Shown here piece by piece: positions 1-64,000 of a stretch of 64,000 bases of DNA. This DNA comes from Candidatus Kaiserbacteria bacterium (GTDB lineage: Bacteria; Patescibacteriota; Minisyncoccia; Phycocordibacterales; Phycocordibacteraceae), in the NCBI GenBank assembly GCA_027451665.1, contig DAIDIW010000002.1, forward strand, positions 212,254-276,253. Reading direction: 5' to 3'. Positions within the stretch are counted from its first letter, which is position 1. Each line of letters starts with the position of its first letter. The notes under the pieces were generated by a model. The model did not search any database. It had not been told where the DNA came from and saw nothing but the letters and a program-made list of their open reading frames with translations. The translations under genes were made by a program, and so were the position numbers.

Positions 1-589
1 GCGCTGATAGGACTTCGGCTGAGTGCTCGTACGCGGAGGATGCCTTCTCCTTCGCACTCTTTCCGCCTTTCTGGGCGCCTTCGATGAGCTCCGCAAGCTT
101 CGTTCGCCACTCCTTCTTTGTCCGATATTCAGAACCCTCGCCCGTGTGCAAGGAGCTATCCAAGACCTGAAAATAGCCCCGTTCCTCAACGGGCGGCAAG
201 CTCGCGTTCGGCTGTATACCATCTTCAGGTTCAGCGTCGGCTCCCGGCCCGCCAGCGCTACTCGCGAGCGACTCATTCTCCTTTCCGGCGCGCTCCCTAC
301 CGGGAGAAAGACGCATGGCGTCGTTAAGTGACGCATTCGGCGATTCATCGGCATCGTTTTCCTCATTGCTCAATGCGGTCTGCCCCGCAATCTCACTGGG
401 AACCGCTTGCGTCTCCTCCTCGTGCGGAACGGCTTTATCGTGCTCGGGAGCATGCCCTTCCTCGCTTGTCGCTACCAGTTCGGCGTCCTCAGCCGTAGCG
501 CGCATCCTATCCCATTTCCCTCTCGGGTCGCGTACCGCCTTGGGGCTTCCACCCGACTTCGGAGGAACATCCATGCGGTTATTCTTCAT
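1..589 (-). CDS. partial CDS (runs off window start): acidic, Glu/Ala-rich, probably disordered hypothetical protein; the ATG at 589-587 overlaps the upstream stop (ATGA), so the two genes are translationally coupled
   Basis: Manual translation of the minus strand from the ATG at 589 gives MKNNRMDVPPKSGGSPKAVRD...EEETQAVPSEIAG...AEPEDG...KKEWRTKLAELIEGAQKGGKSAKEK with no stop before position 1. It is absent from the ORF track because it is open-ended. The listed + strand ORFs at 23-655 are antisense to it. Confidence 0.4.
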   Translation of the reverse strand, partial: MKNNRMDVPPKSGGSPKAVRDPRGKWDRMRATAEDAELVATSEEGHAPEHDKAVPHEEETQAVPSEIAGQTALSNEENDADESPNASLNDAMRLSPGRERAGKENESLASSAGGPGADAEPEDGIQPNASLPPVEERGYFQVLDSSLHTGEGSEYRTKKEWRTKLAELIEGAQKGGKSAKEKASSAYEHSAEVLSA

Positions 590-3465
590 ACGCGTGCGTG
601 CGAGAGATACCGCTCGCGAATCATGTTTTCAACGGTAGCACGGTCGCGTCCGTAGGTCAGCATTGAAAGCTGGATAAGGTCTTCAACCTGCGCACCGTTG
701 CCCTCCGGCAGATCCGCAGTGCGCATATCGAACGGTTTCTGCGGCACGCCCTGCGCAAGGAGACGCAAAAGCGCGTGACGATTCTCGAGATTGACGAAGT
801 CAGACGCGCCGAACACCGGCGCGAATTGCTTTGCGAAGAATTCCGCGTCGTCCTCACCCACCCGGAAGACCGCCATGTTGCCCACGTTGCCGAAGACCGC
901 ATCACGCACCTTCTCGTCGATCTGCGCGAGGAACTGGTGGGCCATCGTAAGCGAAAGCTTATATTTTCGGGCCTCAGAGAGAATACCGGGTATAGAGTCA
1001 GTCGTGATGTTTTGGAACTCGTCGATATACAGATAGAACGGTGGAAAGGAAGCCCCGGGAGAATCAGCGCGAGAGAGCGCCGCCATGAAGAGCTTGCCAA
1101 CGATGATGAGCCCGAGGAGATTGGCGTTGCGTTCTCCCAGGCGGCCCTTAGAGAGATTCACAAGCAGTATCTTCTTCGTATCCATGACGTCACGGAACCG
1201 GAACGACGACTCCTGCTGACCAACGATTGGGCGTATGAAATCATTTGCGGTAAAATCATCGAACTTGTTAGTGATGTAGGGCACTATATTCTCCAACGCC
1301 GCGTCTCCGCCTGCTTTCGTCGCAATGTCTGTCCAGAATTGATTCACGATGGGATTCATCGAGCGCGAGAGCTTCAGTCTGCGGAATTCGCTATTGCTCA
1401 AGACCCGAGCGATGTCGAGGATGGTCGAGCCCGACAACGGATCCTCCATTACGAGCATGGTCGCATTACGAAAATACTGCTCGAAGGCGGGACCCATGGA
1501 CTCCGGGACGTCTCCATAGAGGCGCCGGAAGATCATGAGCAGTTCGTTCACGATAAACGTCTTCTGCTCCGGCCTCGAGAGATCGTACTCAAGAAAATTG
1601 AGACCGAAGGGGCGTGAGATATCCGCGGGATCAAAATAGATGACATCGTTATAACGCTCCGGCGGGACGGCCGCGAGCACATCGAATATGTCGTTCCCGT
1701 GCGGGTCAATAAAGCAGCAGCCCTCCCCTGCTTGAATATCCTGCACGATCATACCTTTCAGGAATCCCGTTTTCCCCGCCCCAGTCTGTCCGATCGCGTA
1801 TAGGTGGCGTAGACGATCCTCTCGCGCAAGCCGTACGGACGTACGAGCGCCGCGGAACTCGTTGTAGCCGAGGAGAACGCCCTCAGCAGGCAGCGTGAGC
1901 GGCGGTGCCGCACGCGGCGTACGCGATTGCCTCAGATGCGGCGCCGACGCCATGCCCTCCGGCGGGAAGTGGTACAAGCTCGTCACCTCGCGCAGGGAAA
2001 GCGGGAGCGCGTGCGGATCCGGCACGCGAAATGAGAAGTCCTCGAGTACACTCGACGCACGCCGTGCCGGAATGCGCTCGAATACGAGCCGATTGCCGGT
2101 CGTATTTGCAAACTGGTTGAAAGAGGCTTCCAGATCGCCAAGCACCTGTTCTGCGCGCGACGGGTCCTTCGAAGAAACGGCGAGACGTATGGTCGTTCCT
2201 ACGATCGGCGTAGTGATCTTCTTCTCTACCTGTTGCGCATACGTCTTATTGGCCTCTACCTGACGGGTCTCCGCTTCCTTCGCCCTCTGTTCATCCTTTG
2301 GTTTGCTCGAGAACAACGTACGCCCGAAGTCGCGGAGCACCTCACCGGCAATCGTTTCTGGCGTCGTGAGCGCTGCCTGGTGGTGTTCGCCCTTACGTAG
2401 CGCCTGGAGGATCTTCGTGTAGTGCGCAACGTGGCGCTGCCCGCGCGGCTCGATGATGAGCTGCAGTGCGGCGCCTTCTCCCACGTGCTCGATCTTCGCG
2501 AATGCATTCGTAATCGCGTTCAACGGGTCATAGTCGAAATCTGTATAATCTTTGAGCGGTAGCGCGGGACTCTCAGCGAGTCGCGCAACCGCGCCGGCGA
2601 ACACGCCGTCCTCGGTAAAAATGTTGTAGTCATTCGGTTGTTGAACGAGATGCGCATCCGGAAAGATAGCCAGGAGCTGCTTCTCGAAGAGGTCGCGCTT
2701 GCCGTTCGGTATGGCCGCATAGAATTGGAGCTCTGCCCCTTCGGCGGGAACGGCAAGCTCGAGCGCAAAGTATGCGGGCTCGCCGGCCGAAGCGTGCGCA
2801 ACGGCAAGCAGTCCCGCGTAAAACTGCTCCATAGCCGACACGAGCTCCTTCAAGGTCTTTTCCCGCGCCCCGGGCGCGGGCGCCTCGAGCGCAGGGAGCG
2901 CGATCTCATAGAGCGTCATGTGGAGCGCCCTGAAGCGCGGCGCCGTCTGATCGATGCCCGCGACCGGAAGACCGGCGGCCAGATAACGAACGAGGAAGCG
3001 ATGGAAGTCGTCGCCGACTTTCGGATCATTGAGCCGTTCGGCCACGGAAAGCGCGTTCTTGACGCCCTTCTGCTCCATGGTACGGATGAGGTCGCGGACG
3101 GCGACCTCGCTGCCGCCCAGATTGAGGGACACGACGATACGTGACGCCGCATCGTCCTGCGCGGACGCTTCAAGCGCGTAGCGTTCATCGAGAATCGTGC
3201 TCGGCGTCGCTGCATGCGCCCTGATGCGTTCTGAGATGATCTGCGCGCGCGCTTCGGGTCCGACGGCTCCCTCGCGCGCAGCAAGCTGCGCTTCCTTCTG
3301 CGCGATTTGCTCGCGCAAGTACGCTATCTCTTCCTCCGGCGTCGTAAGTGTCGGGGCCCATTCCATAGAACGATTGTACCAATGAACGGCGCAAGAAACC
3401 GCGCAATCCACGCGTAGTGCGTTTGCTGCTACACTAGGGGCGAATGAGCCAGTTCCTCTACGCAT
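586..3465 (-). CDS. FtsK/HerA-VirB4/VirD4-superfamily P-loop ATPase (DUF87-like, type IV secretion/conjugation-type), 959 aa; the ATPase module is in the C-terminal half, after an ~500-aa Ala-rich N-terminal region of unknown function
   Basis: Walker A GQTGAGKTGF is followed by FIDPHGND (HerA/DUF87-like D-P-H-G). Walker B is YLYIDEFQN, followed by TMAHQFLAQ. There are no obvious TM helices. Confidence 0.6.
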   Translation of the reverse strand: MRRGTGSFAPSVAANALRVDCAVSCAVHWYNRSMEWAPTLTTPEEEIAYLREQIAQKEAQLAAREGAVGPEARAQIISERIRAHAATPSTILDERYALEASAQDDAASRIVVSLNLGGSEVAVRDLIRTMEQKGVKNALSVAERLNDPKVGDDFHRFLVRYLAAGLPVAGIDQTAPRFRALHMTLYEIALPALEAPAPGAREKTLKELVSAMEQFYAGLLAVAHASAGEPAYFALELAVPAEGAELQFYAAIPNGKRDLFEKQLLAIFPDAHLVQQPNDYNIFTEDGVFAGAVARLAESPALPLKDYTDFDYDPLNAITNAFAKIEHVGEGAALQLIIEPRGQRHVAHYTKILQALRKGEHHQAALTTPETIAGEVLRDFGRTLFSSKPKDEQRAKEAETRQVEANKTYAQQVEKKITTPIVGTTIRLAVSSKDPSRAEQVLGDLEASFNQFANTTGNRLVFERIPARRASSVLEDFSFRVPDPHALPLSLREVTSLYHFPPEGMASAPHLRQSRTPRAAPPLTLPAEGVLLGYNEFRGARTSVRLAREDRLRHLYAIGQTGAGKTGFLKGMIVQDIQAGEGCCFIDPHGNDIFDVLAAVPPERYNDVIYFDPADISRPFGLNFLEYDLSRPEQKTFIVNELLMIFRRLYGDVPESMGPAFEQYFRNATMLVMEDPLSGSTILDIARVLSNSEFRRLKLSRSMNPIVNQFWTDIATKAGGDAALENIVPYITNKFDDFTANDFIRPIVGQQESSFRFRDVMDTKKILLVNLSKGRLGERNANLLGLIIVGKLFMAALSRADSPGASFPPFYLYIDEFQNITTDSIPGILSEARKYKLSLTMAHQFLAQIDEKVRDAVFGNVGNMAVFRVGEDDAEFFAKQFAPVFGASDFVNLENRHALLRLLAQGVPQKPFDMRTADLPEGNGAQVEDLIQLSMLTYGRDRATVENMIRERYLSHARV

Positions 3466-4061
3466 GCCTTCAATTCAACCCGCTAGCGATCGTGCAGGCC
3501 GGCGGCTATCTCGGGATCATTGCGTTCGTATTCGCTGAGTCGGGACTTATGATCGGCATCTTCTTGCCGGGCGATTCGCTCTTGTTCGCTGCCGGACTCG
3601 TTGCCGGTGGCGGCTTTCTTTCCTACCCCCTCCTGCTCGGAGCAGCCCTCCTCGCGGCTATCGCTGGCGATTCGGTCGGTTATTGGTTCGGCCGAAATGT
3701 GGGCGTGAATTTCTTCCGACGGGAGGAATCCCTCTTTTTCAAGCGTTCGTACGTCGCGCGCACGCGCGCGTTCTACAAGGCGTATGGCGGGCGGGCAGTA
3801 GTCCTCGCACGGTTTGTACCGGTAATACGGACAGTCGCCCCGATTATGGCGGGCATCGGCAAGATGCGCTACGGCCGATTCCTCGCCTATAACGCGGCCG
3901 GTGGTCTGTTCTGGACTGCGGGCATGATTTCGTTCGGCTATTTCCTCGGCGCCACACTTCCCAACAGCGAACGCTATGTGCTTCCGCTTTCACTCGGGAT
4001 TATTATGATTTCATTCCTGCCACTTGCCTGGAGTCTCGTTAGACGGCGCGCGCTCGCCTAA
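3444..4061 (+). CDS. dedA: DedA family (SNARE-associated/TVP38-like) membrane protein
   Basis: Canonical motif G(I)FLPGDSLLFAAGLVAG...GDSVGYWFGR plus multiple TM segments. Confidence 0.85.
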   Translation: MSQFLYACLQFNPLAIVQAGGYLGIIAFVFAESGLMIGIFLPGDSLLFAAGLVAGGGFLSYPLLLGAALLAAIAGDSVGYWFGRNVGVNFFRREESLFFKRSYVARTRAFYKAYGGRAVVLARFVPVIRTVAPIMAGIGKMRYGRFLAYNAAGGLFWTAGMISFGYFLGATLPNSERYVLPLSLGIIMISFLPLAWSLVRRRALA

Positions 4062-4327
4062 AGTCCGAGCATCTGTAGTACGGATGCCGTAGGGGTGGTT
4101 TGGTGCAGCACGCTCGTTGGTAGCGTCATGAGCGAGTTGTAGGTGCCGGCGGTAGCGTTCAAGAAATACGGGATCGCGAATACGAGTCCGATGAGTGGCA
4201 CTACGAAGAGCACGATCGTGATAACGCCCGTCCAAAAGAGATACTGCTGCGCACGGTGCGCAGCTCTATACGCTGCGTCCACCTTCTGTTCTATCTCCTC
4301 GAGCTTCGCCTTGAGTTCAGGATCCAT
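4058..4327 (-). CDS. hypothetical small single-TM protein
   Basis: 89-aa ORF with an N-terminal coiled segment then a hydrophobic helix (VITIVLFVVPLIGLVFAIPYF). It is co-directional and abutting 4330-4662. Confidence 0.35.
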   Translation of the reverse strand: MDPELKAKLEEIEQKVDAAYRAAHRAQQYLFWTGVITIVLFVVPLIGLVFAIPYFLNATAGTYNSLMTLPTSVLHQTTPTASVLQMLGL

Positions 4328-4329
4328 GC

Positions 4330-4662
4330 TTAGACACGCCAGATGGAGAACACCCAGTTCACGATCGAAAGCACAATCGCAAAGAAGAACGCCGGCCAGA
4401 AACCGGAGACCGCAAATCCCGGCACGACAACCGCCGCGAGCAAGACAAGAAGCGCGTTGATCACGAGCGTAAAGAGGCCAAGCGTGAGGATCGTGAGTGG
4501 AAGCGTGAGCAGAAAGATGAGCGGACGCACGAGGAGGTTCAGAGCGCCGAGCACGACGGCCGTGATGAGCGCTCCCGTTATCGTGACGGAAACCCCCGGG
4601 ATGAGGTACGCGGCCACGCCGATGGCGACTGCCGATACGAGCCAGTGGAAGAAAAGTCTCAT
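4330..4662 (-). CDS. small 4-TM membrane protein, phage-holin-4_2/DUF360-like
   Basis: 110 aa, almost entirely hydrophobic helices (LVSAVAIGVAAYLIPGVSV...LLTLPLTILTLGLFTLVINALLVLLAA). Confidence 0.5.
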   Translation of the reverse strand: MRLFFHWLVSAVAIGVAAYLIPGVSVTITGALITAVVLGALNLLVRPLIFLLTLPLTILTLGLFTLVINALLVLLAAVVVPGFAVSGFWPAFFFAIVLSIVNWVFSIWRV

Positions 4663-4723
4663 GCGGGTAATGCTAGCACGACCGGGCCGCCTACTCCGGT
4701 CGTGCTACGCGCCATCGGGCGTC

Positions 4724-5419
4724 CTACGCGAGGTGATCCGCAAGGAAAGCGTCGGCGAGCGCCCACGCTTCGTTCGCCGAGGTCTTGTGATAGTGCGCTC
4801 CCACGTCGCGCGCAAAGGCATGATCAGCCTCCGAAAACGTCACATCTACGAACGGTTTGCTCGCGTTAGCCAGCGCATCAGCGACCGCGCGCGTCTTCTC
4901 AACGAGAATGTGTGCATCCTTCCCACCCCAAAAGAAAAGCTGTGGACCTGAAAGCGCGTCCACACGATCGAGAAGCTGCTCACTGATACCGCCACCGTAG
5001 AACGAGACAGCGCATGCAAGCGGCAGCGTAGCATTCGCGAGGAAGCTCGCACGGCCGCCCATGCAGAATCCGAGCGCCGCGATTTTCCCCTTCGGCGCTC
5101 CCTCTCGCACGAGAAGATCGTAGGACGCCTTCAAATCGACCTCCTGACCTTCGAGCGTAAGCGCCGCCATGTGCGGTTTAACCTGCTCGAAATCATCATA
5201 TGAGAACGCCGCGCCGACCTCTGCCGATCGATGGAATACTTCGGGCGCCACGGCGAGATATCCCGCTGCGGTAAATCGCGCCGTCATGCGCTCAATGTAG
5301 TCGGTCACGCCGAACGCCTCCTGAATCACGATGATGCCTGCCTTCGGCGCGCCCTCGGGACGCGCGACGTGGACCTGCATCTCCGTCCCATCTGTTACCT
5401 GAATCGTCATTAGTTCCAT
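4724..5419 (-). CDS. dienelactone hydrolase family alpha/beta hydrolase
   Basis: GIIVIQEAFGV...nucleophile elbow GFCMGG...GGKDAHI. Length 231 aa is typical for DLH. Confidence 0.8.
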   Translation of the reverse strand: MELMTIQVTDGTEMQVHVARPEGAPKAGIIVIQEAFGVTDYIERMTARFTAAGYLAVAPEVFHRSAEVGAAFSYDDFEQVKPHMAALTLEGQEVDLKASYDLLVREGAPKGKIAALGFCMGGRASFLANATLPLACAVSFYGGGISEQLLDRVDALSGPQLFFWGGKDAHILVEKTRAVADALANASKPFVDVTFSEADHAFARDVGAHYHKTSANEAWALADAFLADHLA

Positions 5420-5467
5420 ATCTACGTACTATACCGCGGATGCCGGTGAGCCTGCTGTGAATACCGT

Positions 5468-6193
5468 TCAGCCGGCGAGATGGACGACCGCATAGAGAAC
5501 CCCTGCGCCGAGGAGCGTGAGCACCGTTGTAAGGACGCGCGGATGCCGGTGATGGCTCTCGGGGATGAGGTCGCTCGCGGAAAGATACAGGAAGCTCCCT
5601 ACGAATACGGCGAGTACGAGCCCTATCGCCTGTTCCGGGATCGCAAAAAATAGCGTCGATGCGGCGCCAAGTACCGGCGCAAACGCATCTGCGAAAAGCC
5701 ACCGCGAGGCAAGCTTCCATGATCCGTGATTGCGCAGCACGAGGCTCACCGTATTTATGCCATCGGAGAAATCATGTGTAAGAACCGCGGCAGTGACAAC
5801 AAGGCCGATCGCTGCGGACGCTTGGAAGCCGAGGCCGATCGCAACGCCGTCGAGGAAGCTATGCAGGGAGAGCGTAAGCGCGCCGAATGCGCCGCGCGAG
5901 GAGTGGGAATGCTCAACATGCGTTTCATCATCGTGCGAATGAAGCAATATGAGGCGATCGAGGATGAGATAGCCGAAAAGGCCGCTTGCGATAAAGAGCG
6001 CGACCGTGTCTGGCGTGTGGTAGCGCGTTCCGAGACTGATCGCTTCAGGCAAGAGATCAAAAAGCGCGACACCCGCCACAGCACCCGCGGCAAAGCCGAG
6101 GATGAGATGAAGTTTGTCACGAAACTTAAGCGCAAAGGTTCCGCCGATGAAGGTTGCAAGGAATGCGGCAAACGCGTAGGCGAGTACGATCAT
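5468..6193 (-). CDS. zupT: ZIP family metal (Zn/Fe) transporter
   Basis: His-rich loop HSHDDETHVEHSHSS plus HSFLDGVAIGLGF and a multi-TM architecture. Confidence 0.8.
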   Translation of the reverse strand: MIVLAYAFAAFLATFIGGTFALKFRDKLHLILGFAAGAVAGVALFDLLPEAISLGTRYHTPDTVALFIASGLFGYLILDRLILLHSHDDETHVEHSHSSRGAFGALTLSLHSFLDGVAIGLGFQASAAIGLVVTAAVLTHDFSDGINTVSLVLRNHGSWKLASRWLFADAFAPVLGAASTLFFAIPEQAIGLVLAVFVGSFLYLSASDLIPESHHRHPRVLTTVLTLLGAGVLYAVVHLAG

Positions 6194-6207
6194 GACGTCA
6201 TAATAGC

Positions 6208-6672
6208 CTAAAATCGGAGCGGCTTCACCGGCGTCATGATTGCGTTCGGGTCGCGCCTCCAGTCGTCCCGCACGTCCGCGTAAAGCTCGAGCTCGTTACC
6301 GTCAGGGTCGAGGACGTAGATGCTGTGCGTGACCTGGTGGTCAGCCGTCCCGACGATAAGTACACCCTTCTTATGCAACTCCTCGTATGCCGCCTTCGCA
6401 GCGGCAGGTCCGTCGCCTATCTTGAAGCCGATATGATAGAGGCCCGGTCGCATCTCGTGAGCGCGCGCAGGTGACCTCGGCGCCCCGCCCACTTCGATGA
6501 GCAGCAATTCGTGATGCGTGCGGCCACCTGAGAAAAGCGCCGTTGGCCACTGCCGTACGACCTCCGTAAAGCCGAGGGTATCGCGATAGAAATCCGCCAT
6601 CCGTTCGAGGTCAGTTACGTAGAGCACAACGTGGCCGAGTTCCTGGATTTGCATACTCCTACTATACGACAC
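6208..6672 (-). CDS. VOC family protein (glyoxalase/bleomycin resistance/dioxygenase fold)
   Basis: LGHVVLYVTDLERMADFYRDTLGF...HIGFKI...H..YVLDPDGNELEL. Confidence 0.75.
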   Translation of the reverse strand: MSYSRSMQIQELGHVVLYVTDLERMADFYRDTLGFTEVVRQWPTALFSGGRTHHELLLIEVGGAPRSPARAHEMRPGLYHIGFKIGDGPAAAKAAYEELHKKGVLIVGTADHQVTHSIYVLDPDGNELELYADVRDDWRRDPNAIMTPVKPLRF

Positions 6673-6718
6673 GGCCCGCCAGAGGCTGGCCGTGCACGCC
6701 GGACTCAGGTTCTGAGTA

Positions 6719-7426
6719 TTACTTGTTGAGCTGTGCGTCTATCGCCTGCTGGAACACCGCATACGGTTGCGCGCCGGCGATAAGCTGCGTGCCGATTATG
6801 AACGACGGGGTCGCATTCACGCCCTCCTTCGTACCCTCGGCCTTGTCGTTATTGATGGCCGCGTCGTACGCAGGCTGGTTGGCCTGCACGGCAGCGACAA
6901 TCTTCGTCCAATCGAGACCGGACACCGACTGCGTAGTCTTCTTGAGGAAGGCAAGGTTAGCTGAAGCGCTCAAGCTATTCTCCTGGGGCTGATTGGTGAA
7001 GAGCGCTGTGCGCCACTCGTAATAGAGACTCGGATAAAGACTCCAAATCGCGCGCGCATATTCAGCATCAGTCATGGAATCCGGACCGAGGAACGGGAAG
7101 TCCATGAAGACGACCTTCACCTTTCCCTGATTCACATAATTCTGCACGACTTGTGGAAGCGTCTGCATCTCGAACATCTTGCAGAACGGGCACTGGAAAT
7201 CGCTCCAAAAGGCAATCGTCACCGGCGCGTTCGCCTGGCCGAGGTACGGACTATTCGAAGTATTCACATCAGCAATATTTACTGTGGGCGCGGTCCCGCC
7301 GCCCGGCGTCCCTGCGGCCGAAGGAGTCGCTGGGTGCTGGCCGTTCCAGAGCACAGCGCCCGCTATCAAAATTCCTGCGACGATCACCGATCCCGCGAGG
7401 AAAAGAGGATTATTTCCGTTATTCAT
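6719..7426 (-). CDS. DsbA-like thioredoxin-fold thiol:disulfide oxidoreductase, membrane-anchored
   Basis: Active site FQCPFCKMF. A plausible start MNNGNNPLFLAGSVIVAGIL (ATG at 7426) follows a TM anchor. The track ORF extends to 7759, but the 5' part looks non-coding. Confidence 0.75.
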   Translation of the reverse strand: MNNGNNPLFLAGSVIVAGILIAGAVLWNGQHPATPSAAGTPGGGTAPTVNIADVNTSNSPYLGQANAPVTIAFWSDFQCPFCKMFEMQTLPQVVQNYVNQGKVKVVFMDFPFLGPDSMTDAEYARAIWSLYPSLYYEWRTALFTNQPQENSLSASANLAFLKKTTQSVSGLDWTKIVAAVQANQPAYDAAINNDKAEGTKEGVNATPSFIIGTQLIAGAQPYAVFQQAIDAQLNK

Positions 7427-7513
7427 AGCGCAATCATACCATGACGACTCTGATTGCAACGAGCTTGCCCTTCGCGTAGGGTATGACAGGAACACGTTCA
7501 TGAAGGAGCTGCC

Positions 7514-7888
7514 ATGCAACCCGCACCATTCGCCGACGAAGCCGCTGCACTTGCGGAACTTGCGAAGGACGAGGCGGCCGACCGCACCGCCATCCGCGCT
7601 CGCTTTACTGTCCTCCTCACGCAGAGCACGCAGGGCCTCTGGCGGGAGCTCGATCGTGCGGGAGGCGCGCCGAAGACGTTCGCATATATCGTTTCTTGCG
7701 CCGCACGGCTCGAGATTCCAATCGAATGTACGGATCCCGAACTTGGGCTGAAGCGCCACATCTCCTTCCTCGACCTTATTCCTGAAATCGATCGAGGAGC
7801 GTATGTACCCGGCGATATGATACGCATCTGCGCCTGGCTCTCACGGTGGAGCCGTGAGCAGACGAAGACATCACTCGCCTTCCCATGA
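7514..7888 (+). CDS. hypothetical protein
   Basis: Strong RBS AAGGAG 5 nt upstream of the ATG at 7514. 124 aa with no recognisable motif. Confidence 0.4.
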   Translation: MQPAPFADEAAALAELAKDEAADRTAIRARFTVLLTQSTQGLWRELDRAGGAPKTFAYIVSCAARLEIPIECTDPELGLKRHISFLDLIPEIDRGAYVPGDMIRICAWLSRWSREQTKTSLAFP

Positions 7889-7952
7889 ACCACAAGCGAG
7901 AGAACTGCTCATAGCGCGGCCTTTAGAGGCCGCGCTTTGCTATCATGCGCAT

Positions 7953-8261
7953 ATGGACATGCGCATGCAGGTATACGATGCAGTTGCGAAGATTCCACGC
8001 GGCAAAGTGGCTACCTATGGCCAGATCGCCCGTATCGTCGGCGCGCCGCAAGCGGCGCGCGCGGTCGGCTATTTCATGCGCACGAATACGGACACCAACC
8101 GAGTTCCCTGCCACAGGGTCGTCGGACATGACGGGGCACTTGTGGGCTACGCCTTCGATGGTGTCGCGGAAAAACGGAAGCTGCTTATCGATGAGGGCGT
8201 CTCCTTCAGAGGACCGCGCGTGAATCTAAGTGTTTCGCTCTGGACGCCCGACCGCACCTAG
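7953..8261 (+). CDS. MGMT-family (methylated-DNA-protein-cysteine methyltransferase DNA-binding/active-site domain) protein
   Basis: GKVATYGQIARIVGAPQAARAVG...NRVPCHRVVG contains the PCHR active-site motif. The internal start MDMRMQVYDAV gives a ~100-aa single-domain protein. Confidence 0.75.
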   Translation: MDMRMQVYDAVAKIPRGKVATYGQIARIVGAPQAARAVGYFMRTNTDTNRVPCHRVVGHDGALVGYAFDGVAEKRKLLIDEGVSFRGPRVNLSVSLWTPDRT

Positions 8262-8278
8262 CACTCGGAGCATATGCG

Positions 8279-9439
8279 CTATTGGTACTGGATGTAAATG
8301 GGCGTCGGCGTCAAGCCAAGCACTTCGCTCGTCGTGAGAAGGCGCGTCGAGGGTGGCTTCAGGTCTGCCTTATAGAAGAGCTTCATACCTGTAAACTGCA
8401 CCGGATAGGGCGCTATCACATGATAATACGTATTGAACTTGCGCGCGGGCTCTCCCCATCCGTCCATATCCATTACAATCTCCACTTGTGGAAGCGGATG
8501 GATGTCTTCGGTATGCGTCACCATGTCGTACGTGAAGCGGTGTACGATGAGGACTTTTGGTGCGAGACGATTCTTGTTCACGATGTTCGCGAGAAACGAT
8601 GCCGCGTAATTTATATCCTGGGCGTCGAATGTTCCGATCACCGTGCCCGGCGCATTCCCGTATTTCATGGAAAACTCGGGGTCGATTGCTAGCTCCACAT
8701 TCGGGAGCGCCAGCCATTTCGCAAGGAGTGGGAGTTCAGCTTGAAGCGTGCTCTTGCCAACCTGCACGTCAAGTATGAGAAGCCCGTGGATCTGATCAGC
8801 CATCGAGAGTGCTTTCTCGATCTGGGTGTCAGGCATCCGGGCGCGCCACATACCATCCGGCCCCGGCTGCCCCTGTGCGACTACCGCGATGTACTGGATC
8901 GCCGGGATGGTAGGCATATTCGGATCAGCTTTCGCCCACATCTCTGAGGTCGATGCAAGCATCGCGAGCAACTCTTCGCGCGGATATTCGCCAAGCACGC
9001 CCATCTGCTTCGAATAGAAATTGCCGTAGTAGGCAACGATACGATGGAACGGTAGGATGGCCCCGCCTTCTGGATACACGGTCGATGCGGGCCACTTCTG
9101 CCCCGGCACCATGACACTCGTGGTCGCCGTCGCGATAGGCTGTTTTCGCGTTATGGTGGAACTGGCCGTCGACGTGCCCACTACCGGTGGCACCATGTAG
9201 TGCGCGAGGTAGAGCATCTTCGCGTTGTAGGCGGTCTTATCGAGTTTCGCGGGCCATGTGGGCGCCTGCGACACTTGTGCGCCCGCGCGCTCGTAGCGAA
9301 TCGGGAATAAGTTAGCGAACACGAGCAGGTAAACGACGAGACACGCAAGCGCGAGCAAGCCCCCGGCCGGGATTACTTTTCGATGCGTCCGTTTTACGTG
9401 CGATTCAGAGTGCGCGCGCTCTTTGTTCTCACGTGTCAT
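8279..9439 (-). CDS. hypothetical membrane-anchored protein, possibly glycoside-hydrolase-like TIM-barrel fold
   Basis: Likely start MTRENKERAH (ATG 9439), a TM anchor LLALACLVVYLLVFANLF, then a ~330-aa extracytoplasmic domain. The family call is weak. Confidence 0.45.
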   Translation of the reverse strand: MTRENKERAHSESHVKRTHRKVIPAGGLLALACLVVYLLVFANLFPIRYERAGAQVSQAPTWPAKLDKTAYNAKMLYLAHYMVPPVVGTSTASSTITRKQPIATATTSVMVPGQKWPASTVYPEGGAILPFHRIVAYYGNFYSKQMGVLGEYPREELLAMLASTSEMWAKADPNMPTIPAIQYIAVVAQGQPGPDGMWRARMPDTQIEKALSMADQIHGLLILDVQVGKSTLQAELPLLAKWLALPNVELAIDPEFSMKYGNAPGTVIGTFDAQDINYAASFLANIVNKNRLAPKVLIVHRFTYDMVTHTEDIHPLPQVEIVMDMDGWGEPARKFNTYYHVIAPYPVQFTGMKLFYKADLKPPSTRLLTTSEVLGLTPTPIYIQYQ

Positions 9440-9656
9440 GAATGAAGCAATTCTAAGACCTGGCAGGCTAATCCACAAATGAAGACGCACCGCGCAGATT
9501 CACACACGCTACATCATGCGTATGCGAAGGTATCGTCGTGCGACGTGCGGCACCGAGTCTGATCTGCAAAGATCCGATACGTCACGCATGCAGCAGCGGG
9601 CCGGTCGAACGCGTCGCGTAGCAATTACCAGCGTGTAATCGACAACCTTTATCTAT

Positions 9657-9863
9657 ATGTGGCAGCAATGGATAAATGCCATTCTTGGCGTATGGACGAT
9701 CATCGTCCCCTTCCTCGGCTTTACGGCCGCGACCTTTACGTGGGTCCTCGCGATTACTGGTATAGTAATCGCAGTACTTGCAATCTGGGGTGTTGGCGAG
9801 GAATCGACGGAGCGTCAGCATACGGCTGAGCTAGAATACCGTCTGGAGCATCAGCGCAGCTAG
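9657..9863 (+). CDS. small 2-TM membrane protein
   Basis: 68 aa with two hydrophobic helices, followed directly by the intrinsic terminator at 9882-9920. Confidence 0.45.
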   Translation: MWQQWINAILGVWTIIVPFLGFTAATFTWVLAITGIVIAVLAIWGVGEESTERQHTAELEYRLEHQRS

Positions 9864-9881
9864 GTGCGACACACCTCTCCA

Positions 9882-9920
9882 AGAGCGCGGGAGCCGCCGA
9901 AGCGGCTCCCGCGCTCTTTT
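9882..9920 (+). terminator. rho-independent terminator
   Basis: agagcgcgggagccg-ccgaag-cggctcccgcgctct followed by TTTT. Confidence 0.6.
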
Positions 9921-9932
9921 CGATCAACTTTG

Positions 9933-10541
9933 CTAGAACGTCATACCCGCGGGCGGCGTAAGGAGCGACGTGTCGATATTCCAGCTCGTACAGCTGAATG
10001 AAAGATTCGTGTTCGGATCAAGCGCGCCGTAACTTGCCATGACGCTTCCGTTGGCGCTCGTCGACGCCAGCAGCCTCAAGCCGCTCGTCGTGCTCGTGTA
10101 CCAGGCGTAGAGATAACTGCCGTCATCGAGCATCGAAGTAGCGACGGTACGGCCTCCAGGGACGCGAGCGATGTTTACCCGAGCTACGCCGTCAGCTACG
10201 AAGATATTCCCGGTCCGGCGTGCGCCATCGGCAAATCCGTCGAATGAACAGAAAAGGGGCTGCTTCTGGGTGCGCAAGTACGAAAGCGAATTAAAGCCCG
10301 TAAGCACGACTTTGGCCGTCATGGTCGGCGCTGGGGTTGACGCAGGCGCTGCCAGCCTCTTGGTCGTCACCTTCACGGCGGGCGTCGTGGGCGGTGTGCT
10401 GCTCGTAGCCATCGTCGTGGTTGCAGTCGCCGACGCCTGTCGTGTCGGCGATGACCAGTCCGTAGTGAAGTACCACGCACCAATAGCGAGCACGATGATG
10501 AGCACAGCCCATGCGAGTATCTGGTCTGTTTTCATATCCAT
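9933..10541 (-). CDS. hypothetical secreted/membrane-anchored protein with a Thr/Ala/Pro-rich linker
   Basis: Start MDMKTDQILAWAVLIIVLAIGAWYF (ATG 10541), then a TM, then TTTMATSSTPPTTPA. Confidence 0.5.
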   Translation of the reverse strand: MDMKTDQILAWAVLIIVLAIGAWYFTTDWSSPTRQASATATTTMATSSTPPTTPAVKVTTKRLAAPASTPAPTMTAKVVLTGFNSLSYLRTQKQPLFCSFDGFADGARRTGNIFVADGVARVNIARVPGGRTVATSMLDDGSYLYAWYTSTTSGLRLLASTSANGSVMASYGALDPNTNLSFSCTSWNIDTSLLTPPAGMTF

Positions 10542-10647
10542 ACCTCGCATGCTAGCACTCCACCGGGCATTATGAAGAACTGCAGAGAGCGCTTCGGGGA
10601 TTGCGGGCGAATGGCTTACCGCAGGGCGTATGCGCCGCCATAGGAAA

Positions 10648-10675
10648 GGGGTCCGTCGCGTACGCGACGGACCCC
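10648..10675. repeat. 13-bp perfect inverted repeat/hairpin at the left edge of the low-GC island
   Basis: ggggtccgtcgcg-t-acgcgacggacccc. No T-tract follows and no adjacent ORF ends here. Confidence 0.4.
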
Positions 10676-10949
10676 TCATTGCTGCCGGCATTCACTCATC
10701 GAGCAGCTCGCAACGGTCCTTCGGAAAGCAGAATTACTCCGAAGTCGTATATCTCAGCCCGCACCGGTCATCTCAATGTCACAAAGAGCGCAGTTGGGTT
10801 TCTGTGTGTGGACAGCCTGCATGGTAAATTTGATGAGGATGTCTGTGTGCCAATACTTAGCCTAATTGCTGAGATTTTGTACCGGCATCTTTGGAACTTG
10901 TCCGATTCCCTATGGGAATCATCGGAATAGCTGCATAAGGAGAGTGAAT

Positions 10950-11126
10950 ATGCCTACTAACGAGGGTCGTGCGCAAAAGAAAGGTCGCGATATCGGGTTC
11001 ACGTTCACGGAGGTCGGGACGATTACTTTTCCTAATGGGCAGACGGTGCCCAAGCTCGAAGGTCACCCGAACGATCCAGAAGCCCATCGCCGTCTCATGG
11101 AGCTAATCGAGAGTGAAGAAAACTAG
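10950..11126 (+). CDS. small hypothetical protein (58 aa)
   Basis: RBS AAGGAG 8 nt upstream of ATG 10950. A terminator follows. Sequence MPTNEGRAQKKGRDIGFTFTEVG. Confidence 0.4.
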   Translation: MPTNEGRAQKKGRDIGFTFTEVGTITFPNGQTVPKLEGHPNDPEAHRRLMELIESEEN

Positions 11127-11151
11127 GACGCCGGCAAAAAGATCCCCACTC

Positions 11152-11177
11152 GCGCCTGACACAGTCAGGCGCTTTTG
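11152..11177 (+). terminator. rho-independent terminator
   Basis: gcgcctgac-acag-tcaggcgc followed by TTTTG. Confidence 0.5.
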
Positions 11178-11200
11178 TTACGACACGAATGCATGGAGTA

Positions 11201-11245
11201 GCTAGGCAGCACTTTATGACGTGGTGTCATAAAGTGCTGCCTAGC
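11201..11245. repeat. perfect 20-bp inverted repeat with a 5-bp spacer
   Basis: gctaggcagcactttatgac gtggt gtcataaagtgctgcctagc. It lies between a small gene and an IS256 transposase remnant. Confidence 0.6.
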
Positions 11246-11360
11246 CAAGTACCGTTCGCGGGCAGAAAATTCTTGCATGCCTGCACGTTCCTGCCGTTTG
11301 CTCGATACCGTCAATCGTCCGGTTTAGTCGTCTCGTCTGCCAGCACGGCCTGTGTAAGGC

Positions 11361-11597
11361 TCAGGCGATGATCGAGGCGCAGCAGCACGCGCGGCAGTCG
11401 GGAGACGCCTCCATGCCGTAGATCTCGCGCAGATGCTCGCAGATCTCCCGCGTGCTCATGCCCCGGCCGTACATCGAGATGATCTTCTCATCAAAGCCCG
11501 GAAACCGGCGCTGATATTTGGCGATCAGCTGGGGATCAAAACGCCCCTCCCGGTCCCGCGACACCGCGATGTCCACCTTGCCCGTACTGGTGGTCAC
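11361..11597 (-). mobile_element. IS256-family transposase internal fragment (pseudogene remnant)
   Basis: DREGRFDPQLIAKYQRRFPGFDEKIISMYGRGMSTREICEHLREIYGMEASP matches the conserved IS256/mutator transposase core (DR.G.F.P.L..K.Q.R....D.I...Y..G.STR.I...L...YG...SP). Both the N- and C-terminal parts are missing. Confidence 0.65.
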
Positions 11598-11675
11598 GGC
11601 TCAAGGGGTTGACTTGCAAAACTTTCCGCCACTGATAAATTTGTTCTTGGAACGTTCTGTGAACAGGAGGAGCCA

Positions 11676-11930
11676 TTGTCATCACAGCAGTCACTACTTG
11701 CATCACAAATGACCCTGACGATTCACCTAAATCCAACCAAGGAAGATCGTCGAGCTGTCACTTTGCTTCAAGAATTCAATGGGTCCGTAGCAATCATGCG
11801 CCTTGCGGCAGAGAAGAAGTTACTGTTACCTTCACTTGAAGTGAGGGGTGCACAATTCAGTGGTATCGAGCAAATTGAGCAATTCGTGGACAGCGCCCGG
11901 TCCGAAGGCGCGCCTGCTATTGCAATCTAA
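11676..11930 (+). CDS. small hypothetical protein, possible TTG start
   Basis: AGGAGG is 4 nt upstream and a terminator follows downstream. 84 aa. Confidence 0.35.
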   Translation: MSSQQSLLASQMTLTIHLNPTKEDRRAVTLLQEFNGSVAIMRLAAEKKLLLPSLEVRGAQFSGIEQIEQFVDSARSEGAPAIAI

Positions 11931-11942
11931 TCGTTCGCTCTA

Positions 11943-11975
11943 AGAGCGCCCCTTTCCGGGGCGCTGTCTTTATCT
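11943..11975 (+). terminator. rho-independent terminator
   Basis: agagcgcccc-tttcc-ggggcgct followed by a T-rich tail. Confidence 0.5.
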
Positions 11976-12020
11976 GCATCTGACCTTCGCCGAGAAGCGC
12001 TCCTCTGGAGGACGTGACAG

Positions 12021-12425
12021 ATGAGCGAGTTTCAATCGGGCGTCACCGCACAAGACAAATACAAAACACTCAAAGACGGCACAGTCGCCAAGTACATCTA
12101 CTACGGCTGTACACGATCGAAGGACATACACTGTAAAGGTGGGTACCTCGAAGAAAAAGTACTGCTCGCCCAGTTGTTAGAGATAATTGAAAAGCTGGAT
12201 CTTGATAAGACCGGCATGCGTCGTCAACTCGAGACTGAGATTGAGCGACATAAGGAGTTCAACGCAAGAATCCTTGGTCGTAAAGACGACTACCGAGCCA
12301 AGGATGTTGATATACGAAACTACGCAAAATATATTCTTGAGAATGGGACTGTCTTTGAAAAAAGAAGTCTCCTAGATTGTTTGAAGACTAAGATAATTCT
12401 GAAAAATAAAACTATTAGTACCTGA
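12021..12425 (+). pseudogene. C-terminal fragment of a large serine recombinase (zinc-ribbon + coiled-coil region only)
   Basis: GTVAKYIYYGCTRSKDIHCKGGYLEEKVLLAQLLEIIEKL parallels GGVAHYTYYHCTKRKNPNCSQHSIEETKLEKQIAKELGKL in the intact recombinase at 23394-25031. It lacks the catalytic N-terminal domain and has its own GGAGG RBS. Confidence 0.55.
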
Positions 12426-12430
12426 TGGGA

Positions 12431-14203
12431 TTAGATGATAGACGACAAATTATCAAGGTTGACTCCACTAAGGGCAGATCCTGAGCCGCTTGGCGGTTCA
12501 GCTATTATGACTTTCTTGCCCTCTCCAAAACCAAGAGTGTAGGTGAATTTTCCTTCTTCGTAACTCATGCAATCTGGCAATAAAGTATCTTTCATTAGTT
12601 CTTCGTTCACCATTTTCTCGCCTGCATCGAGAAGTGGTTTTAGGTCAATGTAAAGCAATCTCCTCATTCTCTCTGCTTGTTCGCCGATCCATCCTTGTTT
12701 TTGGTTTCCGCCTGAAGCAAGATAAAACCCAATAAAGATCAGGTATGAACGCAACGCTGCGGGATAGTAACGTCTAATCACATTTGTGCCGATTTGTTCC
12801 CACATCCTTTTCTCGAATGGAGCACGATACCCTTCTTTTAACTGCGGGTCGTATATCATGCCGTGCAATAACTTTTGAACCGTGTGGTATGTATCATTGG
12901 ATTTCTTAATATAGGAAAGCTGATACATGCACTTGTATAAAGCAGCCGCAACACCTTCATTGATCGCTAAATCAGAATAGAAATTTGGCTCTTGGGCGGT
13001 TTTCTCTCGAGCGACGGTGTCGGTATTAAAGGTCTGATCGTTAGCAAGGTACAGATATCCATGCCCAAGGAAGTCTGCAATGATGCCCAAAGACCACCAC
13101 TCATCTTTTAGAGCATACTTTGTGTCTATTCCCCGCCTTTCTTCGATGTTTAGCTTTATACAGATATCAGCAAAAATATCGGCCAAATATTCAAAGCCAT
13201 TATTTATATGTCTTGGAGGAATTGCGCCTGTTTTCAAGTACGTTTCGATTGCTTCGGAAAGAGCCTTGATCAGCACTTCGATACCAGCGATACCAGTGTC
13301 CTTACGTTTAGCATGGCCAAGCGTTGGATAACCAAACAAATCAAAGTTAGTTAGCAGGATCGGAGATTTAAATACGGCCGTGTACACATTCGAAGAAAGA
13401 GCCAGCCCTTTATTGTCCAATTGTTTGTAGAAAAACGATTCATCATCATAGAAAAGACTGCTCATGAGCCTTGGAACTCCTATTCCTGATTGGCGCCGGC
13501 TTATACGATAATGCTCTATCGCGCCGAAAATATACAGGAGGCCGTCAAGGCGTTTTGTTGTTAGAAGGCGAACGATAGACTCATCACTTAAAACTACCTC
13601 GATGATTGAGATTGCATCTCCACTGAAGTCAGCCGATTTTGGATCGCGATTAACAGCGGCCTTGCAGACGGCGTCGAAATTTCTCAATAAAACCTCTAAA
13701 AGCGCGTTTAAACTCTCTTCGGTTGATCTAGAGATTTCTTGAACCATTACTTCATAGAATTTCCGAGATGTCTTTCTATTGAAAAGGCCTCGAGTCCTGC
13801 TTGCAAGGAACAACAAAGAAATGGGTGACGCGATGAAAAACAAATAAGCTAGGAGTTCATAGAAAAGAGTAAAATTCAGCGGGTAAGGCAAATACATCTC
13901 TGGGAATTGCGTGATGAGCACTCCAAGGAGAGTAAGAAAAAGTCCCATTCCTCCAAACACCCAAAACAGATTCCGTTCCCAGACGCTTCGAATTCTCAAA
14001 GCTATGTCCCACTTTGATCTTCTGAGCTGGTATACAGCAAAAATGAGACCGAAAGCAGCAAGGGCGGCTCCAAGATCAAGAGAGGATGGGAAGATGACTA
14101 TGTTGCCAGCACCACAAATAGGCTGAGAAGAGAAACTCAAGAGACAAGAGTGCAGGCCTGTACTGGATGCTTGTGTTAAGGTCGATATTTGAGTTTGGGA
14201 CAT
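12431..14203 (-). CDS. hypothetical 590-aa protein with three N-terminal TM helices and a large soluble domain
   Basis: GC is ~38-40% versus ~65% for the core. TM helices at ~45-65, ~85-105 and ~115-140. No recognisable motif in the ~440-aa C-terminal part. Confidence 0.55.
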   Translation of the reverse strand: MSQTQISTLTQASSTGLHSCLLSFSSQPICGAGNIVIFPSSLDLGAALAAFGLIFAVYQLRRSKWDIALRIRSVWERNLFWVFGGMGLFLTLLGVLITQFPEMYLPYPLNFTLFYELLAYLFFIASPISLLFLASRTRGLFNRKTSRKFYEVMVQEISRSTEESLNALLEVLLRNFDAVCKAAVNRDPKSADFSGDAISIIEVVLSDESIVRLLTTKRLDGLLYIFGAIEHYRISRRQSGIGVPRLMSSLFYDDESFFYKQLDNKGLALSSNVYTAVFKSPILLTNFDLFGYPTLGHAKRKDTGIAGIEVLIKALSEAIETYLKTGAIPPRHINNGFEYLADIFADICIKLNIEERRGIDTKYALKDEWWSLGIIADFLGHGYLYLANDQTFNTDTVAREKTAQEPNFYSDLAINEGVAAALYKCMYQLSYIKKSNDTYHTVQKLLHGMIYDPQLKEGYRAPFEKRMWEQIGTNVIRRYYPAALRSYLIFIGFYLASGGNQKQGWIGEQAERMRRLLYIDLKPLLDAGEKMVNEELMKDTLLPDCMSYEEGKFTYTLGFGEGKKVIIAEPPSGSGSALSGVNLDNLSSII

Positions 14204-14398
14204 CGTACCTCTGAATGATAGACCTTCTCACCGAAGAAGGCCAAGAATCAAGTATTGATCCCTCTAGGGCGTTCGAGAAGAAAACTAGTGGGCTGCGGGG
14301 CTTGGACGATGTTAGAACTGTCCTTTTGACTGGTAAATCGCATTTCGCATATAAAATCACCATACCAGATTTGTTAGCGCGGGTGTAAACTGCGACGG

Positions 14399-14878
14399 AT
14401 GGACGACCTCTCCAACTACGAAAAGCTCCGCGCGGACGCGCAGCAGTTCTATAACGGCTTACGCCCCGTATTCTCGCCCGCGCTCAATGAGAATGTTCAC
14501 TTCACCGCCGAGGGCTTCAATCACATTATTTTCAAGGGGTCGCGTCGGGAGCGCGAGAAGCCCTCACAGATAATGCGCTTCAAAATGCTGGCGCGAGCGG
14601 CCAAGCTCATTGGCCTCTCCACCACATATCAGGAGTACGAGGAAACGCTACATGATTTTGAGGTCAAGAGCCACAAGAAACGCGTCCGCAAATCCAAACC
14701 CGTAAAGTATTGGGGTATCATCGCTATCATTGATGGACGCAAGATAAAGGTTATCGTGCGTAAAATCGGCGATAACGGGCAGCTTCACTTCTGGAGTGTA
14801 GTGCCCGCGTGGACGACAAACAAATACCGCGACGCCAAGTTCATCACCACGATGAAGGGCGACCCCGAGGAGGATTAG
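14399..14878 (+). CDS. hypothetical protein
   Basis: 159-aa ORF with no recognisable motif. It lies in the island between the AT-rich TM protein and the nucleotidyltransferase. Confidence 0.4.
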   Translation: MDDLSNYEKLRADAQQFYNGLRPVFSPALNENVHFTAEGFNHIIFKGSRREREKPSQIMRFKMLARAAKLIGLSTTYQEYEETLHDFEVKSHKKRVRKSKPVKYWGIIAIIDGRKIKVIVRKIGDNGQLHFWSVVPAWTTNKYRDAKFITTMKGDPEED

Positions 14879-15081
14879 GCATATCAAAAAACACCACACG
14901 GGGTGGTGCTCTTTGATATGCCTGCCTTCGGCTTATGTATTAGCCGAATAGGGCTGACGCCCCACAGGCACGGAACTAGTATACCAGATTGGAGTGAAGC
15001 GGCAATGAGCTGGGGATTTCAAGCCTCGAGCCAAAAGCTTCAAGTTTACTCTTTCAGAAAGTCGTCCCCGAGAGGTATTAT

Positions 15082-15618
15082 TTGCGAATGGAAGCAACAT
15101 CGACGCTTGAACTCGCGAGCAGACTACTTGATTGGAAAGACTTGCTCTTGGCGGGATATTGGCTCGTTGGCGCTACTATTGTTGGCGTTTTGTTTCTCTG
15201 GTTCGTTTTTCGAAAACAGTGGCGCTTTTTCAAAAACATAAATAAACCCATCATCTTCATAAACCTGTCCGGTATAAGCGATGGGATGGACGTTGAAGCG
15301 AAGCTATTGCAGCGCAGTCGCTTCTTTTGTACACCGGAGGTTACGAGCGATTGTAGAAGCATCGACTTGGTCGAAAAGCAGAGCTTGGTCGTAATTGGTG
15401 TTAGCGATGCCACCGACGTGAAGCAGTTTGAGGCAATTTACCAAAAAATCGCTACACTCACGAAGCCGACTGTCATTTACACTCTAGGCGCACGTGGAAC
15501 CAGTTTCGTATCGAAAAGCGAGGCTCTCATAAAGGGATATTCTTTCCACACCATCGCCACGACGCCATTGCGTTTGGTAAGCGACATCTTCGCAATACTC
15601 TCTACATTCCCAGAATAA
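15082..15618 (+). CDS. hypothetical membrane-anchored protein (N-terminal TM + ~130-aa alpha/beta domain)
   Basis: TTG at 15082 or ATG at 15088. TM WLVGATIVGVLFLWFVF. Alternating beta/alpha pattern PIIFINLSGISDG...LVVIGVSDATDV...PTVIYTLGARGTSF, Rossmann-like. Its stop is 3 nt from the stop of the convergent nucleotidyltransferase gene. Confidence 0.4.
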   Translation: MRMEATSTLELASRLLDWKDLLLAGYWLVGATIVGVLFLWFVFRKQWRFFKNINKPIIFINLSGISDGMDVEAKLLQRSRFFCTPEVTSDCRSIDLVEKQSLVVIGVSDATDVKQFEAIYQKIATLTKPTVIYTLGARGTSFVSKSEALIKGYSFHTIATTPLRLVSDIFAILSTFPE

Positions 15619-15621
15619 GGG

Positions 15622-16398
15622 TCAGACGACCACTTGGTTCCAGTTGGTGCAACGAAGAGAAGCGGCAGCGGCATTTGCCACCAGACGCTTCTCGAGTGGG
15701 CTAAGCACGTCCGAAACAGCGTTGCTTCTATTCCCCGGGTCATATACTGTTGCAGTCTCGAAGTCGTCCCGCAAATATTCCAAGAAAGAAACAAATCGCT
15801 TCGAAATGGGTAAAAGAAGACCGAGTGGCATCGAGGCGTTCATGGCTGATAGCTCAAGGTAAAACGATGGAAAATCTAAATGGTGCTGGTCGCGCCAGAT
15901 TTTTGTGAGCTTCATTAAATCAGTCCGACCGGATTTCTTCACGGCCTCTATCTGCATACTCACGTTCGTCTTCACCCAAGTATTCTTTTTCCTCACGTAT
16001 ATCGAATGGTCGTTAGCGAGAAAAGCGCCACTTTGTAGCTTCCCGGGCACGAGGTCGACTTCTATAGCCCCGTAAGTGAGACCTATCGAAGAGTTTTGAA
16101 AGCGAGGTGAGTGACCGTTTGCCATCAAGAAGCTATGCAGGCTTTTATGGACATCGTTGAAGGTATAGGGAAGACCGGTTTTTAGGGAGATAAAAAGGTC
16201 TAAGTCAGCCGACCCTTTTATAGCAGTGCCCTTTGCATTAGAGCCAGAGAGTTGCACATAGTTTAGGTATGAGCCAGTCCATGCGCGTATGACCCTTTCG
16301 AGTTCGGACTGTGCATTACCCAAAGCAAACAGTCTCCGCAAATCAGTGGAAACCGAGTGACGCGTCAAGACGGAGTTTAGGTACGGGTCTGGGTTCAC
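15622..16398 (-). CDS. Pol-beta-superfamily nucleotidyltransferase of the cGAS/DncV-like (CD-NTase/SMODS/OAS-like) type, 258 aa, probable GTG start
   Basis: hG[GS]-x9-13-[DE]h[DE]h motif: SGSNAKGTAIKGSADLDLFISL. Third acidic residue in the OAS/CD-NTase-like [ED]VDLVP context: GAIEVDLVPGK. C-terminal helical domain with LMKLTKIWRDQHHLDFPSFYLELSAM, resembling the CD-NTase/OAS K.W....PSS..LE motif. GC ~47%. Confidence 0.6.
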   Translation of the reverse strand: MNPDPYLNSVLTRHSVSTDLRRLFALGNAQSELERVIRAWTGSYLNYVQLSGSNAKGTAIKGSADLDLFISLKTGLPYTFNDVHKSLHSFLMANGHSPRFQNSSIGLTYGAIEVDLVPGKLQSGAFLANDHSIYVRKKNTWVKTNVSMQIEAVKKSGRTDLMKLTKIWRDQHHLDFPSFYLELSAMNASMPLGLLLPISKRFVSFLEYLRDDFETATVYDPGNRSNAVSDVLSPLEKRLVANAAAASLRCTNWNQVVV

Positions 16399-16431
16399 TA
16401 GGGTATTTTACCTCGTCGAGCACACAAAAGC

Positions 16432-17124
16432 CTAGAAGAACTTCAAAAACTCCTTGGTACGCTGTTCTTGTGGGTTTGAGATAAGCTTCTTGTCGCCGCG
16501 CTCAATGACCGCGCCGCCATCCATAAAGACGATATGGTCGCTGACGCGCTTGGCGAAGTTGATGAGGTGGCTGACTAGGAGTATGCCTACGCCCGAAGCT
16601 CGGAGTTTCTCAAGTAACGCCGCAACACGCTCTATCTGCTCAATATCCAAGGCCGAAGTAATCTCGTCAAGCAGAAGATATTTTGGTTTGAGCGCGATTG
16701 CTCGTGCGACTGCCGCACGCTGACGCTGACCAAGAGAGGTCTGATTAGGATAGCGGTCAATAAACGCTTCCATCCCGAGGGCTGCGACCAGCTCTGCAAT
16801 TTCGTCTTTAGTTGAGAGTTTTGCTAGAGTAATGTTCTGCCACAGCGTTAGATGAGGCCATAGGAATAGCTGCTGGAACACCATCGCCACGCGTGGCGAG
16901 GGGTGAGAGAGAACCTTGTCGTCCACCCGCACCTCTCCACTATCAGGAGCGTCCACCCCCGAAAGCACATTGAGCAGGGTGGTTTTGCCCGCGCCGCTCG
17001 GCCCGATAAGCGATACGATGCTGCTCGGCTCAATGGAAATATCTATGCTGTTCAAAATCAACCGTCCATCGCGCTTCTTTCCTATGTTGTGTGCGGTCAG
17101 CATACTAGCGTTCGGAGAAATCAC
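16432..17124 (-). CDS. ABC transporter ATP-binding protein (polar amino acid type)
   Basis: Walker A GPSGAGKTT, signature LSGGQRQRAAVARA, Walker B LLLDE. Confidence 0.85.
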   Translation of the reverse strand: MISPNASMLTAHNIGKKRDGRLILNSIDISIEPSSIVSLIGPSGAGKTTLLNVLSGVDAPDSGEVRVDDKVLSHPSPRVAMVFQQLFLWPHLTLWQNITLAKLSTKDEIAELVAALGMEAFIDRYPNQTSLGQRQRAAVARAIALKPKYLLLDEITSALDIEQIERVAALLEKLRASGVGILLVSHLINFAKRVSDHIVFMDGGAVIERGDKKLISNPQEQRTKEFLKFF

Positions 17125-17767
17125 GAGTAAATCGCTCTCTCAAAACGTAGGCAAGATAGTAGAGCGGTGCAAGCACGAGCATAAAGAATATCGCGAGCGT
17201 AGTGTAAATCTCTACGGGTCGGTAGAGAACGGCATTGAGGTTCTGTGCTACGCGGAAAATCTCGGGAACCGAAATCAAGCTGGCGAACAGGGTAGCTTGC
17301 AAAATAAACAACTGCGTCGTGAGAACAGACGGGATGATTTGACGAAAAATCATCGGGAACTGGATGCGTCTGAAGATGTCGTTACTGGATAGCCCTGCCA
17401 TTTGTGCCGCGACGATGTACTGCTTCGGGAAGTCGGTGAGCACTCCTCTCACCAGTTCTGCGATAGCCGCGATGTTCACGATTGCGAGGGTGAGCACGGC
17501 CGTCAGGAACGGGCTAATCAAAATGCCGAGAAGCGACTGGAATGGATAGTAAAACCAGAACAGGAGAACGAGCAGCGGGATACCCGCCACAATGAACGAG
17601 GCCGTTTTGACCACCGCCCCTGCGGTTGGATTTCTCGCGCCCAGCACCCCAAACCCTGCGCCAAGGACAATACCGAGAACGGATACCGACAAGAACAGCT
17701 CAACGCTTACCAAGAGGCCTCCGAGAAGCGTTGGGTAGTAGTTCACCAGTATGCCGAGAACGGACAT
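17105..17767 (-). CDS. ABC transporter permease (His/Glu/Gln/Arg/opine family)
   Basis: Multi-TM, EAA-like region, overlaps the ATPase gene by 20 nt. Confidence 0.8.
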   Translation of the reverse strand: MSVLGILVNYYPTLLGGLLVSVELFLSVSVLGIVLGAGFGVLGARNPTAGAVVKTASFIVAGIPLLVLLFWFYYPFQSLLGILISPFLTAVLTLAIVNIAAIAELVRGVLTDFPKQYIVAAQMAGLSSNDIFRRIQFPMIFRQIIPSVLTTQLFILQATLFASLISVPEIFRVAQNLNAVLYRPVEIYTTLAIFFMLVLAPLYYLAYVLRERFTRDFSER

Positions 17768-17772
17768 TGTTG

Positions 17773-18630
17773 TTATTGCGCGTAGGGCGTTGCGGGCAGG
17801 AGATACGAATTAGATGAGGACTGATACTTGGCGACGATTTTTGCGACTGCGCCATCGTCTATGGCCTCTTGAAGCGCGACATTGAGCATCTGTTCCAAGC
17901 TACTTTCGCCAAGCGCAACCGCGTAGGCGTTTCCATAAAGGCGGAGTGGTGGAGTTTGGAGCTGACGCAGGGTGCCTGGGTTTGCTTGCAAGAACTCGGC
18001 GGCAGCATCGGGTTGTAAGAACGCAACATCGGCCTTGTTATCAATCACTTGGAGCGGGATTTGGTCAAAGGGCGCAGTCTGCGGCAGGCTGACCTGCTGC
18101 GCTTTTGGGTAATCCGATTGGGCGATTACTTGGCCGAGTTCACCGTCCTGTGTTGAGATTTTCACCGATGGGTCATTTATTGCCGCGAGATTGTTGTCAA
18201 AGCGATGGTCGCTTGTTCGCACATAGGCGTAGACGCCATTGTAGAACGCAGGGATGGTGAGATAGCCCGCCTTAGCGCGTGTGGAGTTAGCCCACAGACC
18301 GCCGCCAAACACATCGTAGCGACCTGCCGAAAGGTCGGTAAAAATCGTGCCGTATCCTGCCTCCTCAACCCACTGCACTTTCAAGCCGAGCTGTGCGGCA
18401 AGCGTGTTAGTGAGGTCATAGAAGATGCCCGAGAGCGCCCCTGTTTTCGGGTCTTGGATAACATACGGCGGATACGGGATGTAGCCAACGCGCATCGTGC
18501 CTGAGGAAATCACCTTGTTGAAGGCGGTATTTGAGGCAGTGGTTCCTTGCGAGCTATGGGTAAAGAGACCGACTACAATCGCAATAACGGCGAGGCCGAT
18601 AGCGATGTAGGAAAGGGTTTTATTTTCCAT
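17773..18630 (-). CDS. ABC transporter substrate-binding protein (family 3, amino acid)
   Basis: Signal/TM anchor then GTMRVGYIPYPPY...LSGIFYDL...AGRYDV. The start was chosen at MENKTLS (ATG 18630) to avoid overlap with the upstream gene. Confidence 0.75.
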   Translation of the reverse strand: MENKTLSYIAIGLAVIAIVVGLFTHSSQGTTASNTAFNKVISSGTMRVGYIPYPPYVIQDPKTGALSGIFYDLTNTLAAQLGLKVQWVEEAGYGTIFTDLSAGRYDVFGGGLWANSTRAKAGYLTIPAFYNGVYAYVRTSDHRFDNNLAAINDPSVKISTQDGELGQVIAQSDYPKAQQVSLPQTAPFDQIPLQVIDNKADVAFLQPDAAAEFLQANPGTLRQLQTPPLRLYGNAYAVALGESSLEQMLNVALQEAIDDGAVAKIVAKYQSSSNSYLLPATPYAQ

Positions 18631-18643
18631 ACAAAATATTGTA

Positions 18644-19336
18644 TCACCCCACTTGTGGTGCAGTAGCAAAGACAATGATTTCAGATGGCACCTCCACTAC
18701 CTCGGCCGAGTAGCCCTTCTCGGCAAGGAAGCTCTGTATCGTAGCGAGATACTTTTCGGGAAGATGTGGGTCAATGCCTTGCGAGGCGTAGTCATACATT
18801 CCCTTCACCAATCCGCCCTCAATGTTGTAGCCGTTGGAGATGGAGTAGATGACGAACGACCTCGCGACGCGCACGCTTTCTTCAAGCGCCTGTCGGGTAT
18901 CAAGGTTGGAGGCGTGGATTGCCCGCATAGAAACATATCCGTCGAAACTCTTATCGGGGAACGGCAGATGCTGGATGTCGCCGTGGACGACGCGGACTTC
19001 GGGATGCTTCTCGGAAATCTTTCCGAGCGCCGTATCGCTCAAATCCAGTGCAGTGATTTCAAAGTCCTTGAAGAACGGGATTTCAGCACCGCTATTTGCG
19101 CCAGCGATAAGGACTGACGGCCGTCCTGCACCCTGCACTGACGGCAGCACCTTCTCGACAAGCGCAGTCAGGGCGTCATCAAACTTGTGCTCGGTATCGA
19201 GTGCCCGCGCATCTTTTGCATACTCAAAATCGCCGTATTTCTCATTGAGCCGCGCGACCAGTTCGGGCAGTTTGTCTGACCGATTTGCTTGCGAGATTTG
19301 AGGGGCGGGGTTCTTCTGAAACCAGTTCCAGCGCAT
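18644..19336 (-). CDS. class I SAM-dependent methyltransferase
   Basis: VLIAGANSGAEIPFF...LDLSDTAL...VHGDIQHLPFPDKSFD (motifs I/II/III). Confidence 0.7.
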   Translation of the reverse strand: MRWNWFQKNPAPQISQANRSDKLPELVARLNEKYGDFEYAKDARALDTEHKFDDALTALVEKVLPSVQGAGRPSVLIAGANSGAEIPFFKDFEITALDLSDTALGKISEKHPEVRVVHGDIQHLPFPDKSFDGYVSMRAIHASNLDTRQALEESVRVARSFVIYSISNGYNIEGGLVKGMYDYASQGIDPHLPEKYLATIQSFLAEKGYSAEVVEVPSEIIVFATAPQVG

Positions 19337-19360
19337 ATTACATTCGTATTTATGAAAGTG

Positions 19361-19840
19361 TCAGTCAATGAACCCACCGTGGTATGTGGCACGGTAAAGA
19401 GATTTACCGTTAAGTGAAATCTCCTCCGCGCCGCCGAAACGGTCAAGCTCGCCGTCTACGGCATTGCGATAAAGCCAGCCACCTTCCTGATGCACGGAAG
19501 GGCCGCGCACGGGAATTACGCTGCCGTGTGGTTGCATCAATGCCTTGCGCAGAAAATTGTAAACCTCCTTCTCGCTCGTGGCAGGGTCAAGGATGTAGCC
19601 GTAATAGTTCATCCCCCACACAGGCGTACCGCTCTTGTAGACAATCTCTCCACCGATGAAATCCCGTCCGCCGAAATAAGTGTCGTGGTAGGTGAGGTTG
19701 CCCTGCTCAAAGTGATAATCATCGGAGCGCGGGCGTGATGAAGGGGCTTTAGCGGCGTCCTTATTGGCGTAGGTGCTTTTGTTAGCGGCATCCAAGAAAC
19801 GCGTGAGTTCTTGAAGGTCAAGGGGGTTTGCGGCATCCAT
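19361..19840 (-). CDS. hypothetical protein
   Basis: 159 aa with no recognisable motif. Confidence 0.45.
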   Translation of the reverse strand: MDAANPLDLQELTRFLDAANKSTYANKDAAKAPSSRPRSDDYHFEQGNLTYHDTYFGGRDFIGGEIVYKSGTPVWGMNYYGYILDPATSEKEVYNFLRKALMQPHGSVIPVRGPSVHQEGGWLYRNAVDGELDRFGGAEEISLNGKSLYRATYHGGFID

Positions 19841-19869
19841 AACACCACTTTACCACCACCCGTCGTTTT

Positions 19870-20430
19870 TTATTTACCGAGGTCTACGAGCACTGTGCCA
19901 CCTCCCCAAATGCTGCCGTTGTACTGGAACTGCAAGCCCGTAGCGGTCTTGGGTATTTCAAACCCAACCCAGCCCGTGCGTTTGCTGTTAGCGATAATTG
20001 CGCCGTCTAGCGAGCTGCTCGGGTTTGACAGTTCCTTATCCGTAGCTGTTACCTGATAGCTATTGCCCTGCGCATCGCGGACGAACATCTGCCCTAGCGT
20101 TGTAACGTACTGCTGTGAGGATGACGTGTTTTGGATAGTTATGTTGAGGTCAAGCCACTCGTTGCCCGCGCTCGGAGAAGTAAACTGCCCACCGTCCGAA
20201 TAGCTGACACTGTTGACGGTGATGACCGAGCTGCCGAGCTGGATTTGGTCGCCGACCTTGTAAGTCGTCTGCGCCGTCTGTTGCGCAGGCGCTGCGGCGA
20301 TGCCATTGCTCCCGACCTTCTCGCTTGAAGGCGAGCTGCTCGCGCCGATGATTATGAGTACCACGAGAACCAAGCCCCAGAACCACCATCGTTTATAAAA
20401 CTTCTTCTTTGCTCCTTGTTGATTTTCCAT
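19870..20430 (-). CDS. membrane-anchored DUF4352-like (Ig-like beta-sandwich) protein
   Basis: N-terminal TM WWFWGLVLVVLIIIGA then YKVGDQIQLGSSVITVNSV...EWLDLNITIQN...GWVGFEIP. Confidence 0.5.
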   Translation of the reverse strand: MENQQGAKKKFYKRWWFWGLVLVVLIIIGASSSPSSEKVGSNGIAAAPAQQTAQTTYKVGDQIQLGSSVITVNSVSYSDGGQFTSPSAGNEWLDLNITIQNTSSSQQYVTTLGQMFVRDAQGNSYQVTATDKELSNPSSSLDGAIIANSKRTGWVGFEIPKTATGLQFQYNGSIWGGGTVLVDLGK

Positions 20431-20703
20431 ACGAGCGGCTAATGGATAAATCCAAGGGCGGGTACAGGAAACCCGCCACTAGGAAGGCCTTGCGGCCTCT
20501 ATAGGAGTTTCCCCCTATAACGCGATGAACGCCCTAATGACGGGTTTGCTAGGTTCATCGCGATTTTTGACCATACCTTGCGGCAGAGCGCCACTAGGGT
20601 TAGGTCAGCATCAACCTTTACCGGCTGACGGGTACCATCTTAACACGTCAAAACTCGGCTTTGAAAACAGCTCGAGGAAGCGTAGATTTGAGGCAAAGAT
20701 TCA

Positions 20704-21447
20704 ATGAACCCCGAACAGAAAATCAAGCACGAAATCTGGCTCGTATTACAGCAGCTCAAAGAGGACTATCTGCTTACACCCGAGAATAACTACGCGGTCT
20801 ACGAAATCGCACAAGCCCGCGAGCACCCTAACTTCCCAACGCTTCATAATCAACTCAAAATCCTAAAGAAGCTAGAGCACGATGGAGCACTCAAGATAGT
20901 GCGCAGCTACTACGTAACTCGACGTGGCACGAGCCTCGCGGACGCAGTTGATTTTGGTATGTACCACGACGCAGACCCGAAAGGTATTTTGCTTGGTGTG
21001 CTGTTTCCGAGGTTTGATGAGCTATATGCCGAGTATTCGCAATACAGCGCCGAACCGATAACGCCTGAGATTGAGACAAAAAAGTACGTCATTGAGCTCA
21101 AAGACCGAGGGGTTTGGGTCAATGAATTTCTATTGAGCAGGCCGCACGCTACCGGTAAGAATATGGGCTTCTTTGAGTACGTGTTTGAGCATCCCGACAA
21201 ACTCATCTCACGCGATAGTTTGCCGAAGTTCGTACAACAGGACGTAGCCGCCCGCAGTTTTTCCAAGGTGCTCAATGACCTCGGCTTCAAGGGTGAGATA
21301 CTCAAGGTATTCTTCCCCGAACGGGGTAAAAGTCAGCTGCGGTTCAGAAAGGAAGTCACCTTGAGCCAGCTCGCTAAAAGCGGCATAAATACCGACTTGC
21401 TATTACAGGAGCTACGCCTCGCGCATTTGAAGAGCAGTCCGAAATAG
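20704..21447 (+). CDS. hypothetical protein (possible N-terminal winged-helix)
   Basis: 247 aa. It is the first of five co-directional genes ending in the serine recombinase. Confidence 0.45.
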   Translation: MNPEQKIKHEIWLVLQQLKEDYLLTPENNYAVYEIAQAREHPNFPTLHNQLKILKKLEHDGALKIVRSYYVTRRGTSLADAVDFGMYHDADPKGILLGVLFPRFDELYAEYSQYSAEPITPEIETKKYVIELKDRGVWVNEFLLSRPHATGKNMGFFEYVFEHPDKLISRDSLPKFVQQDVAARSFSKVLNDLGFKGEILKVFFPERGKSQLRFRKEVTLSQLAKSGINTDLLLQELRLAHLKSSPK

Positions 21448-21516
21448 TCCGAAGTCATCCAGTTCAATCCGGAAACCAAGACCGCTTTATTTCAACGACC
21501 ATACTGCCAAGACAGT

Positions 21517-21702
21517 ATGGTCGTTTCTGATGCCCACATCGCCGAGTTCCAAAAACTCTACAGGGAGCATTTTGGCATTGAACTCCCGAAAGCGCAAGCG
21601 CTTGAGAAGAGCATCCGTCTCGTCCGTCTGATTGAAACCGTCAGCCGCGCTCTTGCAAAGGAGCAGGCCGAAATCCCTACCAACCTAATACCACCAACAT
21701 AA
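21517..21702 (+). CDS. small hypothetical protein
   Basis: 61-aa ORF directly abutting the next ORF (stop/start 21702/21704). Confidence 0.3.
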   Translation: MVVSDAHIAEFQKLYREHFGIELPKAQALEKSIRLVRLIETVSRALAKEQAEIPTNLIPPT

Positions 21703-21703
21703 T

Positions 21704-22063
21704 ATGGAAACGCGTGATGATACCCAGCCTGCAACCGAAGAAGATATGAAAGCAACCTTTAAGAGCAGCGAGTGGCAGAAGTTAAAGGTTCTCATTGATG
21801 AGACAGAACAGCAAATGGAAGCGATGAACCTCGTCCCACTCAATAAGGGCGGTGAACAATATATCCGCGACCGCTACCCAATCGCCGTGCTCTATCACCG
21901 AGCTTATCTTCAAGATGTTGCGATGACCGAGTGCAATACGATGCTCACAGAAGAAGAAATCCAAAATATAGGATGCTCCTTCTTTGACGACTTTCCGGAT
22001 GAAATTTGGCTTGCGATTATCGAAGCAGTGAAGTTGGTCGTCAGCGAGCGCAATTCCTCTTGA
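21704..22063 (+). CDS. hypothetical protein
   Basis: 119-aa acidic protein, co-directional. Confidence 0.35.
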   Translation: METRDDTQPATEEDMKATFKSSEWQKLKVLIDETEQQMEAMNLVPLNKGGEQYIRDRYPIAVLYHRAYLQDVAMTECNTMLTEEEIQNIGCSFFDDFPDEIWLAIIEAVKLVVSERNSS

Positions 22064-22112
22064 GCTGCCTCGCAGGGTTCCTTGAAAAACACCGACAACA
22101 ACGAAAACAGCT

Positions 22113-23279
22113 ATGGATACCGTCATCATCAAACTCAATGGGTTCAAAGTCGCCAACATCTCGCTATTCCTGCCAGAACTCAATAAGCGTCGTTTCCAAG
22201 ACCTCTCGCCTACGGAGCGGCAGTCAACGCGTACTTACCTCCGTGCGTTTCGCTTTGAACCACCACACCAAGACGCGTACCTGCCAAAAATAGAGGTTTA
22301 CGAGGCACTGAATGATGACCGTAACGAGCTAACCTACACACTCCAAGCGAGGTTCTCTGTCCCGAAGCTCCTCTACGGCAACAGCGTGCAGGAGGTGAAC
22401 GATAACGACCTTGAACGCGTCATCTATGCTTTTACGAAGGCGCTAACAGGAGCAGGCATTGTCGTCAGTAGCACGACCGTCGCTAATGCTCGCGTTTCGC
22501 AGGTGGACTTCTGCAAAAATATAATCCTGCCACGCGACATACGGATGCAGGAGGTCTTGACCGAGTTGCAGCGCACAGATATCAGCAAAGCGATTGATAT
22601 GACCCAGAAGGAGTACAAGCACGGTGGCCGTACTCTCCACATTTATTCGCAAACCGTGGAGCGTGTCTTTTACGACAAGGTGAACGACGCCACGCGGCCC
22701 AAGGGCAAACGCAAGGATAAAGGGCATATTGAGCGCGAACGCGAAGTGATAGACCGCTATGGGTTAGCGAACCGCGAGATTTTCCGCTACGAGTATCGCT
22801 TGAAGAAAAATCAGGCCGTGAAGCAGAAAGTGAACGCCGCACTTAGGCGACCGTATCCAACAGTCGTTCAACTCAAAGACCTTTTCACGCCCAACCTTTG
22901 CAAAACGATTTTATTGCAATCGTGGCGCGACCTCATCCAACGCCCCGAGAACCAGCTCGCACTTCTCGGCCCAAAGGACGACCTTGCGCTCCTGCAGCAC
23001 ATAATGGGTGGAGCGCGTGAGCAGGGCGCGGTACACAGTATGAACCGTGCTTTCACCTCCTACGGCCTTACACGCGCCATACGCGACCACGGAGCAAAAG
23101 AAGTGCGTAAGGCAGCTGCGGGTTGGAACGCCAACCACGGCGAGCGCCTTACCAAGAAAATGAGAGTTGCGGCCGCACTTACCGAAGGGCTGCCGTATTC
23201 AAATAGTATCGCCGTTGTGTCTGCGTCACTTGAGCAGTTTGAGTACATTTCCCTTTCAACACTTGAAAATGTGGTATAA
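22113..23279 (+). CDS. hypothetical protein, possibly a replication-initiator-like protein of the integrated element
   Basis: 388 aa, placed immediately upstream of the recombinase. The Rep call is from position and size only. No firm motif was recognised. Confidence 0.35.
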   Translation: MDTVIIKLNGFKVANISLFLPELNKRRFQDLSPTERQSTRTYLRAFRFEPPHQDAYLPKIEVYEALNDDRNELTYTLQARFSVPKLLYGNSVQEVNDNDLERVIYAFTKALTGAGIVVSSTTVANARVSQVDFCKNIILPRDIRMQEVLTELQRTDISKAIDMTQKEYKHGGRTLHIYSQTVERVFYDKVNDATRPKGKRKDKGHIEREREVIDRYGLANREIFRYEYRLKKNQAVKQKVNAALRRPYPTVVQLKDLFTPNLCKTILLQSWRDLIQRPENQLALLGPKDDLALLQHIMGGAREQGAVHSMNRAFTSYGLTRAIRDHGAKEVRKAAAGWNANHGERLTKKMRVAAALTEGLPYSNSIAVVSASLEQFEYISLSTLENVV

Positions 23280-23393
23280 TAAACTCGTTGACCCACTTGT
23301 GAGCCGTTTGTCGCCAGAGGTTTTATCATTTATAGATAGCGGGGCGAAAGGGGCGGTCTGCCACTATCTGTATTCCTCTGGTTTACGGCATAA

Positions 23394-25031
23394 GTGGGTC
23401 AACCAGACCGTCCCTTTTGCTATATGAAAACTCACCAAAAAATCAAATACTTCGCCTACCTCCGTAAGTCGTCGGAAGGAAAAGAAAAACAGGCGCTCTC
23501 CATTCCTGCGCAACGTGCCCAGCTTTCAGAGCGCTTCTCTGATTTAGATATTGAGTTTGTGGAAGAGGAACGTAGCGCTTTTCTGCCACTCAATCGGCCG
23601 AGGTTCAGCGATATGCTCCTGCGCGTCCGTAGTGGCGAGCGGCAAGGACTGCTCGCGTGGCATCCCGACCGCCTTTCTCGCAATGAGGTGGATGCGAGCG
23701 CGATTACTTATATGCTCCGCACGGGCGAACTCAAAGACCTCAAGTTTGCCACCTATCATTTTGAGAACAACTCGCCCGAGGGTATTTGGATGTTGCAAAT
23801 GGCACTCTCGCAGTCGCAATACGAGAGCGCGAAGAAGGGGCGCGATGTGAAGCGCGGTACCGCACAGAGCGCAAAGAGCGGTTTTTATCCCGCGCCAGCA
23901 CCTATCGGATACCTCAATGACAAGTTCACCGAGCGTGGAAAGAAAAAGAAGCGCCCCGACCCCGAGCGCTTTGCTCTCACACGCAGACTTTTTGACTTGA
24001 TGCTGACAGGCAACTATACGCCTCCGCAAATCCACGACATAGCCGTAAACGAGTGGGGCTTCCGTGGGCCGAAGGGCCGCAAACTTTCCCGCAGTAGTGT
24101 CTACAACATCTTCACTCGGCCGTTCTATTTCGGCGAGTTCGAGCATCCCGCAGGAAGCGGTATTTGGTATAAAGGCGACCACGAACCGATGATTACCCGC
24201 GAGGAATATGACCGTATCCAGTTCCTGCTTGGGCGTAAGGGTAACCCGCGACCGAAGGAACATAAAGACATCGCTTATCGCGGCCCCATGAAATGCGGCG
24301 AATGCGGAGCAGCGATTACCGCCGAGGAGAAGATGAAAAAGCTCGCCAAGGGCGGTGTCGCACACTATACCTACTACCACTGCACTAAGCGCAAGAACCC
24401 GAACTGCTCGCAGCATTCCATTGAGGAGACAAAGCTGGAAAAGCAAATCGCTAAGGAACTTGGGAAGCTCAAAATCCCCGCTGGCTTTACCGCGTGGGCG
24501 GTCGCGCGGCTGAAAGACCAGAACGCCAAAGAGATTACTGACCGCGAGGTGGTCTACAGCAATCAACGCAAGGAGTACGAGGCATGCGTCCGCAAGATAG
24601 ACAACCTGATTGATATGCGGGCAAACAGCGAGATTGACGAGCAGGAGTTCAGGAGCAGAAAGGAAACGCTTCTCGCCGAAAAGGAACGCACTCAAGCACT
24701 CCTGCTAGACACAGACAAGCGCGTAGAGAATTGGCTTGAGGTCGCAGAGCGCGGCTTCAATTTCGCAGAGAAAGCGCCAGCCGTATTCGCCAAGGCAGCG
24801 GCAGATGAGGACTTTGCGACCTGCAAGGAGATATTTACGGCTCTGGGTTCGAACTACACGCTCATAGACGGAAAGTTGAGCATTTCCTTGGATAATCTGC
24901 TGTTCCCGATACAGGAAATCGCGGATGCAATCTGCGACATTCCCTCTCCGTTAGAACTAGAGAAAAACAAAGGAGATGCAAAGGATTTCGGACAACTCTA
25001 CGCCGAAAATCCACGAGTGCTGGGGGACTAG
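23394..25031 (+). CDS. large serine recombinase (phage/ICE-type integrase)
   Basis: N-terminal resolvase catalytic motif YLRKSSEGKEKQALSIPAQ (Y.R.S....Q). Recombinase domain. Zinc ribbon (KCGECG...YYHCTKRKNPNC). Coiled coil. The stop codon overlaps the 3' end of tRNA-Gln. Confidence 0.8.
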   Translation: MGQPDRPFCYMKTHQKIKYFAYLRKSSEGKEKQALSIPAQRAQLSERFSDLDIEFVEEERSAFLPLNRPRFSDMLLRVRSGERQGLLAWHPDRLSRNEVDASAITYMLRTGELKDLKFATYHFENNSPEGIWMLQMALSQSQYESAKKGRDVKRGTAQSAKSGFYPAPAPIGYLNDKFTERGKKKKRPDPERFALTRRLFDLMLTGNYTPPQIHDIAVNEWGFRGPKGRKLSRSSVYNIFTRPFYFGEFEHPAGSGIWYKGDHEPMITREEYDRIQFLLGRKGNPRPKEHKDIAYRGPMKCGECGAAITAEEKMKKLAKGGVAHYTYYHCTKRKNPNCSQHSIEETKLEKQIAKELGKLKIPAGFTAWAVARLKDQNAKEITDREVVYSNQRKEYEACVRKIDNLIDMRANSEIDEQEFRSRKETLLAEKERTQALLLDTDKRVENWLEVAERGFNFAEKAPAVFAKAAADEDFATCKEIFTALGSNYTLIDGKLSISLDNLLFPIQEIADAICDIPSPLELEKNKGDAKDFGQLYAENPRVLGD

Positions 25032-25090
25032 GATTCGAACCTAGATTGACGGGACCAAAACCCGCTGTCCTACCATTAGACGATCCCCCA
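25020..25090 (-). tRNA. tRNA-Gln (anticodon TTG)
   Basis: The reverse complement folds as a cloverleaf: acceptor TGGGGGA/TCCCCCA, anticodon loop TTTTGGT, T-arm GGTTCGAATCC. It resembles E. coli tRNA-Gln. Confidence 0.8.
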
Positions 25091-25112
25091 ATGTGCGGAC
25101 CTACGCACTCTA

Positions 25113-26156
25113 TCACTCGCCCGGGAAGAGTTCGAGAACGGCAAGCTCAAGCGGAATCGCAGGAATAGGCGCGAAGCGGATGCGCTCCGAGGCATTTAGG
25201 AACGCGAGGAGCGTCTTCTCAGTAATTCCCTTCTCCTTCGCGAATGCTTCGAGTGCACCGAACTCGTCGGGGCCGAGCTCTTGTGCCAAGCTCGCTTTGA
25301 AGTCAGGCGCGTAGCGGATGAGGAGCGTCGAACGAAGAGCTTCGAGGGTAAGCTCGAGAAAGAGCTTCAGGTCTGCCCCGTTCTTCGCGGCTCCTTCGAT
25401 CGCGGTAAGGGCTGCATTACGGTCGCCGTTCGCGAGTGCGGAAATGAGCGCATGGACCTGCGCACGTTTCGGTGCGCCGGTCACCCGCTCGACAAATTCT
25501 CGCATAATTCGCATGCTCCCGAATTCATTTGGATCATATGCGCTCAAGACACGTTGGAGCACCGACAATGCATCACGGTAAGAACCCTCTGCAAGTATTG
25601 CTATGAGCTCGGCAGCGTCCGGAGCAAGCTTGCGCTCTTCTTGCTTCGCCACCTTCGTCACGACGTCGACGAGTCCTGCGCGCGTCGGCTTCTTGAACTC
25701 GAAGACCTGACAGCGACTCTGCACGGTGTCCGGAACACGATCAAGCTCCGTCGTCGCGAGGATAAATACCGCGTAGGGCGGCGGTTCTTCGAGCGTCTTC
25801 AGGAATGCGTTCCACGCGGCTTTCGAGAGCATGTGCACTTCGTCAAGTATGTAGACTTTGTAGGGAGACTCGAACGGGAGCGTATAGACCCCTTCGGTGA
25901 GTGCACGGATATCCTCAACGCTGTTGTTCGAGGCAGCATCTACCTCATAGAGATCATTATTCGAACAGCCGATCTCGCGCGCGAAGATGCGTGCCACGCT
26001 CGTCTTCCCGAGCCCGCGAGTGCCGGCGAAAAGATACGCGTGCCCTATCTTCTTGGCCTTAATGGCCTCGGAGAGCGGTTTCGTCACCTGTTCCTGACCG
26101 ACGACGTCGTCAAACGTCTGCGGACGATACGCGCGATAAAGTGACTCGTGAGCCAT
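25113..26156 (-). CDS. dnaX: DNA polymerase III subunit gamma/tau (short form)
   Basis: HAYLFAGTRGLGKTS Walker A, DEVHML, SRCQ.F box. Confidence 0.85.
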   Translation of the reverse strand: MAHESLYRAYRPQTFDDVVGQEQVTKPLSEAIKAKKIGHAYLFAGTRGLGKTSVARIFAREIGCSNNDLYEVDAASNNSVEDIRALTEGVYTLPFESPYKVYILDEVHMLSKAAWNAFLKTLEEPPPYAVFILATTELDRVPDTVQSRCQVFEFKKPTRAGLVDVVTKVAKQEERKLAPDAAELIAILAEGSYRDALSVLQRVLSAYDPNEFGSMRIMREFVERVTGAPKRAQVHALISALANGDRNAALTAIEGAAKNGADLKLFLELTLEALRSTLLIRYAPDFKASLAQELGPDEFGALEAFAKEKGITEKTLLAFLNASERIRFAPIPAIPLELAVLELFPGE

Positions 26157-26172
26157 TAGCCGACAGTATAGC

Positions 26173-27147
26173 TTACGCGAGGCCCTGCGCGCGGATAGCC
26201 GCCTCGAGCGCCTCGGCGTTCTCCGCCTCCATGAGCTTCGCGCGAATCTCGGCGGCGCCGTCGAACCCGAGGACGAACGCCTTGATGTGCTTTTTCAGGA
26301 TCGCGAAGTTCTTATGCGGGTGGAGCTTCTCGAAATCGTGCGCGAGTTCGATGAGCGCGGAGAGCTTCTCCCGAAGTGGCGTATCCTCCGCCTTACGGCC
26401 GGCGAAGACCCAGGGATTGCCGAACATACCGCGGCCGATCATGACGCCATCGCACCCGGTCTCTGCGACCTTCTGCTTCGCATTGTCGAGGTCCTTCACA
26501 TCGCCATTGCCGATGACGAGCACCGCAGGCGCGAGCCGGTCGCGGATCTCAACCACCTTCTTCATGAGTTCCCAGTTGGCAGGCACTAAGGACATCTCCT
26601 TGCGCGTGCGCAGATGCATGGTAATTGCCACTGGCTTCGCCTCGAGGAGCGCTGGCATCCACGTGTCGAGCTCTTCGCGGTTATATCCCAGGCGCGTCTT
26701 TACGCTTACCGGTAGGTCGCTTGCCTCTTTCGCAGCACGGATGACCGCCTGAGCGACTTCCGGCGTCTTGATCATGCCTGCACCGCAGCCCTGACGCTCA
26801 ATGGCACGATCGGGGCAACCCATATTTATATCAACGCCATCAAAGCCGAGCTCCTTCGCGAGCTTCGTCGCGTAGGCTATGTGCTTCGGGGCGTTCGAGA
26901 AGATCTGCGCGACGATCGGGTGCTCGTCATCCGTAAAGGCGAGGTCGCGCATCAGGGGACTCTCGTGGTCCGTCATCTTTCCTATCTCACGCGTGTGATA
27001 GAGCCCATCTGCGGAAACGAACTCCGTCCAGAAGGCGTGGGGTTTCCCGCACTTGGCGACGAGCTTCCGCCACGCGGGATCAGTGACATCCGCCATGGGA
27101 GCCATGACGAAAAAAGGCCGCGGAAGGCCATTCCAGAACGACTGCAT
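26173..27147 (-). CDS. dus: tRNA-dihydrouridine synthase
   Basis: FVMAPMADVTD...GVDINMGCP... Confidence 0.8.
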   Translation of the reverse strand: MQSFWNGLPRPFFVMAPMADVTDPAWRKLVAKCGKPHAFWTEFVSADGLYHTREIGKMTDHESPLMRDLAFTDDEHPIVAQIFSNAPKHIAYATKLAKELGFDGVDINMGCPDRAIERQGCGAGMIKTPEVAQAVIRAAKEASDLPVSVKTRLGYNREELDTWMPALLEAKPVAITMHLRTRKEMSLVPANWELMKKVVEIRDRLAPAVLVIGNGDVKDLDNAKQKVAETGCDGVMIGRGMFGNPWVFAGRKAEDTPLREKLSALIELAHDFEKLHPHKNFAILKKHIKAFVLGFDGAAEIRAKLMEAENAEALEAAIRAQGLA

Positions 27148-27168
27148 GGGTCCACTATACCAGGAGAT

Positions 27169-28017
27169 TCAATGCTTCGGTTTTACGTAGAGTTTGCCGG
27201 AAAAACGGGCGTCGACATACGCTACAGATCCATCCGCGAGGTTGAACTGTCCCTGTGCCGATTTAAGCGCTGTATACGCACCATTTTCGTTCCCAAGGAG
27301 ATACAGGATGACAGATCCCGAGGCGAGCGTGTCGTCTGCCTCCCCGTCATGGATCGCGATGCTTGTGACCGGCGAACCGAATGCCGAGAGTTCCCGTGCA
27401 AAGTTAAAAGCTGCAGGCAGCGCATCAGCGGCCGCAATCGTCGCGCGTACAGCCTCCGTCGTGGAACTCACGAGCGGCGCATACAGCACGAAGTCGTTCA
27501 GCGTCTCACCAGTCGAGGTGGCAGCGGTCGAGGTGGCAGTCGTCGGCGCACTCGCGTAGATGAAGCCGCTCGGATCGAATAGATAGCAGCTCGGGATGAC
27601 ACCCTGTCCTGGTGGGGTCGTCCCGCACCAGCGCGCGACCGGTGTGCGCGCATCGGCTCGTATTGCGAGCGTATTGAGACCCGCGTGGTACACAGAAACC
27701 GCGGCGATCTCGGGATGCGCTGCAAGTATTGCTCTGCGAATAGCGCCCTCGGGCGGCAGGAGCGTCGTGTCGCGCGGCAGAATCCAGAAATCGCGACCTG
27801 AAAGTGCCGCATCGGCATAGGACGCGAGCGATGGATCTCCGGCGATGACAATTACTGCGCGAATGCGCAGAAAGGGCTGCCAAAGTCCCCAGATAACGCC
27901 TCCCATGATGAGCGCGCACAGTACGCTCAGCGCTATAGCGAGCCGCTTTCGCGCGCGCTTCCGGCGTGCCGCAAGCCGCTCAGTTCCCGGGCTTCGAGAT
28001 AACGTCCTTGCCGACAT
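27169..28017 (-). CDS. ftsQ: FtsQ/DivIB-like cell division protein (TM + POTRA); start uncertain
   Basis: Basic N-terminus, then TM LAIALSVLCALIMGGVIWGLW, then a POTRA-like region IRAVIVIAGDPSLASYADAALSG...LPPEGAIRRAILAAHPEIAAVSVYHAGLNTLAIRADARTPVARW. The track ORF extends to 28104, overlapping serS. Confidence 0.5.
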   Translation of the reverse strand: MSARTLSRSPGTERLAARRKRARKRLAIALSVLCALIMGGVIWGLWQPFLRIRAVIVIAGDPSLASYADAALSGRDFWILPRDTTLLPPEGAIRRAILAAHPEIAAVSVYHAGLNTLAIRADARTPVARWCGTTPPGQGVIPSCYLFDPSGFIYASAPTTATSTAATSTGETLNDFVLYAPLVSSTTEAVRATIAAADALPAAFNFARELSAFGSPVTSIAIHDGEADDTLASGSVILYLLGNENGAYTALKSAQGQFNLADGSVAYVDARFSGKLYVKPKH

Positions 28018-29251
28018 ACGGAACCAATACGTCCGGCACGCGGATAGTGCCATCGGCTTGCTGATAATTCTCGACGAGTACCGCAAGGAAGCGCGGCGTC
28101 GCAAGCGCGGTGTTATTTAGCGAATGGGCGAATTGCATGTTCCCCGCGGCATCGCGATAGCGAATATTGAGGCGGCGCGTCTGGAAATCATGGAAATACG
28201 AGGACGAGTGCGTCTCGCGGTATTTCCTTTCGCTCGGCATCCAGCATTCAATGTCATATTTCTTAACCTGGCCGAGGCCGAGGTCTCCGCCGCAGTTCAC
28301 AACCACGTGGTACGGAATCTTGAGCGCTTGGATCATCTCTTCCGCATTATGCGTCAGTTCTTCGTGATGACGCACGCTCGTCTCGTGCGAGGCTTCGCAG
28401 AGGATGACCTGCTCGAACTTGTAGAACTCGTGCACGCGCACGAGCCCCTTCGTGTCCTTGCCGTGCGCGCCGGCCTCTCGGCGAAATGCGGGCGAAAAGG
28501 AAAAGAACTTGAGGGGGAACCGGGATCCATCGAGAACCTCGTCCATGTAGTAGGCCATGGTCGCGACCTCGGCCGTACCCGAGAGGTACTCACCGTCCTG
28601 TGTCTTGTAGAGATCTTCCTCCGATTGCGGCAGATAGCCCGTTCCCATGAATCCTTCGCGGCGCATGAGGCTCGGTACGATCATCGGAGTAAAGCCTCCT
28701 TTCTTCCTAAAATGGTCACTCATGAATTGCCAGAGCGCGTAGGAAAGCAGCGCGCCATCGTTTTTGAGGAAGTAGCCGCGAAAGCCCGCAACCTTCGCAC
28801 CACGATCGAAATCCGCCATGTCGAGCGAGGTCATGAGATCGACGTGCGACTTCGGCACCTCGATCACCGGCTTCTCGCCCCACACCCGCACCTCCACGTT
28901 CGCCTCGTCGCTGTCGCCTTCCGGGACGCTCATGTCGGGCACGTTCGGCACGAGGAGCATAAGCTTCTGCCACTCCTCCATCACCGCTTTATAGCGCTCT
29001 TCCGCCTCGATCATGCCGCTTTTCAGCTGACGCATCGCCTCGAGGAGATGCTCCTTCTCCTGCCCTTGCGCGCGCTGTATCTCCCCACTCCGGCGATTCT
29101 GCTCCGCCTTCTTAGCGTCAAGTTCCGCGCGCAGGCTTTTCCGCTCGTCATCGAGCACGAGCAGGCGGTCGATGTCTGCCTGCATGCGCTTCTTCGCAGC
29201 ACCCATCTTCACGATGTCTGCATTCTCCCGAATGAATTTGATGTCGAGCAT
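27980..29251 (-). CDS. serS: seryl-tRNA synthetase
   Basis: Starts MLDIKFIRENADIV (ATG 29251), N-terminal coiled coil, class II motifs. The track ORF's extra 86 N-terminal codons are unlikely to be translated. Confidence 0.85.
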   Translation of the reverse strand: MLDIKFIRENADIVKMGAAKKRMQADIDRLLVLDDERKSLRAELDAKKAEQNRRSGEIQRAQGQEKEHLLEAMRQLKSGMIEAEERYKAVMEEWQKLMLLVPNVPDMSVPEGDSDEANVEVRVWGEKPVIEVPKSHVDLMTSLDMADFDRGAKVAGFRGYFLKNDGALLSYALWQFMSDHFRKKGGFTPMIVPSLMRREGFMGTGYLPQSEEDLYKTQDGEYLSGTAEVATMAYYMDEVLDGSRFPLKFFSFSPAFRREAGAHGKDTKGLVRVHEFYKFEQVILCEASHETSVRHHEELTHNAEEMIQALKIPYHVVVNCGGDLGLGQVKKYDIECWMPSERKYRETHSSSYFHDFQTRRLNIRYRDAAGNMQFAHSLNNTALATPRFLAVLVENYQQADGTIRVPDVLVPYVGKDVISKPGN

Positions 29252-29569
29252 GTCGTGGCTAGTATACACTCTCTCTATGGACGTTCGCACTCTCACCCGT
29301 GCAGAGTGACCTGCCGAGCTCCACGAGATCCCCAGACCTCCCGGTACGCTGTCAGTGCGTCTCACATTGCTCGTGCCCGGCGCCAAACGGATCGTCTGGG
29401 AACTGTTTGAGACACCTATGCCGCGCGGCGAGCTGCTGCGCGATCGTACGGCACACGTCGACAATCTTCTGACAACGCCCATCTCACTCGGGCTTGCAGG
29501 CCGTGTCAAAGAGGAATACGGTCTCTGAAGACGGTGCTAACAAGGACTCCACGGGAAGAGGAGACATCC

Positions 29570-29884
29570 ATGACCGGAGAGACCATGGCCGGGCTCCTCC
29601 TCGTCTCGTTCTATGGCGAGCAGGAAGCACGGAGACGTATCCATTCAATCATCATCCGCGATATACTCGAGGATGCCTGCCACAAGAGCGGGACGCCTGC
29701 GACGAAGAATATGCTTCGGGATGATATCGTCGCGACAGCCGAGATCCTGACACGGATCGAGGATGAGTTCCCACGCGCGGAGCGAGAGCGAATATACCGC
29801 CGCATCTGGCGCGCGCTCGACTCGTATGAGCGAGAGAAGCTGAAAAGAGTACGCGCCGAGCAGATCGGCGCGAACAATCGATAG
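29570..29884 (+). CDS. hypothetical protein
   Basis: GAGGAG RBS 7 nt upstream of ATG 29570 (MTGETMAGLL...). A terminator follows. Confidence 0.4.
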   Translation: MTGETMAGLLLVSFYGEQEARRRIHSIIIRDILEDACHKSGTPATKNMLRDDIVATAEILTRIEDEFPRAERERIYRRIWRALDSYEREKLKRVRAEQIGANNR

Positions 29885-29900
29885 AAGTGCCGCACACCTT

Positions 29901-29930
29901 CGCGCCCGCAAGAGCGGGCGCGTTCCTTTT
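29901..29930 (+). terminator. rho-independent terminator
   Basis: cgcgcccgc-aaga-gcgggcgcg followed by ttcctttt. Confidence 0.55.
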
Positions 29931-29957
29931 AATGGTCGAAAGCTCTATAGTGCGGGC

Positions 29958-30740
29958 ATGACCGTGCTCTCCTGGAACATGCTCTTCAGCAACGCACGAC
30001 TCGATGACGCATTCGCGTTCATCCGGAACTCCGATGCCGATCTTATCTGCCTACAGGAAATCCCCGACGCATTCCTCGAACGTTTGCGATCGTTGCCCTA
30101 CTCGCTCGTAAGCGCGGTCGAGACGAGCCGCCGCACGCGGCATGGTGACTCGACCCAGCATCTCGCGATACTGTCTCGCTGGCCCGTCATGCGCCATGCG
30201 CGCGTACCGCTCCCAGAGCGCATGCAGGAGCCACTGCGAACGCGCCTCTTCACAAACGCGATGATAGCGCTCGGGCTCTGGGGACGCGGATTCGGCGTTC
30301 GGCACCAGCTCGTCGCGGATATCGAGACGCCCGAGAACCCCCTTCGCGTGATCGATGTGCATCTGCCACTCGCCCGCGCCGCGTGGCGCGCGGAAGAATT
30401 CGAGCGTTCGCTCATGAATGTAGACCACGCGCTCCCAACACTCATCTGCGGCGATTTCAATGTCCTCGAGTCTCGCCGCATTGCGCCCCTCTATTGGCTC
30501 CTCGGTGGTTTGCTCTCGGAGACCCTCTTCTGGCGGCGCGAGCGTGCTCGGATGGAGGAACGCTTCGCCGCACGCGATCTCGCGAATCCGTTGCGCGGAC
30601 AGGTAACCCATCCGACCTCCCGCTCACAACTCGACCATATCCTCTGTTCAAAACATTTCGCTGTAAATAGCGCGCAGGTAGTGAAGAATCGTCATGGCTC
30701 GGACCATCATCCCATCATCACCGAGCTTGACTATATATAG
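29958..30740 (+). CDS. endonuclease/exonuclease/phosphatase (EEP) family protein
   Basis: LSWNM...DLICLQEI...VIDVHL...GDFN...GSDHHPIITEL. Confidence 0.8.
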   Translation: MTVLSWNMLFSNARLDDAFAFIRNSDADLICLQEIPDAFLERLRSLPYSLVSAVETSRRTRHGDSTQHLAILSRWPVMRHARVPLPERMQEPLRTRLFTNAMIALGLWGRGFGVRHQLVADIETPENPLRVIDVHLPLARAAWRAEEFERSLMNVDHALPTLICGDFNVLESRRIAPLYWLLGGLLSETLFWRRERARMEERFAARDLANPLRGQVTHPTSRSQLDHILCSKHFAVNSAQVVKNRHGSDHHPIITELDYI

Positions 30741-30766
30741 GTACGCACGCTATCTGTTAAACCACC

Positions 30767-33133
30767 GTGGCGAAGAAACTACTCATCGTCGAGTCGCCGA
30801 CGAAGGCGCGCACCATAGGGAACTACCTCGGCAAGGACTACACCGTCCTTGCCTCGGTCGGTCACGTCCGTGATCTCCCGAAATCGAACAAGGACGCAGT
30901 CGACATCGAGGACGGCTTTATCCCGAAATACGTCGTCCCTGCCGAGAAGCGCGAGGTCATCGAGAAGATACGCAGGGCTGCAGCGAGCGCCGACGAGGTC
31001 TATCTCGCGACTGACCCCGACCGCGAAGGCGAAGCGATCGCCTGGCATATCAAGCAAGTCGCTGACCTGAAGTCGCCGCATCGGGTCGTCTTCCACGAGA
31101 TCACCCGGCACGCGATCGAGGAAGCGCTCAAGCATCCGCGTAAGATCGACGAGCATCTGCGCGAGGCGCAGGAGGCGCGTCGCGTACTCGATCGCATCGT
31201 CGGCTACGATCTCTCCGGACTCATCTGGAAGAAAGTCCGCTATGGTCTTTCCGCAGGCCGCGTCCAGTCTCCGGCGATGCGCATACTCGCCGAGCGTGAG
31301 CGAGAGATCACTGCATTCGTGCCGGAGACGTACTTCGTGCTCTCCGCGCGGTTCAAGGGCAAGGACGAGGAGTTCCCCGCGACGTGCGCGGAACAGCCGA
31401 AGACACAGGCTGAAGCAGACCGCATCGTGTCGCTCGGCCGCAGCGCACACTGGATGGTGGCGAAAGTGAGCGAGCGAGAGGAGGAACGGAACCCGCGTCC
31501 GCCGTTCACGACCTCGACCCTTCAGCAGACGGCTTCCACGCGCCTCGGCTTCACCCCGAGCCGCACCATGCGCGCGGCGCAGAAGCTCTATGAAGCGGGG
31601 CACATCACCTATATGCGCACTGACTCTGTCAATCTCGCGGGCGAGGCGATCGCTCGCATGGCGACGCTCATTGAGAAGGATTTCGGCAAGGAATACCTCA
31701 CGGTCCGCGCATACAAGACGAAGAGCAAGAACGCGCAGGAAGCACACGAGGCGGTACGCCCCACCGATCCGGCGAAGCAAAGCACAGGCGCGACACCCGA
31801 CGAACAGCGCCTCTACGAGCTCATCCGCACGCGCGCGCTCGCTTCCCAAATGGCCTCTGCGAAGATTATGCGCACGAGCGTCTCGGCCCAGGCCGACGCG
31901 GAGATCCCGCAATTTACCGCGAACGGCTCGCGGGTGCTCTTCCCCGGCTGGCTCGCACTCGATACCCGCGCGCGCGGCGAAGACGTCGAGCTCCCGAAGC
32001 TCGCCGAGAGCGACGCGCTGACCCTCGTCTCGCTCGGCGCGGAAGAGAAGCAGACGGAACCGCCTAACCGCTATACCGAAGCAGGCCTCATCAAGGAGCT
32101 CGAGAAGCGCGGCATCGGTCGCCCGTCCACCTACGCTTCTATCATGCAGACCATCCAGAACCGAGGCTATGTCGAGAAAGAAGGCCGTACGCTCCGCCCC
32201 ACGGCTACCGGCATGGTCGTGTCCGGGTGGCTTGAGGAAAATTTTCCGGAGTACATCAGCGACGATTTCACGGCCGAGATGGAGAATGAGCTCGATGAGA
32301 TCGCGCGCGGCGAACGCGGATACCGCGAGACGCTTTCTGAATTCTATACGCCGTTCGAGAAGGCGGTGCGTTCGAAGGATAAGCTCCCGAAAGCGACCTC
32401 GCTCGGAGATGCGCCCGAGGAATTCCCCTGTCCGATCTGCGGCGGACCGATGGAGTACAAGCTCGGACGCGGCGGCGTCTTCATGAGCTGCAAGCGTTAT
32501 CCGGATTGCACAGGCGCGCGCACAGAATCGGGCGGCGAACTGAAGGGCGACGAGCCAATCGGTACGCACCCGGATACCGGCGCCCCGATCTATGTGAAGA
32601 GCGGACGGTTCGGCCCCTATGTAGAGATGGATCTGCCTGAGGAGGATGCGAAGGAGCGCGGGGACGAGAAACCGAAGAAGGGGCGCGGCCGCCCGAAGAA
32701 ACACGCGAAGCGCGCTTCGATCCCGAAGGATGTCGACCCATCGCGCGTGACGTTGGCTGACGCAGTCCGTTACCTCTCCCTTCCGCGCGAGCTCGGACGT
32801 CATCCCGGTACGGGCAAGATGGTATTCGCGAATACCGGACGCTTCGGGCCCTATGTCGGCATGGACGGCGAGTTCCGCTCGATCAAGAAGAGTGATCCGT
32901 ACACCATCACCCTCGATGAGGCGCTCGCACTCCTCTCCATCCCGAAGAAGCTGCCGAAGGGCGTTGAGCTCGTCCGCGAGGTCGGGAAACATCCGAAGAC
33001 AGGAAAATCCATCCAGCTCCTGAAGACCCGGCAAGGCTATTTCTTGAAGAAGGGTTTGCGGAGGATCTACCTTCCCCAATCGGTTGACGTGAACGGGCTT
33101 ACCGCCGAACAAGCCGCTGAATATCTCAAGTAG
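30767..33133 (+). CDS. topA: DNA topoisomerase I (GTG start)
   Basis: Toprim LLIVESPTKARTIG, active-site region, C-terminal zinc-ribbon repeats (GRFGPYV x2) and a Lys-rich tail. Confidence 0.9.
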   Translation: MAKKLLIVESPTKARTIGNYLGKDYTVLASVGHVRDLPKSNKDAVDIEDGFIPKYVVPAEKREVIEKIRRAAASADEVYLATDPDREGEAIAWHIKQVADLKSPHRVVFHEITRHAIEEALKHPRKIDEHLREAQEARRVLDRIVGYDLSGLIWKKVRYGLSAGRVQSPAMRILAEREREITAFVPETYFVLSARFKGKDEEFPATCAEQPKTQAEADRIVSLGRSAHWMVAKVSEREEERNPRPPFTTSTLQQTASTRLGFTPSRTMRAAQKLYEAGHITYMRTDSVNLAGEAIARMATLIEKDFGKEYLTVRAYKTKSKNAQEAHEAVRPTDPAKQSTGATPDEQRLYELIRTRALASQMASAKIMRTSVSAQADAEIPQFTANGSRVLFPGWLALDTRARGEDVELPKLAESDALTLVSLGAEEKQTEPPNRYTEAGLIKELEKRGIGRPSTYASIMQTIQNRGYVEKEGRTLRPTATGMVVSGWLEENFPEYISDDFTAEMENELDEIARGERGYRETLSEFYTPFEKAVRSKDKLPKATSLGDAPEEFPCPICGGPMEYKLGRGGVFMSCKRYPDCTGARTESGGELKGDEPIGTHPDTGAPIYVKSGRFGPYVEMDLPEEDAKERGDEKPKKGRGRPKKHAKRASIPKDVDPSRVTLADAVRYLSLPRELGRHPGTGKMVFANTGRFGPYVGMDGEFRSIKKSDPYTITLDEALALLSIPKKLPKGVELVREVGKHPKTGKSIQLLKTRQGYFLKKGLRRIYLPQSVDVNGLTAEQAAEYLK

Positions 33134-33156
33134 AGCTGATTTGCTATGCTATCCGC

Positions 33157-34734
33157 ATGACGCCCGTCAAGGACATCATCGCGGAAATGAGCATCGCGAC
33201 GCCGGAGGAGACGGCGCTTGTCGAGAAAGCGTATGGGTTCGCGAAGAAGGCGCATGAAGGTCATACGCGCTACTCGGGCGAACCTTATTTCATGCATCCG
33301 GCAGCAGTCGCCAAGATGCTCGCGGAGTACGGAATGGACAGCGCGACCATCGCCGCCGGCTTACTCCATGATACCGTCGAGGACGGTCTAGCTTCGCGCG
33401 ATGAGGTCGAACGGGAATTCGGCAAGGACGTGCTCTTCCTTGTCGATGGCGTGACAAAACTCGGGCACCATAAGTATCGCGGCGCCGAGCGTCATGCGGA
33501 AAGCCTTCGACGGCTCCTCGTCGCGACCGCGAGCGACATACGCGTCCTCATCGTGAAGCTCGCCGATCGCTACCACAATATGACGACGCTCGAGCACGTG
33601 CCGGAGCACAAGCGGCGACGCATCGCTCTTGAGACGCTCGAGATCTTCGCGCCGATCGCGGATCGACTCGGCATGGGAAAAATGAAGCGGGATCTCGAGG
33701 ACCTCGCCTTCCCCTACGTTGATCCGGACGCGTACGCGCACGCCGCGCAAGTCCGTAAGCTGAAGACGAAGGAGACGGAGGACGGACTCGCGAAGGTGCA
33801 GAAGACGCTACAGAAGGACTTCGCGAAGAAAGGCTTGACCGAATTCCGCACGGAGATCCGCATGAAGGGACTCTGGTCGCTCCATCAAAAGCTGAAGCGC
33901 AAGGATGACGACATCACGCTCATTCACGACATCGCTGCACTCCGCATCATCCTGCCGAAGATCGAGGACTGCTACACCGCCCTCGGGGCGGTACATGCTC
34001 TGTATAAGCCCTTGCCGGGCGAGTTCAAAGACTATATCGCTTTCCCGAAGCCAAACGGCTACCAGTCACTCCACACGACGGTCGTAACCCCGGACGCAGG
34101 CATCGTCGAGATCCAGATCCGCAGCGAAGATATGCACCGTCGCGCGCAGTTCGGCATCGCGAGCCACATGTCCTACAAACAACTCGGCAAGAATGCGCCC
34201 AAGAGCTCATTCGCCGGCCTGTCCTTCGCCTGGGTGCGTTCGCTCATACCTTCTCTCATGAAAGTCTCAAGGCCTACGACTGAGACCGGCGGGAGAGCCG
34301 CGCCGGCTCCTGCGTGGCTTACGGAGCTCGCTGACGCGCATACCTCGATTATCGGCTCAGAGGAGTTCGTCGAGGGGCTTAAGGAGGATTTCTTCTCCCA
34401 TCGCGTATTCCTATTCACACCGAAGGGCGACGTGGTGGACTTGCCCGCGCAGTCCACGCCGATCGATTTCGCGTATGCGATCCACAGCGATATCGGCAAT
34501 CATCTCCAAGGAGCGAAAGTGAACGGGAAGCTTGTCTCCTTCGAGACGCCGCTTCATAACGGCGACGTGGTCGATATTATGACGCGCGACGCTGCGCACC
34601 CGTCTCCGAAATGGCTCGAGGAGTGCAAGACATCGCTCGCGCGCAAGCACATCAAGGCAGCGCTTGGCATGACGGAACCGGAACGACCGCGGCGCAGAAC
34701 GCTCCGCAAGCCGGGAAAGCGCGAACGAAAATAG
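33157..34734 (+). CDS. relA: bifunctional (p)ppGpp synthetase/hydrolase, short RelA/SpoT homolog (HD + synthetase + TGS, no ACT)
   Basis: HD motif HPAAVA...LLHDTVED. Synthetase domain LWSLHQKL...ALRIIL. TGS VFLFTPKGDVVDLP...DFAYAIHSDIG. Confidence 0.85.
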   Translation: MTPVKDIIAEMSIATPEETALVEKAYGFAKKAHEGHTRYSGEPYFMHPAAVAKMLAEYGMDSATIAAGLLHDTVEDGLASRDEVEREFGKDVLFLVDGVTKLGHHKYRGAERHAESLRRLLVATASDIRVLIVKLADRYHNMTTLEHVPEHKRRRIALETLEIFAPIADRLGMGKMKRDLEDLAFPYVDPDAYAHAAQVRKLKTKETEDGLAKVQKTLQKDFAKKGLTEFRTEIRMKGLWSLHQKLKRKDDDITLIHDIAALRIILPKIEDCYTALGAVHALYKPLPGEFKDYIAFPKPNGYQSLHTTVVTPDAGIVEIQIRSEDMHRRAQFGIASHMSYKQLGKNAPKSSFAGLSFAWVRSLIPSLMKVSRPTTETGGRAAPAPAWLTELADAHTSIIGSEEFVEGLKEDFFSHRVFLFTPKGDVVDLPAQSTPIDFAYAIHSDIGNHLQGAKVNGKLVSFETPLHNGDVVDIMTRDAAHPSPKWLEECKTSLARKHIKAALGMTEPERPRRRTLRKPGKRERK

Positions 34735-34763
34735 CACCGCGCCCTTAGCGCAGTACCCACACG

Positions 34764-35756
34764 TCAGATCGAGAAATTGCTGATTGAGTACAGGTCTCCC
34801 TCATCCGGTTCCTCGGGCGCCGGCGGGGCGATCGGATCCGCGTCGAGCTGCGTCGTGTTCGGATAGAGCGTCTGCGCTGCATCCACGCACGCCGCCGCCT
34901 CGGCAATCTGCTGCTCCTGCTCGCGCAAGAATGCCTCTACCAGATGATTCAGATCCTCGTTCGAGAAGAAGTCGATGAGCAGACGTCCGCCTTCGGCTCC
35001 GGCTTCGATGATGACGCGCGTGCCGAGCTTCTCAGTGAGCGATTTCTCGAGCTCGACCATCTCCCGTGTCTTCTTGTGATGCTTCCGCACGCGTTCCTGC
35101 GCGATCGAGCGCGCGATCCGCTCAGCCGCGCGGACTGGGAGCTTCTTAAGCACGATCTCCTTATAGAGCGTCTCGCGCTCCTCTGGACGATCGTTCAGCG
35201 CAAGCAGCGCGCGCGCATGACCTTCCGAGATCTCCTTGTCGACGATCGCCTGCTGCATGCTCTCCGGAAGCATGAGGAGGCGCAGGGAGTTCGATACGTA
35301 CTCGCGGCTGCGGCCCACCTTAGCCGCCGTTTCCGTATGCGAGATGCCGAATTCTTCGATGAGCTGCCTGAGCGCTTTCGCGCGATCGATCGCGTTCAGA
35401 TCCTCGCGCTGAAGGTTCTCGATGATCGCGAGTTCGAGCTTCGTCTTACTTGTCTCGCCTTCGCGAATGACCACGGGTACCTGCTTCAGCCCGATAAGCT
35501 TCGAAGCTCTGAGACGGCGCTCGCCGGCGATGAGCTCGTACTGCGTCTCGAGTCCGCCGTCGGGCTTCTCGACCTCGTTGCGGGTTACCGTGAGCGGCTG
35601 CAAGAGCCCGTACTGGCGTATCGAATCTGCGAGCGATTTCAGGCCTTCCTCGCTGAATTCCCGGCGCGGCTGATAGGGGTTCGGGGCGATCTTGTCAGTC
35701 TCGACCCAATAGACTGAGTCGTACTTGGTCGGTATGTATTTCGCGTCCTCGCTCAT
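34764..35756 (-). CDS. parB: ParB/Spo0J chromosome partitioning protein
   Basis: IAPNPYQPRREF...GLLQPL...GERRLRASKLIGLKQVPVVI. Confidence 0.85.
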   Translation of the reverse strand: MSEDAKYIPTKYDSVYWVETDKIAPNPYQPRREFSEEGLKSLADSIRQYGLLQPLTVTRNEVEKPDGGLETQYELIAGERRLRASKLIGLKQVPVVIREGETSKTKLELAIIENLQREDLNAIDRAKALRQLIEEFGISHTETAAKVGRSREYVSNSLRLLMLPESMQQAIVDKEISEGHARALLALNDRPEERETLYKEIVLKKLPVRAAERIARSIAQERVRKHHKKTREMVELEKSLTEKLGTRVIIEAGAEGGRLLIDFFSNEDLNHLVEAFLREQEQQIAEAAACVDAAQTLYPNTTQLDADPIAPPAPEEPDEGDLYSISNFSI

Positions 35757-35813
35757 TTGCCGTTAGTTTACCAGATGAAAAATGTCGTGCGAAATGATAC
35801 TGTGCATCCGACG

Positions 35814-35894
35814 CCGGGATGGCGGAATGGTAGACGCGGTGGATTCAAAACCCACTGTCGCAAGACATGAGAGTTCGAGTCTCTCTCCCGGCAC
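35814..35894 (+). tRNA. tRNA-Leu (anticodon CAA), long variable arm
   Basis: GCCGGGATGGCGGAATGGTAGACGCGGTGGATTCAAAACCCAC...GAGAGTTCGAGTCTCTCTCCCGGCA. The track ORF 35768-35977 overlaps it and is spurious. Confidence 0.8.
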
Positions 35895-35998
35895 AATTGA
35901 ATCTGATAGGAGGCGGCTAGAGGCGCGCTCAGCTTCTTGCGTCCATAAGCGCTAGTGTTATGGTTCCCCCAGACCATGCCATCAGAAGGAGGCTACGC

Positions 35999-36760
35999 AT
36001 GGATACCCGCTCTCTTGTAAATTGGAAGAAAAAGTTCGAGGACGTAGGTGCATTCTGGCGCCATGATCAGAACCCCTTGCGCCCTTACGCGCGGCTGACT
36101 TCAGGCCGCATTTCCGATGGATTCTTCGATGCCGATCGAGTTACCGCGCACCCGTCTCTGGTATATCAGGCGATCGGCCATCTGATGCAGGCGTCTGAGC
36201 TCGAACGGGCGCTCCGCCTGATACGGACGCCTGAAGAGTGTGCGCTCAGAAAGCACGCAGTCGCTTCAACTCTGAACGATCTGCGCCCCTCGTACGTCGA
36301 AGAGCGCCGAGGGCCGCGCATTACGCTTGTGGTCGGTGCCGCCTATGGCGCAATCACGCCAGCCTACGCGGCAGCGCATCACGCAGAGGCGAGAATGGCC
36401 TTCGCCGTAAAGCGAGAGGACGGCACCTTCACCTTCGACCGGTTTGAGGCATCCATCGGCGAGCAAGAGGTCGTCCTCATCATTGAGGACACAGTTACTA
36501 CCGGAGGCACCGTGCGCAAGATTCGTGATGCACTCATACGCATCCGTCCCAAGTCTCGGTTCATACCGTGCGTACTCTCGTTTTGTAACCGTTCAAACAC
36601 GATCGCAATCGACGATATGGAAATCGCCTCGCTCATCTCCCCGGACATTAGAAGCTGGAAAGAGGGCGAGAACCCGTATACGCCCGACGGTCGTGAGCTC
36701 GTACCGCCAGTGAGTGAGCCCAAGCTGCATTCGCACGAACTCACGCGCACATATCCGTAA
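35999..36760 (+). CDS. type I phosphoribosyltransferase family protein (orotate PRTase-like)
   Basis: PRPP-binding loop VVLIIEDTVTTGGTV. Upstream VGAFWRHDQNPLRPYARLTSGRISDGFFD resembles OPRTase. The start was chosen at MDTRSLV. Confidence 0.6.
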   Translation: MDTRSLVNWKKKFEDVGAFWRHDQNPLRPYARLTSGRISDGFFDADRVTAHPSLVYQAIGHLMQASELERALRLIRTPEECALRKHAVASTLNDLRPSYVEERRGPRITLVVGAAYGAITPAYAAAHHAEARMAFAVKREDGTFTFDRFEASIGEQEVVLIIEDTVTTGGTVRKIRDALIRIRPKSRFIPCVLSFCNRSNTIAIDDMEIASLISPDIRSWKEGENPYTPDGRELVPPVSEPKLHSHELTRTYP

Positions 36761-36802
36761 ACTCCAAGATGCGCCGTATGCTTCCTACGATGCGAAGTAC
36801 AA

Positions 36803-36835
36803 ACGGCGGACTCCCGAGTCCGCCGTTTTTTCTTT
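36803..36835 (+). terminator. rho-independent terminator
   Basis: acggcggactc-ccg-agtccgccgt followed by TTTTTTCTTTT. Confidence 0.65.
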
Positions 36836-36851
36836 TGCGTCTTGCGTACCC

Positions 36852-37514
36852 CTAAAGCTTGCCGACCAAGTCGAGGTCGCCGCCCGTGAGCGTATCGTCA
36901 CCGGGCTCCCAGGATGCCGGGCACACCTGCCCCTTATGCGTGTCTACGAACTGTGCGGCCTGCAGCTTGCGATACGTCTCCGCGGCTTTACGGCCCATGG
37001 AGTTATCGTTTACCTCCATCGCGCGCAGGACGCCTGACGGATCGATGATGAAGGAGCCACGCAAGGCGAGGCCTTCATCCGGCGTGAGCTCGGCTTCCCC
37101 ACCCTCGATGAGCACACCAAAGGCATACGCAAGCTTTCCCGAGGGATCCGCCGCCATAGGGTATCGGATAGCCCTGATGCCCTCTGAGACGTCGTGCCAG
37201 GCCTTATGGACGAAGACGGTATCGGTGGAAACGGAAATGATCTCCGCGTTTAACGCTTTGAATTTCGGGTACAACTTCGCGAGATCCTCGAGCTCGGTAG
37301 GACACACAAAGGTGAAGTCAGCGGGATAGAACACGAGCACGATCCATTTCCCGCGAAGCTTCGAGAGCGACATCGTCTTCACGTCGCCCCCGTGAAAGGC
37401 TTCGAACTCGAAGTCTGGCACGGGCTCGCCCACTTTTACTTGGGCCGTGTAATCGCGGACCTGATCATGGAATTCTCCGCAATGCTCGCAGTAGTTGCTC
37501 TTGGTTTCCTTCAT
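36852..37514 (-). CDS. 2-Cys peroxiredoxin (AhpC/TSA family) with an N-terminal ~30-aa Cys-containing extension
   Basis: Peroxidatic FTFVCPTE, resolving-Cys region, extension MKETKSNYCEHCGEFHD. Confidence 0.85.
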   Translation of the reverse strand: MKETKSNYCEHCGEFHDQVRDYTAQVKVGEPVPDFEFEAFHGGDVKTMSLSKLRGKWIVLVFYPADFTFVCPTELEDLAKLYPKFKALNAEIISVSTDTVFVHKAWHDVSEGIRAIRYPMAADPSGKLAYAFGVLIEGGEAELTPDEGLALRGSFIIDPSGVLRAMEVNDNSMGRKAAETYRKLQAAQFVDTHKGQVCPASWEPGDDTLTGGDLDLVGKL

Positions 37515-37519
37515 AGGCG

Positions 37520-38401
37520 TTGTCGGTTAGTGGGTCCATGGTACCATCGCCCTCGATGGCCACCAAGATTCTCTGCATTGCCGGCCCTACCGCTTCTGGG
37601 AAGACGGCGCGCGCGGTGGCGGAGGCTCTCGCGCGCGGTGGCGAGGTCATATCCGTCGATAGCCGTCAGGTCTATCGGGGACTCGATATCGGGACTGAGA
37701 AGATCGCTCCTGCCGAGATGCGCGGGGTGCCGCATCATCTCATCGACATACGCAATCCGGGAGACCCGTACTCTGCCGGCGATTTCGTGCATGACGCCGA
37801 GCGCTGCATCCGCGATATCGTCGCGTGCAGGAAGATACCTATCCTCGCAGGTGGCACCCACTTCTATTTTGATGCGCTCTTCCACGGATTGCCTCCCGAG
37901 ACGCCCGCGAATGCGAAGCTGCGAGCCTTCCTTGAGACGCTTCCGGATGCGGACCTTTACGCGCGGATACAGCAACAGGATCCGAAGCGTGCGGCGCAGC
38001 TCGACCCAAAGAACCGACGACGCCTCATACGAGCGCTCGAGATCATTGAGCGGCACGGCAAAGTGCCGAAACGCACCGCGCTCCCGAAGCCGCCCTATGC
38101 GGCCGAATGGATCTTGCTCGAGCCGTCAGACGAGAAGCTTCGCATCGCGATTCGACATCGCCTTGAGGAAACGCTCGCGAAAGGCCTCATCGAAGAGACA
38201 CGTCGCGTGCGGACTGCGGTTGGTGACGCGCGCCTCGCTGAACTCGGCCTCGAGTATCGAATCATAGGCGAATATATCCGTGGAGAACGTAACGAGGCGA
38301 GTCTCCTTCCGGCCCTCACCTCGAAGCTCTGGCAGTACGCGCGACGCCAGAGGGCGTGGCTAAGAAAGCTGCGCGACGAGACGGTATCGTCCGGTTCCTA
38401 A
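37520..38401 (+). CDS. miaA: tRNA dimethylallyltransferase
   Basis: ILCIAGPTASGKT...ISVDSRQVYRGLDIGT(E)KI. The true start may be an internal Met (MATKIL). Confidence 0.85.
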   Translation: MSVSGSMVPSPSMATKILCIAGPTASGKTARAVAEALARGGEVISVDSRQVYRGLDIGTEKIAPAEMRGVPHHLIDIRNPGDPYSAGDFVHDAERCIRDIVACRKIPILAGGTHFYFDALFHGLPPETPANAKLRAFLETLPDADLYARIQQQDPKRAAQLDPKNRRRLIRALEIIERHGKVPKRTALPKPPYAAEWILLEPSDEKLRIAIRHRLEETLAKGLIEETRRVRTAVGDARLAELGLEYRIIGEYIRGERNEASLLPALTSKLWQYARRQRAWLRKLRDETVSSGS

Positions 38402-38970
38402 TTTGGCAATTCCGTTGCGCCCGGGCAGAAGCTGAAGCCGAGGTTCGTTCCCGAATAGAATTGATTCACGTAATAGGGCGTGCCCACATAATAGTTGATC
38501 GAGCACAGCTGCGTTTGAGGGATGCCGAGCGTCTTTACGAGAAACGTCTGCGCCTCCTCTCGCACGGGACCGAGCGGTTCCTTGAGGAGAACCACGTTGA
38601 AGAACGAATCGCTCGTCGTATACGAGATTGAGAAGTCGGTCGTTGAGGCGGCCGAGGGACACGTTCCATTCGCAAGGCAATAGCCCGTCGATCCAGCGAG
38701 CAGATAGCGGCCAGGGTTCGCGGGATCCGGGACCGTGACGCCATTATGCAAGAAGTCAGTCGTCTGCGCCGTCGTCGAGCCCTGGACGGTTATCGTCGCA
38801 AGCGGGCGTGCAACGGTCGAACCTGCGACCGGAAGGCTGGGCGTCGTCGAGGTAGCGATCACAGGTGGCGTATCCTTCCCCTGGACGGCATAGGCGAGTA
38901 TCACCCCGATAAGGACGAGCATCGCGAATACTCCGAGGATGATGAGGATCGTCCGCTTCATACGCCGCAT
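38398..38970 (-). CDS. hypothetical secreted protein (TM anchor, Thr/Ser-rich, Cys-containing)
   Basis: MRRMKRTILIILGVFAMLVLIGVILAYA then a ~150-aa domain. Confidence 0.45.
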   Translation of the reverse strand: MRRMKRTILIILGVFAMLVLIGVILAYAVQGKDTPPVIATSTTPSLPVAGSTVARPLATITVQGSTTAQTTDFLHNGVTVPDPANPGRYLLAGSTGYCLANGTCPSAASTTDFSISYTTSDSFFNVVLLKEPLGPVREEAQTFLVKTLGIPQTQLCSINYYVGTPYYVNQFYSGTNLGFSFCPGATELPN

Positions 38971-39908
38971 TTGCTAGCCGTAGCCCAATTCTTATAACCG
39001 CCACTATGGTCATAGAGCCACTGCGCAGCGGTGGCGTTGCAGGAGGCGTTGCTTGCGGCGGCTGCGCATGCGTTATAGAGCGTGATTTGCGTCGGATTGG
39101 GCGCGCCACCCGGGAGAACTGCCGTATGGCAGTTCAGACTGCCGCTCACCGCAAAGCCTGCGGTTTGCGCGGCCTGCGTACAGACCGGGAAATTCAAGTT
39201 ATGTCCCGCATCATTCCAGCCGAAGGTAATCTGAAAAAGGCCGGTCGCCGAGCTTCCCGGATTCTTCGCGGTGAGATTGCAGCTGCTCTCTTGCTGAGCG
39301 ATGCACGACATTGCAGTCGCGATCGAGGCGCTTATGCCGTCCGCCTGAATCGCCGCAGGCGAGCAATCTCCGGTCTGTGGCGCGAGCTGCTGCACGCCGT
39401 TCTGCGAGATGCTCGTTACGACATTCGGATTCTGGTATTGCGCCTGGTTAAGCGCAGCTGCGACGGGAAGGCACTGCGGAGCGCCTTGCGAGGAAATGAG
39501 GCTTTGCCAACGCATGCCGAATGGCTGCCCGTTGTTCGGCGTAAGCGCGACCATGATCGCGTCGACGATGAGCCACGCCGAAAGCGCCACGACGATGCCC
39601 ACAATCGTGTTTACGAGGATGCTATTAGCCTTGCGGCGATCTCCAGCGCTCGTGGGGCTCAGCACATAGAGGAAGCCCGCGTAGGCGATCGCGAGCGGCG
39701 CTATGAACACGATCGCGACCGTGAGCGCGAAGCTGATGATGTTGTTGATCACCGTTATGACCATGCCCCAATCGGCGGGACACACGTTCAGATTGTTCCC
39801 TTGCGGGATGATCGGCCCGAAGAACGGAATCGAAGCATGCGCCAGCGGCGGGAGCACGAAAGCTGCAGAGAGAACGAATATGAAGAAAGCCGACGAGCGC
39901 GAACGCAT
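38958..39908 (-). CDS. TrbC/VirB2-like pilin-type N-terminal module fused to a Cys-rich secreted C-terminal domain
   Basis: Signal MRSRSSAFFIFVLSAAFVLPPLAHA, then hydrophobic helices (ITVINNIISFALTVAIVFIAPLAIAYAGFLYV) resembling the pilin paralogs at 50-52.6 kb, then ~200 aa with >10 Cys. Confidence 0.5.
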   Translation of the reverse strand: MRSRSSAFFIFVLSAAFVLPPLAHASIPFFGPIIPQGNNLNVCPADWGMVITVINNIISFALTVAIVFIAPLAIAYAGFLYVLSPTSAGDRRKANSILVNTIVGIVVALSAWLIVDAIMVALTPNNGQPFGMRWQSLISSQGAPQCLPVAAALNQAQYQNPNVVTSISQNGVQQLAPQTGDCSPAAIQADGISASIATAMSCIAQQESSCNLTAKNPGSSATGLFQITFGWNDAGHNLNFPVCTQAAQTAGFAVSGSLNCHTAVLPGGAPNPTQITLYNACAAAASNASCNATAAQWLYDHSGGYKNWATASKCGV

Positions 39909-39995
39909 AGGTCCATGATACCCTCATCATGAGCTCGTGCTTGACGCTTTCCCCACCGAACGCTATCTGCTATCGTTTCCCTATCCGTGCGACAC

Positions 39996-40066
39996 GGGTC
40001 TATAGTTCAATGGTAGAACGCCGGTCTCCAAAACCGGTAATCCAGGTTCGAGTCCTGGTGGACCCG
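39996..40066 (+). tRNA. tRNA-Trp (anticodon CCA)
   Basis: GGGTCTATAGTTCAATGGTAGAACGCCGGTCTCCAAAACCGG...CCAGGTTCGAGTCCTGGTGGACCCG. Confidence 0.8.
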
Positions 40067-40090
40067 CCCGAAAAATGAGAATGGACTTGC

Positions 40091-40133
40091 AAAACGACAA
40101 CTGCCCGGAAGGGGCAGTTGTCGTTTTCTTTAT
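40091..40133 (+). terminator. rho-independent terminator after tRNA-Trp (abuts the rpmG stop, possibly bidirectional)
   Basis: aaaacgacaactgccc-ggaa-ggggcagttgtcgtttt followed by ctttatttctt. Confidence 0.5.
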
Positions 40134-40285
40134 TTCTTCGCCTCCTTGTAGGCGACGCGCTTGCGAATCGTCGGATCGAACTTCTGAAGCTCGATCTTAC
40201 GCGTCACGAGCTTCTTGTTCTTCCGCGTGTAGTACACGTGGTCGGACTCGGACGACTTCAGCTTGATAAGACGGTCTTGAGACAT
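40130..40285 (-). CDS. rpmG: 50S ribosomal protein L33
   Basis: MSQDRLIKLKSSESDHVYYTRKNKKLVTRKIELQKFDPTIRKRVAYKEAK, compared with the E. coli L33 pattern K..IKL.S......YTT.KNK......LEL.KFDP..R.HV.YKE.K. ATG at 40285. Confidence 0.8.
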   Translation of the reverse strand: MSQDRLIKLKSSESDHVYYTRKNKKLVTRKIELQKFDPTIRKRVAYKEAKK

Positions 40286-40360
40286 AGGTAGAGCTAATAT
40301 ACCAGCCGCTGCGCCTCTCCGCAAGCACAAACGGCGGGCGGCGAATTCGAGCGGAGGACC

Positions 40361-43039
40361 TTAGGCGGCAGCCTTAGCCTGCGCGCGCGACGCTCGGTTC
40401 GCCTTCCGCTTCACGTCGAAGTATGGCTCACCATTCTTAAGCGAAACCGTCACCGTACCCCCCTCCATGACGCCATGAGCGACCATCATGGTCGCGAGTG
40501 GGGTCAGGATCGCATCCTGGATCGTACGCCGCAACGGGCGCGCGCCATACTGCGGATTGTAGCCCTTCTCTGCGAGCCACGTCTTCACATCGTCGGCGAC
40601 TGAAAGTGCAATGCGCTTCTCAGCAAGCCGCTTCACGACCTCATCCACTTGTGTATCGACGATGCGAGCGAGCGCATCCCTCGAGAGCACGTCGAAGATG
40701 ATGATGTCGTCGAGGCGGTTCAAGAACTCCGGACGGAAGTGTTCTCGCAAGGCGCCCATCACCTTGTCCTTCGTCTCTTCGTAGAGGGTCGCATCAGAGG
40801 CGCCCGCGTGGCCGAAGCCGATATTCGCCAGCCGATCGATGTACTCGCTGCCGATATTGCTCGTGAGGATCACGATCGTATTCTTGAAATTGACCTTGCG
40901 GCCCTTGCCGTCGGTCAGGTGGCCCGAGTCGAGCACTTGTAGGAGAATATTGAAGACTTCGGGATGCGCCTTCTCAATTTCGTCGAACAGGACCACCGCG
41001 TACGGGCGATGACGGATGCGTTCTGTCAACGTTCCCGATTCCTCGTAGCCCACGTAGCCGGGCGGCGCGCCGATGAGCTTCGCCACCGAATGCTTCTCCA
41101 TGAACTCCGACATGTCGACACGCACAAGCGCATCCTTATCGTTGAACATAAACTCTGCGAGCTGACGCGAAAGTTCCGTCTTTCCGACGCCCGTGGGTCC
41201 GAGAAAGAGGAAGGAGCCGATCGGGCGATTCGGATCCGAGATGCCCACACGTGATCGCTTCACCGCGTCGGTCACCTTCTTTACTGCCGCATCCTGTCCG
41301 ATGATGCCTGCTCTGAGCGCCTCCTCCATCCGGGCAAGTTTTGCCGCCTCCTCTTCGAGCATCTTCTGCACCGGAATACCCGTCCAGCGCGAGACTACCG
41401 CAGCGATGTCCTGCTCGGTCACTTCCTCGTTAAGGATTCGCCGCGATTTTTGCAGCGTCTTGAGGCGCTTGAGCTTCGTTTCGAGATCCTTCTGGATGCT
41501 CGGGATGCGGCCGTAACGTATCTCAGCTGCGGTGCCGAGATCGGCAGTCGCCTCGGCGTTGTCGGCCTGGACCTTGAGCTCTTCGAGCTCCTTCTTCGCG
41601 CTGCGGATGCCCTCGAGCACCTCCCTCTCATTCTTCCACTTGAGTTCGAGCTCGGAGGTCTTCTCACGGAGATCGGCTATCTCTGCATCGATATCCTTGA
41701 TGCGCTCCCGTATCTGCTTCGAGTCCTCGCCGTCCTTATCCTTCTCGAGCGCCTGTTTCTCGATTTCGAGTCGGCGGATGCGACGATCGGTCTCCTCAAG
41801 GAGCGGCGGTTTGTTCTCGAGCGCGATGCGTAAGCCAGAAGCGGCTTCGTCAATGAGGTCGATTGCCTTATCAGGAAGATACCGATCGCTTATATACCGG
41901 GAAGAAAGCTCTACCGCAGCAACGATCGCGCCGTCGGTAATGCGCACGCCATGGAAAAGCTCGTATCGGTCGCGCAATCCGCGCAAAATCGCGATGCCGT
42001 CTTCGATCGAGGGTTCGTTCACGAAGACCGGCTGGAACCGGCGCGTGAGTGCGGCGTCCTTTTCAATATGCTTCTGGTATTCCTTGAGCGTCGTCGCGCC
42101 GATCATGCGAAGCTCGCCGCGCGCGAGCGCCGGCTTCAGCATGTTCGAGGCATCCATCGCGCCATCGGCCGCTCCGGCGCCCACGAGCGTATGCAGCTCG
42201 TCAATGAAGAGGATCACCTTCCCCTCGGAGCGTTCGACCTCCTTCATGACATTCTTCATGCGCTCTTCGAATTCGCCGCGATATTTGGTACCGGCGATCA
42301 TGAGCCCCAGATCGAGTGAAAGCAGCTCCTTCCCTTTGATCGATTCGGGGACATCACCTGCCGCCATGCGTCCGGCAAGTCCCTCCGCGATTGCGGTCTT
42401 GCCGACGCCCGCCTCGCCGATGAGTACCGGGTTATTCTTCGTACGACGCGCGAGTATCTGTATGACACGATTTATCTCCGCATCCCGTCCGATGACCGGA
42501 TCTAGCTTGTTCTCATGCGCAAGTCGCGTGAGATTGCGGGCATATTTTGCAAGCGCGCGGAAACGCTTCGGTTCCGCATCACCGCCCTCTTTCGCGCTCT
42601 TGAGCTCTTTGAGTATCGCGCCCGCATTCTCGCGGGTGATCGAGAAGCGCGCAAGAATATCCGCGGCCGGTCCGGGGTGTTCGATCACCGCAAGGAAGAG
42701 GTGCTCGGTGCCTACGAACGAATCGTTCATACGGGCCGCTATCTTTCCCGCTGCTTCAAGCGCCTGCGCAAGATCCGGCGTCAGGTAGATCTGATACGAG
42801 GGCGAGAGCGTCGCGGTCGACTCCGGTGATTCGAGATGTTCGAGTACCATGTCTGCTAGCATGATCGTGTCTATCTCCATGCGATCAAGAATCGAGAACA
42901 CCAGTGATTCTTCCTGGAGAACGAGCGCAGCCAACAGATGCAGCGGCGACACATGGTTCTGGCCGCGCTCGATCGCAAGCTCATGCGCGCGGCGCACTGC
43001 TTCTTTAGCTTTCGTAGTGAAATTGGTAAATGGAGGCAT
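40361..43039 (-). CDS. clpB: ATP-dependent chaperone ClpB
   Basis: Clp N domain, two AAA+ modules ([15 protein letters not shown]; [11 protein letters not shown]), a long M-domain coiled coil. 892 aa. Confidence 0.9.
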
Positions 43040-43159
43040 AGAGATATATGGTACGGCCTATCATCGGCCCGAGCAAATAGCGGATAAGACCGCCGATCCG
43101 CAAAATCGCAGTCCCGCTATGCACTGAATGGGCGCATAGCGCGCCATTCACACTAGCTA

Positions 43160-43945
43160 TTACGCATGCGGCGTTGTCGATGTTCCTATCGCGGGCGTCG
43201 AAGTGGAGTTCAGAAGCTTCGTGATCGTGTCGGAGGGGAACAGAAGACCTGGCGTCGCGCCCTGCGCGATCCCGATGAGGTTCCCGGAGAGATCGACGAC
43301 GGCGCTCCCCGCGCCAATATCCGGCAGCGTCGTGTAGACGCTTTTGCTATCAACGCGCGCGACGATGCCCGTCGATGCGGCGCCGTCCGCACCAATGGCA
43401 AGCGCCGTCTCACCGAGCTTGAGCGACGCGGCACTCACGAGCTTCGGTGGATTCGCCTTCGGGAGCTTCGCGCCGTTTGCAAACCCGTAAATGGCAATGC
43501 CGTCCCCTTCATGAGAAAGCGAGGCAGGCGCGGAGGAGTCGTCGGCGAAACGCACCACGATCTCGAGCGGCAGCGAGTCCTTTGCGGCGGTCACAATCGC
43601 TTCTGCAGACGGAAGATAGGTACCGACTGCGAGCGCGGGTGTCGAGGTGCCCGCGGAGGCCGGATAGAGCGCGACGACACGCGCGGCGTCAGCGCCGATT
43701 GCCTCGGTCACAAGATCCTGGTTCGACGGCGCAGGCGCGCTCGCGGCAGCCGCGGGCTGCGCGGGCGTCGCCTGCGTGACCGTCTCAATCGTGTGCTCGA
43801 CGACGCGATTCACCGTCTGGGTGACAAAAGGCGGTGCCTGGTCGAGGAGCGAGACCGTGATAATGCCGGTAGCGACCGAAGTCACGAAGTTCACGAGGAT
43901 GGTGAGCAGGATGAGCTGCGATTTGGAGAGTTCCTCGATATTCAT
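43160..43945 (-). CDS. membrane-anchored trypsin-like (HtrA/DegP-like) serine protease-fold protein with a degenerate catalytic motif
   Basis: N-terminal TM, then segments resembling the chymotrypsin fold (...GETALAIGADGAASTGIVARVDS...TLPDIGAGSAVVDLSGNLIGIAQG), but GAGSA replaces GNSGG. Confidence 0.4.
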   Translation of the reverse strand: MNIEELSKSQLILLTILVNFVTSVATGIITVSLLDQAPPFVTQTVNRVVEHTIETVTQATPAQPAAAASAPAPSNQDLVTEAIGADAARVVALYPASAGTSTPALAVGTYLPSAEAIVTAAKDSLPLEIVVRFADDSSAPASLSHEGDGIAIYGFANGAKLPKANPPKLVSAASLKLGETALAIGADGAASTGIVARVDSKSVYTTLPDIGAGSAVVDLSGNLIGIAQGATPGLLFPSDTITKLLNSTSTPAIGTSTTPHA

Positions 43946-43957
43946 GAGGATATATTG

Positions 43958-45103
43958 CTACGTAAGCCGATGCGCGTCAATGAACGCGACTGCCTCGCGG
44001 AGCGCACGCGAAAATCGCAGGAGCCCCCGCCGAGTCGTCGCGCCTCCCCAGGAGATTCGAAGGGTGGCACGAGCGCGCTCGGTGTCTCCGGTAAGCGCGA
44101 AGACTGCGCGAGAGCCCTCGTCCGAGTCCGTCTCACAGGCGCTGCGGGTCGAGACGGCAAATCCTGCCGCATCGAGAAGCATTGCGAGATAATCGGTATC
44201 GCGTCCCGTGAGCGATATGTTCAGGATCTGCGGCGCCTGCGTACGGCCCTCATTCACCGCAAGGCCTTCGATTCCATCCATAGCCGACACGAGAGCTGCG
44301 CGCTCGCGCGACGCCGTTTCGCGGAAGCGCTCACGGCGGGATACTGCTTTCTGAAGTGCTCGCGCGAAGGTTGCTTGCGCGCTCACGTTCGGCGTCCCAC
44401 TCATGAGCGTACGCTCCTGCCCGCCGCCGCCATAGAGCGACGTAAGCGGGATCGTGCGATGCGCAATGAGACATCCCGCGCCCGGAACTCCGAGCTTGCC
44501 TCCGTCGAACACGAGAAGATCAGCGCCATAGTGACTCATCTCGAGCTTCTCCGTAAACGGCGCCTGGCTCGCGTCCACGTGCAACAGCGGACGACGATCG
44601 TTCGCTTGGATGCGGTGCCCCTCAAGCATCGTTCGCACTGCCCGCGTATTCCACACGACGCCCGTCTCCCCGCAAACCGCTTCAAGCGAGACGAGCACCG
44701 TATCGTCGGTCAACTGCGCTTCGAGCCGTTCAAGGTCGATGCTCCCGTCCTTCAACACGAGCGGCTCGACTGCGACGCCCTCGCGCTCGAGTAGCCGCAC
44801 ATTCTCCACGATCGAGGCGTGTGCGCCAGGGTGATAGAGCACGTGCCGCTTCCCTTCGCGCGCACGGACGGTGCCGAGGATCGCGAGCGCGTTCGCGGGA
44901 GTGGCGCCAGACGTGAAGACCACATCGTCGGCCTTACACTCGACGAGACGCGCGATCGCGGTCCGCGCCGCTTCGAGGCGTTCGCGCGCCGCACGGCCCT
45001 CGGCGTGTGGCGACGACGGATTCGGCTCCATTCCGGCCGCAACGTCGAGATACATCCTATGCGCAAAGAAGCTCATACGACCGTTGTAACGCATGACGCC
45101 CAT
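43958..45103 (-). CDS. cysteine desulfurase / class V aminotransferase family protein
   Basis: YLDVAAG..P...FTSGATPANALA...LHVDASQA...GGKLGVPGAG. The fold-type I PLP pattern matches, but the His before the Lys is absent. Confidence 0.7.
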   Translation of the reverse strand: MGVMRYNGRMSFFAHRMYLDVAAGMEPNPSSPHAEGRAARERLEAARTAIARLVECKADDVVFTSGATPANALAILGTVRAREGKRHVLYHPGAHASIVENVRLLEREGVAVEPLVLKDGSIDLERLEAQLTDDTVLVSLEAVCGETGVVWNTRAVRTMLEGHRIQANDRRPLLHVDASQAPFTEKLEMSHYGADLLVFDGGKLGVPGAGCLIAHRTIPLTSLYGGGGQERTLMSGTPNVSAQATFARALQKAVSRRERFRETASRERAALVSAMDGIEGLAVNEGRTQAPQILNISLTGRDTDYLAMLLDAAGFAVSTRSACETDSDEGSRAVFALTGDTERARATLRISWGGATTRRGLLRFSRALREAVAFIDAHRLT

Positions 45104-45158
45104 ATACGCTAGACGAGACTTTGCGGAAAGTCATTTTTCATGATGAAATGAGGCCACT

Positions 45159-46631
45159 ATGGCGAAGTCCGCACGGCCGCCCGTCATCGCGGTGATGGGT
45201 CATATAGACCATGGCAAGTCCTCGCTTCTGGATTACATCCGGAAGGAGAATGTCGTCGACGGCGAGGTCGGAGGCATCACTCAACACGTTGCCGCCTATA
45301 TCGCGGAACATAACGGCCGCCACATCACCTTCCTCGATACGCCGGGACACGAAGCGTTCAAGACCCTCAGGAGCCGCGGCGCAGCCGCCGCAGACATCGC
45401 GATTCTCGTCGTCGCGGCAGACGAAGGCGTCATGCCCCAGACGCTCGATGCGCTCGCGGCCATAACGGAATCGAGCATCCCCTACCTCGTCGCTATCACG
45501 AAGATCGATAAGAACAATGCGGACATCGAGCGCGCGAAGAACTCCATGCTCGAGCACGGCATCTATCTCGAAGGACTCGGCGGCGATATCGCCTATGCCC
45601 CCATCTCCTCGAAGACCGGAGAGGGTATCCCCGAGCTCCTCGACCTCGTCCTGCTCGCGTCGGATATCGCGGAACCGTTGGCGGATGCTGCGGCAGCTGC
45701 GTCGGGCTTCGTACTCGAATCTTCCATGGATCCGAAACGCGGCGCCTCCGCCACGCTCATCGTGAAGGATGGGACGCTCTCGCAGGGCGACTTCGTCGTG
45801 GCTGGCGGCGCGTTCGCACCGGTGCGATACATCGAGAACTTCCGCGGCGAGCGCGTCGATTCCGTGGGCCCGTCGGCGCCCGCGCGCATCGCCGGATTCA
45901 GTGCGCTTCCGGAGGCGGGTGCGATATTCACGGTCGAGAAGACGAAGAAGCTCGCCGAAGCGGCAGCCCAGCGCAATGCGCAGCTCGCGAAGTCTGTGGC
46001 CGCCCAGGCTACAGCAACGCCCGAGGGTGCAGCCGAACTCCCGCTCATCGTGAAGGCCGATGTCGCAGGCTCCGTGGACGCGATACTCCATGAGCTCGCG
46101 AAGATTACTCACGAGCGCGCTTCGATCCGCATCGTAGCTACCGGCGTCGGCAGCGTTTCCGAGAACGATGTGAAGACCGCGTATGCTTCGGGCGCCACGA
46201 TTATCGGTTTCAACGTCGGTACTGAACCGCTTGCCCGCGATCTCGCCGATCGCGATCATGTTGCGGTGCGTACCTTCAGCATTATTTATGAGCTTTCACA
46301 GGAGGTCGTGAACCTCCTCACGGCCGCTGCGCCCGAGATCGATGTCGAACAGGAGCTTGGACGCGCGAAAGTCTTAAAGACCTTCTCCTCCGGCTCGAAG
46401 AAACAGGTGCTGGGCGCACGGCTCGTCTCGGGCGGATTCACACTCGGTGCAAAGATGAAAGTACTTCGCGGGGATGCCGAGATAACCCGCGGCTCAATCA
46501 CGAACCTTCAGCAGGCGCGCGCGGACGTGAAAGAGATCCGCACCGAAGGCGAGTTCGGGCTCGAGATCGAGGCGAGAGAAGATGCTCACCCGGGCGACTT
46601 CCTTGTGACGTTCACTGTCGTAAAAGCATGA
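45159..46631 (+). CDS. infB: translation initiation factor IF-2, short form (G domain to C2 only, 490 aa)
   Basis: [17 protein letters not shown]...[10 protein letters not shown]...NKIDK. It lacks the long N-terminal region of proteobacterial IF-2. Confidence 0.9.
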
Positions 46632-46951
46632 GCCTCCACACCGAACGAGCGGCACACGTCATCAGCCGGGCGGCGGCTGAGTTCATCGAACGCAACGCGG
46701 GGCGTGATTCGCTCATCACCGTAACCAGAGCCGTGCCGAACGCCCATGGCGACACCTACACGGTGTTTGTCTCTGTTCTCCCGGACGATAAGATTCGCCC
46801 TGCACTCGCCTTTCTCGAACGGCAGCGTGAAGAATTCTCCGAATACTTGAAAAGACACGCACGATTACGCCCCATGCCGCGTATCGACTTCACGCTCGAC
46901 GAGGGCGAGAAGAATCGGCAGCGCTTAGACGAACTTTCAAACGAGGTATAG
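46628..46951 (+). CDS. rbfA: ribosome-binding factor A
   Basis: Overlaps the infB stop in the canonical infB-rbfA order. KH-like pattern (...LITVTRAVPNAHGDTYTVFVSVL...). Confidence 0.75.
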   Translation: MSLHTERAAHVISRAAAEFIERNAGRDSLITVTRAVPNAHGDTYTVFVSVLPDDKIRPALAFLERQREEFSEYLKRHARLRPMPRIDFTLDEGEKNRQRLDELSNEV

Positions 46952-46966
46952 TAGAATCGGTTGAAC

Positions 46967-47041
46967 GGCCTGATGGTGAAGTGGTAACACGACGGTCTGC
47001 AAAACCGTTATGCGCGGGTCCGATTCCCGCTCAGGCCTCCA
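46967..47041 (+). tRNA. tRNA-Cys (anticodon GCA), CCA encoded
   Basis: GGCCTGATGGTGAAGTGGTAACACGACGGTCTGCAAAACCGT...GCGGGTCCGATTCCCGCTCAGGCCTCCA. Confidence 0.8.
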
Positions 47042-47065
47042 GAGTCCATCCGACTCATGTTCCTT

Positions 47066-47154
47066 GCCGAGGTGATGGAATGGTAGACATACAGGACTTA
47101 AAATCCTGAGAGGGCCTAAAAATCCTCATGTGGGTTCGAGTCCCACCCTCGGTA
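47066..47154 (+). tRNA. tRNA-Leu (anticodon TAA), long variable arm
   Basis: GCCGAGGTGATGGAATGGTAGACATACAGGACTTAAAATCCTG...GTGGGTTCGAGTCCCACCCTCGGTA. Confidence 0.75.
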
Positions 47155-47176
47155 CTCGTGCTACGATGGAGCGACT

Positions 47177-48013
47177 ATGGAACCCATGGTCTGGCTGAAC
47201 GGATCGCTCAAACCGCTTTCGGAGGCGACGATCGGCGTCTACGACCTCTCGCTTTTACGCGGCTACGGTATCTATGAAGGGCTCGCTGCGCATGACGGAG
47301 AACCCTTCCGCTTCCACGATCACTGGCAACGCTTCGGCCGCTCCGCCGCAACGCTCGATCTCGCGCTTCCCTATGCCGAAGGTGAGGTGCTCCTCGCCAT
47401 GCGCGACGTCGTTCGCGCGAACGCGCCGCACGGACGAGCGACGATCCGCATGATTCTCACCGGCGGTACCGCCGAGGGCGGTATCGTGCACGTACGCGGA
47501 CGCGAGGTGCTCTACCTGCTTGCCGAGCCCATGGCACCCTATCCTGCACCCTGGTATGAACAGGGTGCGCGCGCAATCACGCATGAGCACAGGCGCGTCT
47601 TGCCGGAGTTCAAGACTATCGACTATATCGCCGCGGTCAGATTACAACCAAAGCTCAGGGAGACGGGCGCGGCGGAAGCAATCTACGTCTCGGAAGGATG
47701 CGCGCTCGAATGCACGGGGAGCAACTTGTTCGCTGTGAAGGACGAGGTCATCATTACGCCGGCAGAGGGAATGCTTCACGGCATCACAAGAAACGTCACG
47801 CTCGAGCTCGCGCGCGCCGCCGGCATGAAGGTTGAAGAGCGCACGCTGCCCCTCTCGGAGCTGCTCTCCTCCGACGAGGCGTTTATCACCTCTTCATTCA
47901 AGGACATCGTTCCCCTCGCCTCGGTGGACGATACGCCCATACCGTCTCCGGGACCGATCACGAGGAATCTCATGGCGCGATTTGCGCAGTACGCAAATGG
48001 TTTCAGAAACTGA
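47177..48013 (+). CDS. class IV aminotransferase (branched-chain amino acid / D-amino acid aminotransferase family)
   Basis: LLRGYGIYEGL...F....H..R...S...L...EAIYV....ECTGSNLFAV...ITP....LHGITR. Confidence 0.8.
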   Translation: MEPMVWLNGSLKPLSEATIGVYDLSLLRGYGIYEGLAAHDGEPFRFHDHWQRFGRSAATLDLALPYAEGEVLLAMRDVVRANAPHGRATIRMILTGGTAEGGIVHVRGREVLYLLAEPMAPYPAPWYEQGARAITHEHRRVLPEFKTIDYIAAVRLQPKLRETGAAEAIYVSEGCALECTGSNLFAVKDEVIITPAEGMLHGITRNVTLELARAAGMKVEERTLPLSELLSSDEAFITSSFKDIVPLASVDDTPIPSPGPITRNLMARFAQYANGFRN

Positions 48014-48023
48014 TCGTTCAGCA

Positions 48024-48062
48024 AAATGCGGAAGCGTCTGAAAGCGCATCCGCATTTTCTCT
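48024..48062. terminator. hairpin terminator between the aminotransferase (+) and tRNA-Lys (-), possibly bidirectional
   Basis: aaatgcgga-agcgtctgaaagcgca-tccgcattt followed by TCTCTC. Confidence 0.5.
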
Positions 48063-48065
48063 CAG

Positions 48066-48138
48066 TGCGCCCAGTAGGATTCGAACCTACGACCAGCCGA
48101 TTAAGAGTCGGATGCTCTACCAACTGAGCTATGGGCGC
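48066..48138 (-). tRNA. tRNA-Lys (anticodon CTT)
   Basis: Reverse complement GCGCCCATAGCTCAGTTGGTAGAGCATCCGACTCTTAATCGGCTGGTCGTAGGTTCGAATCCTACTGGGCGCA. It is close to E. coli tRNA-Lys. Confidence 0.75.
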
Positions 48139-48201
48139 GTAGCCAAAATATAGCAGAATAGAGTATTGTTTCAACACGTAGGTCCTTCAGGGCCTGGATA
48201 T

Positions 48202-48283
48202 GCGCGGGTGGCGAAATTGGTAGACGCACTAGCCTTAGGAGCTAGCGCCGCAAGGCATGGAGGTTCGAGTCCTCTCCCGCGCA
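48202..48283 (+). tRNA. tRNA-Leu (anticodon TAG), long variable arm
   Basis: GCGCGGGTGGCGAAATTGGTAGACGCACTAGCCTTAGGAGCTAG...GGAGGTTCGAGTCCTCTCCCGCGCA. The track ORFs 48166-48381 and 48257-48670 overlap it and are spurious. Confidence 0.75.
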
Positions 48284-48377
48284 CCCGCTACCGATGTATG
48301 CCGCGCGCTGACGCGCGGCATACGATACTTGACATTATGTATATCTCATGTAGTATGCTTATCCAGGAAACCGAACC

Positions 48378-49283
48378 TTGAGGTACGAAATGTGGAGATT
48401 AATCGTCTGGTATGTGCCGATGGCTATAGCTATAACCGTCGGCCGTGTGCTCCAGGTCTGGGGCCTCGGCTACGGCCTCGCGTTCGCATGGCTTGGTTTC
48501 TGCATTTATGCAGGCTCTCTTGTGCTGAGGGAACAGGAATTCGCTGTCATCGAAAGGAATGGGGTATACCGAACGGTATACTTTCGCGGCTGGCATATCC
48601 GGGTTATTGGAGTCGATACCATCCGGAAATACGGCGATATGCGCGCGTCGGAATACGAACTCTATTCTGACGACCGCGCTACCGAAATCGACTTTACCGA
48701 CGGCGTTTCTGCACCCGTGGTAGTGAAGCTTTGGTGGCGCATCGGTAATCCCGGGCACGCTGCCGTGGGTAAGGAGGATTGGAAGGAGCTCACTGAAGCA
48801 GTACAACGGTGGACCTACCGATACCAGGACGCTCGTATCCGCGCCTTCTCACTCGTCGACGCCGAGCTTCGCCCGCGTTTACAGGCGAAGACATCGGATC
48901 AGGCATCGGTCGATCGTAACGGCATTGCTGACGAGACTGTTGCCGCAATCCGCGACAGCTTCGAAGAGATCGGCATCTATGAACCGACGGGCAAAAAACT
49001 GCTCGTTATCGAAGATATCGCCTTTTCAGAGGAGGTCATCCGGGCACGGCAGGAGGTATTGGTAGGCGACAAGCGTGCAAAGGAAATGGAAGCGGAGTCC
49101 AGTGGATACTGGAAGGCGATCAAAAGCATCTCTGAGCATCTCAATATCTCTACTGAAGAAGCACGTAAGATCTACGAAACGCAGCGCGGCCTCGACGCAT
49201 TGCGCGAGATTAAGCCGTCCATGAACTTGGTGGGTAAAGACGTAGGCAGCGTGCTGGCCACGCTAAACCTCGGATCAAAGTAG
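48378..49283 (+). CDS. SPFH domain / band-7 (stomatin-prohibitin-like) family protein
   Basis: N-terminal TM then REQEFAVIERNGVYRTVYFRGWHIRVIGVDTIRKY...VVVKLWWRI, an SPFH-type beta-alpha core. Confidence 0.65.
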   Translation: MRYEMWRLIVWYVPMAIAITVGRVLQVWGLGYGLAFAWLGFCIYAGSLVLREQEFAVIERNGVYRTVYFRGWHIRVIGVDTIRKYGDMRASEYELYSDDRATEIDFTDGVSAPVVVKLWWRIGNPGHAAVGKEDWKELTEAVQRWTYRYQDARIRAFSLVDAELRPRLQAKTSDQASVDRNGIADETVAAIRDSFEEIGIYEPTGKKLLVIEDIAFSEEVIRARQEVLVGDKRAKEMEAESSGYWKAIKSISEHLNISTEEARKIYETQRGLDALREIKPSMNLVGKDVGSVLATLNLGSK

Positions 49284-49292
49284 GAGGATGAA

Positions 49293-49985
49293 ATGACGTT
49301 TAACATCATTTACCTGGCGATCGGGCTTCTGTTCTTAATGCTAGGCACTGTTGCTGCGCTCACGGAGTTCTCCGGGAAAACTATCGGCGGCTTCGTACGT
49401 GGCAAGATACCCTGGCGGACCGTAGGCGAGACATTACTGGTGCTTAGCACATTCGGCGAAGGCCTTTCCGGTTTCTTTCTGTTTGGCGGAGAAATTCCAC
49501 ACTGGAAAAATCCGAGCTTTGCCGAAGTGAGCAGCTGGGCATGGGGAACGAAGCCTGAATGGCTGCCACTCTTCATGTTCCTTGGCCCCGGAGTAATAGG
49601 CACCTTGATGCTTTTGCAGAAGTTTATACCTTCGTGGAAGGACTCCTGTAAGAATCTCATGTTCGTCGCTGCAGGAGTCTACGCGGGCCTCGTGTTCATC
49701 ATCCCGGCAATCTCCTGGATGATAGGAACGAGGACACCTACAGTGCCTTCCGGATTCTATGTGAATGCAGGAGCGGCTTCACCGCGTATTCCGACCAAAC
49801 CGGGATATGCGGTACAGTTTTCCGGCGCTCGCATTGAGACACACTGTCTCTACCGAGATAGCCGCCCGGAAGGCATCGTGGGGAATCCCCTTACACCCTG
49901 CTCAAATGGACCTATGTTCGCTGTCTTTGCTCGAAACATTGGCGCTGATCGCGAATATATTACCTGGCGGTACGTCCTCCGATGA
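49293..49985 (+). CDS. hypothetical multi-TM membrane protein (possible NfeD-like partner of the SPFH protein)
   Basis: Strong RBS AGGAGG. 4-5 TM helices then a soluble C-terminal ~90 aa. The NfeD call is from position and architecture only. Confidence 0.45.
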   Translation: MTFNIIYLAIGLLFLMLGTVAALTEFSGKTIGGFVRGKIPWRTVGETLLVLSTFGEGLSGFFLFGGEIPHWKNPSFAEVSSWAWGTKPEWLPLFMFLGPGVIGTLMLLQKFIPSWKDSCKNLMFVAAGVYAGLVFIIPAISWMIGTRTPTVPSGFYVNAGAASPRIPTKPGYAVQFSGARIETHCLYRDSRPEGIVGNPLTPCSNGPMFAVFARNIGADREYITWRYVLR

Positions 49986-50010
49986 ATGGAGGCCGGCCTC
50001 CGTACTTCAA

Positions 50011-50045
50011 AGCCGCACGACTGTTGTCGTGCGGCTTATTCTTTA
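50011..50045. terminator. hairpin terminator between convergent genes
   Basis: agccgcacgac-tgtt-gtcgtgcggct followed by TATTCTTTA. Confidence 0.5.
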
Positions 50046-50336
50046 CGAGCCCGCCTGTACCGTATGCGTCGGGAGCTGAGACTGAATAGTACCGAGATTG
50101 AAGGTGCCGAGCGCGAGATTCAGGATTCCATATGCACCGAATATGATCACAAAACCGACAAGACCCCAGAGTATCGCCCTCCTCCCCTCTTCGCGCTTAT
50201 GCTCATCTGCGGCGTTCGCAATGAATTCAAATAAACCCCAGATGAATACCACGAAGGCGCCTGCGGTGAGGAGCAGGATGATTGGATTCACGATCTGGAC
50301 GACGACCCTCGTGAGAAAAGCATTCAATACGGACAT
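50043..50336 (-). CDS. TrbC/VirB2-like small pilin-type membrane protein
   Basis: 97 aa with two long hydrophobic helices separated by a charged loop (...FVVFIWGLFEFIANAADEHKREEGRRAILWGLVGFVIIFGAYGILN...). Confidence 0.65.
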   Translation of the reverse strand: MSVLNAFLTRVVVQIVNPIILLLTAGAFVVFIWGLFEFIANAADEHKREEGRRAILWGLVGFVIIFGAYGILNLALGTFNLGTIQSQLPTHTVQAGS

Positions 50337-50384
50337 GGTGCCCTAAGCATACGGCGCCGATGTCCGCGAAACAATACGCGAATA

Positions 50385-50414
50385 GGGAAAACCCGCGGTC
50401 TCCCGCGGGTTTCC
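50385..50414 (-). terminator. intrinsic terminator after the pilin gene at 50441-50809
   Basis: aaacccgcgg-tctc-ccgcgggttt, T-tract on the minus strand. Confidence 0.45.
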
Positions 50415-50440
50415 TGCCGTGACGCTATATCCGAAATCGT

Positions 50441-50809
50441 TTACCCGCCGACCTGCACACCAGCCTGCGGCGTGCCGCCGTTAATGTTCGAGTTATTCCC
50501 GAAGGTAATCGTACCCGTGAGAATGTTCACCAATCCCCAGACCGAAACCATGACGAAGAATCCAATGAGTCCCCAGAGCATCAGGTTCCTGCCGTGCTCC
50601 TTCGGGGCTTCGCTCGTCGCCCCAAGTATGAACGTCTGGAAGGCACCCCAAAGGAACACGATGAATGCGAGAGCGAACAAGACCGGGACGATGATGTTGT
50701 TAATCGTATTGATGATGAATGATCCGACATCTGAGATATTGTTCAGAGCGGCACTCGACACGAGCGGGAGCGCAAAGGCGAGAGCTGATATAGCGAAGGC
50801 TTTTTTCAT
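50441..50809 (-). CDS. TrbC/VirB2-like pilin-type protein with signal peptide
   Basis: Start MKKAFAISALAFALPLVSSAA (ATG 50809), then ...IIVPVLFALAFIVFLWGAFQTF...HGRNLMLWGLIGFFVMVSVWGLVNIL. The track ORF's 5' extension is unlikely. Confidence 0.65.
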   Translation of the reverse strand: MKKAFAISALAFALPLVSSAALNNISDVGSFIINTINNIIVPVLFALAFIVFLWGAFQTFILGATSEAPKEHGRNLMLWGLIGFFVMVSVWGLVNILTGTITFGNNSNINGGTPQAGVQVGG

Positions 50810-50891
50810 AGATGAAATGAGAGGGTAACGATGTAATTGTAGCCTGCGGTATCCTCCGTACAACGGGTCCTCAGGGGCTCTGTGGATAGCC

Positions 50892-51377
50892 TTAGAGCTG
50901 CGGTGGCGTAAGGCCAGCACCTGAGGCGCTCGTGCCCACCGCACCCCCGAGGCCGAGTATCTGGATTACGACCCAAATGATGCCCCAGACGGAGAAAATG
51001 ATCACAAAGCCGGCGATGCCCCACTTGATGATTTCATGGCCCTTCTCGCGATCAGATTCGCTTGCGCCATGTATGATGTAGGCCTTCGCGACACCCCAGA
51101 GGAACACGAGGAACGCGATCGCCACCAGGACCGGCATTGCAATGCTGTTTATGACCAAGAGGATACCGCCTTTATAGAGATTGAGCTCCGTGGTATTTAT
51201 ACCGCTCGGCGCACTGCCGCTTACGTAACTCCCTGTGTTCTGATTCGGCGTGACCGTCTGCAACTGTATGGCACTGTTGTTACCCACCGTAGCTGCAGAC
51301 TGTTGCGCGTGCGCAAGCGGTACGGAAAGCAAAAGCATCAGGACAAGAGCCGGAGCAAGTAGGAAGGTCTTCTTCAT
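50892..51377 (-). CDS. TrbC/VirB2-like pilin-type protein with signal peptide
   Basis: MKKTFLLAPALVLMLLLSVPLAHA ... AMPVLVAIAFLVFLWGVAKAYI...KGHEIIKWGIAGFVIIFSVWGIIWVV. Confidence 0.65.
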   Translation of the reverse strand: MKKTFLLAPALVLMLLLSVPLAHAQQSAATVGNNSAIQLQTVTPNQNTGSYVSGSAPSGINTTELNLYKGGILLVINSIAMPVLVAIAFLVFLWGVAKAYIIHGASESDREKGHEIIKWGIAGFVIIFSVWGIIWVVIQILGLGGAVGTSASGAGLTPPQL

Positions 51378-51380
51378 GGC

Positions 51381-51830
51381 TCAATAGCCGACCGTGCCGG
51401 CAGAATACGAGGTCGGTGTCGGAGGCGCAGAATACCCGGCGAGCCCGAACGTGTTTGCGACGATATTCACGAGGCCCCATATCGAGACCATGACCGCAAA
51501 ACCGACGAGACCCCAGAGGATGAGCCTATGTCCGTGCTCAACAGCCGTTTCGTCGCCGCGCGAGATGATGTATGTACTCGCAACTCCCCAAAGAAACACA
51601 ATGAAAGAGATTGCGAAAACGAGCGGCACGAGCACCGCGTTAATCAGATACAGAATGGTTTGGGCGATATAACAAATCGTCGCGCCGCAGGCCGCAATGC
51701 CTGCGTTACCGCTCCCGAATGAAAAGAACCAGCTGCCATTCGAGCTCGCACCAACCGCGAATGCGGCAAACGCCGCGAACGGGGCGAGTAATGATGCCGC
51801 GAGCAGGCTTGTCCGAATGAGATTCTTCAT
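51381..51830 (-). CDS. TrbC/VirB2-like pilin-type protein with signal peptide (start at internal Met MKNLIRTSLL)
   Basis: ...VLVPLVFAISFIVFLWGVASTYII...HGHRLILWGLVGFAVMVSIWGLVNIV. Coordinates here are +/-1 because of a local mismatch between the printed sequence and the ORF track. Confidence 0.6.
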   Translation of the reverse strand: MKNLIRTSLLAASLLAPFAAFAAFAVGASSNGSWFFSFGSGNAGIAACGATICYIAQTILYLINAVLVPLVFAISFIVFLWGVASTYIISRGDETAVEHGHRLILWGLVGFAVMVSIWGLVNIVANTFGLAGYSAPPTPTSYSAGTVGY

Positions 51831-51856
51831 ACGCTGTAAGTATCGCATCTCCAGGA

Positions 51857-52150
51857 TTATCCGCCGAAGCCGAGTGTTGATAGCAGCAGATTCACGAGGC
51901 CCCATATGCTGAGAAGCACGACGATGCCAAGGAGTCCCCAGAGCGCAAACTCCCGACCCTTCTCGATCTTGCCCTCGTCGCCCTGGGAGAGCAGAAAGTA
52001 CTGGACAATTCCCCAGACGAATACCGCGAGCGCGAGCGCGAAGATTATCGGGACGATAATCGTATTGATGACACCGATAATGCCCGTCGAACCGCTGCCA
52101 ATGAATTGCTTCAAAGTGACGCCTCCCGAAGGATTGATGAAGTTCGGCAT
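51857..52150 (-). CDS. TrbC/VirB2-like pilin-type protein
   Basis: ...IIVPIIFALALAVFVWGIVQYFLL...KGREFALWGLLGIVVLLSIWGLVNLL. Confidence 0.65.
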   Translation of the reverse strand: MPNFINPSGGVTLKQFIGSGSTGIIGVINTIIVPIIFALALAVFVWGIVQYFLLSQGDEGKIEKGREFALWGLLGIVVLLSIWGLVNLLLSTLGFGG

Positions 52151-52151
52151 A

Positions 52152-52589
52152 CTAGCCTCCGACTGAGAGCGCCTGCACGGTCGCGGCTATGCCCTGTGCA
52201 ATCGCTTCCGCGCCGAGAAGAATAAGCGCACCCACGATGGTCCACATGAGCGCTTCCTTTGCCTGCGAGATTTTCCCGGGTTCGCCTTGCGCCGTCACAA
52301 AGAGGAAGCCGATATAGATGAGCATAAAGACGACCACCACGGCGCCAATCTTTACGAAGAACTGCAGGATATCGGTGAGAAGGACCGGGAGGCTCGTGCC
52401 GGCTCCGAGAGGGTTCAGGAGAGTGACATCCGAACCGTTATTCGCCTGACTCCCCGTGGTGTCCACCCCGGTAGTCTGTGTCTGGCTCGTGTCTGCGCCC
52501 GTGGTCTGGGTTGCCGCCTGTGTTCCCAGCGGACTACACACGACAGCGAGCGCAAAGATGAGTACACAAATGAAAATACGAGGGTTCAT
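52152..52589 (-). CDS. TrbC/VirB2-like pilin-type protein with signal peptide and a Thr/Gln-rich spacer
   Basis: MNPRIFICVLIFALAVVCSPLGTQA ... FFVKIGAVVVVFMLIYIGFLFV...AKEALMWTIVGALILLGAEAIAQ. Confidence 0.65.
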   Translation of the reverse strand: MNPRIFICVLIFALAVVCSPLGTQAATQTTGADTSQTQTTGVDTTGSQANNGSDVTLLNPLGAGTSLPVLLTDILQFFVKIGAVVVVFMLIYIGFLFVTAQGEPGKISQAKEALMWTIVGALILLGAEAIAQGIAATVQALSVGG

Positions 52590-53896
52590 TGCAGTAACGA
52601 ATCAAGCGAACGTTCGGCAAGCGAGAGGGCTGTCGCGAGCGTCGTATTTCCCGTTATCACGTTGTTAATCATAGTCGAGAACACTTGATCGGTGTCGGAA
52701 GGCGCTGGGGACAGCCACGCGTGACTATAGAGCGCGGAAGCGTAGGCGACCGCAGCTGTCGCATCATCCGAGGGGGGCGTCGCAAGCGCAGAGCGCGTCG
52801 CCGGTGCAAGACCGGTAGCGGCGGCGCTCGACTGCTGCTCGGTCAGGTTCGTCATGAGCGCGGCCGCCTGATACGCACCCGTGCTGTTTGCGGCCCCCTT
52901 CGGGAGCATAAAAGCGTAAATACGGCCGTACGTGACCTTCGTGGTCGCGGTCGAGGGCTGCGGCAACGGACTCACTGAGAAATCCAGGTTCGGGTTGGCC
53001 TGCACGAAATAGCGCGCCTCGGAGGCATACCCGAGATAGAGCGCGAGATTACCGGCCAGGAAAACCGACTGGGAATCATCGAGCGAACCGTTCCAGGTAT
53101 ACGAGACCTTCGCAGGGTCTGCGAACTGGGTGTAGAAGCGCAGTACCGCTTGACCAGGCGGCACGCCCCCGTTCGCACTGCCGCCCAAGTCAGCGCTGAT
53201 AAGCCCGCTCGGCCCCCGCGCAGAGATGGGTACGCCCGTCTGCAGGAAGAGCGCCGAGAGTATGCCGAGCGCGTCGTGAACGTTCGAGTAGGTACCGAGA
53301 GCGATAAGTCCGCGCGTAATCTGCTGCGACGGAGTAAGCTGCGCCACCTGCGGCACGAGTCCCGTGAGGCCGTCCCAATTCGAAGGCGGCTTCGCGATTC
53401 CGTCCGAAGAGAGAATTGCGTTATTGCTGAAGAGGACGAGCGGATCTACAAGGAACGGGATGCCGTAGTAGCCACCGTCGGGCGCAGTGAAGACGGACGC
53501 ACCGTCGATGAATGTGCTCTTGAACGTATGCGCCGAGAGCTGCGATGACGGGATCTCTTCAAGGAATGGCGCGAGCGTCGCCAGTTCCTGCTGCGAGGCA
53601 AGCACGAGGTCAGGCGCATTTCCGGTCGCGATGGCGCTCGTGAGATCGTTCTTCAGATTCGCCGGATCCTTCTGAACATAGGTCACGCCCTTGAGGCTCT
53701 GGTCGCTCTTCGTGGCTTGCGTGAGTGCTGCGGCCATATCGCTTTTCGACAAGGTGCCCCATATGAGGACCGTCCCTACCTGACTACCACCGCCTCCACC
53801 GCCTCCCGTATAGGAAGCGAACACGAACAGGCCGATTGCCGCACAGAGCGCGAAGACGCCGAGCAGGATGCCTTGGAAGAGCGAGATGTTTTTCAT
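52586..53896 (-). CDS. extracellular solute-binding-protein-like (SBP family 1-like) secreted protein with a poly-Gly linker
   Basis: TM/signal, GGGGGGGS, then LIWGTLSK...GVTYVQKDPANLKNDL...APDLVL and a size of ~400 aa, consistent with the periplasmic binding fold. It overlaps the first pilin gene by 4 nt. Confidence 0.55.
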   Translation of the reverse strand: MKNISLFQGILLGVFALCAAIGLFVFASYTGGGGGGGSQVGTVLIWGTLSKSDMAAALTQATKSDQSLKGVTYVQKDPANLKNDLTSAIATGNAPDLVLASQQELATLAPFLEEIPSSQLSAHTFKSTFIDGASVFTAPDGGYYGIPFLVDPLVLFSNNAILSSDGIAKPPSNWDGLTGLVPQVAQLTPSQQITRGLIALGTYSNVHDALGILSALFLQTGVPISARGPSGLISADLGGSANGGVPPGQAVLRFYTQFADPAKVSYTWNGSLDDSQSVFLAGNLALYLGYASEARYFVQANPNLDFSVSPLPQPSTATTKVTYGRIYAFMLPKGAANSTGAYQAAALMTNLTEQQSSAAATGLAPATRSALATPPSDDATAAVAYASALYSHAWLSPAPSDTDQVFSTMINNVITGNTTLATALSLAERSLDSLLQ

Positions 53897-53898
53897 GA

Positions 53899-54552
53899 TT
53901 ATTGAGGTGCGGTGAATACGATGCCGTAATGATGCGGGCCGGCGCGGAAATCCTTCTGCTTATAGAAACCGCCGCCAATGAAGAGCTCTTCGGCTTCGTA
54001 CTCCGGAATCACCCGTTCAGGCACGGGGCCCATGCCGCCGTAGCTCCCCGCCCAGTCGACGACGAGAAGCTTGCTGCCCGGCTTCAGTACGCGCCGGAGC
54101 TCGCGCAAGAGCCCTGCGCGGTCGTCCACCTGAAATAGCGTGTTTGCAAGCACCGCCGCGTCGAGCGACCGGTCGCGCAGATGGGTGCCGCCGAGTTTCT
54201 CGACATCGCCCCAGATCGTCTCGATTGTGCGCGTGAGCCGGTCATGCGTATTCAGTTTCAGGTGTTTGAGGACGTCTTCCTGGACGTCGATCGCGTATAC
54301 TTTCCCCTGCTTCCCGACCACGTGGGCAAGCGCGCGGGCATAGTGGCCAGAGCCGGCGCCGAATTCGCCGACTTTCATGCCTTCGCTAAGGGCCATCTGC
54401 ATGACATTCTCCATCGGAGAACTGAACGCCGCACTCATGGCTCTAAAAATAGCATGGCCGCCGCTATGCGGCGTCCGTATAGGTGTGTACATGGACGGCG
54501 CATGCTCCTTGGTGTACTCTCCCCGCGGATACCGTTCAGAAAGGAACCTCAT
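53899..54552 (-). CDS. class I SAM-dependent methyltransferase; start uncertain
   Basis: GMKVGEFGAGSGHYARALAHVVGKQGKVYAIDVQ (motif I), ...LLVVDW. Its stop is 3 nt from the SBP-like gene start. Confidence 0.65.
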   Translation of the reverse strand: MRFLSERYPRGEYTKEHAPSMYTPIRTPHSGGHAIFRAMSAAFSSPMENVMQMALSEGMKVGEFGAGSGHYARALAHVVGKQGKVYAIDVQEDVLKHLKLNTHDRLTRTIETIWGDVEKLGGTHLRDRSLDAAVLANTLFQVDDRAGLLRELRRVLKPGSKLLVVDWAGSYGGMGPVPERVIPEYEAEELFIGGGFYKQKDFRAGPHHYGIVFTAPQ

Positions 54553-54994
54553 GTCTCAAGATCCCGTGCGCAAAGCGCTTACGGAACTGTATCGCGCTTC
54601 ATGGAAACACGCGCAAATCTGCATCTCTCGTCGCCACTCCCTGAAGGCGCTCAAGAAAGACTCGCTCTACACTCATGCCGTTCGAGAATGCCGTTCCGTG
54701 AGCGACGCCATCGTCGCCTACCGGAAGGGCACGATTCCGACGGTGCAACACCTCCTAATCCGGAAGCAACGCTTCTTCATGCAGGAAATCCGCGTGCTCA
54801 CAAACGCGCTAGAGGAGCATGCGAGAAGAAGCCTGAGAGGTAGCTCCGTTGACCGCGATGAATACCTTGAAGCAAGGTTACAGTCTAAACTTCTGCATGA
54901 CGAACTTTGTGAAGCGCAGGCGATGATGCAGATGGTCGGGGAGGCCATGCTCGTGCTCAAGCAGCTACAAGATGCCAAACGCGCTCGCAGCTGA
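54551..54994 (+). CDS. hypothetical protein
   Basis: Start MSQDPVRKAL, just outside the divergent MTase gene. 147 aa helical. A terminator follows. Confidence 0.4.
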   Translation: MSQDPVRKALTELYRASWKHAQICISRRHSLKALKKDSLYTHAVRECRSVSDAIVAYRKGTIPTVQHLLIRKQRFFMQEIRVLTNALEEHARRSLRGSSVDRDEYLEARLQSKLLHDELCEAQAMMQMVGEAMLVLKQLQDAKRARS

Positions 54995-55034
54995 GCCCGC
55001 TACGTCGATTCCCCAACATACGTATATATAAAAG

Positions 55035-55069
55035 AACGGGCCGTCCTATGGACGGCCCGTTTTCGATTT
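55035..55069 (+). terminator. rho-independent terminator
   Basis: aacgggccgtcc-tat-ggacggcccgtt followed by TTCGATTTC. Confidence 0.55.
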
Positions 55070-55070
55070 C

Positions 55071-55232
55071 TCAATGACAGATCAGTCGCGTCGCTTCAAG
55101 CGCTACGCCCGCGAGCTCCTCGGCCGTCGTACCGAGCTCCGTCGTAGTATTTGTACGCTCCGCGAGCTCCGCCTCGGAGATATCCCTTCCATAAAACGCG
55201 AACACCATCTTCAGGGATACCGGCCCGCACAT
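55071..55232 (-). pseudogene. truncated peptidase C39-like domain (N-terminal 53 codons only)
   Basis: Manual translation MCGPVSLKMVFAFYGRDISEAELAERTNTTTELGTTAEELAGVALEATRLICH* matches the start of C39/bacteriocin-processing peptidase domains (CG.a.L.M....yG.di....L.e......G.t...l...A...GL). A stop falls before the catalytic His region. Confidence 0.3.
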
Positions 55233-55354
55233 GCCCGCGCGTTCAACGTCTCCTGAAATGGCTTTACATCGAGGATCATGGTTCCAAGGTATTGGCCAGG
55301 TGAGTGAGCACCAGAGCGAGTAATGGAGCAGATCGTACCCTTGGAGCGCTAGCC

Positions 55355-57835
55355 CTAGAGTGCCACCATGGAGGCGATCGAATCGCCTTCGCGCATCTTC
55401 ATGATACGCACGCCCTGCGTCGCGCGACCGGCAGAGCGGATCTCGCCGATCGACGTGCGAATGACCTGTCCTTTCCTCGAGACCACCACGAGTTCGTCAT
55501 CCTTGAAATCGCCTGTGAGCACGCGCGCGCCGATGACTTCGCCGGTCTTCGGCGTCACCTCGGCGGTCTTGATGCCTGAGCCGCCGCGGCCCTGTACCTT
55601 GTATTCAGAAAGCGCCGTGTGCTTGCCGTAGCCCTTGCTCATCACGACGAGGAGCGCGGCACTTTTCGCTTTCTCGGCCGGAATGACTTCGGCGGAGACG
55701 ACCTTGTCACCCTTCTTCACCGTCATACCCTTCACGCCGCCGGCAGTGCGGCCCATCTCGCGAACGTCCTCGACGTCGAAGCGGATGGACTGCCCCTTTG
55801 CAGAAACGAGCGAGACGGTATCTTCCGGGGCCGCAGTGGCGGCGGCGATAAGCGTGTCTCCCGCTTTCAGATTGATTGCGATAATGCCGGACTTGCGGAC
55901 ATCCGAGAACGACTTCGCCGCAACGCGCTTCACGACGCCTTCCTGGGTTACGAGCACGACCGAAGACGCATCGAGCGCCGCACCCTTTGGAACTTCGAGG
56001 ATCCCAGTCACCCACTCGTCCCCTGCAAGCGGCAGGAAGTTCATGATGGACTTGCCCTTGGTCGCACGCTTCCCTTCCGGAATCTCGTACATCTTGAGCT
56101 GATACACCTTGCCCGCGGTCGTAAAGAAGAGGAGATTCGAGTGCGTATTCGCAACGAGGAAGTGGCGCACGACATCCTCTTCCTTGGTCGCGATATCGAC
56201 GACGCCCACGCCGCCGCGCTTCTGGCGGCGATACTCGGAAGGATTCGTGCGCTTCACGTAGCCGCCCTGCGTGAGCACCAGCATGCTTTCCTCGTCGGGC
56301 ACGAGGTCTTCTACGGAAATGTTCTTCACGCCGCCCTTCAGTATCTTCGTGCGCCGGTCATCGCCGTACTTGTCGGCGAGCTCGCGCAATTCGTCCTTCA
56401 CAACCGCGCGGATGTTGTCGCGCGAGGAGAGGATCTTTTTCAAGCTCTTGATGAGCTCCTGAATACTCGCAAGTTCGTCGTCGATCTTCTTGCGCTCGAG
56501 GCCGGCGAGGGTCTGCAGGCGCATCGCGAGGATGGCTGCCGTCTGCCGCTCTGAGAACTTGAACTTCTTCTGGAGCTCGAGGTCCGCGGTCGGCACGTCC
56601 TTCGCAGCCTTAATGATCCTGATGACCTCGTCGATATGATCGAGCGCCTTCGAAAGACCGAGCAAGATGTGCTCGCGCTCCTCCGCCTTGCGCAGATCGT
56701 ATTCGGTGCGCCGCTTCACCACCTCCTCTCGATGGTCGGCAAAGTGTCCGAGCATCGACGGGAGCGAGAGCATCTCCGGAACACCGTCGACGAGCGCGAG
56801 CATGTTGTAGTGGAAGGTGCTCTCAAGTTCTGTGTGCTTGTAGAGCGCATTCAGCACCGCCTGCGGATGCGCAGTGCCCTTCAACTCGATGACGATGCGA
56901 ATGTCGTCCGTGGACTCATCGCGTATATCGCGGATGCCCTCGAGCTTCTTGTCGTTCACGAGGCTCGCGATGCGCGCGATGAGGTCAGACTTCACCACGC
57001 GATACGGGATCGACGTGATGACGATCTGCATGTCCTTCTTGCTGTCGTCGATGATCTCGGCCTCGCCGCGGCAAACGACCGGCCCCTTGCCGGTGGAGTA
57101 GGCGTGCCGCATGTCGGCCTGATTGAAAGCCATGCCGCCCATCGGGAAATCCGGACCTTTCACGAACTCGAGGAGTTCGTCCGTGGTCGCGTCCGGATGG
57201 TCGATGAGATGGATCGCGGCATCCACCACCTCGCGGAGATTGTGCGGAGGGATGTTCGTCGCCATACCGACCGCGATGCCGAGCGTGCCATTCAAAAGCA
57301 GATTCGGGAGAGCGGACGGGAGCACGTGCGGCTCCTTCCGTGTCGCGTCATAGTTCGGGTCCCACTCGACCGTGTCCTTGTCGAGGTCCTGAAGGAGCGC
57401 TTCGCCCACGCGGCTCATCTTCGCTTCGGTGTAGCGCATAGCGGCCGGGCTATCCCCGTCGATTGAACCGAAATTGCCCTGGCCGATGACGAGCGGATAG
57501 CGCGTCGAGAAATCCTGCGCGAGCTTAGCCATCGCATCATACACCGCCACGTCGCCGTGCGGGTGGTACTTACCAAGCACGTCGCCCACGACCGTCGCCG
57601 ACTTGCGGAACTTCGCGGAGGCAGTGAGCCCGATGTCCTTCATCGCAAAAAGGATGCGGCGATGCACGGGCTTCAGTCCGTCGCGCACGTCCGGAAGCGC
57701 ACGACTCGTGATGACCGACATCGCGTAGTCCACATAAGACTGCCGCATCTCTGCAACGATCGGCTGATCTATGACGTTCGCCGCGGTCGGTGCCGCCGAT
57801 ACGTCCTGCGTCTTGTCTTTATCGCCTTTAGCCAT
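55355..57835 (-). CDS. gyrA: DNA gyrase subunit A
   Basis: Active-site region [24 protein letters not shown] and C-terminal beta-pinwheel repeats. 826 aa. Confidence 0.9.
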
Positions 57836-57851
57836 ACCTACGAAAACGAGA

Positions 57852-58202
57852 CTAGAACGGGATTACGGTAGACGTCGCCGCGCTCGAAGTGGCGGCCGGG
57901 TTCGGCGCATTTACGATCTCGATATGCGCGCTCTGGCTCGAGCCGGAATAGAGCGCCGCTGCCGCGCCGGCGAGCTGCGTCGATTGCGGCGCGGTGGTTC
58001 CCCCCGATTCTGCCGGAGCGATGCCCGCTGCTGCCGCGAAATTGCCGTCCTTGAGCGCGTACGCATTCGTCGCAAGCGAAACGCCGAGCCATAGCAATCC
58101 GATAAACAGGGCGATACCGCCGGCCATCCCGTACGCAATCGACTTGCGCACATGATGCGGCTTTGCCTTCACGGAATCGAGCTTTTTGAAAAGGGCCTGC
58201 AT
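57852..58202 (-). CDS. hypothetical single-TM protein
   Basis: 116 aa, [24 protein letters not shown], Ala/Ser-rich tail. It sits upstream of gyrA on the same strand. Confidence 0.4.
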
Positions 58203-58210
58203 GGTGTGAC

Positions 58211-58852
58211 CTAGGGGAGTATCACGATTATACTCCCGTCGCGTCCGACGAGATCCTTCCGCTTGAGCGTGAGCTTATCCGTCTTCTCGGTCCCGTTTCC
58301 GGATTCCTTGAGGAAAGCGTCGAGTGCTTTCGGCTGACCCATGCCGCTCCAGTGCATCGGGACGATGATCTTCGGCTCGAGCGAAACCGCAAGCTCGTGC
58401 GCGTCCGCCGGCGAAAGAACGCCCTCTCCACCCACCGGGACGAAGAGCACGTCGATCTCGTCGATGCCTTCGCGCGCGGATTTCGGCAGTTCCGTATCCG
58501 AGAGCGCGCCCAAATGCACGAGCGTCATTTCCTCAAGCTCGACCGAGTAGATGGTATTCACGCCCTTTTCCTTACCCTTCTCGAGACCGAACCGGCTGTT
58601 CGAGAGGAATCCCTGCACGGTAACGCCCGCTTTCTCGTACTCACCAGGCCCGGAGATCACAAAGGGTACCTTCTCGCCGTAAGTCACCTCCTCGGCGCCA
58701 TTCATGGCTGAGTTATCACGCGAGATGAGCGCGATATCGGCGCCGAAGCGCACAGACGGTAGCGAAGCGCCTTTCGCAATGGGGTCGAATACGAGCGTAA
58801 GATCGCCGAGGGTCACTTTGAAGCACTGACCGCCGTGATGGGTAATCACCAT
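58211..58852 (-). CDS. MBL-fold metallo-hydrolase (UPF0173-like)
   Basis: MVITHHGGQCFKV...DP...ALISRDN..M (HxHxDH-like region). 213 aa. Confidence 0.65.
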   Translation of the reverse strand: MVITHHGGQCFKVTLGDLTLVFDPIAKGASLPSVRFGADIALISRDNSAMNGAEEVTYGEKVPFVISGPGEYEKAGVTVQGFLSNSRFGLEKGKEKGVNTIYSVELEEMTLVHLGALSDTELPKSAREGIDEIDVLFVPVGGEGVLSPADAHELAVSLEPKIIVPMHWSGMGQPKALDAFLKESGNGTEKTDKLTLKRKDLVGRDGSIIVILP

Positions 58853-58933
58853 ATATGTGCATATTCTACTGCAAAAATGAGCCTCATGCTAGCGTAAGAC
58901 GAGGTGCATTCAGACGCCTAGATAAGGAGTCCC

Positions 58934-59047
58934 GATGAGAATCATCCTCAAGAACCTCGGCGTGCGAGGAGAAGGTTGGGGTGGAGACATTCACCCGATG
59001 ACCGACGAAGGCGAGATCACCGACGGCGGCACACTCCTCTGGGTCTG
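58934..59047 (+). CDS. possible 37-aa small protein
   Basis: AAGGAG RBS 5 nt upstream of ATG. MRIILKNLGVRGEGWGGDIHPMTDEGEITDGGTLLWV. A terminator hairpin lies 30 nt downstream. Confidence 0.3.
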
Positions 59048-59075
59048 AGTCGGATCGCACGGGAAGGGCCGACAG

Positions 59076-59106
59076 GGCGGCGCGTGAGCGACGCGCCGCC
59101 CTTTTC
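59076..59106 (+). terminator. rho-independent terminator
   Basis: gcggcgcgt-gagcg-acgcgccgc followed by CCTTTTC. Confidence 0.5.
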
Positions 59107-59521
59107 ATGCGACGCCGTAACCGGCCTGTGGATACCCGCGCTGCGGGACGCGTCTCTTGCTATGATTCGTTCGTTCGCAGCTCTTTGTGGGCGTTCGCCC
59201 ACCCTGCCCCGCAGCAGCGCGGATGTCGCGAGACGATCCGCAACGAGGAGCAGCTCTCAGTCGCCGGATCACGCTACGGGGTCCGGAGTGACCGGGCGGT
59301 ACCGGAATCGACGGATTCATGGTCCAAGCTCCCGGTCGGGCATTCCTGCCACGCGCGATTACGTGGCCCTTCCCTTCCATGGGAACCCTTTTGACGGCAC
59401 GCCGGACTTCCGGACGTGGCCGTCTTCATTTATAGGACGACGCGTGCTATAGTTCGCCTCGAATGGTGCTGGCAGTAGCGGGGGACTAACCCCCTGCCAT
59501 CGGAGGGCGCTGCCCTCCTGG

Positions 59522-60679
59522 ATGACAGGTACCCTCCGTGAGAATCCGCACCGCCAAGATATGGAAGTAGAAGAGAAGAAGGCTGCGCCGGCAGCCATGA
59601 TGATGCACGTCGCGGAAGGTCACCCTATGGCGGCCTTTATAAACGATATCCCGATGCCGCCGTCTTCTGGCGACCTCGTCGAGGGCACTATCGTCGCTAT
59701 TAATCGCGGCCGCGTGTATGTGGACCTGCCGCCGTTCGGCACCGGCCTTATCTACGGGCGCGAGTACCTGAACGCGGCGGACATGCTGCGCAAGGCGAAT
59801 ATTGGTGATGCGATCAGCGCGAAGGTCGTCGATCCGGCTGGCCGCGACGGCTATATCGAGCTCTCGCTCAAGGAGGCGCGCCAGGCGGCCATCTGGGGCG
59901 AAGCTGAACAGGCTATCGTTGCGGAAACGGTGTACACGATTCCGGTCGAGGAAGCAAACAAGGGAGGCCTCATCCTCTCGTGGCAGGGCATCAAGGGCTT
60001 TCTCCCTGCATCCCAGCTTACAAAGGAACACTATCCGAGGGTCCCTGAGGGCGACAAGGATAAGATACTCTCCGAACTCATGAAGTTCGTCGGCCATCCG
60101 CTCTCGGTCCGTATCATTACCGCCGACCCGAAGGAGGGCAAGCTCATTTTCTCCGAGCGCACCGGCAACGAGGCTGAAGAAAAGGCATCGCTCATCGACA
60201 AGTACCAGGTCGGCGACACGGTTGAAGGCGAAATCACGGGCGTCGTCGATTTCGGCGTCTTCGTGAAGCTCGAGCCGGGTCTCGAAGGTCTCGTGCATAT
60301 CAGCGAACTCGACTGGGGCCTCGTCGAGGATCCTCGCGCGCTCTTCAGCGTGGGCGATGCGGTAAAGGTAAAGGTCATCGAGATCAAGGACGGCAAGGTC
60401 TCGCTCTCCATCAAGGCGCTCAAGGAGAATCCGTGGCACACCGCGGCGGAGCGTTACAAAAAGGGCATGGAGGTACCGGGCGTCATCATTAAGTACAACA
60501 AGCACGGTGCGCTTGCTTCGATCGAGGAAGGCGTCGCCGGCCTCGTACACGTGAGCGAATTCTCTTCCCCGCAGGAACTGCGCGAGAAGCTCGAGCTCGG
60601 CAAGACGTATCCGTTCACCATCTCGCTCTTCGAGCCGAAGGAGCAGCGTATGACGCTCTCCTACGTCGAGAAGAAGTAA
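59522..60679 (+). CDS. rpsA: 30S ribosomal protein S1, 4 S1 domains; start uncertain (59522/59561/59597)
   Basis: Four S1 repeats (GDLVEGTIVAINRGRVYVDL; ...GLILSWQGIKGFLPASQL; GDTVEGEITGVVDFGVFVKL; ...GVIIKYNKHGALASIE). Confidence 0.8.
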   Translation: MTGTLRENPHRQDMEVEEKKAAPAAMMMHVAEGHPMAAFINDIPMPPSSGDLVEGTIVAINRGRVYVDLPPFGTGLIYGREYLNAADMLRKANIGDAISAKVVDPAGRDGYIELSLKEARQAAIWGEAEQAIVAETVYTIPVEEANKGGLILSWQGIKGFLPASQLTKEHYPRVPEGDKDKILSELMKFVGHPLSVRIITADPKEGKLIFSERTGNEAEEKASLIDKYQVGDTVEGEITGVVDFGVFVKLEPGLEGLVHISELDWGLVEDPRALFSVGDAVKVKVIEIKDGKVSLSIKALKENPWHTAAERYKKGMEVPGVIIKYNKHGALASIEEGVAGLVHVSEFSSPQELREKLELGKTYPFTISLFEPKEQRMTLSYVEKK

Positions 60680-60733
60680 CAAGCTTGATAAAAGGATTCG
60701 CCGGACCGCAAAGCGGTCCGGCGTTTTCCGTAC

Positions 60734-61273
60734 TCATACCTTTACCTTGAACCAGCGATACCGGTTTGCCCATCCCGCGTTCCGCCAGTGTTCCTTCCAT
60801 TCCTTATCGGTGAGCCTGAGCGTGAAGTATGCGTGGCATATGCGTATGTACGTCAAGGCTGGATGCGGAAAGGTCCGACTATAGGAAACCCCACCTTTGG
60901 TCGACGTGATCCGTTCAGGATCTACCTTTCGGCCGATCGTCTCGATCAGGTGCATGACGAGCGCCTCGCGCGGATCCATGAGATCCGGAAAGAGATGCGT
61001 GAAGCTCGGCGAAGAAGTACGACTTTCCGTAGGCGTACGATCGGACTCGTCTTTGCCAAGCTTGATGAAGCCCCATGTCCGGCTATGCGCGACCACCTCG
61101 AGCTCCGCACATTGTTCGAAGAGCATGAGACTCTCGTCGTCCGACAATTTCGCATCGAGCTGATGGCAATGGACGGATTCGCATAAATGGTCGAACTGGT
61201 TCAGTGGAATACTCTGTAGCATGCAGCGCTTACGCAGCTCACATTTGAATTGCTCAGCAGTCAACTGGCGCAT
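60734..61273 (-). CDS. hypothetical Cys/His-containing protein
   Basis: Likely start MRQLTAEQFKCELRKRC (ATG 61273). 180 aa. The track ORF's longer 5' end is unsupported. Confidence 0.4.
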   Translation of the reverse strand: MRQLTAEQFKCELRKRCMLQSIPLNQFDHLCESVHCHQLDAKLSDDESLMLFEQCAELEVVAHSRTWGFIKLGKDESDRTPTESRTSSPSFTHLFPDLMDPREALVMHLIETIGRKVDPERITSTKGGVSYSRTFPHPALTYIRICHAYFTLRLTDKEWKEHWRNAGWANRYRWFKVKV

Positions 61274-61359
61274 TGCGTTCTCCCCTGTGATGTTATAGGC
61301 GTACAGTCTGGTGCGAACTATGCACCTCGGGGGGCGCTCCCGCAACGGGTATCGCACCC

Positions 61360-61389
61360 TTGACAGTGCAGAATCGGCTCTAGTAAAGT
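61360..61389 (+). promoter_or_regulatory. candidate sigma70-type promoter (TTGACA - 18 bp - TAAAGT)
   Basis: A perfect -35 hexamer at 61360-61365. The -10-like TAAAGT is at 61384-61389, alternatively TAGTAA with a 15-bp spacer. Confidence 0.35.
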
Positions 61390-61395
61390 GGGGGA

Positions 61396-61552
61396 AGTAG
61401 CTTACCTGCAGCAGCTGTGGCCCAACCTCGGACCGTGGCTTCGTCCCCAGAGTCACGGTCCGAGGAACGGGTCCTTAGAGCCCCTGCACACGAGTCGGAA
61501 GACTCACACTGTTCTTTCTTTTTCCGACCATGTCCTTCGGACATGGTTTTTC
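61396..61552 (+). ncRNA. candidate ~155-nt structured small RNA of unknown family
   Basis: A 12-bp perfect stem (cctcggaccgtg...cacggtccgagg, 61426-61466). A GNRA hairpin gagtc-GGAA-gactc (61492-61505). An intrinsic terminator ccatgtcc-ttcg-ggacatgg followed by TTTTTCTTTT (61528-61556). No + strand ORF is present. Confidence 0.35.
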
Positions 61553-61554
61553 TT

Positions 61555-62316
61555 TTACCCGAGGAATGCCTCGATGCGCCGCCAAAGGTGCGGCTTGAGC
61601 GCACTCGACGCGCCGAAGTGGCCGCCGCGCGGCAGTCCTGAAAATTGTGCGCCCACCTCTTCCGCGAATCGCTTCGCCGGAGCAAACGGCACGACCTCGT
61701 CATCCTTCGCGTGGATGATCATGAGCTTCTTCCCTGCTACTCCTTTCTTCTTGTGCTCCGGGTTGTAAAATTTCCCGCTCGCGAGCTTCCTCCAGACCGA
61801 AACCTTGCCGCGATACGCAGAGCCGAATGCCTCGTGCACGAAGCGCGCCATTATATCGACCGGCTCGGTCGTCTTGTCTTGCGCGCGCCAGTCGATGACT
61901 GGCGAGAGCGCGACCACCTTATTAACGAGTGCATCCCTCGTCGACAGTATCGCCGCCGCTCCGCCGAAGGACGCGCCGATCACATACACTTGCGGATTCG
62001 CGACTTTCAGTACCTTCTGACTCCACGCGTCCATAAAACCCCTCCCGACGCCGTGTACGACTGCGAGGACGTCGTCAGTCGGTTCATGTGCGAGGAACAT
62101 GCCCGCGCTCTCCCAGCTACCTGCGTAGCGCGGGACGAATACCCAATACCCGCGCTCGGCGAGCGTGCGTATCGCTCGTCCGTTCCCACCCGGATACCCC
62201 GGCATTCCCGAGCACAAAACGATTACTTTGCGCGATTTCGTGAGCGGCGCCATGTACTCGCACGCGATGCCGCCGAAACGCGTCCGCCCTGGGTATTTCG
62301 GCAATTCTCGTTTCAT
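61555..62316 (-). CDS. alpha/beta hydrolase (prolyl-oligopeptidase/dienelactone-hydrolase-like)
   Basis: Nucleophile elbow GASFGG, HGxxD-like C-terminal motif IIHAKDDEVVPF...GGHF. Confidence 0.75.
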   Translation of the reverse strand: MKRELPKYPGRTRFGGIACEYMAPLTKSRKVIVLCSGMPGYPGGNGRAIRTLAERGYWVFVPRYAGSWESAGMFLAHEPTDDVLAVVHGVGRGFMDAWSQKVLKVANPQVYVIGASFGGAAAILSTRDALVNKVVALSPVIDWRAQDKTTEPVDIMARFVHEAFGSAYRGKVSVWRKLASGKFYNPEHKKKGVAGKKLMIIHAKDDEVVPFAPAKRFAEEVGAQFSGLPRGGHFGASSALKPHLWRRIEAFLG

Positions 62317-62900
62317 CGTGTATTCGCGAATTGCATCGCGGCTTCGAGTCCGTCCTCGACGAATAACTGCATGGTTTCGACCGACTTCTTGATCGCCTTC
62401 TTAAGTTCAACTTCTTCTGTCGGCTTGAACTTCCCAATCACGTGTTTGATGACCTTCTCCTCATCTTTTAGCTTCTTCGCCTGATTTTTCTTGCCCGACG
62501 GTGCGACCCCGATCCTGATGCGCGCATAGTCCTTCGTCTTCACCGCACGATTCACGCTCTCGATGCCCTTGTGGCCGCCGCTGCCGCGCCCAGAGACCAT
62601 TTTTATGGTGCCAATCGGCAGATCAAGATCGTCCTGCACCACGAGCAGGCTTTTCGCCGCAGCGCCCGACGTCTTTAAGAACATCACGACCGCTTTGCCC
62701 GAGTTATTCATAAAGGTCTCGGGGAGCACAAGGGTCACGCTGCCCTCCTTCGATACGAGTGCATTCGCCTTCTTGTTGAACGCGAACGCGCCGACGCCTT
62801 CCTTCTTCGCGTACGCCTCGACCGCCATGCGGCCGGCATTATGTCGGGTCTTTTCGTATTCCGTGCCGGGGTTCCCGAGCCCTACGATAACGAGCGCCAT
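62313..62900 (-). CDS. pth: peptidyl-tRNA hydrolase
   Basis: MALVIVGLGNPGTEYEKTRHNAG... Confidence 0.9.
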   Translation of the reverse strand: MALVIVGLGNPGTEYEKTRHNAGRMAVEAYAKKEGVGAFAFNKKANALVSKEGSVTLVLPETFMNNSGKAVVMFLKTSGAAAKSLLVVQDDLDLPIGTIKMVSGRGSGGHKGIESVNRAVKTKDYARIRIGVAPSGKKNQAKKLKDEEKVIKHVIGKFKPTEEVELKKAIKKSVETMQLFVEDGLEAAMQFANTR

Positions 62901-63058
62901 GACCGCTATTGTAGCTTACTGCACACGCAATGGAAAAATCGCATCCGGGAGGCTGCGCGCCATTCGGAAAATGCACATGCGGCCTCGCCTCTTCCACGAG
63001 CACCTAACGAAACTCGCGGAAAAGTTGACGCGCACGACGAGAGGAATACAATGCACGC

Positions 63059-63655
63059 ATGAATGACTCTGGAAAAGGTCTTCTCAAGGATCTTTTCACG
63101 CTTGCGCTCCTCATCGTAATCGTCGTCATCCCTATCCGCGTGTTCGTGGCTTCGCCATTCGTAGTGGACGGCGAGTCGATGCACCCCACGTTCGAGAACA
63201 TGGATTACCTTATCGTAGACGAGCTCGTCTACGATTTCCATAAGCCGGAGCGCGGCGACGTCATCGTGTTCCGCTATCCGAACGATCCTTCGATCTTCTA
63301 CATCAAGCGCATCATCGGCCTCCCCGGCGAGACGGTCTCCATAAGCCATGGCAAGGTCACGATCACGAAAGTGGACGGCATGAAGGTCACGCTAAACGAA
63401 CCGTACGTCGTAAACGAGGACGCAACCTACTCTAATAGTGTCACCCTCTCGAAGAGCCAGTATTTCGTCATGGGCGATAACCGCCCGAATTCATCCGACA
63501 GCCGCGTCTGGGGACCGCTCCCCGCAAAGGACATCATCGGCCGGGTGGATCTCCGCCTTCTCCCGCTCTCAAGAGCGGGCTTCTTCCCAGGCGAAGCGCA
63601 CTATCAGCCGAATGCATACGAGACGGGAACGATGACTGCTACAAGTACTCCATGA
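63059..63655 (+). CDS. lepB: signal peptidase I
   Basis: VVDGESMHPTF (Ser box), GDVIVF, YIKRIIGLPGE (Lys box), YFVMGDNRPNSSDSR. Confidence 0.85.
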   Translation: MNDSGKGLLKDLFTLALLIVIVVIPIRVFVASPFVVDGESMHPTFENMDYLIVDELVYDFHKPERGDVIVFRYPNDPSIFYIKRIIGLPGETVSISHGKVTITKVDGMKVTLNEPYVVNEDATYSNSVTLSKSQYFVMGDNRPNSSDSRVWGPLPAKDIIGRVDLRLLPLSRAGFFPGEAHYQPNAYETGTMTATSTP

Positions 63656-64000
63656 GAGAAGTCATTCCCGGTGACGAACTGCTAAAGAAAGCGCATTCGG
63701 TCGGTCAGTATTACGGATTCATGCCGCTCTCAGTACTTGCGGCGGAAACGCGCGGCGAGAAGAAGACGAAGCAGCGGCCGCTTCCGGAGATGCTCTCTGG
63801 GCTCACGCTCGATCCCATCGCGGAAACGGTCGCCGGCTTCCTGAAGCAATGTAAGACGATGAATATTGCGCCGAGTGCGAAGCTGCCGCTCTTTATCTGG
63901 CACACGAATATCGCGCCCGGTAGGCCGGCGCCGAAGAAGGCGGTGGTGCAGTTCCACGCGATCGGGACGGATCGTGCGATCGCGGACGCTGTAGTCATAC
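63652..64000 (+). CDS. hisS: partial CDS (runs off window end), class II aaRS HisRS/HisZ-like N-terminal region
   Basis: The ATG overlaps the lepB stop (ATGA). Manual translation MREVIPGDELLKKAHSVGQYYGFMPLSVLAAE...LSGLTLDPIAETVAGF resembles HisRS N-terminal motifs (G..D.LP....G..E...P..E...SLTLRPEGTA). There is no stop before the window end. Confidence 0.4.
   Translation, partial: MREVIPGDELLKKAHSVGQYYGFMPLSVLAAETRGEKKTKQRPLPEMLSGLTLDPIAETVAGFLKQCKTMNIAPSAKLPLFIWHTNIAPGRPAPKKAVVQFHAIGTDRAIADAVVI

What the first reader, a model, noticed from the sequence alone, without database searches (positions are those of the whole stretch)
10650..25100. A ~14-kb low-GC accessory island integrated beside tRNA-Gln with an intact large serine recombinase
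Core DNA here is ~62-66% GC. From ~10.7 kb to the tRNA-Gln gene at 25.02-25.09 kb the composition falls to 38-55%. The 590-aa gene at 12.4-14.2 kb is only ~40% GC. The right end is a 545-aa large serine recombinase (23394-25031) whose stop codon overlaps the 3' end of the minus-strand tRNA-Gln. This is the classic integrase-next-to-tRNA-3'-end arrangement of integrative elements. Inside are IS256 and recombinase fragments, a Rep-like gene, a CD-NTase-like gene and several orphan membrane proteins. I could not find by eye a direct repeat of the tRNA 3' end (attL/attR) near 10.6-11.3 kb. A 13-bp perfect hairpin at 10648-10675 marks the GC drop. The left boundary is therefore unverified, and the island may be a mosaic of several acquisitions.
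Basis: partly seen in the sequence, partly recalled or inferred. Interest (0 to 1): 0.7.

Follow-up and report, generated by a model that had tools for sequence, protein, structure and literature searches.

The report
Self-splitting serine-integrase element at tRNA-Gln
A 10.7-kb mobile element sits at the very end of a tRNA-Gln gene in a tiny-genome (CPR) bacterium, inserted by a serine integrase whose own gene spans the recombination site, so integration cuts off its last 30 codons; both features are unusual for this enzyme class.

Summary
The low-GC block is real: 50.7% GC against 59% in the flanks. It fills a strain-variable slot between tRNA-Gln and a conserved gene. Relatives have only 0.7-6 kb there.

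It is not one 14-kb island. The active-looking part is a 10.7-kb element, 14292-25022, with att sites I could define.
- attR is the large serine recombinase (LSR) 3' end, then GCTG, then the tRNA-Gln 3' terminus.
- attL (14292) is GCTG followed by the detached last 30 codons of the same LSR gene.
- The two sites share only GCTG exactly. That explains why no tRNA repeat was found.

The region 10.7-14.3 kb is older debris: an IS256 fragment, a fragment of a different LSR lineage, and a 43%-GC orphan gene.

The arrangement recurs. About 45 of 60 related metagenome loci have the LSR abutting an antisense tRNA (Gln, Asn, His, Asp or Trp). Five other LSR-bearing loci keep the detached tail 6-11 kb upstream of the LSR. 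Eighteen of 120 homologues carry the uninterrupted tail.

Cargo is a CBASS-like cyclase with a membrane effector, an amino-acid ABC importer and a LOOT RNA.

The closest precedents are tyrosine integrases (Mx8 IntP, archaeal "suicidal" integrases). I found none for serine integrases. What the truncation does to the enzyme is inferred, not shown.

The parts
14292..14295 (+). attL core GCTG: junction of the left flank (B arm) with the element's left arm (P')
   Evidence: It is the only exact identity between the two junctions. The sequence 14292-14319 matches, at 21 of 28 nt, the sequence that follows the LSR tail in the uninterrupted locus L108. There is one match in the window and none in 100 shuffles.
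14293..14388 (+). Detached 3' end of the LSR gene: L-RGLDDVRTVLLTGKSHFAYKITIPDLLARV-stop
   Evidence: 22 of 30 residues are identical to the C-terminus of the uninterrupted homologue P0028/L162. Against L162, 15 codon differences are synonymous and 8 are not. It is the only six-frame hit to the tail motif in the 64-kb window.
14399..14878 (+). 159-aa cargo protein with a weak LPD3-like match
   Evidence: Pfam PF18798, E=0.0017, below cut-off. Homologues at 32% identity lie next to tRNA-Asn-linked LSRs in L127-L129.
15082..15618 (+). 178-aa membrane protein, candidate CBASS effector
   Evidence: PADLOC PDLC01057 (trans-membrane), E=1.5e-11.
15622..16398 (-). CBASS-type oligonucleotide cyclase (CD-NTase)
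   Evidence: PADLOC PDLC00803, E=1e-73, full length. NCBIfam CBASS_cyclase_a, E=1.7e-11, below cut-off.
16432..18675 (-). Three-gene polar-amino-acid-type ABC importer (SBP_bac_3 binding protein, permease, ATPase)
   Evidence: Pfam SBP_bac_3, BPD_transp_1 and ABC_tran. NCBIfam best matches are GlnQ/GlnP, TcyN and Ehu types, all below equivalog cut-offs.
18644..20430 (-). SAM methyltransferase, DUF5680 protein and DUF4352 protein (cargo)
   Evidence: Pfam hits above cut-off.
20484..20606 (-). LOOT RNA (Rfam RF03000)
   Evidence: 80.5 bits against a gathering score of 46.4. It is also present in LSR elements L081, L092/93, L095 and L097.
20704..22063 (+). Start of the conserved core module: 247-aa protein, 61-aa protein (21517-21702) and 119-aa protein
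   Evidence: The 61-aa ORF has homologues in 30 fetched LSR loci. The 247-aa and 119-aa ORFs are shared with L081. Window 21516-25085 is 79% nt-identical to L081.
22113..23279 (+). 388-aa Rep-like protein (Phage_CRI / G2P N-terminal)
   Evidence: Pfam PF05144, 26 bits against a 21.7 cut-off. It is present in 11 LSR loci. Other loci have a Toprim primase or a Phage_integrase protein in the same position.
23424..25031 (+). Large serine recombinase in its integrated (C-terminally truncated) form, 535 aa
   Evidence: Pfam Resolvase, Recombinase and Zn_ribbon_recom. The YxRKS serine motif, the DRLSRN motif and four zinc cysteines are invariant or nearly invariant in alignment A1. It is 91% identical to P0001.
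25019..25022 (+). attR core GCTG, equal to tRNA positions 71-74 (C71, A72, discriminator G73, C74) read on the other strand
   Evidence: The LSR coding tail is conserved up to ...TGCTG in all loci, and the tRNA follows.
25019..25090 (-). tRNA-Gln(TTG), host target (B' arm); complete
   Evidence: ARAGORN and Rfam at 61.6 bits. The dnaX/tRNA-Gln linkage is conserved in 15 relatives.
12431..14203 (-). 590-aa membrane orphan, 43% GC; outside the element, older insert
   Evidence: No family hit in Pfam, PADLOC or NCBIfam. No homologue in any fetched locus.
12021..12425 (+). Fragment of a different LSR lineage (zinc-ribbon and coiled-coil part)
   Evidence: 37% identity to the resident LSR. It is 66% identical to L033:5498-5884 and 48% to L024; both of those lie downstream of tRNA-Gln.
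11361..11597 (-). IS256-family transposase fragment
   Evidence: Pfam Transposase_mut, E=5e-20, profile positions 70-136 of 379.
10647..10676 (.). Perfect 15+15-nt palindrome at the left edge of the variable region
   Evidence: It is not an att site of the LSR element.

Best explanation
Window 14292-25022 is an integrated, plasmid-like mobile element of a candidate-phyla-radiation bacterium (Paceibacterota/Kaiserbacteria-like).

Shown from sequence comparison:
- The element is bounded by two hybrid attachment sites that share only the core GCTG.
- On the right, the recombinase gene runs up to that core, and the complete host tRNA-Gln gene follows in antisense.
- On the left, the same core is followed, in frame, by the missing last 30 codons of the recombinase gene.
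- The attachment site of the free element (attP) therefore lies inside the 3' end of the recombinase gene.
- The bacterial site (attB) is the 3' terminus of tRNA-Gln, at positions 71-74.
- Integration leaves the mature tRNA untouched and swaps only its 3' trailer. It splits the recombinase gene.

Inferred:
- The full-length enzyme (about 563 aa) is made only from the uninterrupted gene and drives integration.
- The truncated prophage-state enzyme lacks a conserved C-terminal helix and faces convergent tRNA transcription. It has reduced or altered activity, which stabilises the insertion.
- Excision rebuilds the full gene. It may need the conserved 61-aa protein as a directionality factor.
- The Rep-like gene and the LOOT RNA serve replication or control of the free circle.

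The element carries a CBASS-like defence pair and an amino-acid importer. DNA between 10.7 and 14.3 kb is debris of earlier arrivals at the same hot spot.
For: Host and slot.
- DnaX is 75% identical to Paceibacterota MAGs.
- The dnaX/tRNA-Gln linkage is conserved in relatives. Among relatives with enough sequence, six also keep the orthologue of gene 8279-9490 beyond the tRNA, with gaps of 0.7-6 kb against 15.5 kb here.

Recombinase.
- Three LSR domains score above cut-off.
- The catalytic Ser and Arg motifs and four zinc cysteines are conserved in 58 homologues.

Recurrent tRNA linkage.
- L081-L084 (83-91% identical LSRs) read antisense through tRNA-Gln(CTG).
- About 45 of 60 metagenome loci have an antisense tRNA starting at the end of the LSR. 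The tRNA type (Gln, Asn, His, Asp, Trp) follows the LSR subclade.
- L011 shows the same arrangement with an LSR only 40% identical.

Crossover position.
- In every locus the LSR tail is conserved up to ...TGCTG.
- In each attL/attR pair (window, L090, L092, L121) the sequences differ immediately on both sides of GCT(G/C).
- The attL-side bases after the core cannot pair with the tRNA 5' acceptor strand, so the tRNA is host DNA.

Split gene.
- Window 14293-14388 encodes L-RGLDDVRTVLLTGKSHFAYKITIPDLLARV-stop, with 22 of 30 residues identical to the end of the uninterrupted P0028. Fifteen of the 23 differing codons are synonymous.
- 18 of 120 homologues have this tail fused. 52 have antisense-tRNA tails and about 30 stop just inside the tRNA.
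- The detached tail lies 6-11 kb upstream of the LSR in L089, L090, L092/93 and L121.

Other.
- AlphaFold2 places the junction inside a helix (residues 524-539) with pLDDT about 86.
- Element GC is 51.9%, host 59%, and the 12.0-14.3 kb block 43.2%.
Against: - No read data, no empty site from a close relative and no circular contig were available. The junctions are inferred from comparison only.
- The two uninterrupted genes I could inspect (L108, L162) lie in chromosome-like contexts, not on demonstrable circles.
- The left half-site of attB (the tRNA trailer) is not conserved between hosts. That is unusual for serine integrases, which normally read both half-sites.
- Only 30 of about 563 residues are removed, and no domain of known function. 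The truncated enzyme may be fully active.
- No recombination directionality factor was identified. The role of the 61-aa ORF is a guess.
- The CBASS-like pair is convergent rather than co-directional.
- The promoter scan was not enriched over shuffles.
Confidence: 0.8

Rival explanations
1. The whole of 10.65-25.1 kb is a single classic tRNA-linked genomic island acquired in one event. Its attL has simply decayed or been deleted.
For: GC is depressed over the whole stretch. A recombinase sits at the tRNA end. No tRNA repeat is found, which could mean decay.
Against: A specific attL is present at 14292 and is homologous to the P' arms of six other loci. GC differs sharply between the blocks: 53.6%, 43.2% and 51.9%. 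The left block holds a fragment of a different LSR lineage and an IS256 fragment. Related elements span 8.7-11 kb.
Confidence: 0.07
2. The recombinase and the tail at 14.3 kb are unrelated relics. The tail is what remains of a second, deleted LSR gene, and the LSR next to the tRNA is an immobile, domesticated or decaying gene.
For: Detached tails persist as relics without any LSR in L004 and L019, and as arrays in L133 and L045. L135 has an LSR lacking its N-terminal 254-264 residues, with a tail 500 bp upstream. No excised form was seen.
Against: The tail starts exactly at the core where the resident LSR leaves its conserved sequence, and in the same frame. The sequence upstream of it is not LSR-like. 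The tail is most similar to tails of the same subclade as the resident LSR (P0028 type). The synonymous excess indicates maintained coding. The LSR ORF is uninterrupted and 91% identical to homologues elsewhere.
Confidence: 0.08
3. The element is a temperate phage (prophage) of a CPR bacterium.
For: The Phage_CRI-type Rep hit. Serine integrases are common in phages. One relative (L097) has a weak small-terminase-like HTH.
Against: There is no capsid, portal, tail, large terminase or inovirus morphogenesis gene in the 10.7 kb. The best IMG/VR relatives of the LSR are only 40-42% identical. Cargo and replication modules are swapped between relatives, as in plasmids and integrative elements.
Confidence: 0.05

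Closest known systems
Phage and ICE large serine recombinases (Bxb1, phiC31, A118/LI Int, SCCmec Ccr, XisF)
   Same: The domain order is the same: resolvase catalytic domain with a serine nucleophile, recombinase domain, then a zinc ribbon with a long coiled coil. The integrase gene lies at one end of the element. Identity between att sites is very short. The nearest sequence families are CcrB and XisF and the A118 integrase structures 4KIS and 6DNW.
   Different: The matches are far below family cut-offs (72 bits against 900 for CcrB). The target is the 3' terminus of a tRNA gene rather than a protein-coding gene. The large LSR survey defines targets as protein genes and never mentions tRNA (PMC10083194). 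attP lies inside the recombinase ORF. There is an extra C-terminal helical extension of about 70 aa.
Myxococcus phage Mx8 integrase IntP/IntX
   Same: attP lies within the integrase coding sequence, so integration gives the gene a new 3' end and a modified enzyme (PMC6070905). From my own recollection of Magrini et al. 1999, Mx8 attB overlaps tRNA-Asp genes.
   Different: Mx8 Int is a tyrosine recombinase with a long common core. Here the enzyme is a serine recombinase with a 4-bp core, and only 30 codons are exchanged.
Archaeal 'suicidal' SSV1 / pTN3 / pT26-2-type integrases
   Same: The recombination site lies inside the integrase's own gene, which is partitioned on integration. tRNA genes are the usual targets. 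The complete gene acts as a built-in directionality control (PMC8371274).
   Different: Those are tyrosine recombinases (PF16795), archaeal, and split into a large Int(N) and a catalytic Int(C). The review states that such enzymes are exclusively archaeal. Here the host is a bacterium, the chemistry is serine-based and only a small C-terminal piece is removed.
tRNA-linked genomic islands and prophages with tyrosine integrases
   Same: The location is at the 3' end of a tRNA gene, the integrase is adjacent to the tRNA, the tRNA stays functional and the site is a strain-variable hot spot.
   Different: Those duplicate 25-76 bp of the tRNA 3' end (PMC8092301). Here no tRNA segment is duplicated.
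Integration-dependent immunity of mycobacteriophages
   Same: attP lies inside a gene, so integration changes a protein's C-terminus and switches its behaviour. In some cases the tRNA is transcribed towards the truncated gene (PMC8092301).
   Different: There the truncated gene is the repressor and the integrase is usually a tyrosine enzyme. Here the recombinase itself is truncated.

Membership tests
Large serine recombinase (serine integrase) family | N-terminal resolvase-type catalytic domain with the nucleophilic serine and conserved arginines | tested here: met
   PF00239, E=4e-17. The Y-x-R-K-S motif and the P-D-R-L-S-R-N motif are invariant or nearly invariant in 58 homologues.
Large serine recombinase (serine integrase) family | Recombinase domain plus a zinc-ribbon domain with four cysteines and an embedded coiled coil | tested here: met
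   PF07508 and PF13408 score above cut-off. C285, C288, C314 and C322 are invariant. AlphaFold2 predicts helices 347-454. The zinc-ribbon region aligns to the A118 integrase structure 4KIS.
Large serine recombinase (serine integrase) family | Short att sites recombining at a central dinucleotide, without long attP/attB identity | tested here: inconclusive
   attL and attR share only GCTG exactly. In the window, both the reconstructed attP and the reconstructed attB show hexamers flanking a 12-nt spacer centred on TG (my reading of the sequences). The dinucleotide was not determined experimentally.
Large serine recombinase (serine integrase) family | Separate recombination directionality factor for excision | not testable with these tools
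   The only candidate is a conserved 61-aa ORF found in 30 loci.
Classic tRNA-targeting island (tyrosine-integrase paradigm) | Tyrosine recombinase (Phage_integrase fold) as the integrase | tested here: not met
   The integrase is a serine recombinase. There is no Phage_integrase gene in the window element.
Classic tRNA-targeting island (tyrosine-integrase paradigm) | Direct repeat of the tRNA 3' segment (tens of bp) at the distal end | tested here: not met
   No copy with up to 3 mismatches in 25 nt. The junctions share 4 bp.
Classic tRNA-targeting island (tyrosine-integrase paradigm) | Insertion at the 3' end of a tRNA gene that stays intact | tested here: met
   tRNA-Gln is complete. The crossover is at positions 71-74.
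'Suicidal' (self-partitioning) integrases, SSV1 type | attP located inside the integrase's own coding sequence | tested here: met
   The tail lies at attL in frame with the LSR. Uninterrupted homologues carry the fused tail.
'Suicidal' (self-partitioning) integrases, SSV1 type | Tyrosine recombinase of the SSV/pTN3 type (PF16795), archaeal host, catalytic part separated from the N-terminal part | tested here: not met
   The enzyme is a serine recombinase. The host is a CPR bacterium. Only the last 30 codons are separated.
CBASS anti-phage system (cargo) | CD-NTase cyclase plus an adjacent effector | tested here: inconclusive
   The cyclase match is full length, E=1e-73, and the neighbouring membrane protein matches a PADLOC TM model at E=1.5e-11. 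However, the genes are convergent, and the NCBIfam and Pfam scores are below cut-off.
LOOT RNA (Rfam RF03000) | Score at or above the Rfam gathering threshold over the full model | tested here: met
   80.5 bits against 46.4, model positions 1-121 of 121.

The most novel reading that the evidence does not exclude
A large clade of bacterial (CPR) serine integrases has evolved the serine-recombinase counterpart of Mx8 and archaeal 'suicidal' integrases. attP is embedded in the enzyme's own 3' coding region and attB is the last nucleotides of a tRNA gene. Integration therefore toggles the recombinase between a full-length and a C-terminally truncated form, acting as a built-in directionality or stability switch. 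Only the tRNA half-site is conserved, so new elements can keep landing at the same tRNA. That would stack older ones outward and produce the arrays of detached tails seen in L133, L045 and L004. It would also re-fuse full-length genes, as seen in L162 and L108.
Probability: 0.35. Interest if true: 0.85.

Novelty: new variant of a known kind. Interest (0 to 1): 0.74.

Why it matters
- Serine integrases are valued genome-engineering tools because they need only short sites and no host factors. A clade that recognises tRNA 3' termini would add natural, near-universal landing sites.
- The same clade changes its own C-terminus on integration. That would add a self-contained mechanism for controlling directionality.
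- For CPR/Patescibacteria, whose mobile elements are barely described, this gives a defined element family with exact ends. It shows how these small-genome symbionts acquire defence (CBASS-like) and nutrient-uptake genes.
- It gives the orphan LOOT RNA a genomic home.
- It challenges the published statement that self-disrupting recombinases are confined to Archaea.

Tried and rejected
- I searched for a tRNA 3'-end repeat, both exactly and with up to 3 mismatches, and with repeat finders over 8-27 kb. Nothing turned up. This is now explained by the 4-bp core.
- Exact-sequence look-ups of the window's DnaX and LSR found no source contig.
- I first considered a crossover inside the tRNA, with the element supplying the tRNA 3' part. 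The LSR ORF overlap and an extra tRNA 5' copy in L081 suggested it. I rejected it for two reasons. attL and attR differ immediately after GCTG in every pair. The attL-side bases cannot pair with the tRNA 5' acceptor strand.
- I considered L097 and L107 as the attP form. They are a different P' type without the LDDVRT tail and did not help locate the window's attL.
- I tested whether contigs with uninterrupted LSRs are circular. None of the 11 whole-contig LSR loci tested, including the uninterrupted-gene locus L108, has terminal overlaps.
- I tested whether LOOT is a cis-regulator of one gene family. It is not: the downstream genes differ (DUF4352, SNase, methylase, bPH_2).
- The promoter and terminator scan of the element was not enriched over shuffles. 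I therefore make no promoter claim.
- IMG/VR holds no close relatives; the best are 40-42% identical.
- The papers holding 'LOOT' did not describe the motif in the accessible text.
- I could not obtain AlphaFold coordinates to see what the tail helix packs against.

Full report
**Observation.** The composition drop is real. GC is 50.7% over 10650-25100 against 59.0% in the rest of the window. tRNA-Gln(TTG) is at 25019-25090 on the minus strand. The ORF 23394-25031 is a large serine recombinase (LSR) with Resolvase, Recombinase and Zn_ribbon_recom domains above the Pfam cut-offs. Homologue lengths indicate the ATG at 23424 as the start, giving 535 aa. Its last 13 nt overlap the tRNA 3' end.

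- an IS256 fragment at 11361-11597;
- an LSR fragment at 12021-12425;
- a Phage_CRI-type Rep-like gene;
- a CD-NTase, weak in Pfam but a full-length PADLOC cyclase hit at E=1e-73;
- a perfect palindrome at 10647-10676.

No copy of the tRNA 3' end exists elsewhere in the window.

**Host and slot.** The DnaX protein encoded next to the tRNA is 75% identical to those of Candidatus Paceibacterota/Kaiserbacteria-type MAGs. The window therefore comes from a CPR (Patescibacteria) bacterium. In 15 relatives tRNA-Gln follows dnaX as it does here. Beyond the tRNA, six relatives with enough sequence resume synteny with the orthologue of window gene 8279-9490 after a variable gap:
- 0.7-1 kb in L013 and L015;
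- 3-6 kb in L004, L005, L006 and L010.

The gap in the window is 15.5 kb. Gene 9933-10547 has homologues near the same tRNA in L003 and L009. I therefore treat it as host or old resident DNA.

**The recombinase family is tied to tRNA 3' ends.** A database search gave 2443 homologues at E<1e-20.
- The closest contigs (L081-L084, 83-91% identity) all have the LSR reading antisense through a tRNA-Gln(CTG) gene. They lie in different chromosomal neighbourhoods.
- A metagenome scan gave 77 loci. Of the 60 I scanned with ARAGORN, about 45 have an antisense tRNA that begins at, or a few nucleotides before, the end of the LSR (my count).
- The tRNA type tracks the LSR subclade. It is Gln(CTG or TTG) for relatives at 64% identity or more. 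It is Asn for one 64-66% subclade and some 45-49% ones. It is His, Asp or Trp for more distant ones.
- L011, a relative of the window's host, has an LSR only 40% identical that overlaps its tRNA-Gln by 31 nt.
- Many contigs end within 100 nt of this junction, as expected for a polymorphic site.

tRNA-linked attB sites are the hallmark of tyrosine integrases (PMC8092301). The large LSR survey defines targets as protein-coding genes and does not mention tRNA at all (PMC10083194).

**Where the crossover is.** In all loci the LSR coding sequence is conserved up to ...AATCCANNNNTGCTG (peptide ...N-P-x-x-L-L). The tRNA 3' end follows directly. In L108 the same tail continues not into a tRNA but into GGATACTTGGATGACGTTAGAACC.

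A scan of the window for that sequence found one strong match, 21 of 28 nt, at 14292-14319: GCTGCGGGGCTTGGACGATGTTAGAACT. It is unique in the window and absent from shuffles.

The same motif lies upstream of the LSR, on the same strand:
- L089: at least 6 kb upstream;
- L090: 11.0 kb;
- L092/93: 8.7 kb;
- L121: 9.8 kb.

In each attL/attR pair the sequences diverge immediately on both sides of GCT(G/C). The exchange is therefore confined to those four bases. On the tRNA strand they are C71, A72, the discriminator G73 and C74. The bases that follow the core at attL (CGGGG...) could not pair with the tRNA's 5' acceptor strand, whereas those at attR do. The tRNA is therefore entirely host DNA and only its 3' trailer was exchanged. 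This explains why no direct repeat could be found by eye or by search.

In the window, both the reconstructed attP (TCCACG-agtGCTGcgggg-CTTGGA) and the reconstructed attB (aaCTAG-tggGCTGgggga-CTAGGA) have symmetric hexamers around a 12-nt spacer centred on TG. This is my reading of the sequences. The left half-site is not conserved in other hosts.

**The recombinase gene spans attP.** Read in the LSR frame, the core and what follows it at attL encode L-RGLDDVRTVLLTGKSHFAYKITIPDLLARV-stop (14293-14388). Among the 120 best homologues:
- 18 end with this kind of tail fused to the body, for example P0028 ...NPRMLRGLDEVRTVLLAGKSSFQYKISISELLATV;
- 52 end with antisense-tRNA peptides (...DLDSNQD...SYH);
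- about 30 stop just inside the tRNA.

The window tail is 22/30 identical to that of P0028. Of the 23 codons that differ from L162, 15 are synonymous, so the tail has been kept as coding sequence. The tail motif occurs once in the six-frame translation of the whole window. AlphaFold2 on P0028 with 58 homologues (mean pLDDT 80) places the junction inside helix 524-539, where pLDDT is about 86.

Integration therefore removed the last 30 codons of a roughly 563-aa protein and replaced them with G-D-stop read from the tRNA's T-stem. In tRNA-Gln(CTG) hosts the read-through is 16 codons longer.

**Anatomy of the element (14292-25022; 10.7 kb; 51.9% GC).** From left to right:
- the detached tail;
- a 159-aa protein;
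- a CBASS-like pair: a membrane effector (15082-15618) and a cyclase (15622-16398);
- a three-gene amino-acid-type ABC importer;
- a methyltransferase, a DUF5680 protein and a DUF4352 protein;
- a LOOT RNA at 20484-20606, 80.5 bits against a 46.4 threshold;
- the rightward core module: a 247-aa protein, a 61-aa protein conserved in 30 loci, a 119-aa protein, the 388-aa Rep-like protein and the LSR.

In relatives the Rep position holds a Toprim primase or a tyrosine-recombinase-like protein instead. Their cargo differs too, including methylase/helicase sets, bAvd and reverse transcriptase. LOOT recurs in L081, L092/93, L095 and L097. It always sits at the divergent junction between cargo and core module, upstream of unrelated genes. 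No virion genes are present, and IMG/VR has only 40-42% relatives of the LSR. I read the element as an integrative plasmid-like element, not a prophage.

**The rest of the 'island'.** The block 12021-14291 is 43.2% GC. It holds a 590-aa membrane orphan with no family or homologue. It also holds a 134-aa fragment of a different LSR lineage, 66% identical to a gene downstream of tRNA-Gln in L033 and 48% to one in L024. The block 10701-12020 (53.6% GC) holds the IS256 fragment and small ORFs. These are remains of earlier arrivals.

Relics of the same element family occur in relatives:
- a detached tail without any LSR in L004 and L019;
- an LSR lacking its N-terminal half (alignment begins at residue 255-265) with a tail 500 bp upstream in L135;
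- arrays of tails in L133 (five), L045 (three) and L039 (two).

**Mechanism.**
- Shown by comparison: the two junctions, the 4-bp core at the tRNA terminus, the intact tRNA and the split recombinase gene.
- Inferred: only the uninterrupted gene yields the full-length enzyme that carries out attP x attB integration.
- Inferred: the truncated form, which also faces convergent transcription from the tRNA gene, is less active or altered, so the insertion is stabilised.
- Inferred: excision rebuilds the gene.

The uninterrupted genes in L108 and L162 lie in chromosome-like contexts. One possible explanation is that a second element landed between an older LSR and the tRNA and re-fused a tail. I did not test this.

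**Comparison with what is known.**
- The enzyme is a member of the large serine recombinase family on every sequence criterion I could test. It is remote from named subfamilies: 72 bits against a 900 cut-off for CcrB.
- The behaviour resembles Mx8 IntP. There attP lies inside int, and integration creates a new 3' end and a modified enzyme (PMC6070905).
- It also resembles archaeal 'suicidal' integrases (PMC8371274). Both of those groups are tyrosine recombinases with long cores.
- That review states that self-disrupting recombinases are exclusively archaeal.
- My searches of the held papers for a serine integrase with attP inside its own gene, for one that integrates into a tRNA gene, and for CPR or Patescibacteria serine recombinases returned no such case. 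These were keyword searches of open-access papers only, so a precedent may exist.

**Verdict.** The finding is more specific and more unusual than first proposed. It is a defined 10.7-kb element with a tRNA-terminus-targeting, self-truncating serine integrase, and it belongs to a widespread CPR family. The element sits next to older debris. The functional meaning of the truncation is the main open point.

Noticed in passing
window 20484-20606 (-); L081 12-133; L092 4819-4941; L095 3081-3207; L097 16246-16364: The orphan Rfam motif LOOT (RF03000) is carried by these LSR elements. It always sits on the strand opposite to the core module, at the junction between cargo and core genes, and the genes downstream of it are unrelated. 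In the window a hairpin follows it at 20457-20477. It may be an element-encoded small RNA for replication or copy control.
   Followed up: partly
window 15082-16398: A CBASS-like pair is carried as cargo in a CPR element: cyclase at E=1e-73 and a membrane effector at E=1.5e-11 in PADLOC. The two genes converge, separated by 3 nt, rather than forming a co-directional operon.
   Followed up: partly
L133 555-3698; L045 16459, 17123 and 18065; L039 13343 and 14467; L004 about 14350 and 16050: There are tandem arrays of detached LSR tails (VDDVRT or WDEVGT peptides, i.e. P' arms) spaced 0.5-1.3 kb apart. In L133 the array lies upstream of an LSR that abuts tRNA-Asp, and the L004 copies lie downstream of tRNA-Gln; no adjacent tRNA was found in L045 or L039. 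They look like scars of serial integrations at one site, or like small cassettes mobilised in trans.
   Followed up: partly
L162 10001-18058; L108 158-1879: Full-length (uninterrupted) LSR genes lie in chromosome-like contigs. In L162 the tRNA-Gln(CTG) is 6.3 kb further on, past an LSR-less block that includes a PemK toxin gene. This is consistent with a second insertion between LSR and tRNA, but that is unproven.
   Followed up: partly
L081 5047-5077: An extra copy of the 5' part of tRNA-Gln (acceptor strand and D arm, 22 nt exact) lies 140 bp beyond the intact tRNA on the host side. The crossover model does not explain it.
   Followed up: no
L094 3598-3708; L095 11587-11815: The tRNA-Gln directly after the LSR is interrupted by GC-rich palindromic insertions of about 26 nt, in the T-loop and near the D arm. 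In L095 a second, intact tRNA-Gln(TTG) lies 145 nt further on.
   Followed up: no
window 23284-23301 / 23389-23406: An 18-nt inverted repeat (89% complementary, 87 nt apart) lies in the Rep-LSR intergenic region. That region is conserved at the nucleotide level in L082-L088. It may be an operator or an origin.
   Followed up: no
window 12021-12425; L033 5498-5884; L024 16867-17247: A second, distinct LSR lineage also occupies the region downstream of tRNA-Gln in other Paceibacteria. At least two recombinase lineages therefore use this hot spot.
   Followed up: partly
L083 643-1014; L084 1-320: Related LSR elements carry bAvd and a reverse transcriptase (RVT_1), a possible diversity-generating retroelement, next to methylase/helicase sets.
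   Followed up: no
window 11201-11245: A perfect 20-nt inverted repeat with a 5-nt loop (GCTAGGCAGCACTTTATGAC / GTCATAAAGTGCTGCCTAGC) lies in the debris region, left of the IS256 fragment.
   Followed up: no

What the first reader, a model, noticed from the sequence alone, without database searches (positions are those of the whole stretch)
12431..14203. Very AT-rich (~40% GC) 590-aa three-TM protein of unknown function, a candidate effector or abortive-infection protein
This is the most compositionally foreign gene in the window. It has three N-terminal TM helices and a ~440-aa soluble domain with no recognisable motif. It lies on the same strand as the NTase and ~1.4 kb downstream of it, and is immediately preceded (on its strand) by a recombinase fragment. 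Membrane proteins acquired on defence islands are frequently pore-forming or NAD/membrane-disrupting effectors.
Basis: inference. Interest (0 to 1): 0.6.

Follow-up and report, generated by a model that had tools for sequence, protein, structure and literature searches.

The report
Restriction-linked membrane protein of Patescibacteria
The gene is real and belongs to an unnamed, well-conserved family of membrane-anchored proteins from ultra-small (CPR) bacteria that travels as a one-gene unit, usually behind restriction-modification genes or tail-to-tail with a DNA recombinase, so it is a good candidate for a new anti-phage protein but is not the partner of the neighbouring signalling enzyme.

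Summary
Window 12431..14203 (-) is an intact 590-aa ORF at 43.1% GC, the lowest-GC stretch of the window, with three N-terminal TM helices and a roughly 450-aa acidic, all-alpha cytoplasmic domain. It has no hit in Pfam, NCBIfam, PHROGs or PADLOC, and no PDB or BFVD fold match despite a good model (pLDDT 82.8).

It belongs to an unnamed family of about 150 clusters at 50% identity, and the named sources are mostly Patescibacteria. Between related loci, DNA homology stops at the ORF borders. dN/dS is about 0.05.

In 15 of 31 well-covered contexts, restriction-modification (RM) genes lie within three genes. The gene is often the last one, 1-27 bp behind RM operons of unrelated types. In four contexts it lies tail-to-tail with a large serine recombinase that faces an RM operon. 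Here only a recombinase stub remains (12021..12425, +, same 42% GC).

A cyclase neighbour recurs in only one other context, where it has its own NucC effector. The window also carries a separate CBASS-type TM protein. The NTase-effector reading is therefore not supported.

Best reading: a stand-alone, RM-linked, membrane-anchored defence protein of a new family. The mechanism is inferred, not shown.

The parts
12431..14203 (-). Intact 590-aa CDS (stop codon 12431-12433), member of an unnamed membrane-protein family found mostly in Patescibacteria
   Evidence: ORF. It has 148 full-length homologues at 45-69% identity and 149 clusters at 50% identity. No family hit. AF2 pLDDT 82.8, pTM 0.79.
14081..14203 (-). 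Residues 1-41: variable N-terminal segment with no charged residues, predicted to be outside the cell; it carries two Cys that align with the conserved 'HCLF...YCNS' pattern of longer homologues
   Evidence: Alignment A1. pLDDT below 50 for residues 1-40. K/R count of 0. The topology is inferred from the positive-inside rule.
13796..14080 (-). Residues 42-136: membrane anchor of three TM helices (42-60, 78-100, 113-136), with a basic amphipathic helix (63-77) in the first cytoplasmic loop
   Evidence: Hydropathy and charge counts. AF2 helices H44-59, H63-77, H79-98 and H112-135. G45 is nearly invariant across the whole family.
12434..13795 (-). Residues 137-590: cytoplasmic, acidic (pI about 5.1-6.5 across homologues), all-alpha domain of about 20 helices, followed by a beta-hairpin (546-566) and a conserved C-terminal tail (PPxGSxSALxGVDLE)
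   Evidence: AF2 secondary structure. Alignment A1. pI values. No PDB or BFVD fold match and no PDB sequence match.
14215..14244 (-). Weak sigma-70-like promoter match (TTGGCC-18-TATCAT) with a GAGG Shine-Dalgarno-like motif before the ATG; a consensus match only
   Evidence: The number of promoter-like sites in the region is no higher than in shuffles, so this is only a plausible site.
12021..12425 (+). Stub of a large serine recombinase, convergent with the CDS and 5 nt beyond its stop; only the C-terminal zinc-ribbon/coiled-coil part is left and the catalytic domain is missing
   Evidence: tblastn gives 51% identity to residues 312-430 of the 444-aa Resolvase/Recombinase/Zn_ribbon_recom protein that lies tail-to-tail with the homologue in L002. 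GC is 0.422, like the CDS. The same tail-to-tail pair is intact in L002, L007, L008, L009 and L013.

Best explanation
The ORF encodes a stand-alone, membrane-anchored protein of a previously unnamed family whose named members are mostly from Patescibacteria (CPR). Shown: it has an N-terminal anchor of three TM helices (N-out, C-in by the positive-inside rule) and a large acidic all-alpha cytoplasmic domain with no detectable relative among known families or solved structures. It is under strong purifying selection. It behaves as a one-gene module, because homology between loci ends at the ORF borders. It is repeatedly found as the last gene behind mechanistically unrelated restriction-modification operons, or tail-to-tail with a large serine recombinase that in turn faces an RM operon. 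In this window the gene and a truncated recombinase, both 42-43% GC, form a decayed copy of that two-gene unit. The unit sits at the far edge of a 13-kb low-GC island integrated at tRNA-Gln. Inferred: the protein is an accessory anti-phage/anti-MGE factor that rides with first-line defences, as restriction-linked abortive-infection genes do. The cytoplasmic alpha-domain would act as a non-enzymatic sensor or interaction platform, since no invariant catalytic-type residues survive across the family. The TM helices would either carry out the effect by perturbing the membrane on activation, or hold the protein at the membrane where foreign DNA enters. It does not work as the effector of the neighbouring CD-NTase.
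For: Reality and conservation: (dN/dS 0.04-0.07). Architecture. No known family or fold. One-gene module: among L018, L032, L033, L034 and L039 the DNA is 76-87% identical only across the ORF (within about 35 nt of its ends; one extra 131-nt match in one pair), and both flanks are otherwise unrelated. RM linkage: Mod-Res-target with 4-5 bp gaps in L015, L016, L022 and L038, and with a 98-bp gap in L034. In L041 the order is Mod-Res, then a 219-aa ORF of unknown family, then the target. EcoRI-type MTase plus GmrSD_N-HNH, then target, in L044, L049 and L051; L030 shows the GmrSD_N-HNH gene but no MTase is visible. MTase plus MutH-like, then target, in L039. MmeI-type MTase/Fic/HsdS, then target, in L018. 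Target tail-to-tail with a serine recombinase that faces a type I or other RM operon in L002, L007, L008 and L009. RM-cluster genes make up 32 of 233 genes within three genes of the target against 6 of 274 farther away (odds ratio 7.1, p = 7e-7). They are present in 15 of 31 well-covered contexts. In 20 of 33 contexts with an upstream same-strand gene the gap is 27 bp or less. Serine recombinase near versus far: 11 of 233 against 3 of 274 (p = 0.015). Window-specific: the CDS and the recombinase stub share about 42-43% GC against 47-54% for the rest of the island. An integrase, tRNA-Gln and a Rep-like gene delimit the island. The family is absent from phage, plasmid and viral-contig collections, so it is a cellular island gene.
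Confidence: 0.45

Rival explanations
1. CBASS effector: the protein senses the cyclic nucleotide made by the CD-NTase at 15622..16398 and kills the cell through its TM helices.
For: It is on the same strand and 1.4 kb downstream of a cyclase (PADLOC Cyclase 1e-73). A 49%-identical cyclase also lies upstream of the homologue in L002. The window's cyclase has no co-directional effector, because its usual partner NucC is absent here.
Against: Only 2 of about 60 contexts have a cyclase. L002 has cyclase-NucC, a complete pair, before the target. The window has a dedicated CBASS-type TM protein (C3a59) whose homologues sit directly upstream of cyclases elsewhere. No SAVED-, STING- or CARF-like domain is detected in any of 73 members. 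Two opposite-strand genes intervene and the GC differs.
Confidence: 0.04
2. Dedicated RM accessory: the protein is not autonomous but works with restriction enzymes. For example, it might tether or regulate them at the membrane where phage or competence-imported DNA enters, or sense their inhibition as PrrC does with EcoprrI.
For: It takes the terminal position, with gaps of -4 to 27 bp, behind RM operons of several types. The serine-recombinase form also faces RM operons.
Against: The partner RM systems are mechanistically unrelated (types I, II, III, MmeI-like, GmrSD/HNH), which argues against a specific protein-protein partnership. Proteins 80-90% identical sit behind different RM systems. 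About half of the well-covered contexts, including this window, have no RM gene nearby.
Confidence: 0.15
3. Function of the recombinase element itself: the protein serves the serine-recombinase mobile unit, for example through exclusion of a second copy, addiction, or membrane-linked DNA transfer, rather than host defence.
For: The tail-to-tail pair, with an overlap of -20 to +13 nt, is conserved in five divergent loci plus the window. GC is shared in the window. Recombinases are enriched nearby (p = 0.015).
Against: Most contexts (about 50 of 60) have no recombinase. The gene is equally conserved when embedded in RM operons. No att repeats were found in the window.
Confidence: 0.1
4. Non-defence accessory membrane protein, for example for envelope function, host attachment or nutrient sensing in epibiotic CPR cells, that merely accumulates in variable islands.
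For: About half of the contexts lack recognisable defence genes. No toxic or nuclease-like motif is present. The window island also carries an amino-acid ABC transporter and other non-defence cargo.
Against: The gaps to RM operons are operon-like and the arrangement has been assembled repeatedly and independently with different RM types. The distribution is sporadic: 14 loci were found in a peptide-pattern scan of one genome for each of 185,579 species. GC is foreign.
Confidence: 0.2

Closest known systems
Restriction-linked abortive-infection genes (PrrC in the EcoprrI type Ic locus; RloC and other 'rlo' genes), cited from my own knowledge of the literature
   Same: An extra gene embedded in or appended to RM operons, co-oriented and probably co-transcribed, and carried with RM on mobile islands. 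Fic and AbiEii genes occupy the same loci here.
   Different: PrrC and RloC are soluble ABC-ATPase/anticodon-nuclease proteins tied to type I RM. This protein is membrane-anchored and all-alpha, has no ATPase or nuclease motif, and follows RM systems of many types. There is no sequence or fold similarity.
Single-gene membrane Abi / superinfection-exclusion proteins and TM effectors of CBASS (for example the PADLOC C3a59 class present at window 15082..15618)
   Same: N-terminal TM helices plus a cytoplasmic domain, residence in a defence island, and one-gene modularity.
   Different: There is no HMM match to any PADLOC model in any of 73 family members. The protein is much larger, with a roughly 450-aa helical domain, and it is not generally linked to cyclases.
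LdgA and DdgA, Patescibacteria-restricted defence proteins recovered by functional metagenomic selection (PMC12366544)
   Same: [quoted passage not shown]
   Different: Identity could not be tested, because the paper's sequences are not held. The libraries had inserts averaging 2 kb, which makes a 1.8-kb gene a less likely catch. This is a lead, not a match.
Alpha-solenoid proteins (importin-beta, CAND1, designed helical repeats)
   Same: They are the best Foldseek hits and share an all-alpha stacked-helix appearance.
   Different: TM-scores are only 0.1-0.28 and E is 0.046 or higher, so this is generic helical similarity with no implied homology.

Membership tests
CBASS effector | Conserved adjacency and co-orientation with a CD-NTase across homologues | tested here: not met
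   A cyclase lies within three genes in 2 of about 60 contexts, the window and one Nomurabacteria genome (L002-L004). In that genome NucC lies between the cyclase and the target.
CBASS effector | A cyclic-nucleotide sensor domain (SAVED, STING, Cap4/5-type and similar) or a match to a known TM-effector model | tested here: not met
   No Pfam or PADLOC hit for the protein or for 72 further family members.
Known anti-phage defence families (PADLOC-DB 2.0.0, 2023) | HMM match to a model of a known or candidate defence protein | tested here: not met
   Searches gave only two chance-level hits (E about 0.007-0.009) among the 73 members. Systems described after 2023 were not covered.
Restriction-linked Abi (PrrC/RloC type) | Gene embedded in or appended to an RM operon | tested here: met
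   RM genes are within three genes in 15 of 31 well-covered contexts, and gaps of -4 to 27 bp behind RM genes occur in L016, L018, L022, L030, L033, L039, L044, L049 and L051. This is not met in the window itself.
Restriction-linked Abi (PrrC/RloC type) | ABC-type ATPase domain plus anticodon-nuclease domain | tested here: not met
   No P-loop or nuclease family hit, and the fold is all-alpha.
HEPN / HD all-alpha nucleases or hydrolases | Invariant Rx4-6H (HEPN) or H...HD...D (HD) motif | tested here: not met
   The 'FLGHDY' motif is GHGY in the window protein, GHTY in P0064 and GHEY in P0081. Across 73 members the invariant or near-invariant residues are M1, G45, S256, Y259, G266, F278, F378, N474, P481, L542 and P543.
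Integral membrane protein | Hydrophobic helices of about 19 or more residues, with charge distribution obeying the positive-inside rule | tested here: met
   Three segments at 42-60, 78-100 and 113-136, with K/R counts of 0/6/0/7 and AF2 helices at the same places. There is no experimental topology.
Large serine recombinase (for the flanking fragment 12021..12425) | N-terminal catalytic resolvase domain with the active-site serine | tested here: not met
   Only residues 312-430 of the L002 recombinase are matched, and there is no Pfam Resolvase hit. It is a truncated remnant.
LdgA / DdgA (PMC12366544) | Sequence similarity to the published proteins | not testable with these tools
   The sequences are not in the held text and no supplements are held.

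The most novel reading that the evidence does not exclude
This would be a new-fold, CPR-specific 'universal second layer'. It would be a membrane-anchored protein selected to be co-transcribed with mechanistically unrelated first-line systems (type I, II, III, MmeI-like and GmrSD/HNH restriction, and CBASS). It would act either as a general infection-triggered membrane effector or as a platform at the DNA-entry site of bacteria that depend on DNA uptake. The gene would move as a one-gene cassette, sometimes driven by its own large serine recombinase.
Probability: 0.25. Interest if true: 0.75.

Novelty: new variant of a known kind. Interest (0 to 1): 0.5.

Why it matters
Few defence systems have been identified in Patescibacteria genomes and, as of that paper, only one Patescibacteria phage had been described (PMC12366544). 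A conserved, structurally novel membrane protein that has repeatedly been placed behind unrelated RM systems would be a concrete new candidate for CPR immunity, and it would illustrate how accessory layers are bolted onto restriction systems. It is also directly testable: it is one gene of about 1.8 kb, with natural partner operons available for co-expression. For this window specifically, the analysis removes a tempting but wrong link to the adjacent CD-NTase.

Tried and rejected
- Family searches of the protein (Pfam, NCBIfam, PHROGs, PADLOC) found nothing above noise. The only hit was Caa3_CtaG at E = 0.022, in the TM region.
- Pfam and PADLOC scans of 73 diverse members also found nothing.
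- Profile searches against PDB sequences with A1 and A2 returned only TM-segment or designed-repeat noise.
- Foldseek against PDB and BFVD gave no hit with E of 0.001 or better.
- tblastn against the phage and plasmid collections, and a scan of IMG/VR viral contigs, found no relative.
- A search for att-type repeats of the tRNA-Gln 3' end, or other island-bounding repeats, found none that was convincing.
- A tblastn search for a NucC remnant in the window found none.
- I considered the HD-hydrolase idea from 'FLGHDY' and rejected it, because the D is not conserved.
- I considered a DNA-binding role and rejected it, because the soluble domain is acidic.
- I considered the 159-aa ORF upstream as a partner, since it has a homologue upstream of the target in L052. 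I rejected it because that family is a very widespread, highly conserved 159-aa gene often found on about 1-kb contigs and beside an IS110 transposase.
- PADLOC and Pfam scans of short-gap upstream neighbours of unknown function (L025, L029, L032, L036, L040, L041, L055) found nothing. They may be orphan restriction enzymes, but this is unproven.
- An exact look-up of the window protein's own contig found it not on record, and cluster names were empty, so the host genome could not be named.

Full report

Window 12431..14203 (- strand) holds an ATG-initiated ORF of 590 codons. Its GC is 0.431, as is its GC3, against 0.571 for the window. The lowest-GC 1.77-kb stretch of the whole window falls at 12.1-14.0 kb. 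A GAGG motif and a weak promoter-like match lie just upstream.

Hydropathy analysis finds three hydrophobic segments, at residues 42-60, 78-100 and 113-136. The K/R counts are 0, 6, 0 and 7 for the N-terminus, loop 1, loop 2 and the stretch after TM3. This predicts an N-out, C-in topology with the large domain in the cytoplasm. That topology is an inference from the positive-inside rule.

The recombinase fragment (12021..12425) is on the + strand and is convergent, lying 5 nt past the stop codon. Two opposite-strand genes lie between this ORF and the NTase at 15622..16398.

**2. What is the protein?**

It matches no Pfam, NCBIfam, PHROG or PADLOC family. It is nonetheless far from an orphan.

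- 148 proteins match it at 45-69% identity over essentially the full length. All that carry a name are called 'hypothetical', and the named sources are almost all Patescibacteria: Paceibacterota, Parcubacteria, Nomurabacteria and others.
- An exhaustive HMMER scan of 1.84 billion cluster representatives finds 149 clusters at 50% identity. Nearly all are 530-630 aa with end-to-end matches and no informative domain fusions.
- A peptide-pattern scan of one genome for each of 185,579 species found only 14 loci. Twelve carry CPR or unnamed labels, one is Eremiobacterota, and one is a 4.9-kb contig binned as Gammaproteobacteria. The family is therefore a sporadic accessory gene.
- No relative was found in phage, plasmid or viral-contig collections.

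An AF2 model built on 28 homologues is confident (pLDDT 82.8, pTM 0.79). It shows three TM helices, about 20 further helices, a short beta-hairpin (546-566) and a conserved C-terminal tail. Foldseek finds nothing in the PDB or BFVD beyond generic alpha-solenoid resemblance (TM-scores 0.1-0.28). Profile searches against PDB sequences find nothing meaningful.

Across 73 diverse members the invariant or near-invariant residues are M1, G45, S256, Y259, G266, F278, F378, N474, P481, L542 and P543. The 'GHDY' motif is not conserved, and the window protein has GHGY. No member hits any Pfam or PADLOC model. The soluble domain is acidic (pI about 5.1-6.5). I infer that the domain is not a conventional enzyme or DNA binder. 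Closer relatives show dN/dS of 0.04-0.07, so the protein is functional.

**3. Genomic context elsewhere**

I collected 71 loci carrying a homologue of the gene, called ORFs and clustered all neighbours by BLASTP. I then annotated the recurrent clusters. Three patterns emerge.

- **The gene is often the last gene of an operon-like array.** In 20 of 33 contexts that have an upstream same-strand gene, the gap is 27 bp or less.
- **The upstream genes are RM systems of unrelated types.**
  - Type III Mod-Res lies directly upstream in L015, L016, L022 and L038 (gaps of 4-5 bp) and L034 (98 bp). In L041 a 219-aa ORF of unknown family sits between Res and the target. The L015 Res matches PADLOC REase_III at 3e-87.
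  - An EcoRI-type methylase plus a GmrSD_N-HNH protein is found in L044, L049 and L051; L030 shows the GmrSD_N-HNH gene without a visible methylase.
  - A methylase plus a MutH-like nuclease is found in L039.
  - An MmeI-type methylase, Fic and HsdS are found in L018.
  - Methylases plus an unknown 467-aa protein are found in L032, and a methylase fragment overlaps the target start by 4 nt in L033.
- **In L002, L007, L008, L009 and L013 the gene lies tail-to-tail with an intact large serine recombinase.** The overlap ranges from -20 to +13 nt. In four of these loci the recombinase faces a type I or other RM operon.

RM-cluster genes make up 32 of 233 genes within three genes of the target, against 6 of 274 farther away (odds ratio 7.1, p = 7e-7). 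Recombinases make up 11 of 233 against 3 of 274 (p = 0.015). Among the 31 contexts with at least four visible neighbours, 15 have RM genes and 17 have either RM genes or a recombinase. One caveat applies: the RM clusters were annotated mainly because they lay near the target, so the contrast is somewhat inflated.

The most telling result is that loci whose target proteins are 80-90% identical (L018, L032, L033, L034, L039) share DNA homology (76-87% identity) only across the ORF, to within about 35 nt of its ends. One pair also shares a separate 131-nt segment. Otherwise both flanks are unrelated, with different RM systems upstream. The gene is therefore a self-contained cassette that has been joined to different defence operons repeatedly.

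**4. The window locus**

GC is depressed from about 12 to 25 kb. At the far end, a full-length serine integrase (23394..25031) overlaps the 3' end of tRNA-Gln (25019..25090). Next to it lies a Phage_CRI-like replication protein (22113..23279). The gene studied here and the recombinase stub sit at the other end of this island, next to an IS256-family transposase fragment (11361..11597).

The stub matches only residues 312-430 of the L002 recombinase (51% identity). It shares the 42-43% GC of the gene, while the rest of the island is 47-54% GC. I read this as a decayed, now immobile copy of the 'target tail-to-tail with recombinase' unit. No att repeats were found.

**5. The NTase question**

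The cyclase at 15622..16398 is a full-length match to a PADLOC CBASS cyclase model (1e-73). L002 carries a 49%-identical cyclase upstream of its target homologue. There the cyclase is followed by NucC (PADLOC 2e-74), so that CBASS is already complete.

In the window, the 178-aa TM protein at 15082..15618 matches a CBASS TM-effector model (C3a59, 1.5e-11). Its homologues lie 1-3 nt upstream of SMODS+AGS_C cyclases.

No other context of the 590-aa family has a cyclase, and no nucleotide-sensor domain is detectable. I therefore reject the effector reading (probability about 0.04). It cannot be excluded entirely, because the window's CBASS looks mosaic and its cyclase has no co-directional effector.

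**6. Mechanism**

- **Shown:** membrane anchor plus a cytoplasmic helical domain; one-gene modularity; purifying selection; preferential placement behind RM operons and beside serine recombinases; absence from phages and plasmids.
- **Inferred, best explanation (confidence 0.45):** an autonomous accessory defence protein that travels with first-line systems. The cytoplasmic domain would sense an infection cue. The TM region would either execute the response by perturbing the membrane, in an abortive-infection style, or position the protein at the DNA entry site.
- **Rivals:** an RM-dependent accessory (0.15), a function serving the recombinase element (0.10), an unrelated membrane function hitch-hiking in islands (0.20), and a CBASS effector (0.04).

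**7. Comparison with known systems, and novelty**

It behaves like restriction-linked Abi genes such as PrrC and RloC (my own knowledge) in where it sits. It shares none of their domains, so it is not a member of that family. It resembles single-gene membrane Abi and TM effectors in architecture, but it matches no model.

A 2025 functional-metagenomics paper validated two Patescibacteria-restricted defence proteins without known homology, LdgA and DdgA (PMC12366544).

I rate the finding as a new variant of a known kind: a new family, probably with a new fold, in a familiar genomic role. Interest is 0.5. It is a solid, testable candidate with an unusually clear association pattern, but it has no demonstrated function and no surprising mechanism yet.

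Noticed in passing
window 15082-15618 (+) and 15622-16398 (-): The CBASS next door looks like two mismatched halves. The 178-aa TM protein (PADLOC C3a59) has homologues that lie 1-3 nt upstream of, and co-directional with, a 448-459-aa SMODS+AGS_C cyclase (L072, L074). Here it is tail-to-tail (3-nt gap) with a short 258-aa cyclase whose 49%-identical relative in L002 is paired with NucC. It may be a recombined or broken system.
   Followed up: partly
window 14399-14878 (+), hairpin 14877-14923: This 159-aa ORF belongs to a very widespread, very conserved family: 623 hits, the listed ones 71-94% identical and nearly all 159 aa. Many hits are on contigs of about 1 kb, and in a Kaiserbacteria genome the gene lies beside an IS110 transposase. 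It has a weak LPD3 similarity and is followed by a 21-nt inverted repeat. It looks like an unrecognised small mobile or selfish gene of CPR bacteria. A homologue also lies upstream of the target in L052.
   Followed up: partly
window ~12000-25090: This is a 13-kb lower-GC island (0.43-0.54 against about 0.58-0.60). At its far end a serine integrase (23394-25031) has its 3' end overlapping tRNA-Gln (25019-25090). The island also carries a Phage_CRI/G2P-like replication protein (22113-23279), DUF5680, DUF4352, a methyltransferase and an amino-acid ABC transporter (16432-18675). No att repeats were found.
   Followed up: partly
L072 1-9256: A contig from another genome has the same Dus-DnaX gene pair as window 25113-27147. 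There the pair is followed by a methyltransferase and a different island with a TM-effector-SMODS/AGS_C CBASS and a serine recombinase. The locus may be a recurrent integration hotspot.
   Followed up: no
window 11361-11597 (-): A 78-aa fragment of an IS256/Mutator-family transposase (Pfam 5e-20, profile positions 70-136 of 379) lies at the edge of the island. It is a second sign of decay at this end.
   Followed up: no
window 11201-11245: A perfect 20-nt inverted repeat with a 5-nt loop lies downstream of the small ORF 10866-11126. It may be a terminator or a mobile-element end.
   Followed up: no
L001 7429-8004: In one genome a 191-aa CYTH-domain protein (triphosphate tunnel metalloenzyme / class IV cyclase fold) overlaps the start of the target homologue by 4 nt. 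A PIF1-type helicase follows it, and NERD and UvrD genes are nearby.
   Followed up: no
window 12434-12520 (-) (residues ~562-590) and alignment A1: The extreme C-terminus carries a conserved tail motif (PPxGSxSALxGVDLE) after the beta-hairpin. It could be a docking peptide, a cleavage site or a degron.
   Followed up: no
L025, L029, L032, L036, L040, L041, L055 (genes immediately upstream of the target homologue): Several ORFs of 219-467 aa with short or negative gaps to the target have no Pfam or PADLOC match. In L032 such an ORF follows two methylases, and in L041 one follows Mod-Res, so these may be orphan restriction endonucleases.
   Followed up: partly

Follow-up and report, generated by a model that had tools for sequence, protein, structure and literature searches.

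A short CD-NTase gene facing the gene of a putative, diverged 1TM effector tail to tail: a probable chimeric type I CBASS in a Candidatus Kaiserbacteria genome

Genes at the locus and identity of the cyclase

The window, i.e. the whole 64-kb stretch of DNA analyzed here, carries on its minus strand a real, intact and full-length open reading frame (ORF) of 258 amino acids with a GTG start (positions 15,622–16,398), which encodes a predicted short CD-NTase of the CBASS oligonucleotide cyclase type. This gene converges on a plus-strand ORF for a 178-aa membrane protein (15,082–15,618; 176 aa if translation starts at the ATG at 15,088), the proposed CBASS 1TM effector. At the tail-to-tail junction (15,616–15,624), the TAA of the membrane protein gene (15,616–15,618) is followed by GGG and by TCA (15,622–15,624), which is the TGA of the cyclase gene read on the minus strand. 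The membrane protein gene lies within a 1.4-kb segment (14,204–15,621) that also holds a 159-aa ORF (14,399–14,878, plus strand) and a hairpin (14,877–14,923). Beyond this segment, a 590-aa ORF on the same strand as the cyclase gene (12,431–14,203) is located in a stretch of 43% GC and encodes a protein with three hydrophobic segments (N-terminal TM). On the other side, 33 nt separate the cyclase gene from the ATPase gene of an ABC transporter on the same strand (16,432–17,124). An earlier note, which was based on the letters of the window, had given the same ORFs, the 3-nt convergent gap, the 33-nt spacing and the three TM segments of the 590-aa protein, and all of these were reproduced.

The 258-aa protein matched the PADLOC CBASS cyclase model PDLC00803 over its full length (E = 1e-73, 246 bits; residues 1–257 aligned to model positions 1–252 of 253). 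It possesses the catalytic set of a Pol-beta nucleotidyltransferase, namely a GS motif (G52-S53), a DxD motif (D65, D67) and a third acidic residue (D115), all intact. These residues and those of a C-terminal helix (K166, W168, S178, E182 and L183), which comprise the motifs quoted in the earlier note, are at positions that do not vary among 37 homologs. The Pfam SMODS and NCBIfam CBASS_cyclase_a models, which were built on other clades, scored below their cut-offs (21.7 versus 26.5 bits and 43.8 versus 200 bits, respectively); a precomputed PF18144 match is carried by many members of the family. The AlphaFold model (pLDDT 92.8, pTM 0.88) has a bilobed, cGAS-like fold consisting of a nucleotidyltransferase core and a helical C-lobe, and the best 28 Foldseek matches were all CdnB, CdnC, CdnD, CdnE or CdnG structures (E-values down to 1.6e-12, TM-scores up to 0.79), with CdnC and CdnD as the nearest folds. 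Consistent with these results, a profile of the cyclase retrieved EcCdnC (3e-15) and BcCdnD (1.5e-12) from the PDB sequences.

Weak matches to NTP_transf_2 (17 bits) and to an archaeal CCA-adding enzyme profile (24.5 bits), together with the close same-strand ABC ATPase gene, could point to a toxin-antitoxin nucleotidyltransferase of the MNT/KNTase/AbiEii type or to a housekeeping enzyme co-transcribed with the upstream transporter. Both matches are, however, far below the cut-offs (21 bits for NTP_transf_2), the best full-length match is the CBASS cyclase, and no AbiEii match was obtained. Moreover, the predicted fold includes the cGAS-like C-lobe, the neighboring genes encode no HEPN partner, and an ABC transporter is linked to none of the homologs examined. 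The CBASS cyclase profile, the AlphaFold model and the C-lobe recovered by Foldseek thus effectively refute an MNT/KNTase/AbiEii or housekeeping identity, in agreement with the earlier assignment to cGAS/DncV-like CD-NTases. As judged from sequence and predicted structure, the protein is a genuine, short CD-NTase from a catalogued CBASS cyclase family.

The protein had been described as small for a canonical CD-NTase. This holds in comparison with CdnC and CdnD (300–340 aa) but not within its own family, where ~250 aa is the usual length (358 homologs of ~252 aa each). Its Lid 1 residue is T144 and its Lid 2 residue Q149; Gln at Lid 2 is typical of the clade of the window cyclase, and His is found in most of the family. 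The product markers conflict (the SGSN form of the XGSX motif and the Lid 2 Gln) and do not separate cAAA from cAAG. Because the family partners with NucC and the fold is CdnC/CdnD-like, a cyclic di- or trinucleotide may be expected, and by analogy the product is most likely a cyclic oligonucleotide of the trinucleotide type (cAAA or cAAG).

The usual partner NucC and the surrounding island

NucC is a nuclease activated by cA3. In the cyclase family its gene lies directly downstream of the cyclase gene and in the same direction in 72 of 80 genomic loci, and this arrangement is shared by all four nearest homologs of the window cyclase (59% identity to P0002 and 47–49% to P0003–P0005). The partner NucC proteins of the homologs match the PADLOC NucC model at E = 1e-74 to 1e-102. 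In the 64-kb window, a tblastn search with four NucC proteins revealed neither a NucC (DUF6602) gene nor a remnant of one (best E = 0.13), and the slot of NucC is occupied by the 1.4-kb segment with the membrane protein gene. At three other loci (L038, L053 and L078), cyclases of the same family are paired with catalogued 1TM effectors (PDLC00664, E ~1e-60 to 1e-69). Such 1TM-linked cyclases are dispersed through the cyclase tree; therefore, swaps from NucC to 1TM effectors recur. A single PADLOC cyclase model covers the NucC-linked and the 1TM-linked members alike.

Members of the family are also found in a mobile element related to the island of the window (loci L002 and L003), with the gene order cyclase, NucC, 599-aa protein, recombinase. 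As the 599-aa protein is 58% identical to the 590-aa protein of the window and the latter has three N-terminal TM segments, the 590-aa protein might be suspected to be the real partner of the cyclase. We regard this as very improbable, since the gene order in L002 places the 599-aa protein after an already complete cyclase-NucC pair and right next to the recombinase, as would be expected of element backbone or cargo. The 590-aa protein is shared with this one related element only; none of the 80 other cyclase loci encodes it, and Pfam, PADLOC, NCBIfam and PHROG searches gave no match for it. In the window, two opposite-strand genes and the hairpin lie between its gene and the cyclase gene. Thus, the 590-aa protein is part of the island backbone and not a cyclase partner. 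The earlier note had sought the partner among the adjacent membrane proteins, which was right for the 178-aa protein with its single TM helix and wrong for the 590-aa protein.

Pfam and PADLOC searches of the neighboring ORFs (12 to 25 kb) detected no genes for Cap2/Cap3, HORMA/TRIP13, SAVED, STING or other CBASS ancillary proteins, as the earlier note had also reported for Cap2/Cap3, SAVED and STING. Decay is evident on the left side of the island, where only the C-terminal 128 aa of a recombinase and a fragment of a Mutator transposase are left. The window contains no remnant of an AGS_C cyclase and, apart from recombinase matches, no homologs of the genes that flank the TM protein elsewhere. 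No PHROGs matches were obtained for the cyclase or the 178-aa, 590-aa and 159-aa proteins, and no att repeat matching tRNA-Gln was found.

The 178-aa membrane protein and the convergent junction

The 178-aa protein has one N-terminal TM helix (approximately residues 20–45, based on hydropathy), followed by a five-stranded, flavodoxin-like alpha/beta domain in the AlphaFold model (pLDDT 84). It matched the PADLOC “trans-membrane (TM)” effector model C3a59 over model positions 33–163 of 167 (E = 1.5e-11), scoring 42.6 bits compared to 165–230 bits for typical members of the 1TM family, and did not match PDLC00664, the other model of this CBASS effector family (PADLOC identifiers PDLC00664 and PDLC01057 C3a59). 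A joint profile recovered both the group of the 178-aa protein and the catalogued 1TM effectors. Nine columns are invariant across 39 sequences, and the respective residues (R48, F82, K128, Y133, R164, L165, D168, I169 and T175) are common to the 178-aa protein and the catalogued effectors, to which it is only 17–21% identical (e.g., those of L038, L053 and L078). With this profile match, architecture and set of residues, the 178-aa protein is best regarded as a diverged relative of the 1TM effector catalogued for CBASS. Its subfamily is rare (9 representatives at E ≤ 1e-30 among 1.84 billion) and was not found on viral contigs. The 1TM effector class as a whole is abundant, with more than 1,900 clusters, and the literature searched contained no mechanism for it.

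In all six lineages with genomic context, a cyclase gene adjoins the relatives of the 178-aa protein. In four lineages other than the window's, the genes of close relatives precede, in the same direction, the gene of a different cyclase (448–462 aa), and three of these four cyclases are recorded as SMODS+AGS_C. Apart from the convergent pair, the genes are co-directional at all of the retrieved cyclase loci that proved to have an effector of the 1TM type in full length. Instead of such a cyclase-effector operon, the window contains convergent genes with stops 3 nt apart, which leaves no room for a terminator between them. A scan of metagenomes for further convergent examples yielded one locus only (L094), which is co-directional with a 462-aa cyclase. 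Inverted repeats around the cyclase gene or the 1.4-kb insert, as would mark an invertible segment, were only short and at chance level.

The convergent junction was recovered a second time, in an independent metagenome contig (L093) with 73.7% nucleotide identity over 630 nt. The strand opposite the effector gene of this contig encodes the end of the cyclase (EKRTIANVAAASLRCSDWNQIVV directly before the stop codon), and the stops overlap (CTAG); the junction differs from that of the window by a 1-nt indel. Hence, the membrane protein adjoins the cyclase in a diverged sequence too, which was one of the checks proposed in the earlier note. Neither a best match to MNT-type nucleotidyltransferases nor a lack of co-occurrence with the adjacent membrane proteins, the two outcomes by which the note would have been refuted, was observed. 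Upstream of the effector gene, the two contigs have unrelated DNA. The effector genes show a dN/dS of 0.084 with a dS of ~1.85, so that synonymous sites are near saturation, and the 25 cyclase codons visible in L093 likewise differ mainly at synonymous sites (pS 0.67 versus pN 0.20). The low dN/dS and the junction kept in L093 suggest that the pair is maintained by selection and does not represent a scar.

These data bear directly on whether the locus is wreckage of two systems, in which NucC loss orphaned the cyclase and loss of an AGS_C cyclase orphaned the 1TM gene, so that their adjacency would be incidental and without joint function. Such a history could account for the different partners of the nearest relatives of each gene, for their convergent orientation and for the decay on the left side of the island, and orphan cyclases or truncated 1TM genes also occur at other loci (L055, L066, L081 and L092). 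We nevertheless consider it unlikely, because neither gene is damaged and every invariant residue is retained, the exact junction persists in L093 at ~26% nucleotide divergence although the flanking DNA differs, and the low dN/dS at nearly saturated synonymous sites implies long purifying selection after the junction had formed.

It is conceivable, though decidedly doubtful, that the tail-to-tail layout with its abutting stops is itself a selected regulatory architecture and not an accident, with overlapping convergent transcripts that adjust the amounts of cyclase and toxic effector relative to each other through antisense or transcriptional-interference coupling. As no terminator fits between the genes, convergent transcripts must overlap. 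A promoter scan gave nothing above the shuffle expectation, and there was no clean terminator at the junction of the two genes. If true, such control of an abortive-infection module would be of a kind not described for CBASS. A corollary would be that one flavodoxin-like TM sensor serves two unrelated cyclase clades (the short CdnC/CdnD-like and the SMODS+AGS_C enzymes), and therefore both clades would be predicted to make the same signal.

Interpretation as a chimeric type I CBASS and comparison with known systems

We favor, at a probability of roughly 60%, the explanation that the pair is a chimeric type I CBASS, in which a cyclase of the NucC lineage is joined tail to tail to a divergent 1TM effector from the type linked to AGS_C cyclases. 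The layout is that of type I insofar as the effector gene adjoins the cyclase gene and no ancillary genes are nearby, and it departs from it in lacking a co-directional operon; this supports the type-I-CBASS-like combination of nucleotidyltransferase and membrane protein, in an unusual convergent arrangement, that had been suggested earlier. In the lineage of the window, NucC would have been replaced by a divergent CBASS 1TM effector whose gene came from a CBASS type in which the larger SMODS+AGS_C cyclase is the usual one. Phage infection would then activate the cyclase, and the resulting cyclic oligonucleotide would bind to the 1TM protein through the flavodoxin-like domain on its cytoplasmic side. 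The protein may then oligomerize and damage the inner membrane, thereby aborting the infection. We infer this coupling of ligand and effector, the membrane disruption and the anti-phage activity of the pair. The suggestion that the system is potentially undescribed was overstated, since PADLOC already has models for the cyclase family as well as for NucC and 1TM, its two usual effector types. The oddity is the chimerism, i.e. a NucC-linked cyclase lineage joined tail to tail to an effector linked to AGS_C cyclases.

If the pair works, it represents a natural experiment in CBASS modularity, as a membrane effector from a different cyclase clade has taken the place of a nuclease effector, and purifying selection has kept the two genes together despite their location on opposite strands. 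Defence-system finders that require co-directional operons could then miss real systems. The pair also provides a testable prediction about a ligand common to NucC, 1TM effectors and AGS_C-type cyclases, and with 258 and 178 aa it is a very small cyclase-effector set for biochemistry.

Panoptes systems (OptS/OptE) are likewise two-gene pairs, which combine a minimal cyclase (mCpol) with a 2TM-beta or CARF-TM effector, and in type II Panoptes cA3 signals to a Rossmann-fold CARF-TM effector (PMC12657218, PMC13577387). By the same guard-type, inverse logic, the window cyclase could constitutively make a decoy nucleotide that holds the TM effector off until the level of the decoy falls through the action of phage sponges or phosphodiesterases and the toxicity is set free. 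The cyclase has no regulatory extensions, and the effector weakly matches PADLOC Mem_04 (8e-4), possibly a diverged CARF membrane protein. We give this reading little credence, as the synthase is a CD-NTase of the Pol-beta fold and not the palm-domain mCpol that defines the Panoptes family (PMC12657218), and no evidence of guard-type logic was found in the window. Furthermore, the nearest relatives and 90% of the cyclase family pair with nucleotide-activated NucC, so that constitutive synthesis would be lethal there, and closely related cyclases have repeatedly swapped NucC for 1TM effectors, which suggests that both effector types follow a common, activating logic.

For the cyclase of the chimeric CBASS that we favor, the nearest solved folds (TM-score 0.75–0.79) and the nearest PDB sequences by profile are E. 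coli MS115-1 CdnC and the CdnDs of P. aeruginosa, E. cloacae and B. cereus (PDB 6p80, 6p8u, 7d4u and 9sa4). CdnC and CdnD are cyclic-trinucleotide synthases. They share the GS/DxD/D active site and the Lid 1 Thr with the window cyclase, and some are partnered with NucC, as is its family. The window cyclase is, however, 40–80 residues shorter and only 15–21% identical, and it lacks HORMA/TRIP13 or Cap2/Cap3 regulators.

Among gene pairs, the type I CBASS of short CD-NTase and NucC (PDLC00803 with PDLC00745 or PDLC01051) has the same cyclase family, length and invariant residues, and in L002 also the same mobile-element backbone with the 590/599-aa protein and a serine recombinase. The window differs by its lack of NucC, by the opposite-strand genes in the respective slot and by Gln instead of mostly His at Lid 2. 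The CBASS of short CD-NTase and catalogued 1TM effector (PDLC00664 or C3a59) at L038, L053 and L078 has the same cyclase family and effectors that, like that of the window, combine one N-terminal TM helix with an alpha/beta domain of ~125 aa and invariant Arg, Lys, Tyr and Asp; the cyclase and effector genes abut co-directionally there, whereas those of the window converge. The effectors most similar to that of the window (37–59% identity) belong to the loci with SMODS+AGS_C cyclases (L008–L012 and L098, and probably also L094 with its cyclase of 462 aa). A serine recombinase is nearby in several of these. Their cyclase is of a different clade, has 448–462 aa and an AGS_C domain (best models PDLC00822 and PDLC00773) and is encoded co-directionally downstream, with no remnant in the window; yet their effector gene abuts the cyclase gene (gaps of 1–3 nt, and an 11-nt overlap in L094) just as closely as in the convergent pair.

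Identity and fold of the cyclase

The open reading frame at 15622–16398 on the minus strand, which starts with GTG and encodes 258 aa as described in the earlier note, is almost certainly a CD-NTase of the CBASS family. The protein aligned along its entire length with the PADLOC CBASS "oligonucleotide-cyclase" model PDLC00803 (E = 1e-73, 246 bits). Its matches to Pfam SMODS (21.7 bits) and NCBIfam CBASS_cyclase_a (43.8 bits) were significant yet below the curated cut-offs of these models, and relatives are therefore publicly annotated as "hypothetical" or "nucleotidyltransferase". In an alignment of 37 homologs, the motifs quoted in the earlier note all fell on invariant columns, which comprise G52-S53, D65, D67 and D115 as well as K166, W168, S178, E182 and L183 of the C-terminal helix, all present in the window cyclase. 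The best PDB matches of an AlphaFold model based on the family alignment (pLDDT 92.8, pTM 0.88) were bacterial CD-NTases, with E. coli CdnC first and TM-scores of 0.75–0.79 among the top matches, followed by the CdnD proteins of E. cloacae and P. aeruginosa. The family profile recovered the same set from the PDB proteins (EcCdnC, 3e-15; BcCdnD, 1.5e-12; PaCdnD, 3e-10).

The cyclase belongs to an already catalogued CBASS family, which occurs in Alphaproteobacteria, Bacillota, Acidobacteriota, Bathyarchaeia, Vibrio cholerae and other groups. Since nearly all of its at least 358 members have 250–270 aa, the protein is small compared with CdnC and CdnD, as had been proposed, but of ordinary size within its own family. 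An MNT- or AbiEii-type nucleotidyltransferase, or an enzyme of the adjoining ABC transporter operon, is an extremely improbable identity given the profile and fold results: NTP_transf_2 scored only 17 bits, no HEPN gene is adjacent, the best profile match is a CBASS cyclase and a cGAS-like C-lobe is present. The core interpretation of the earlier note is supported.

The gap to the ABC transporter operon was confirmed: the ATPase gene (16432–17124) ends 33 nt upstream of the cyclase. It forms a polar-amino-acid-type operon with genes for a permease (17105–17767) and a solute-binding protein (17773–18675). These genes and those for a class I methyltransferase (18644–19336) and a DUF5680 protein (19361–19840) all lie on the minus strand like the cyclase gene, which may therefore be transcribed by read-through from the operon.

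Loss of the usual NucC partner and the surrounding island

A search across species-representative genomes yielded 202 cyclase relatives; the CBASS nuclease NucC was encoded directly downstream and co-directionally in 72 of the 80 loci kept. The four closest homologs by identity (P0002, 59%; P0003, P0004 and P0005, 47–49%) and two more distant ones are directly followed on the same strand by a DUF6602 protein of ~240 aa, and these partners matched PADLOC NucC effector models with E = 1e-74 to 1e-102. No trace of NucC was found anywhere in the 64-kb window. In the homologous loci L002 and L003, the gene order is cyclase, NucC, a 599-aa protein and a serine recombinase. The window encodes a 590-aa protein (12431–14203, minus strand, 43% GC) that is 58% identical to the 599-aa protein, and next after its gene come the C-terminal 128 residues of a large serine recombinase (12036–12419, plus strand; 50% identical to that of L002). 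As this L002-type backbone is still recognisable with NucC gone, we conclude that the 1.4-kb segment 14204–15621 has taken over the position of NucC.

The 590-aa protein, which has three N-terminal hydrophobic segments, matched no Pfam, NCBIfam, PADLOC or PHROG model. Its counterpart (L002, 6518–8317) likewise lies between CBASS and recombinase, and the gene is apparently a conserved part of the cargo or backbone of such elements. The earlier note had considered it as a possible partner of the cyclase; this is improbable, because it is known only from the L002-type element, where it stands behind a complete cyclase–NucC pair, and is missing from 80 other cyclase loci.

Among the other cyclase-family loci, L055, L066 and L081 contained no recognisable effector and look decayed or orphaned; L081 has a second, different cyclase upstream (PDLC00809, E = 9e-135). 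In Petroclostridium sp. X23 (L006/L007, 183–6513), a short cyclase–NucC pair directly follows four consecutive genes with KAP_NTPase, QatB and TatD_DNase domains; these look like a Qat-type defence system, and the locus is possibly a defence island.

The cyclase gene lies within a stretch of low GC content (43–53%, compared with 57–60% outside) from about 12 to 25 kb. At its right end, the gene for a 545-aa large serine recombinase (23394–25031; Resolvase, Recombinase and Zn_ribbon_recom domains; PHROG integrase, E = 3e-65) abuts tRNA-Gln (25019–25090, minus strand), ending inside or next to the tRNA gene, and the GC content returns to 57–60%. This site is likely the right-hand integration boundary. 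No att-like repeat of the tRNA-Gln region was found on the island's left side, which is decayed (11361–12425) and contains a 78-aa fragment of a Mutator-family transposase (11361–11597, minus strand) besides the truncated recombinase. Directly upstream of the 545-aa recombinase, a 388-aa Rep-like protein (22113–23279) matched Phage_CRI (G2P initiator) with 26 bits, just over the Pfam cut-off, and weakly a PHROG replication protein; together the two genes suggest an integrative element with putative rolling-circle replication. Based on the tRNA, recombinase and Rep-like genes, we regard the island as one integrated mobile element or several stacked ones.

The convergent 1TM protein and its junction with the cyclase

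The cyclase gene converges on a gene for a 178-aa protein (15082–15618, plus strand) with a single N-terminal transmembrane helix (about residues 20–45). A basic stretch follows the helix and, by the positive-inside rule, places the C-terminus in the cytoplasm; the C-terminal part is modelled as a five-stranded alpha/beta domain (AlphaFold pLDDT 84). The protein matched the PADLOC CBASS "trans-membrane" effector model C3a59 (E = 1.5e-11), in agreement with the type-I-CBASS-like system proposed earlier, and weakly Mem_04, according to PADLOC a type III CRISPR-associated membrane protein with possibly a diverged CARF domain.

Three NucC-less loci of the cyclase family encode the catalogued 1TM effector (PDLC00664, E about 1e-60 to 1e-69), co-directional with and abutting the cyclase (downstream in L038, upstream in L053 and L078). 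PDLC00803 matched NucC-linked and 1TM-linked cyclases alike. The 1TM-linked cyclases are scattered across a neighbour-joining tree, which has no bootstrap support and is indicative only; this scattering suggests that NucC was repeatedly exchanged for 1TM within the family. An 87-aa truncated 1TM fragment was also seen upstream of the cyclase in Scytonema (L092, 4585–4848), another locus that looks decayed or orphaned. The window protein is only 17–21% identical to the typical 1TM effectors, but nine invariant positions, among them R48, K128, Y133, R164 and D168, are common to both.

Its own subfamily is rare, with five members in an indexed search and nine at E ≤ 1e-30 when 1.84 billion representatives were searched exhaustively. 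In four of its lineages for which genomic context was available (L008–10, L011–12, L094 and L098) the gene is located upstream of, and co-directional with, a different cyclase of 448–462 aa, separated by 1–3 nt or, in L094, overlapping by 11 nt. Three of these four cyclases have recorded SMODS and AGS_C domains, and the 462-aa cyclase of L094 is probably of the same kind. No remnant of a SMODS+AGS_C-type cyclase was found in the window.

The junction sequence, TAA (15616–15618), GGG and TCA (15622–15624), confirmed the 3-nt spacing of the stop codons. With 76% identity, P0122 is the nearest relative of the 178-aa protein; it is encoded on the 899-nt metagenome contig L093, which is 73.7% identical to window positions 15050–15678 over 630 nt. 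In the 75 nt past the effector stop, the opposite strand of L093 codes for ...ASEKRTIANVAAASLRCSDWNQIVV*, the C-terminus of a short window-like cyclase and the counterpart of ...LEKRLVANAAAASLRCTNWNQVVV* in the window. Thus, the adjacency on which the earlier note had made its proposal depend recurs in a second sequence, albeit with a cyclase fragment only. The L093 stops overlap as CTAG, a 1-nt indel apart from the window's junction; the homologous junctions therefore have one origin and were kept while the nucleotide sequences diverged by about 26%. Upstream of the effector gene, window and L093 have unrelated DNA, and the 159-aa open reading frame found there in the window (14399–14923 with its hairpin; sub-threshold matches to LPD3, 19 bits, and PADLOC PDC-M04B) is not kept in L093. 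This frame looks like its own transcription unit, as it is directly followed by the hairpin (14877–14923; 21-nt arm, 90% complementary). No inverted repeats flank the cyclase or effector gene, and a flip-flop inversion as the source of the layout is therefore not supported.

Between window and L093, the effector gene has a dN/dS of 0.084 (dS about 1.85), and the 25 visible cyclase codons have a pS of 0.67 versus a pN of 0.20. Both window genes are full-length and retain every family-invariant residue. From these two sequences, one with a fragmentary cyclase, we consider it probable (roughly 0.6) that the pair is a maintained functional unit rather than debris. The mismatched ancestry of cyclase and effector and the decay at the island's left end would also fit two orphans of wrecked systems, but the conserved junction and the strong purifying selection make this explanation unlikely.

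The system is best read as a chimeric, convergent pair of a cyclase and a 1TM effector, found in two sequences so far. Serine recombinases also lie beside the CBASS pairs in L002, L008, L011 and L095, indicating that small CBASS modules travel on related integrative elements, which would have allowed the chimera to form by recombination. The starting state could have been two tail-to-tail modules, 1TM with an AGS_C cyclase facing NucC with a short cyclase, and loss of the two inner genes would yield the window layout. Tail-to-tail CBASS modules exist in a Bathyarchaeia MAG (L019, 1515–4028), where a short cyclase without its own downstream effector is opposed on the other strand by a 290-aa cyclase of another clade and a 280-aa NucC-like protein; such an arrangement is a plausible precursor state.

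Proposed signal and comparison with known systems

The system most likely represents a type I CBASS. Infection would switch on the cyclase, and the resulting cyclic oligonucleotide would bind the 1TM protein at its cytoplasmic domain, whereupon this protein would compromise the membrane. Our best guess for the signal is a cyclic trinucleotide, because the dominant partner of the family is NucC, NucC and 1TM are exchanged among close cyclases, and CdnC and CdnD have the most similar folds. NucC is described as a nuclease activated by cyclic tri-AMP (bioRxiv 10.1101/694703). Among clade C/D enzymes, Gln in Lid 2 goes with cAAG and His with cAAA synthesis, and an XGSX motif with Ser first is as in cA3 makers (PMC13424991). 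The window cyclase has a conserved T144 in Lid 1, SGSN as in cA3 makers, but Q149 (15952–15954) in Lid 2 as in cAAG makers, and the markers therefore fit either cAAA or cAAG. The Lid 2 Gln is common to the window cyclase and the NucC-linked P0002–P0005, while His occupies this position in most family members (cyclase-family alignment A1); judged from these residues, this sub-clade may signal with a different trinucleotide than the rest.

As effector swapping is already known in CBASS, the conceptual surprise is moderate. Panoptes likewise couples a minimal cyclase to a TM effector, which is held off by a constitutive decoy, and in one of these recently described systems cA3 acts on a TM effector with a Rossmann fold (PMC12657218, PMC13577387). 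Comparable guard logic is very unlikely in the window: relatives of the cyclase drive NucC, where an always-on cyclase would be lethal, and the synthase is a CD-NTase, in contrast to the mCpol of Panoptes.
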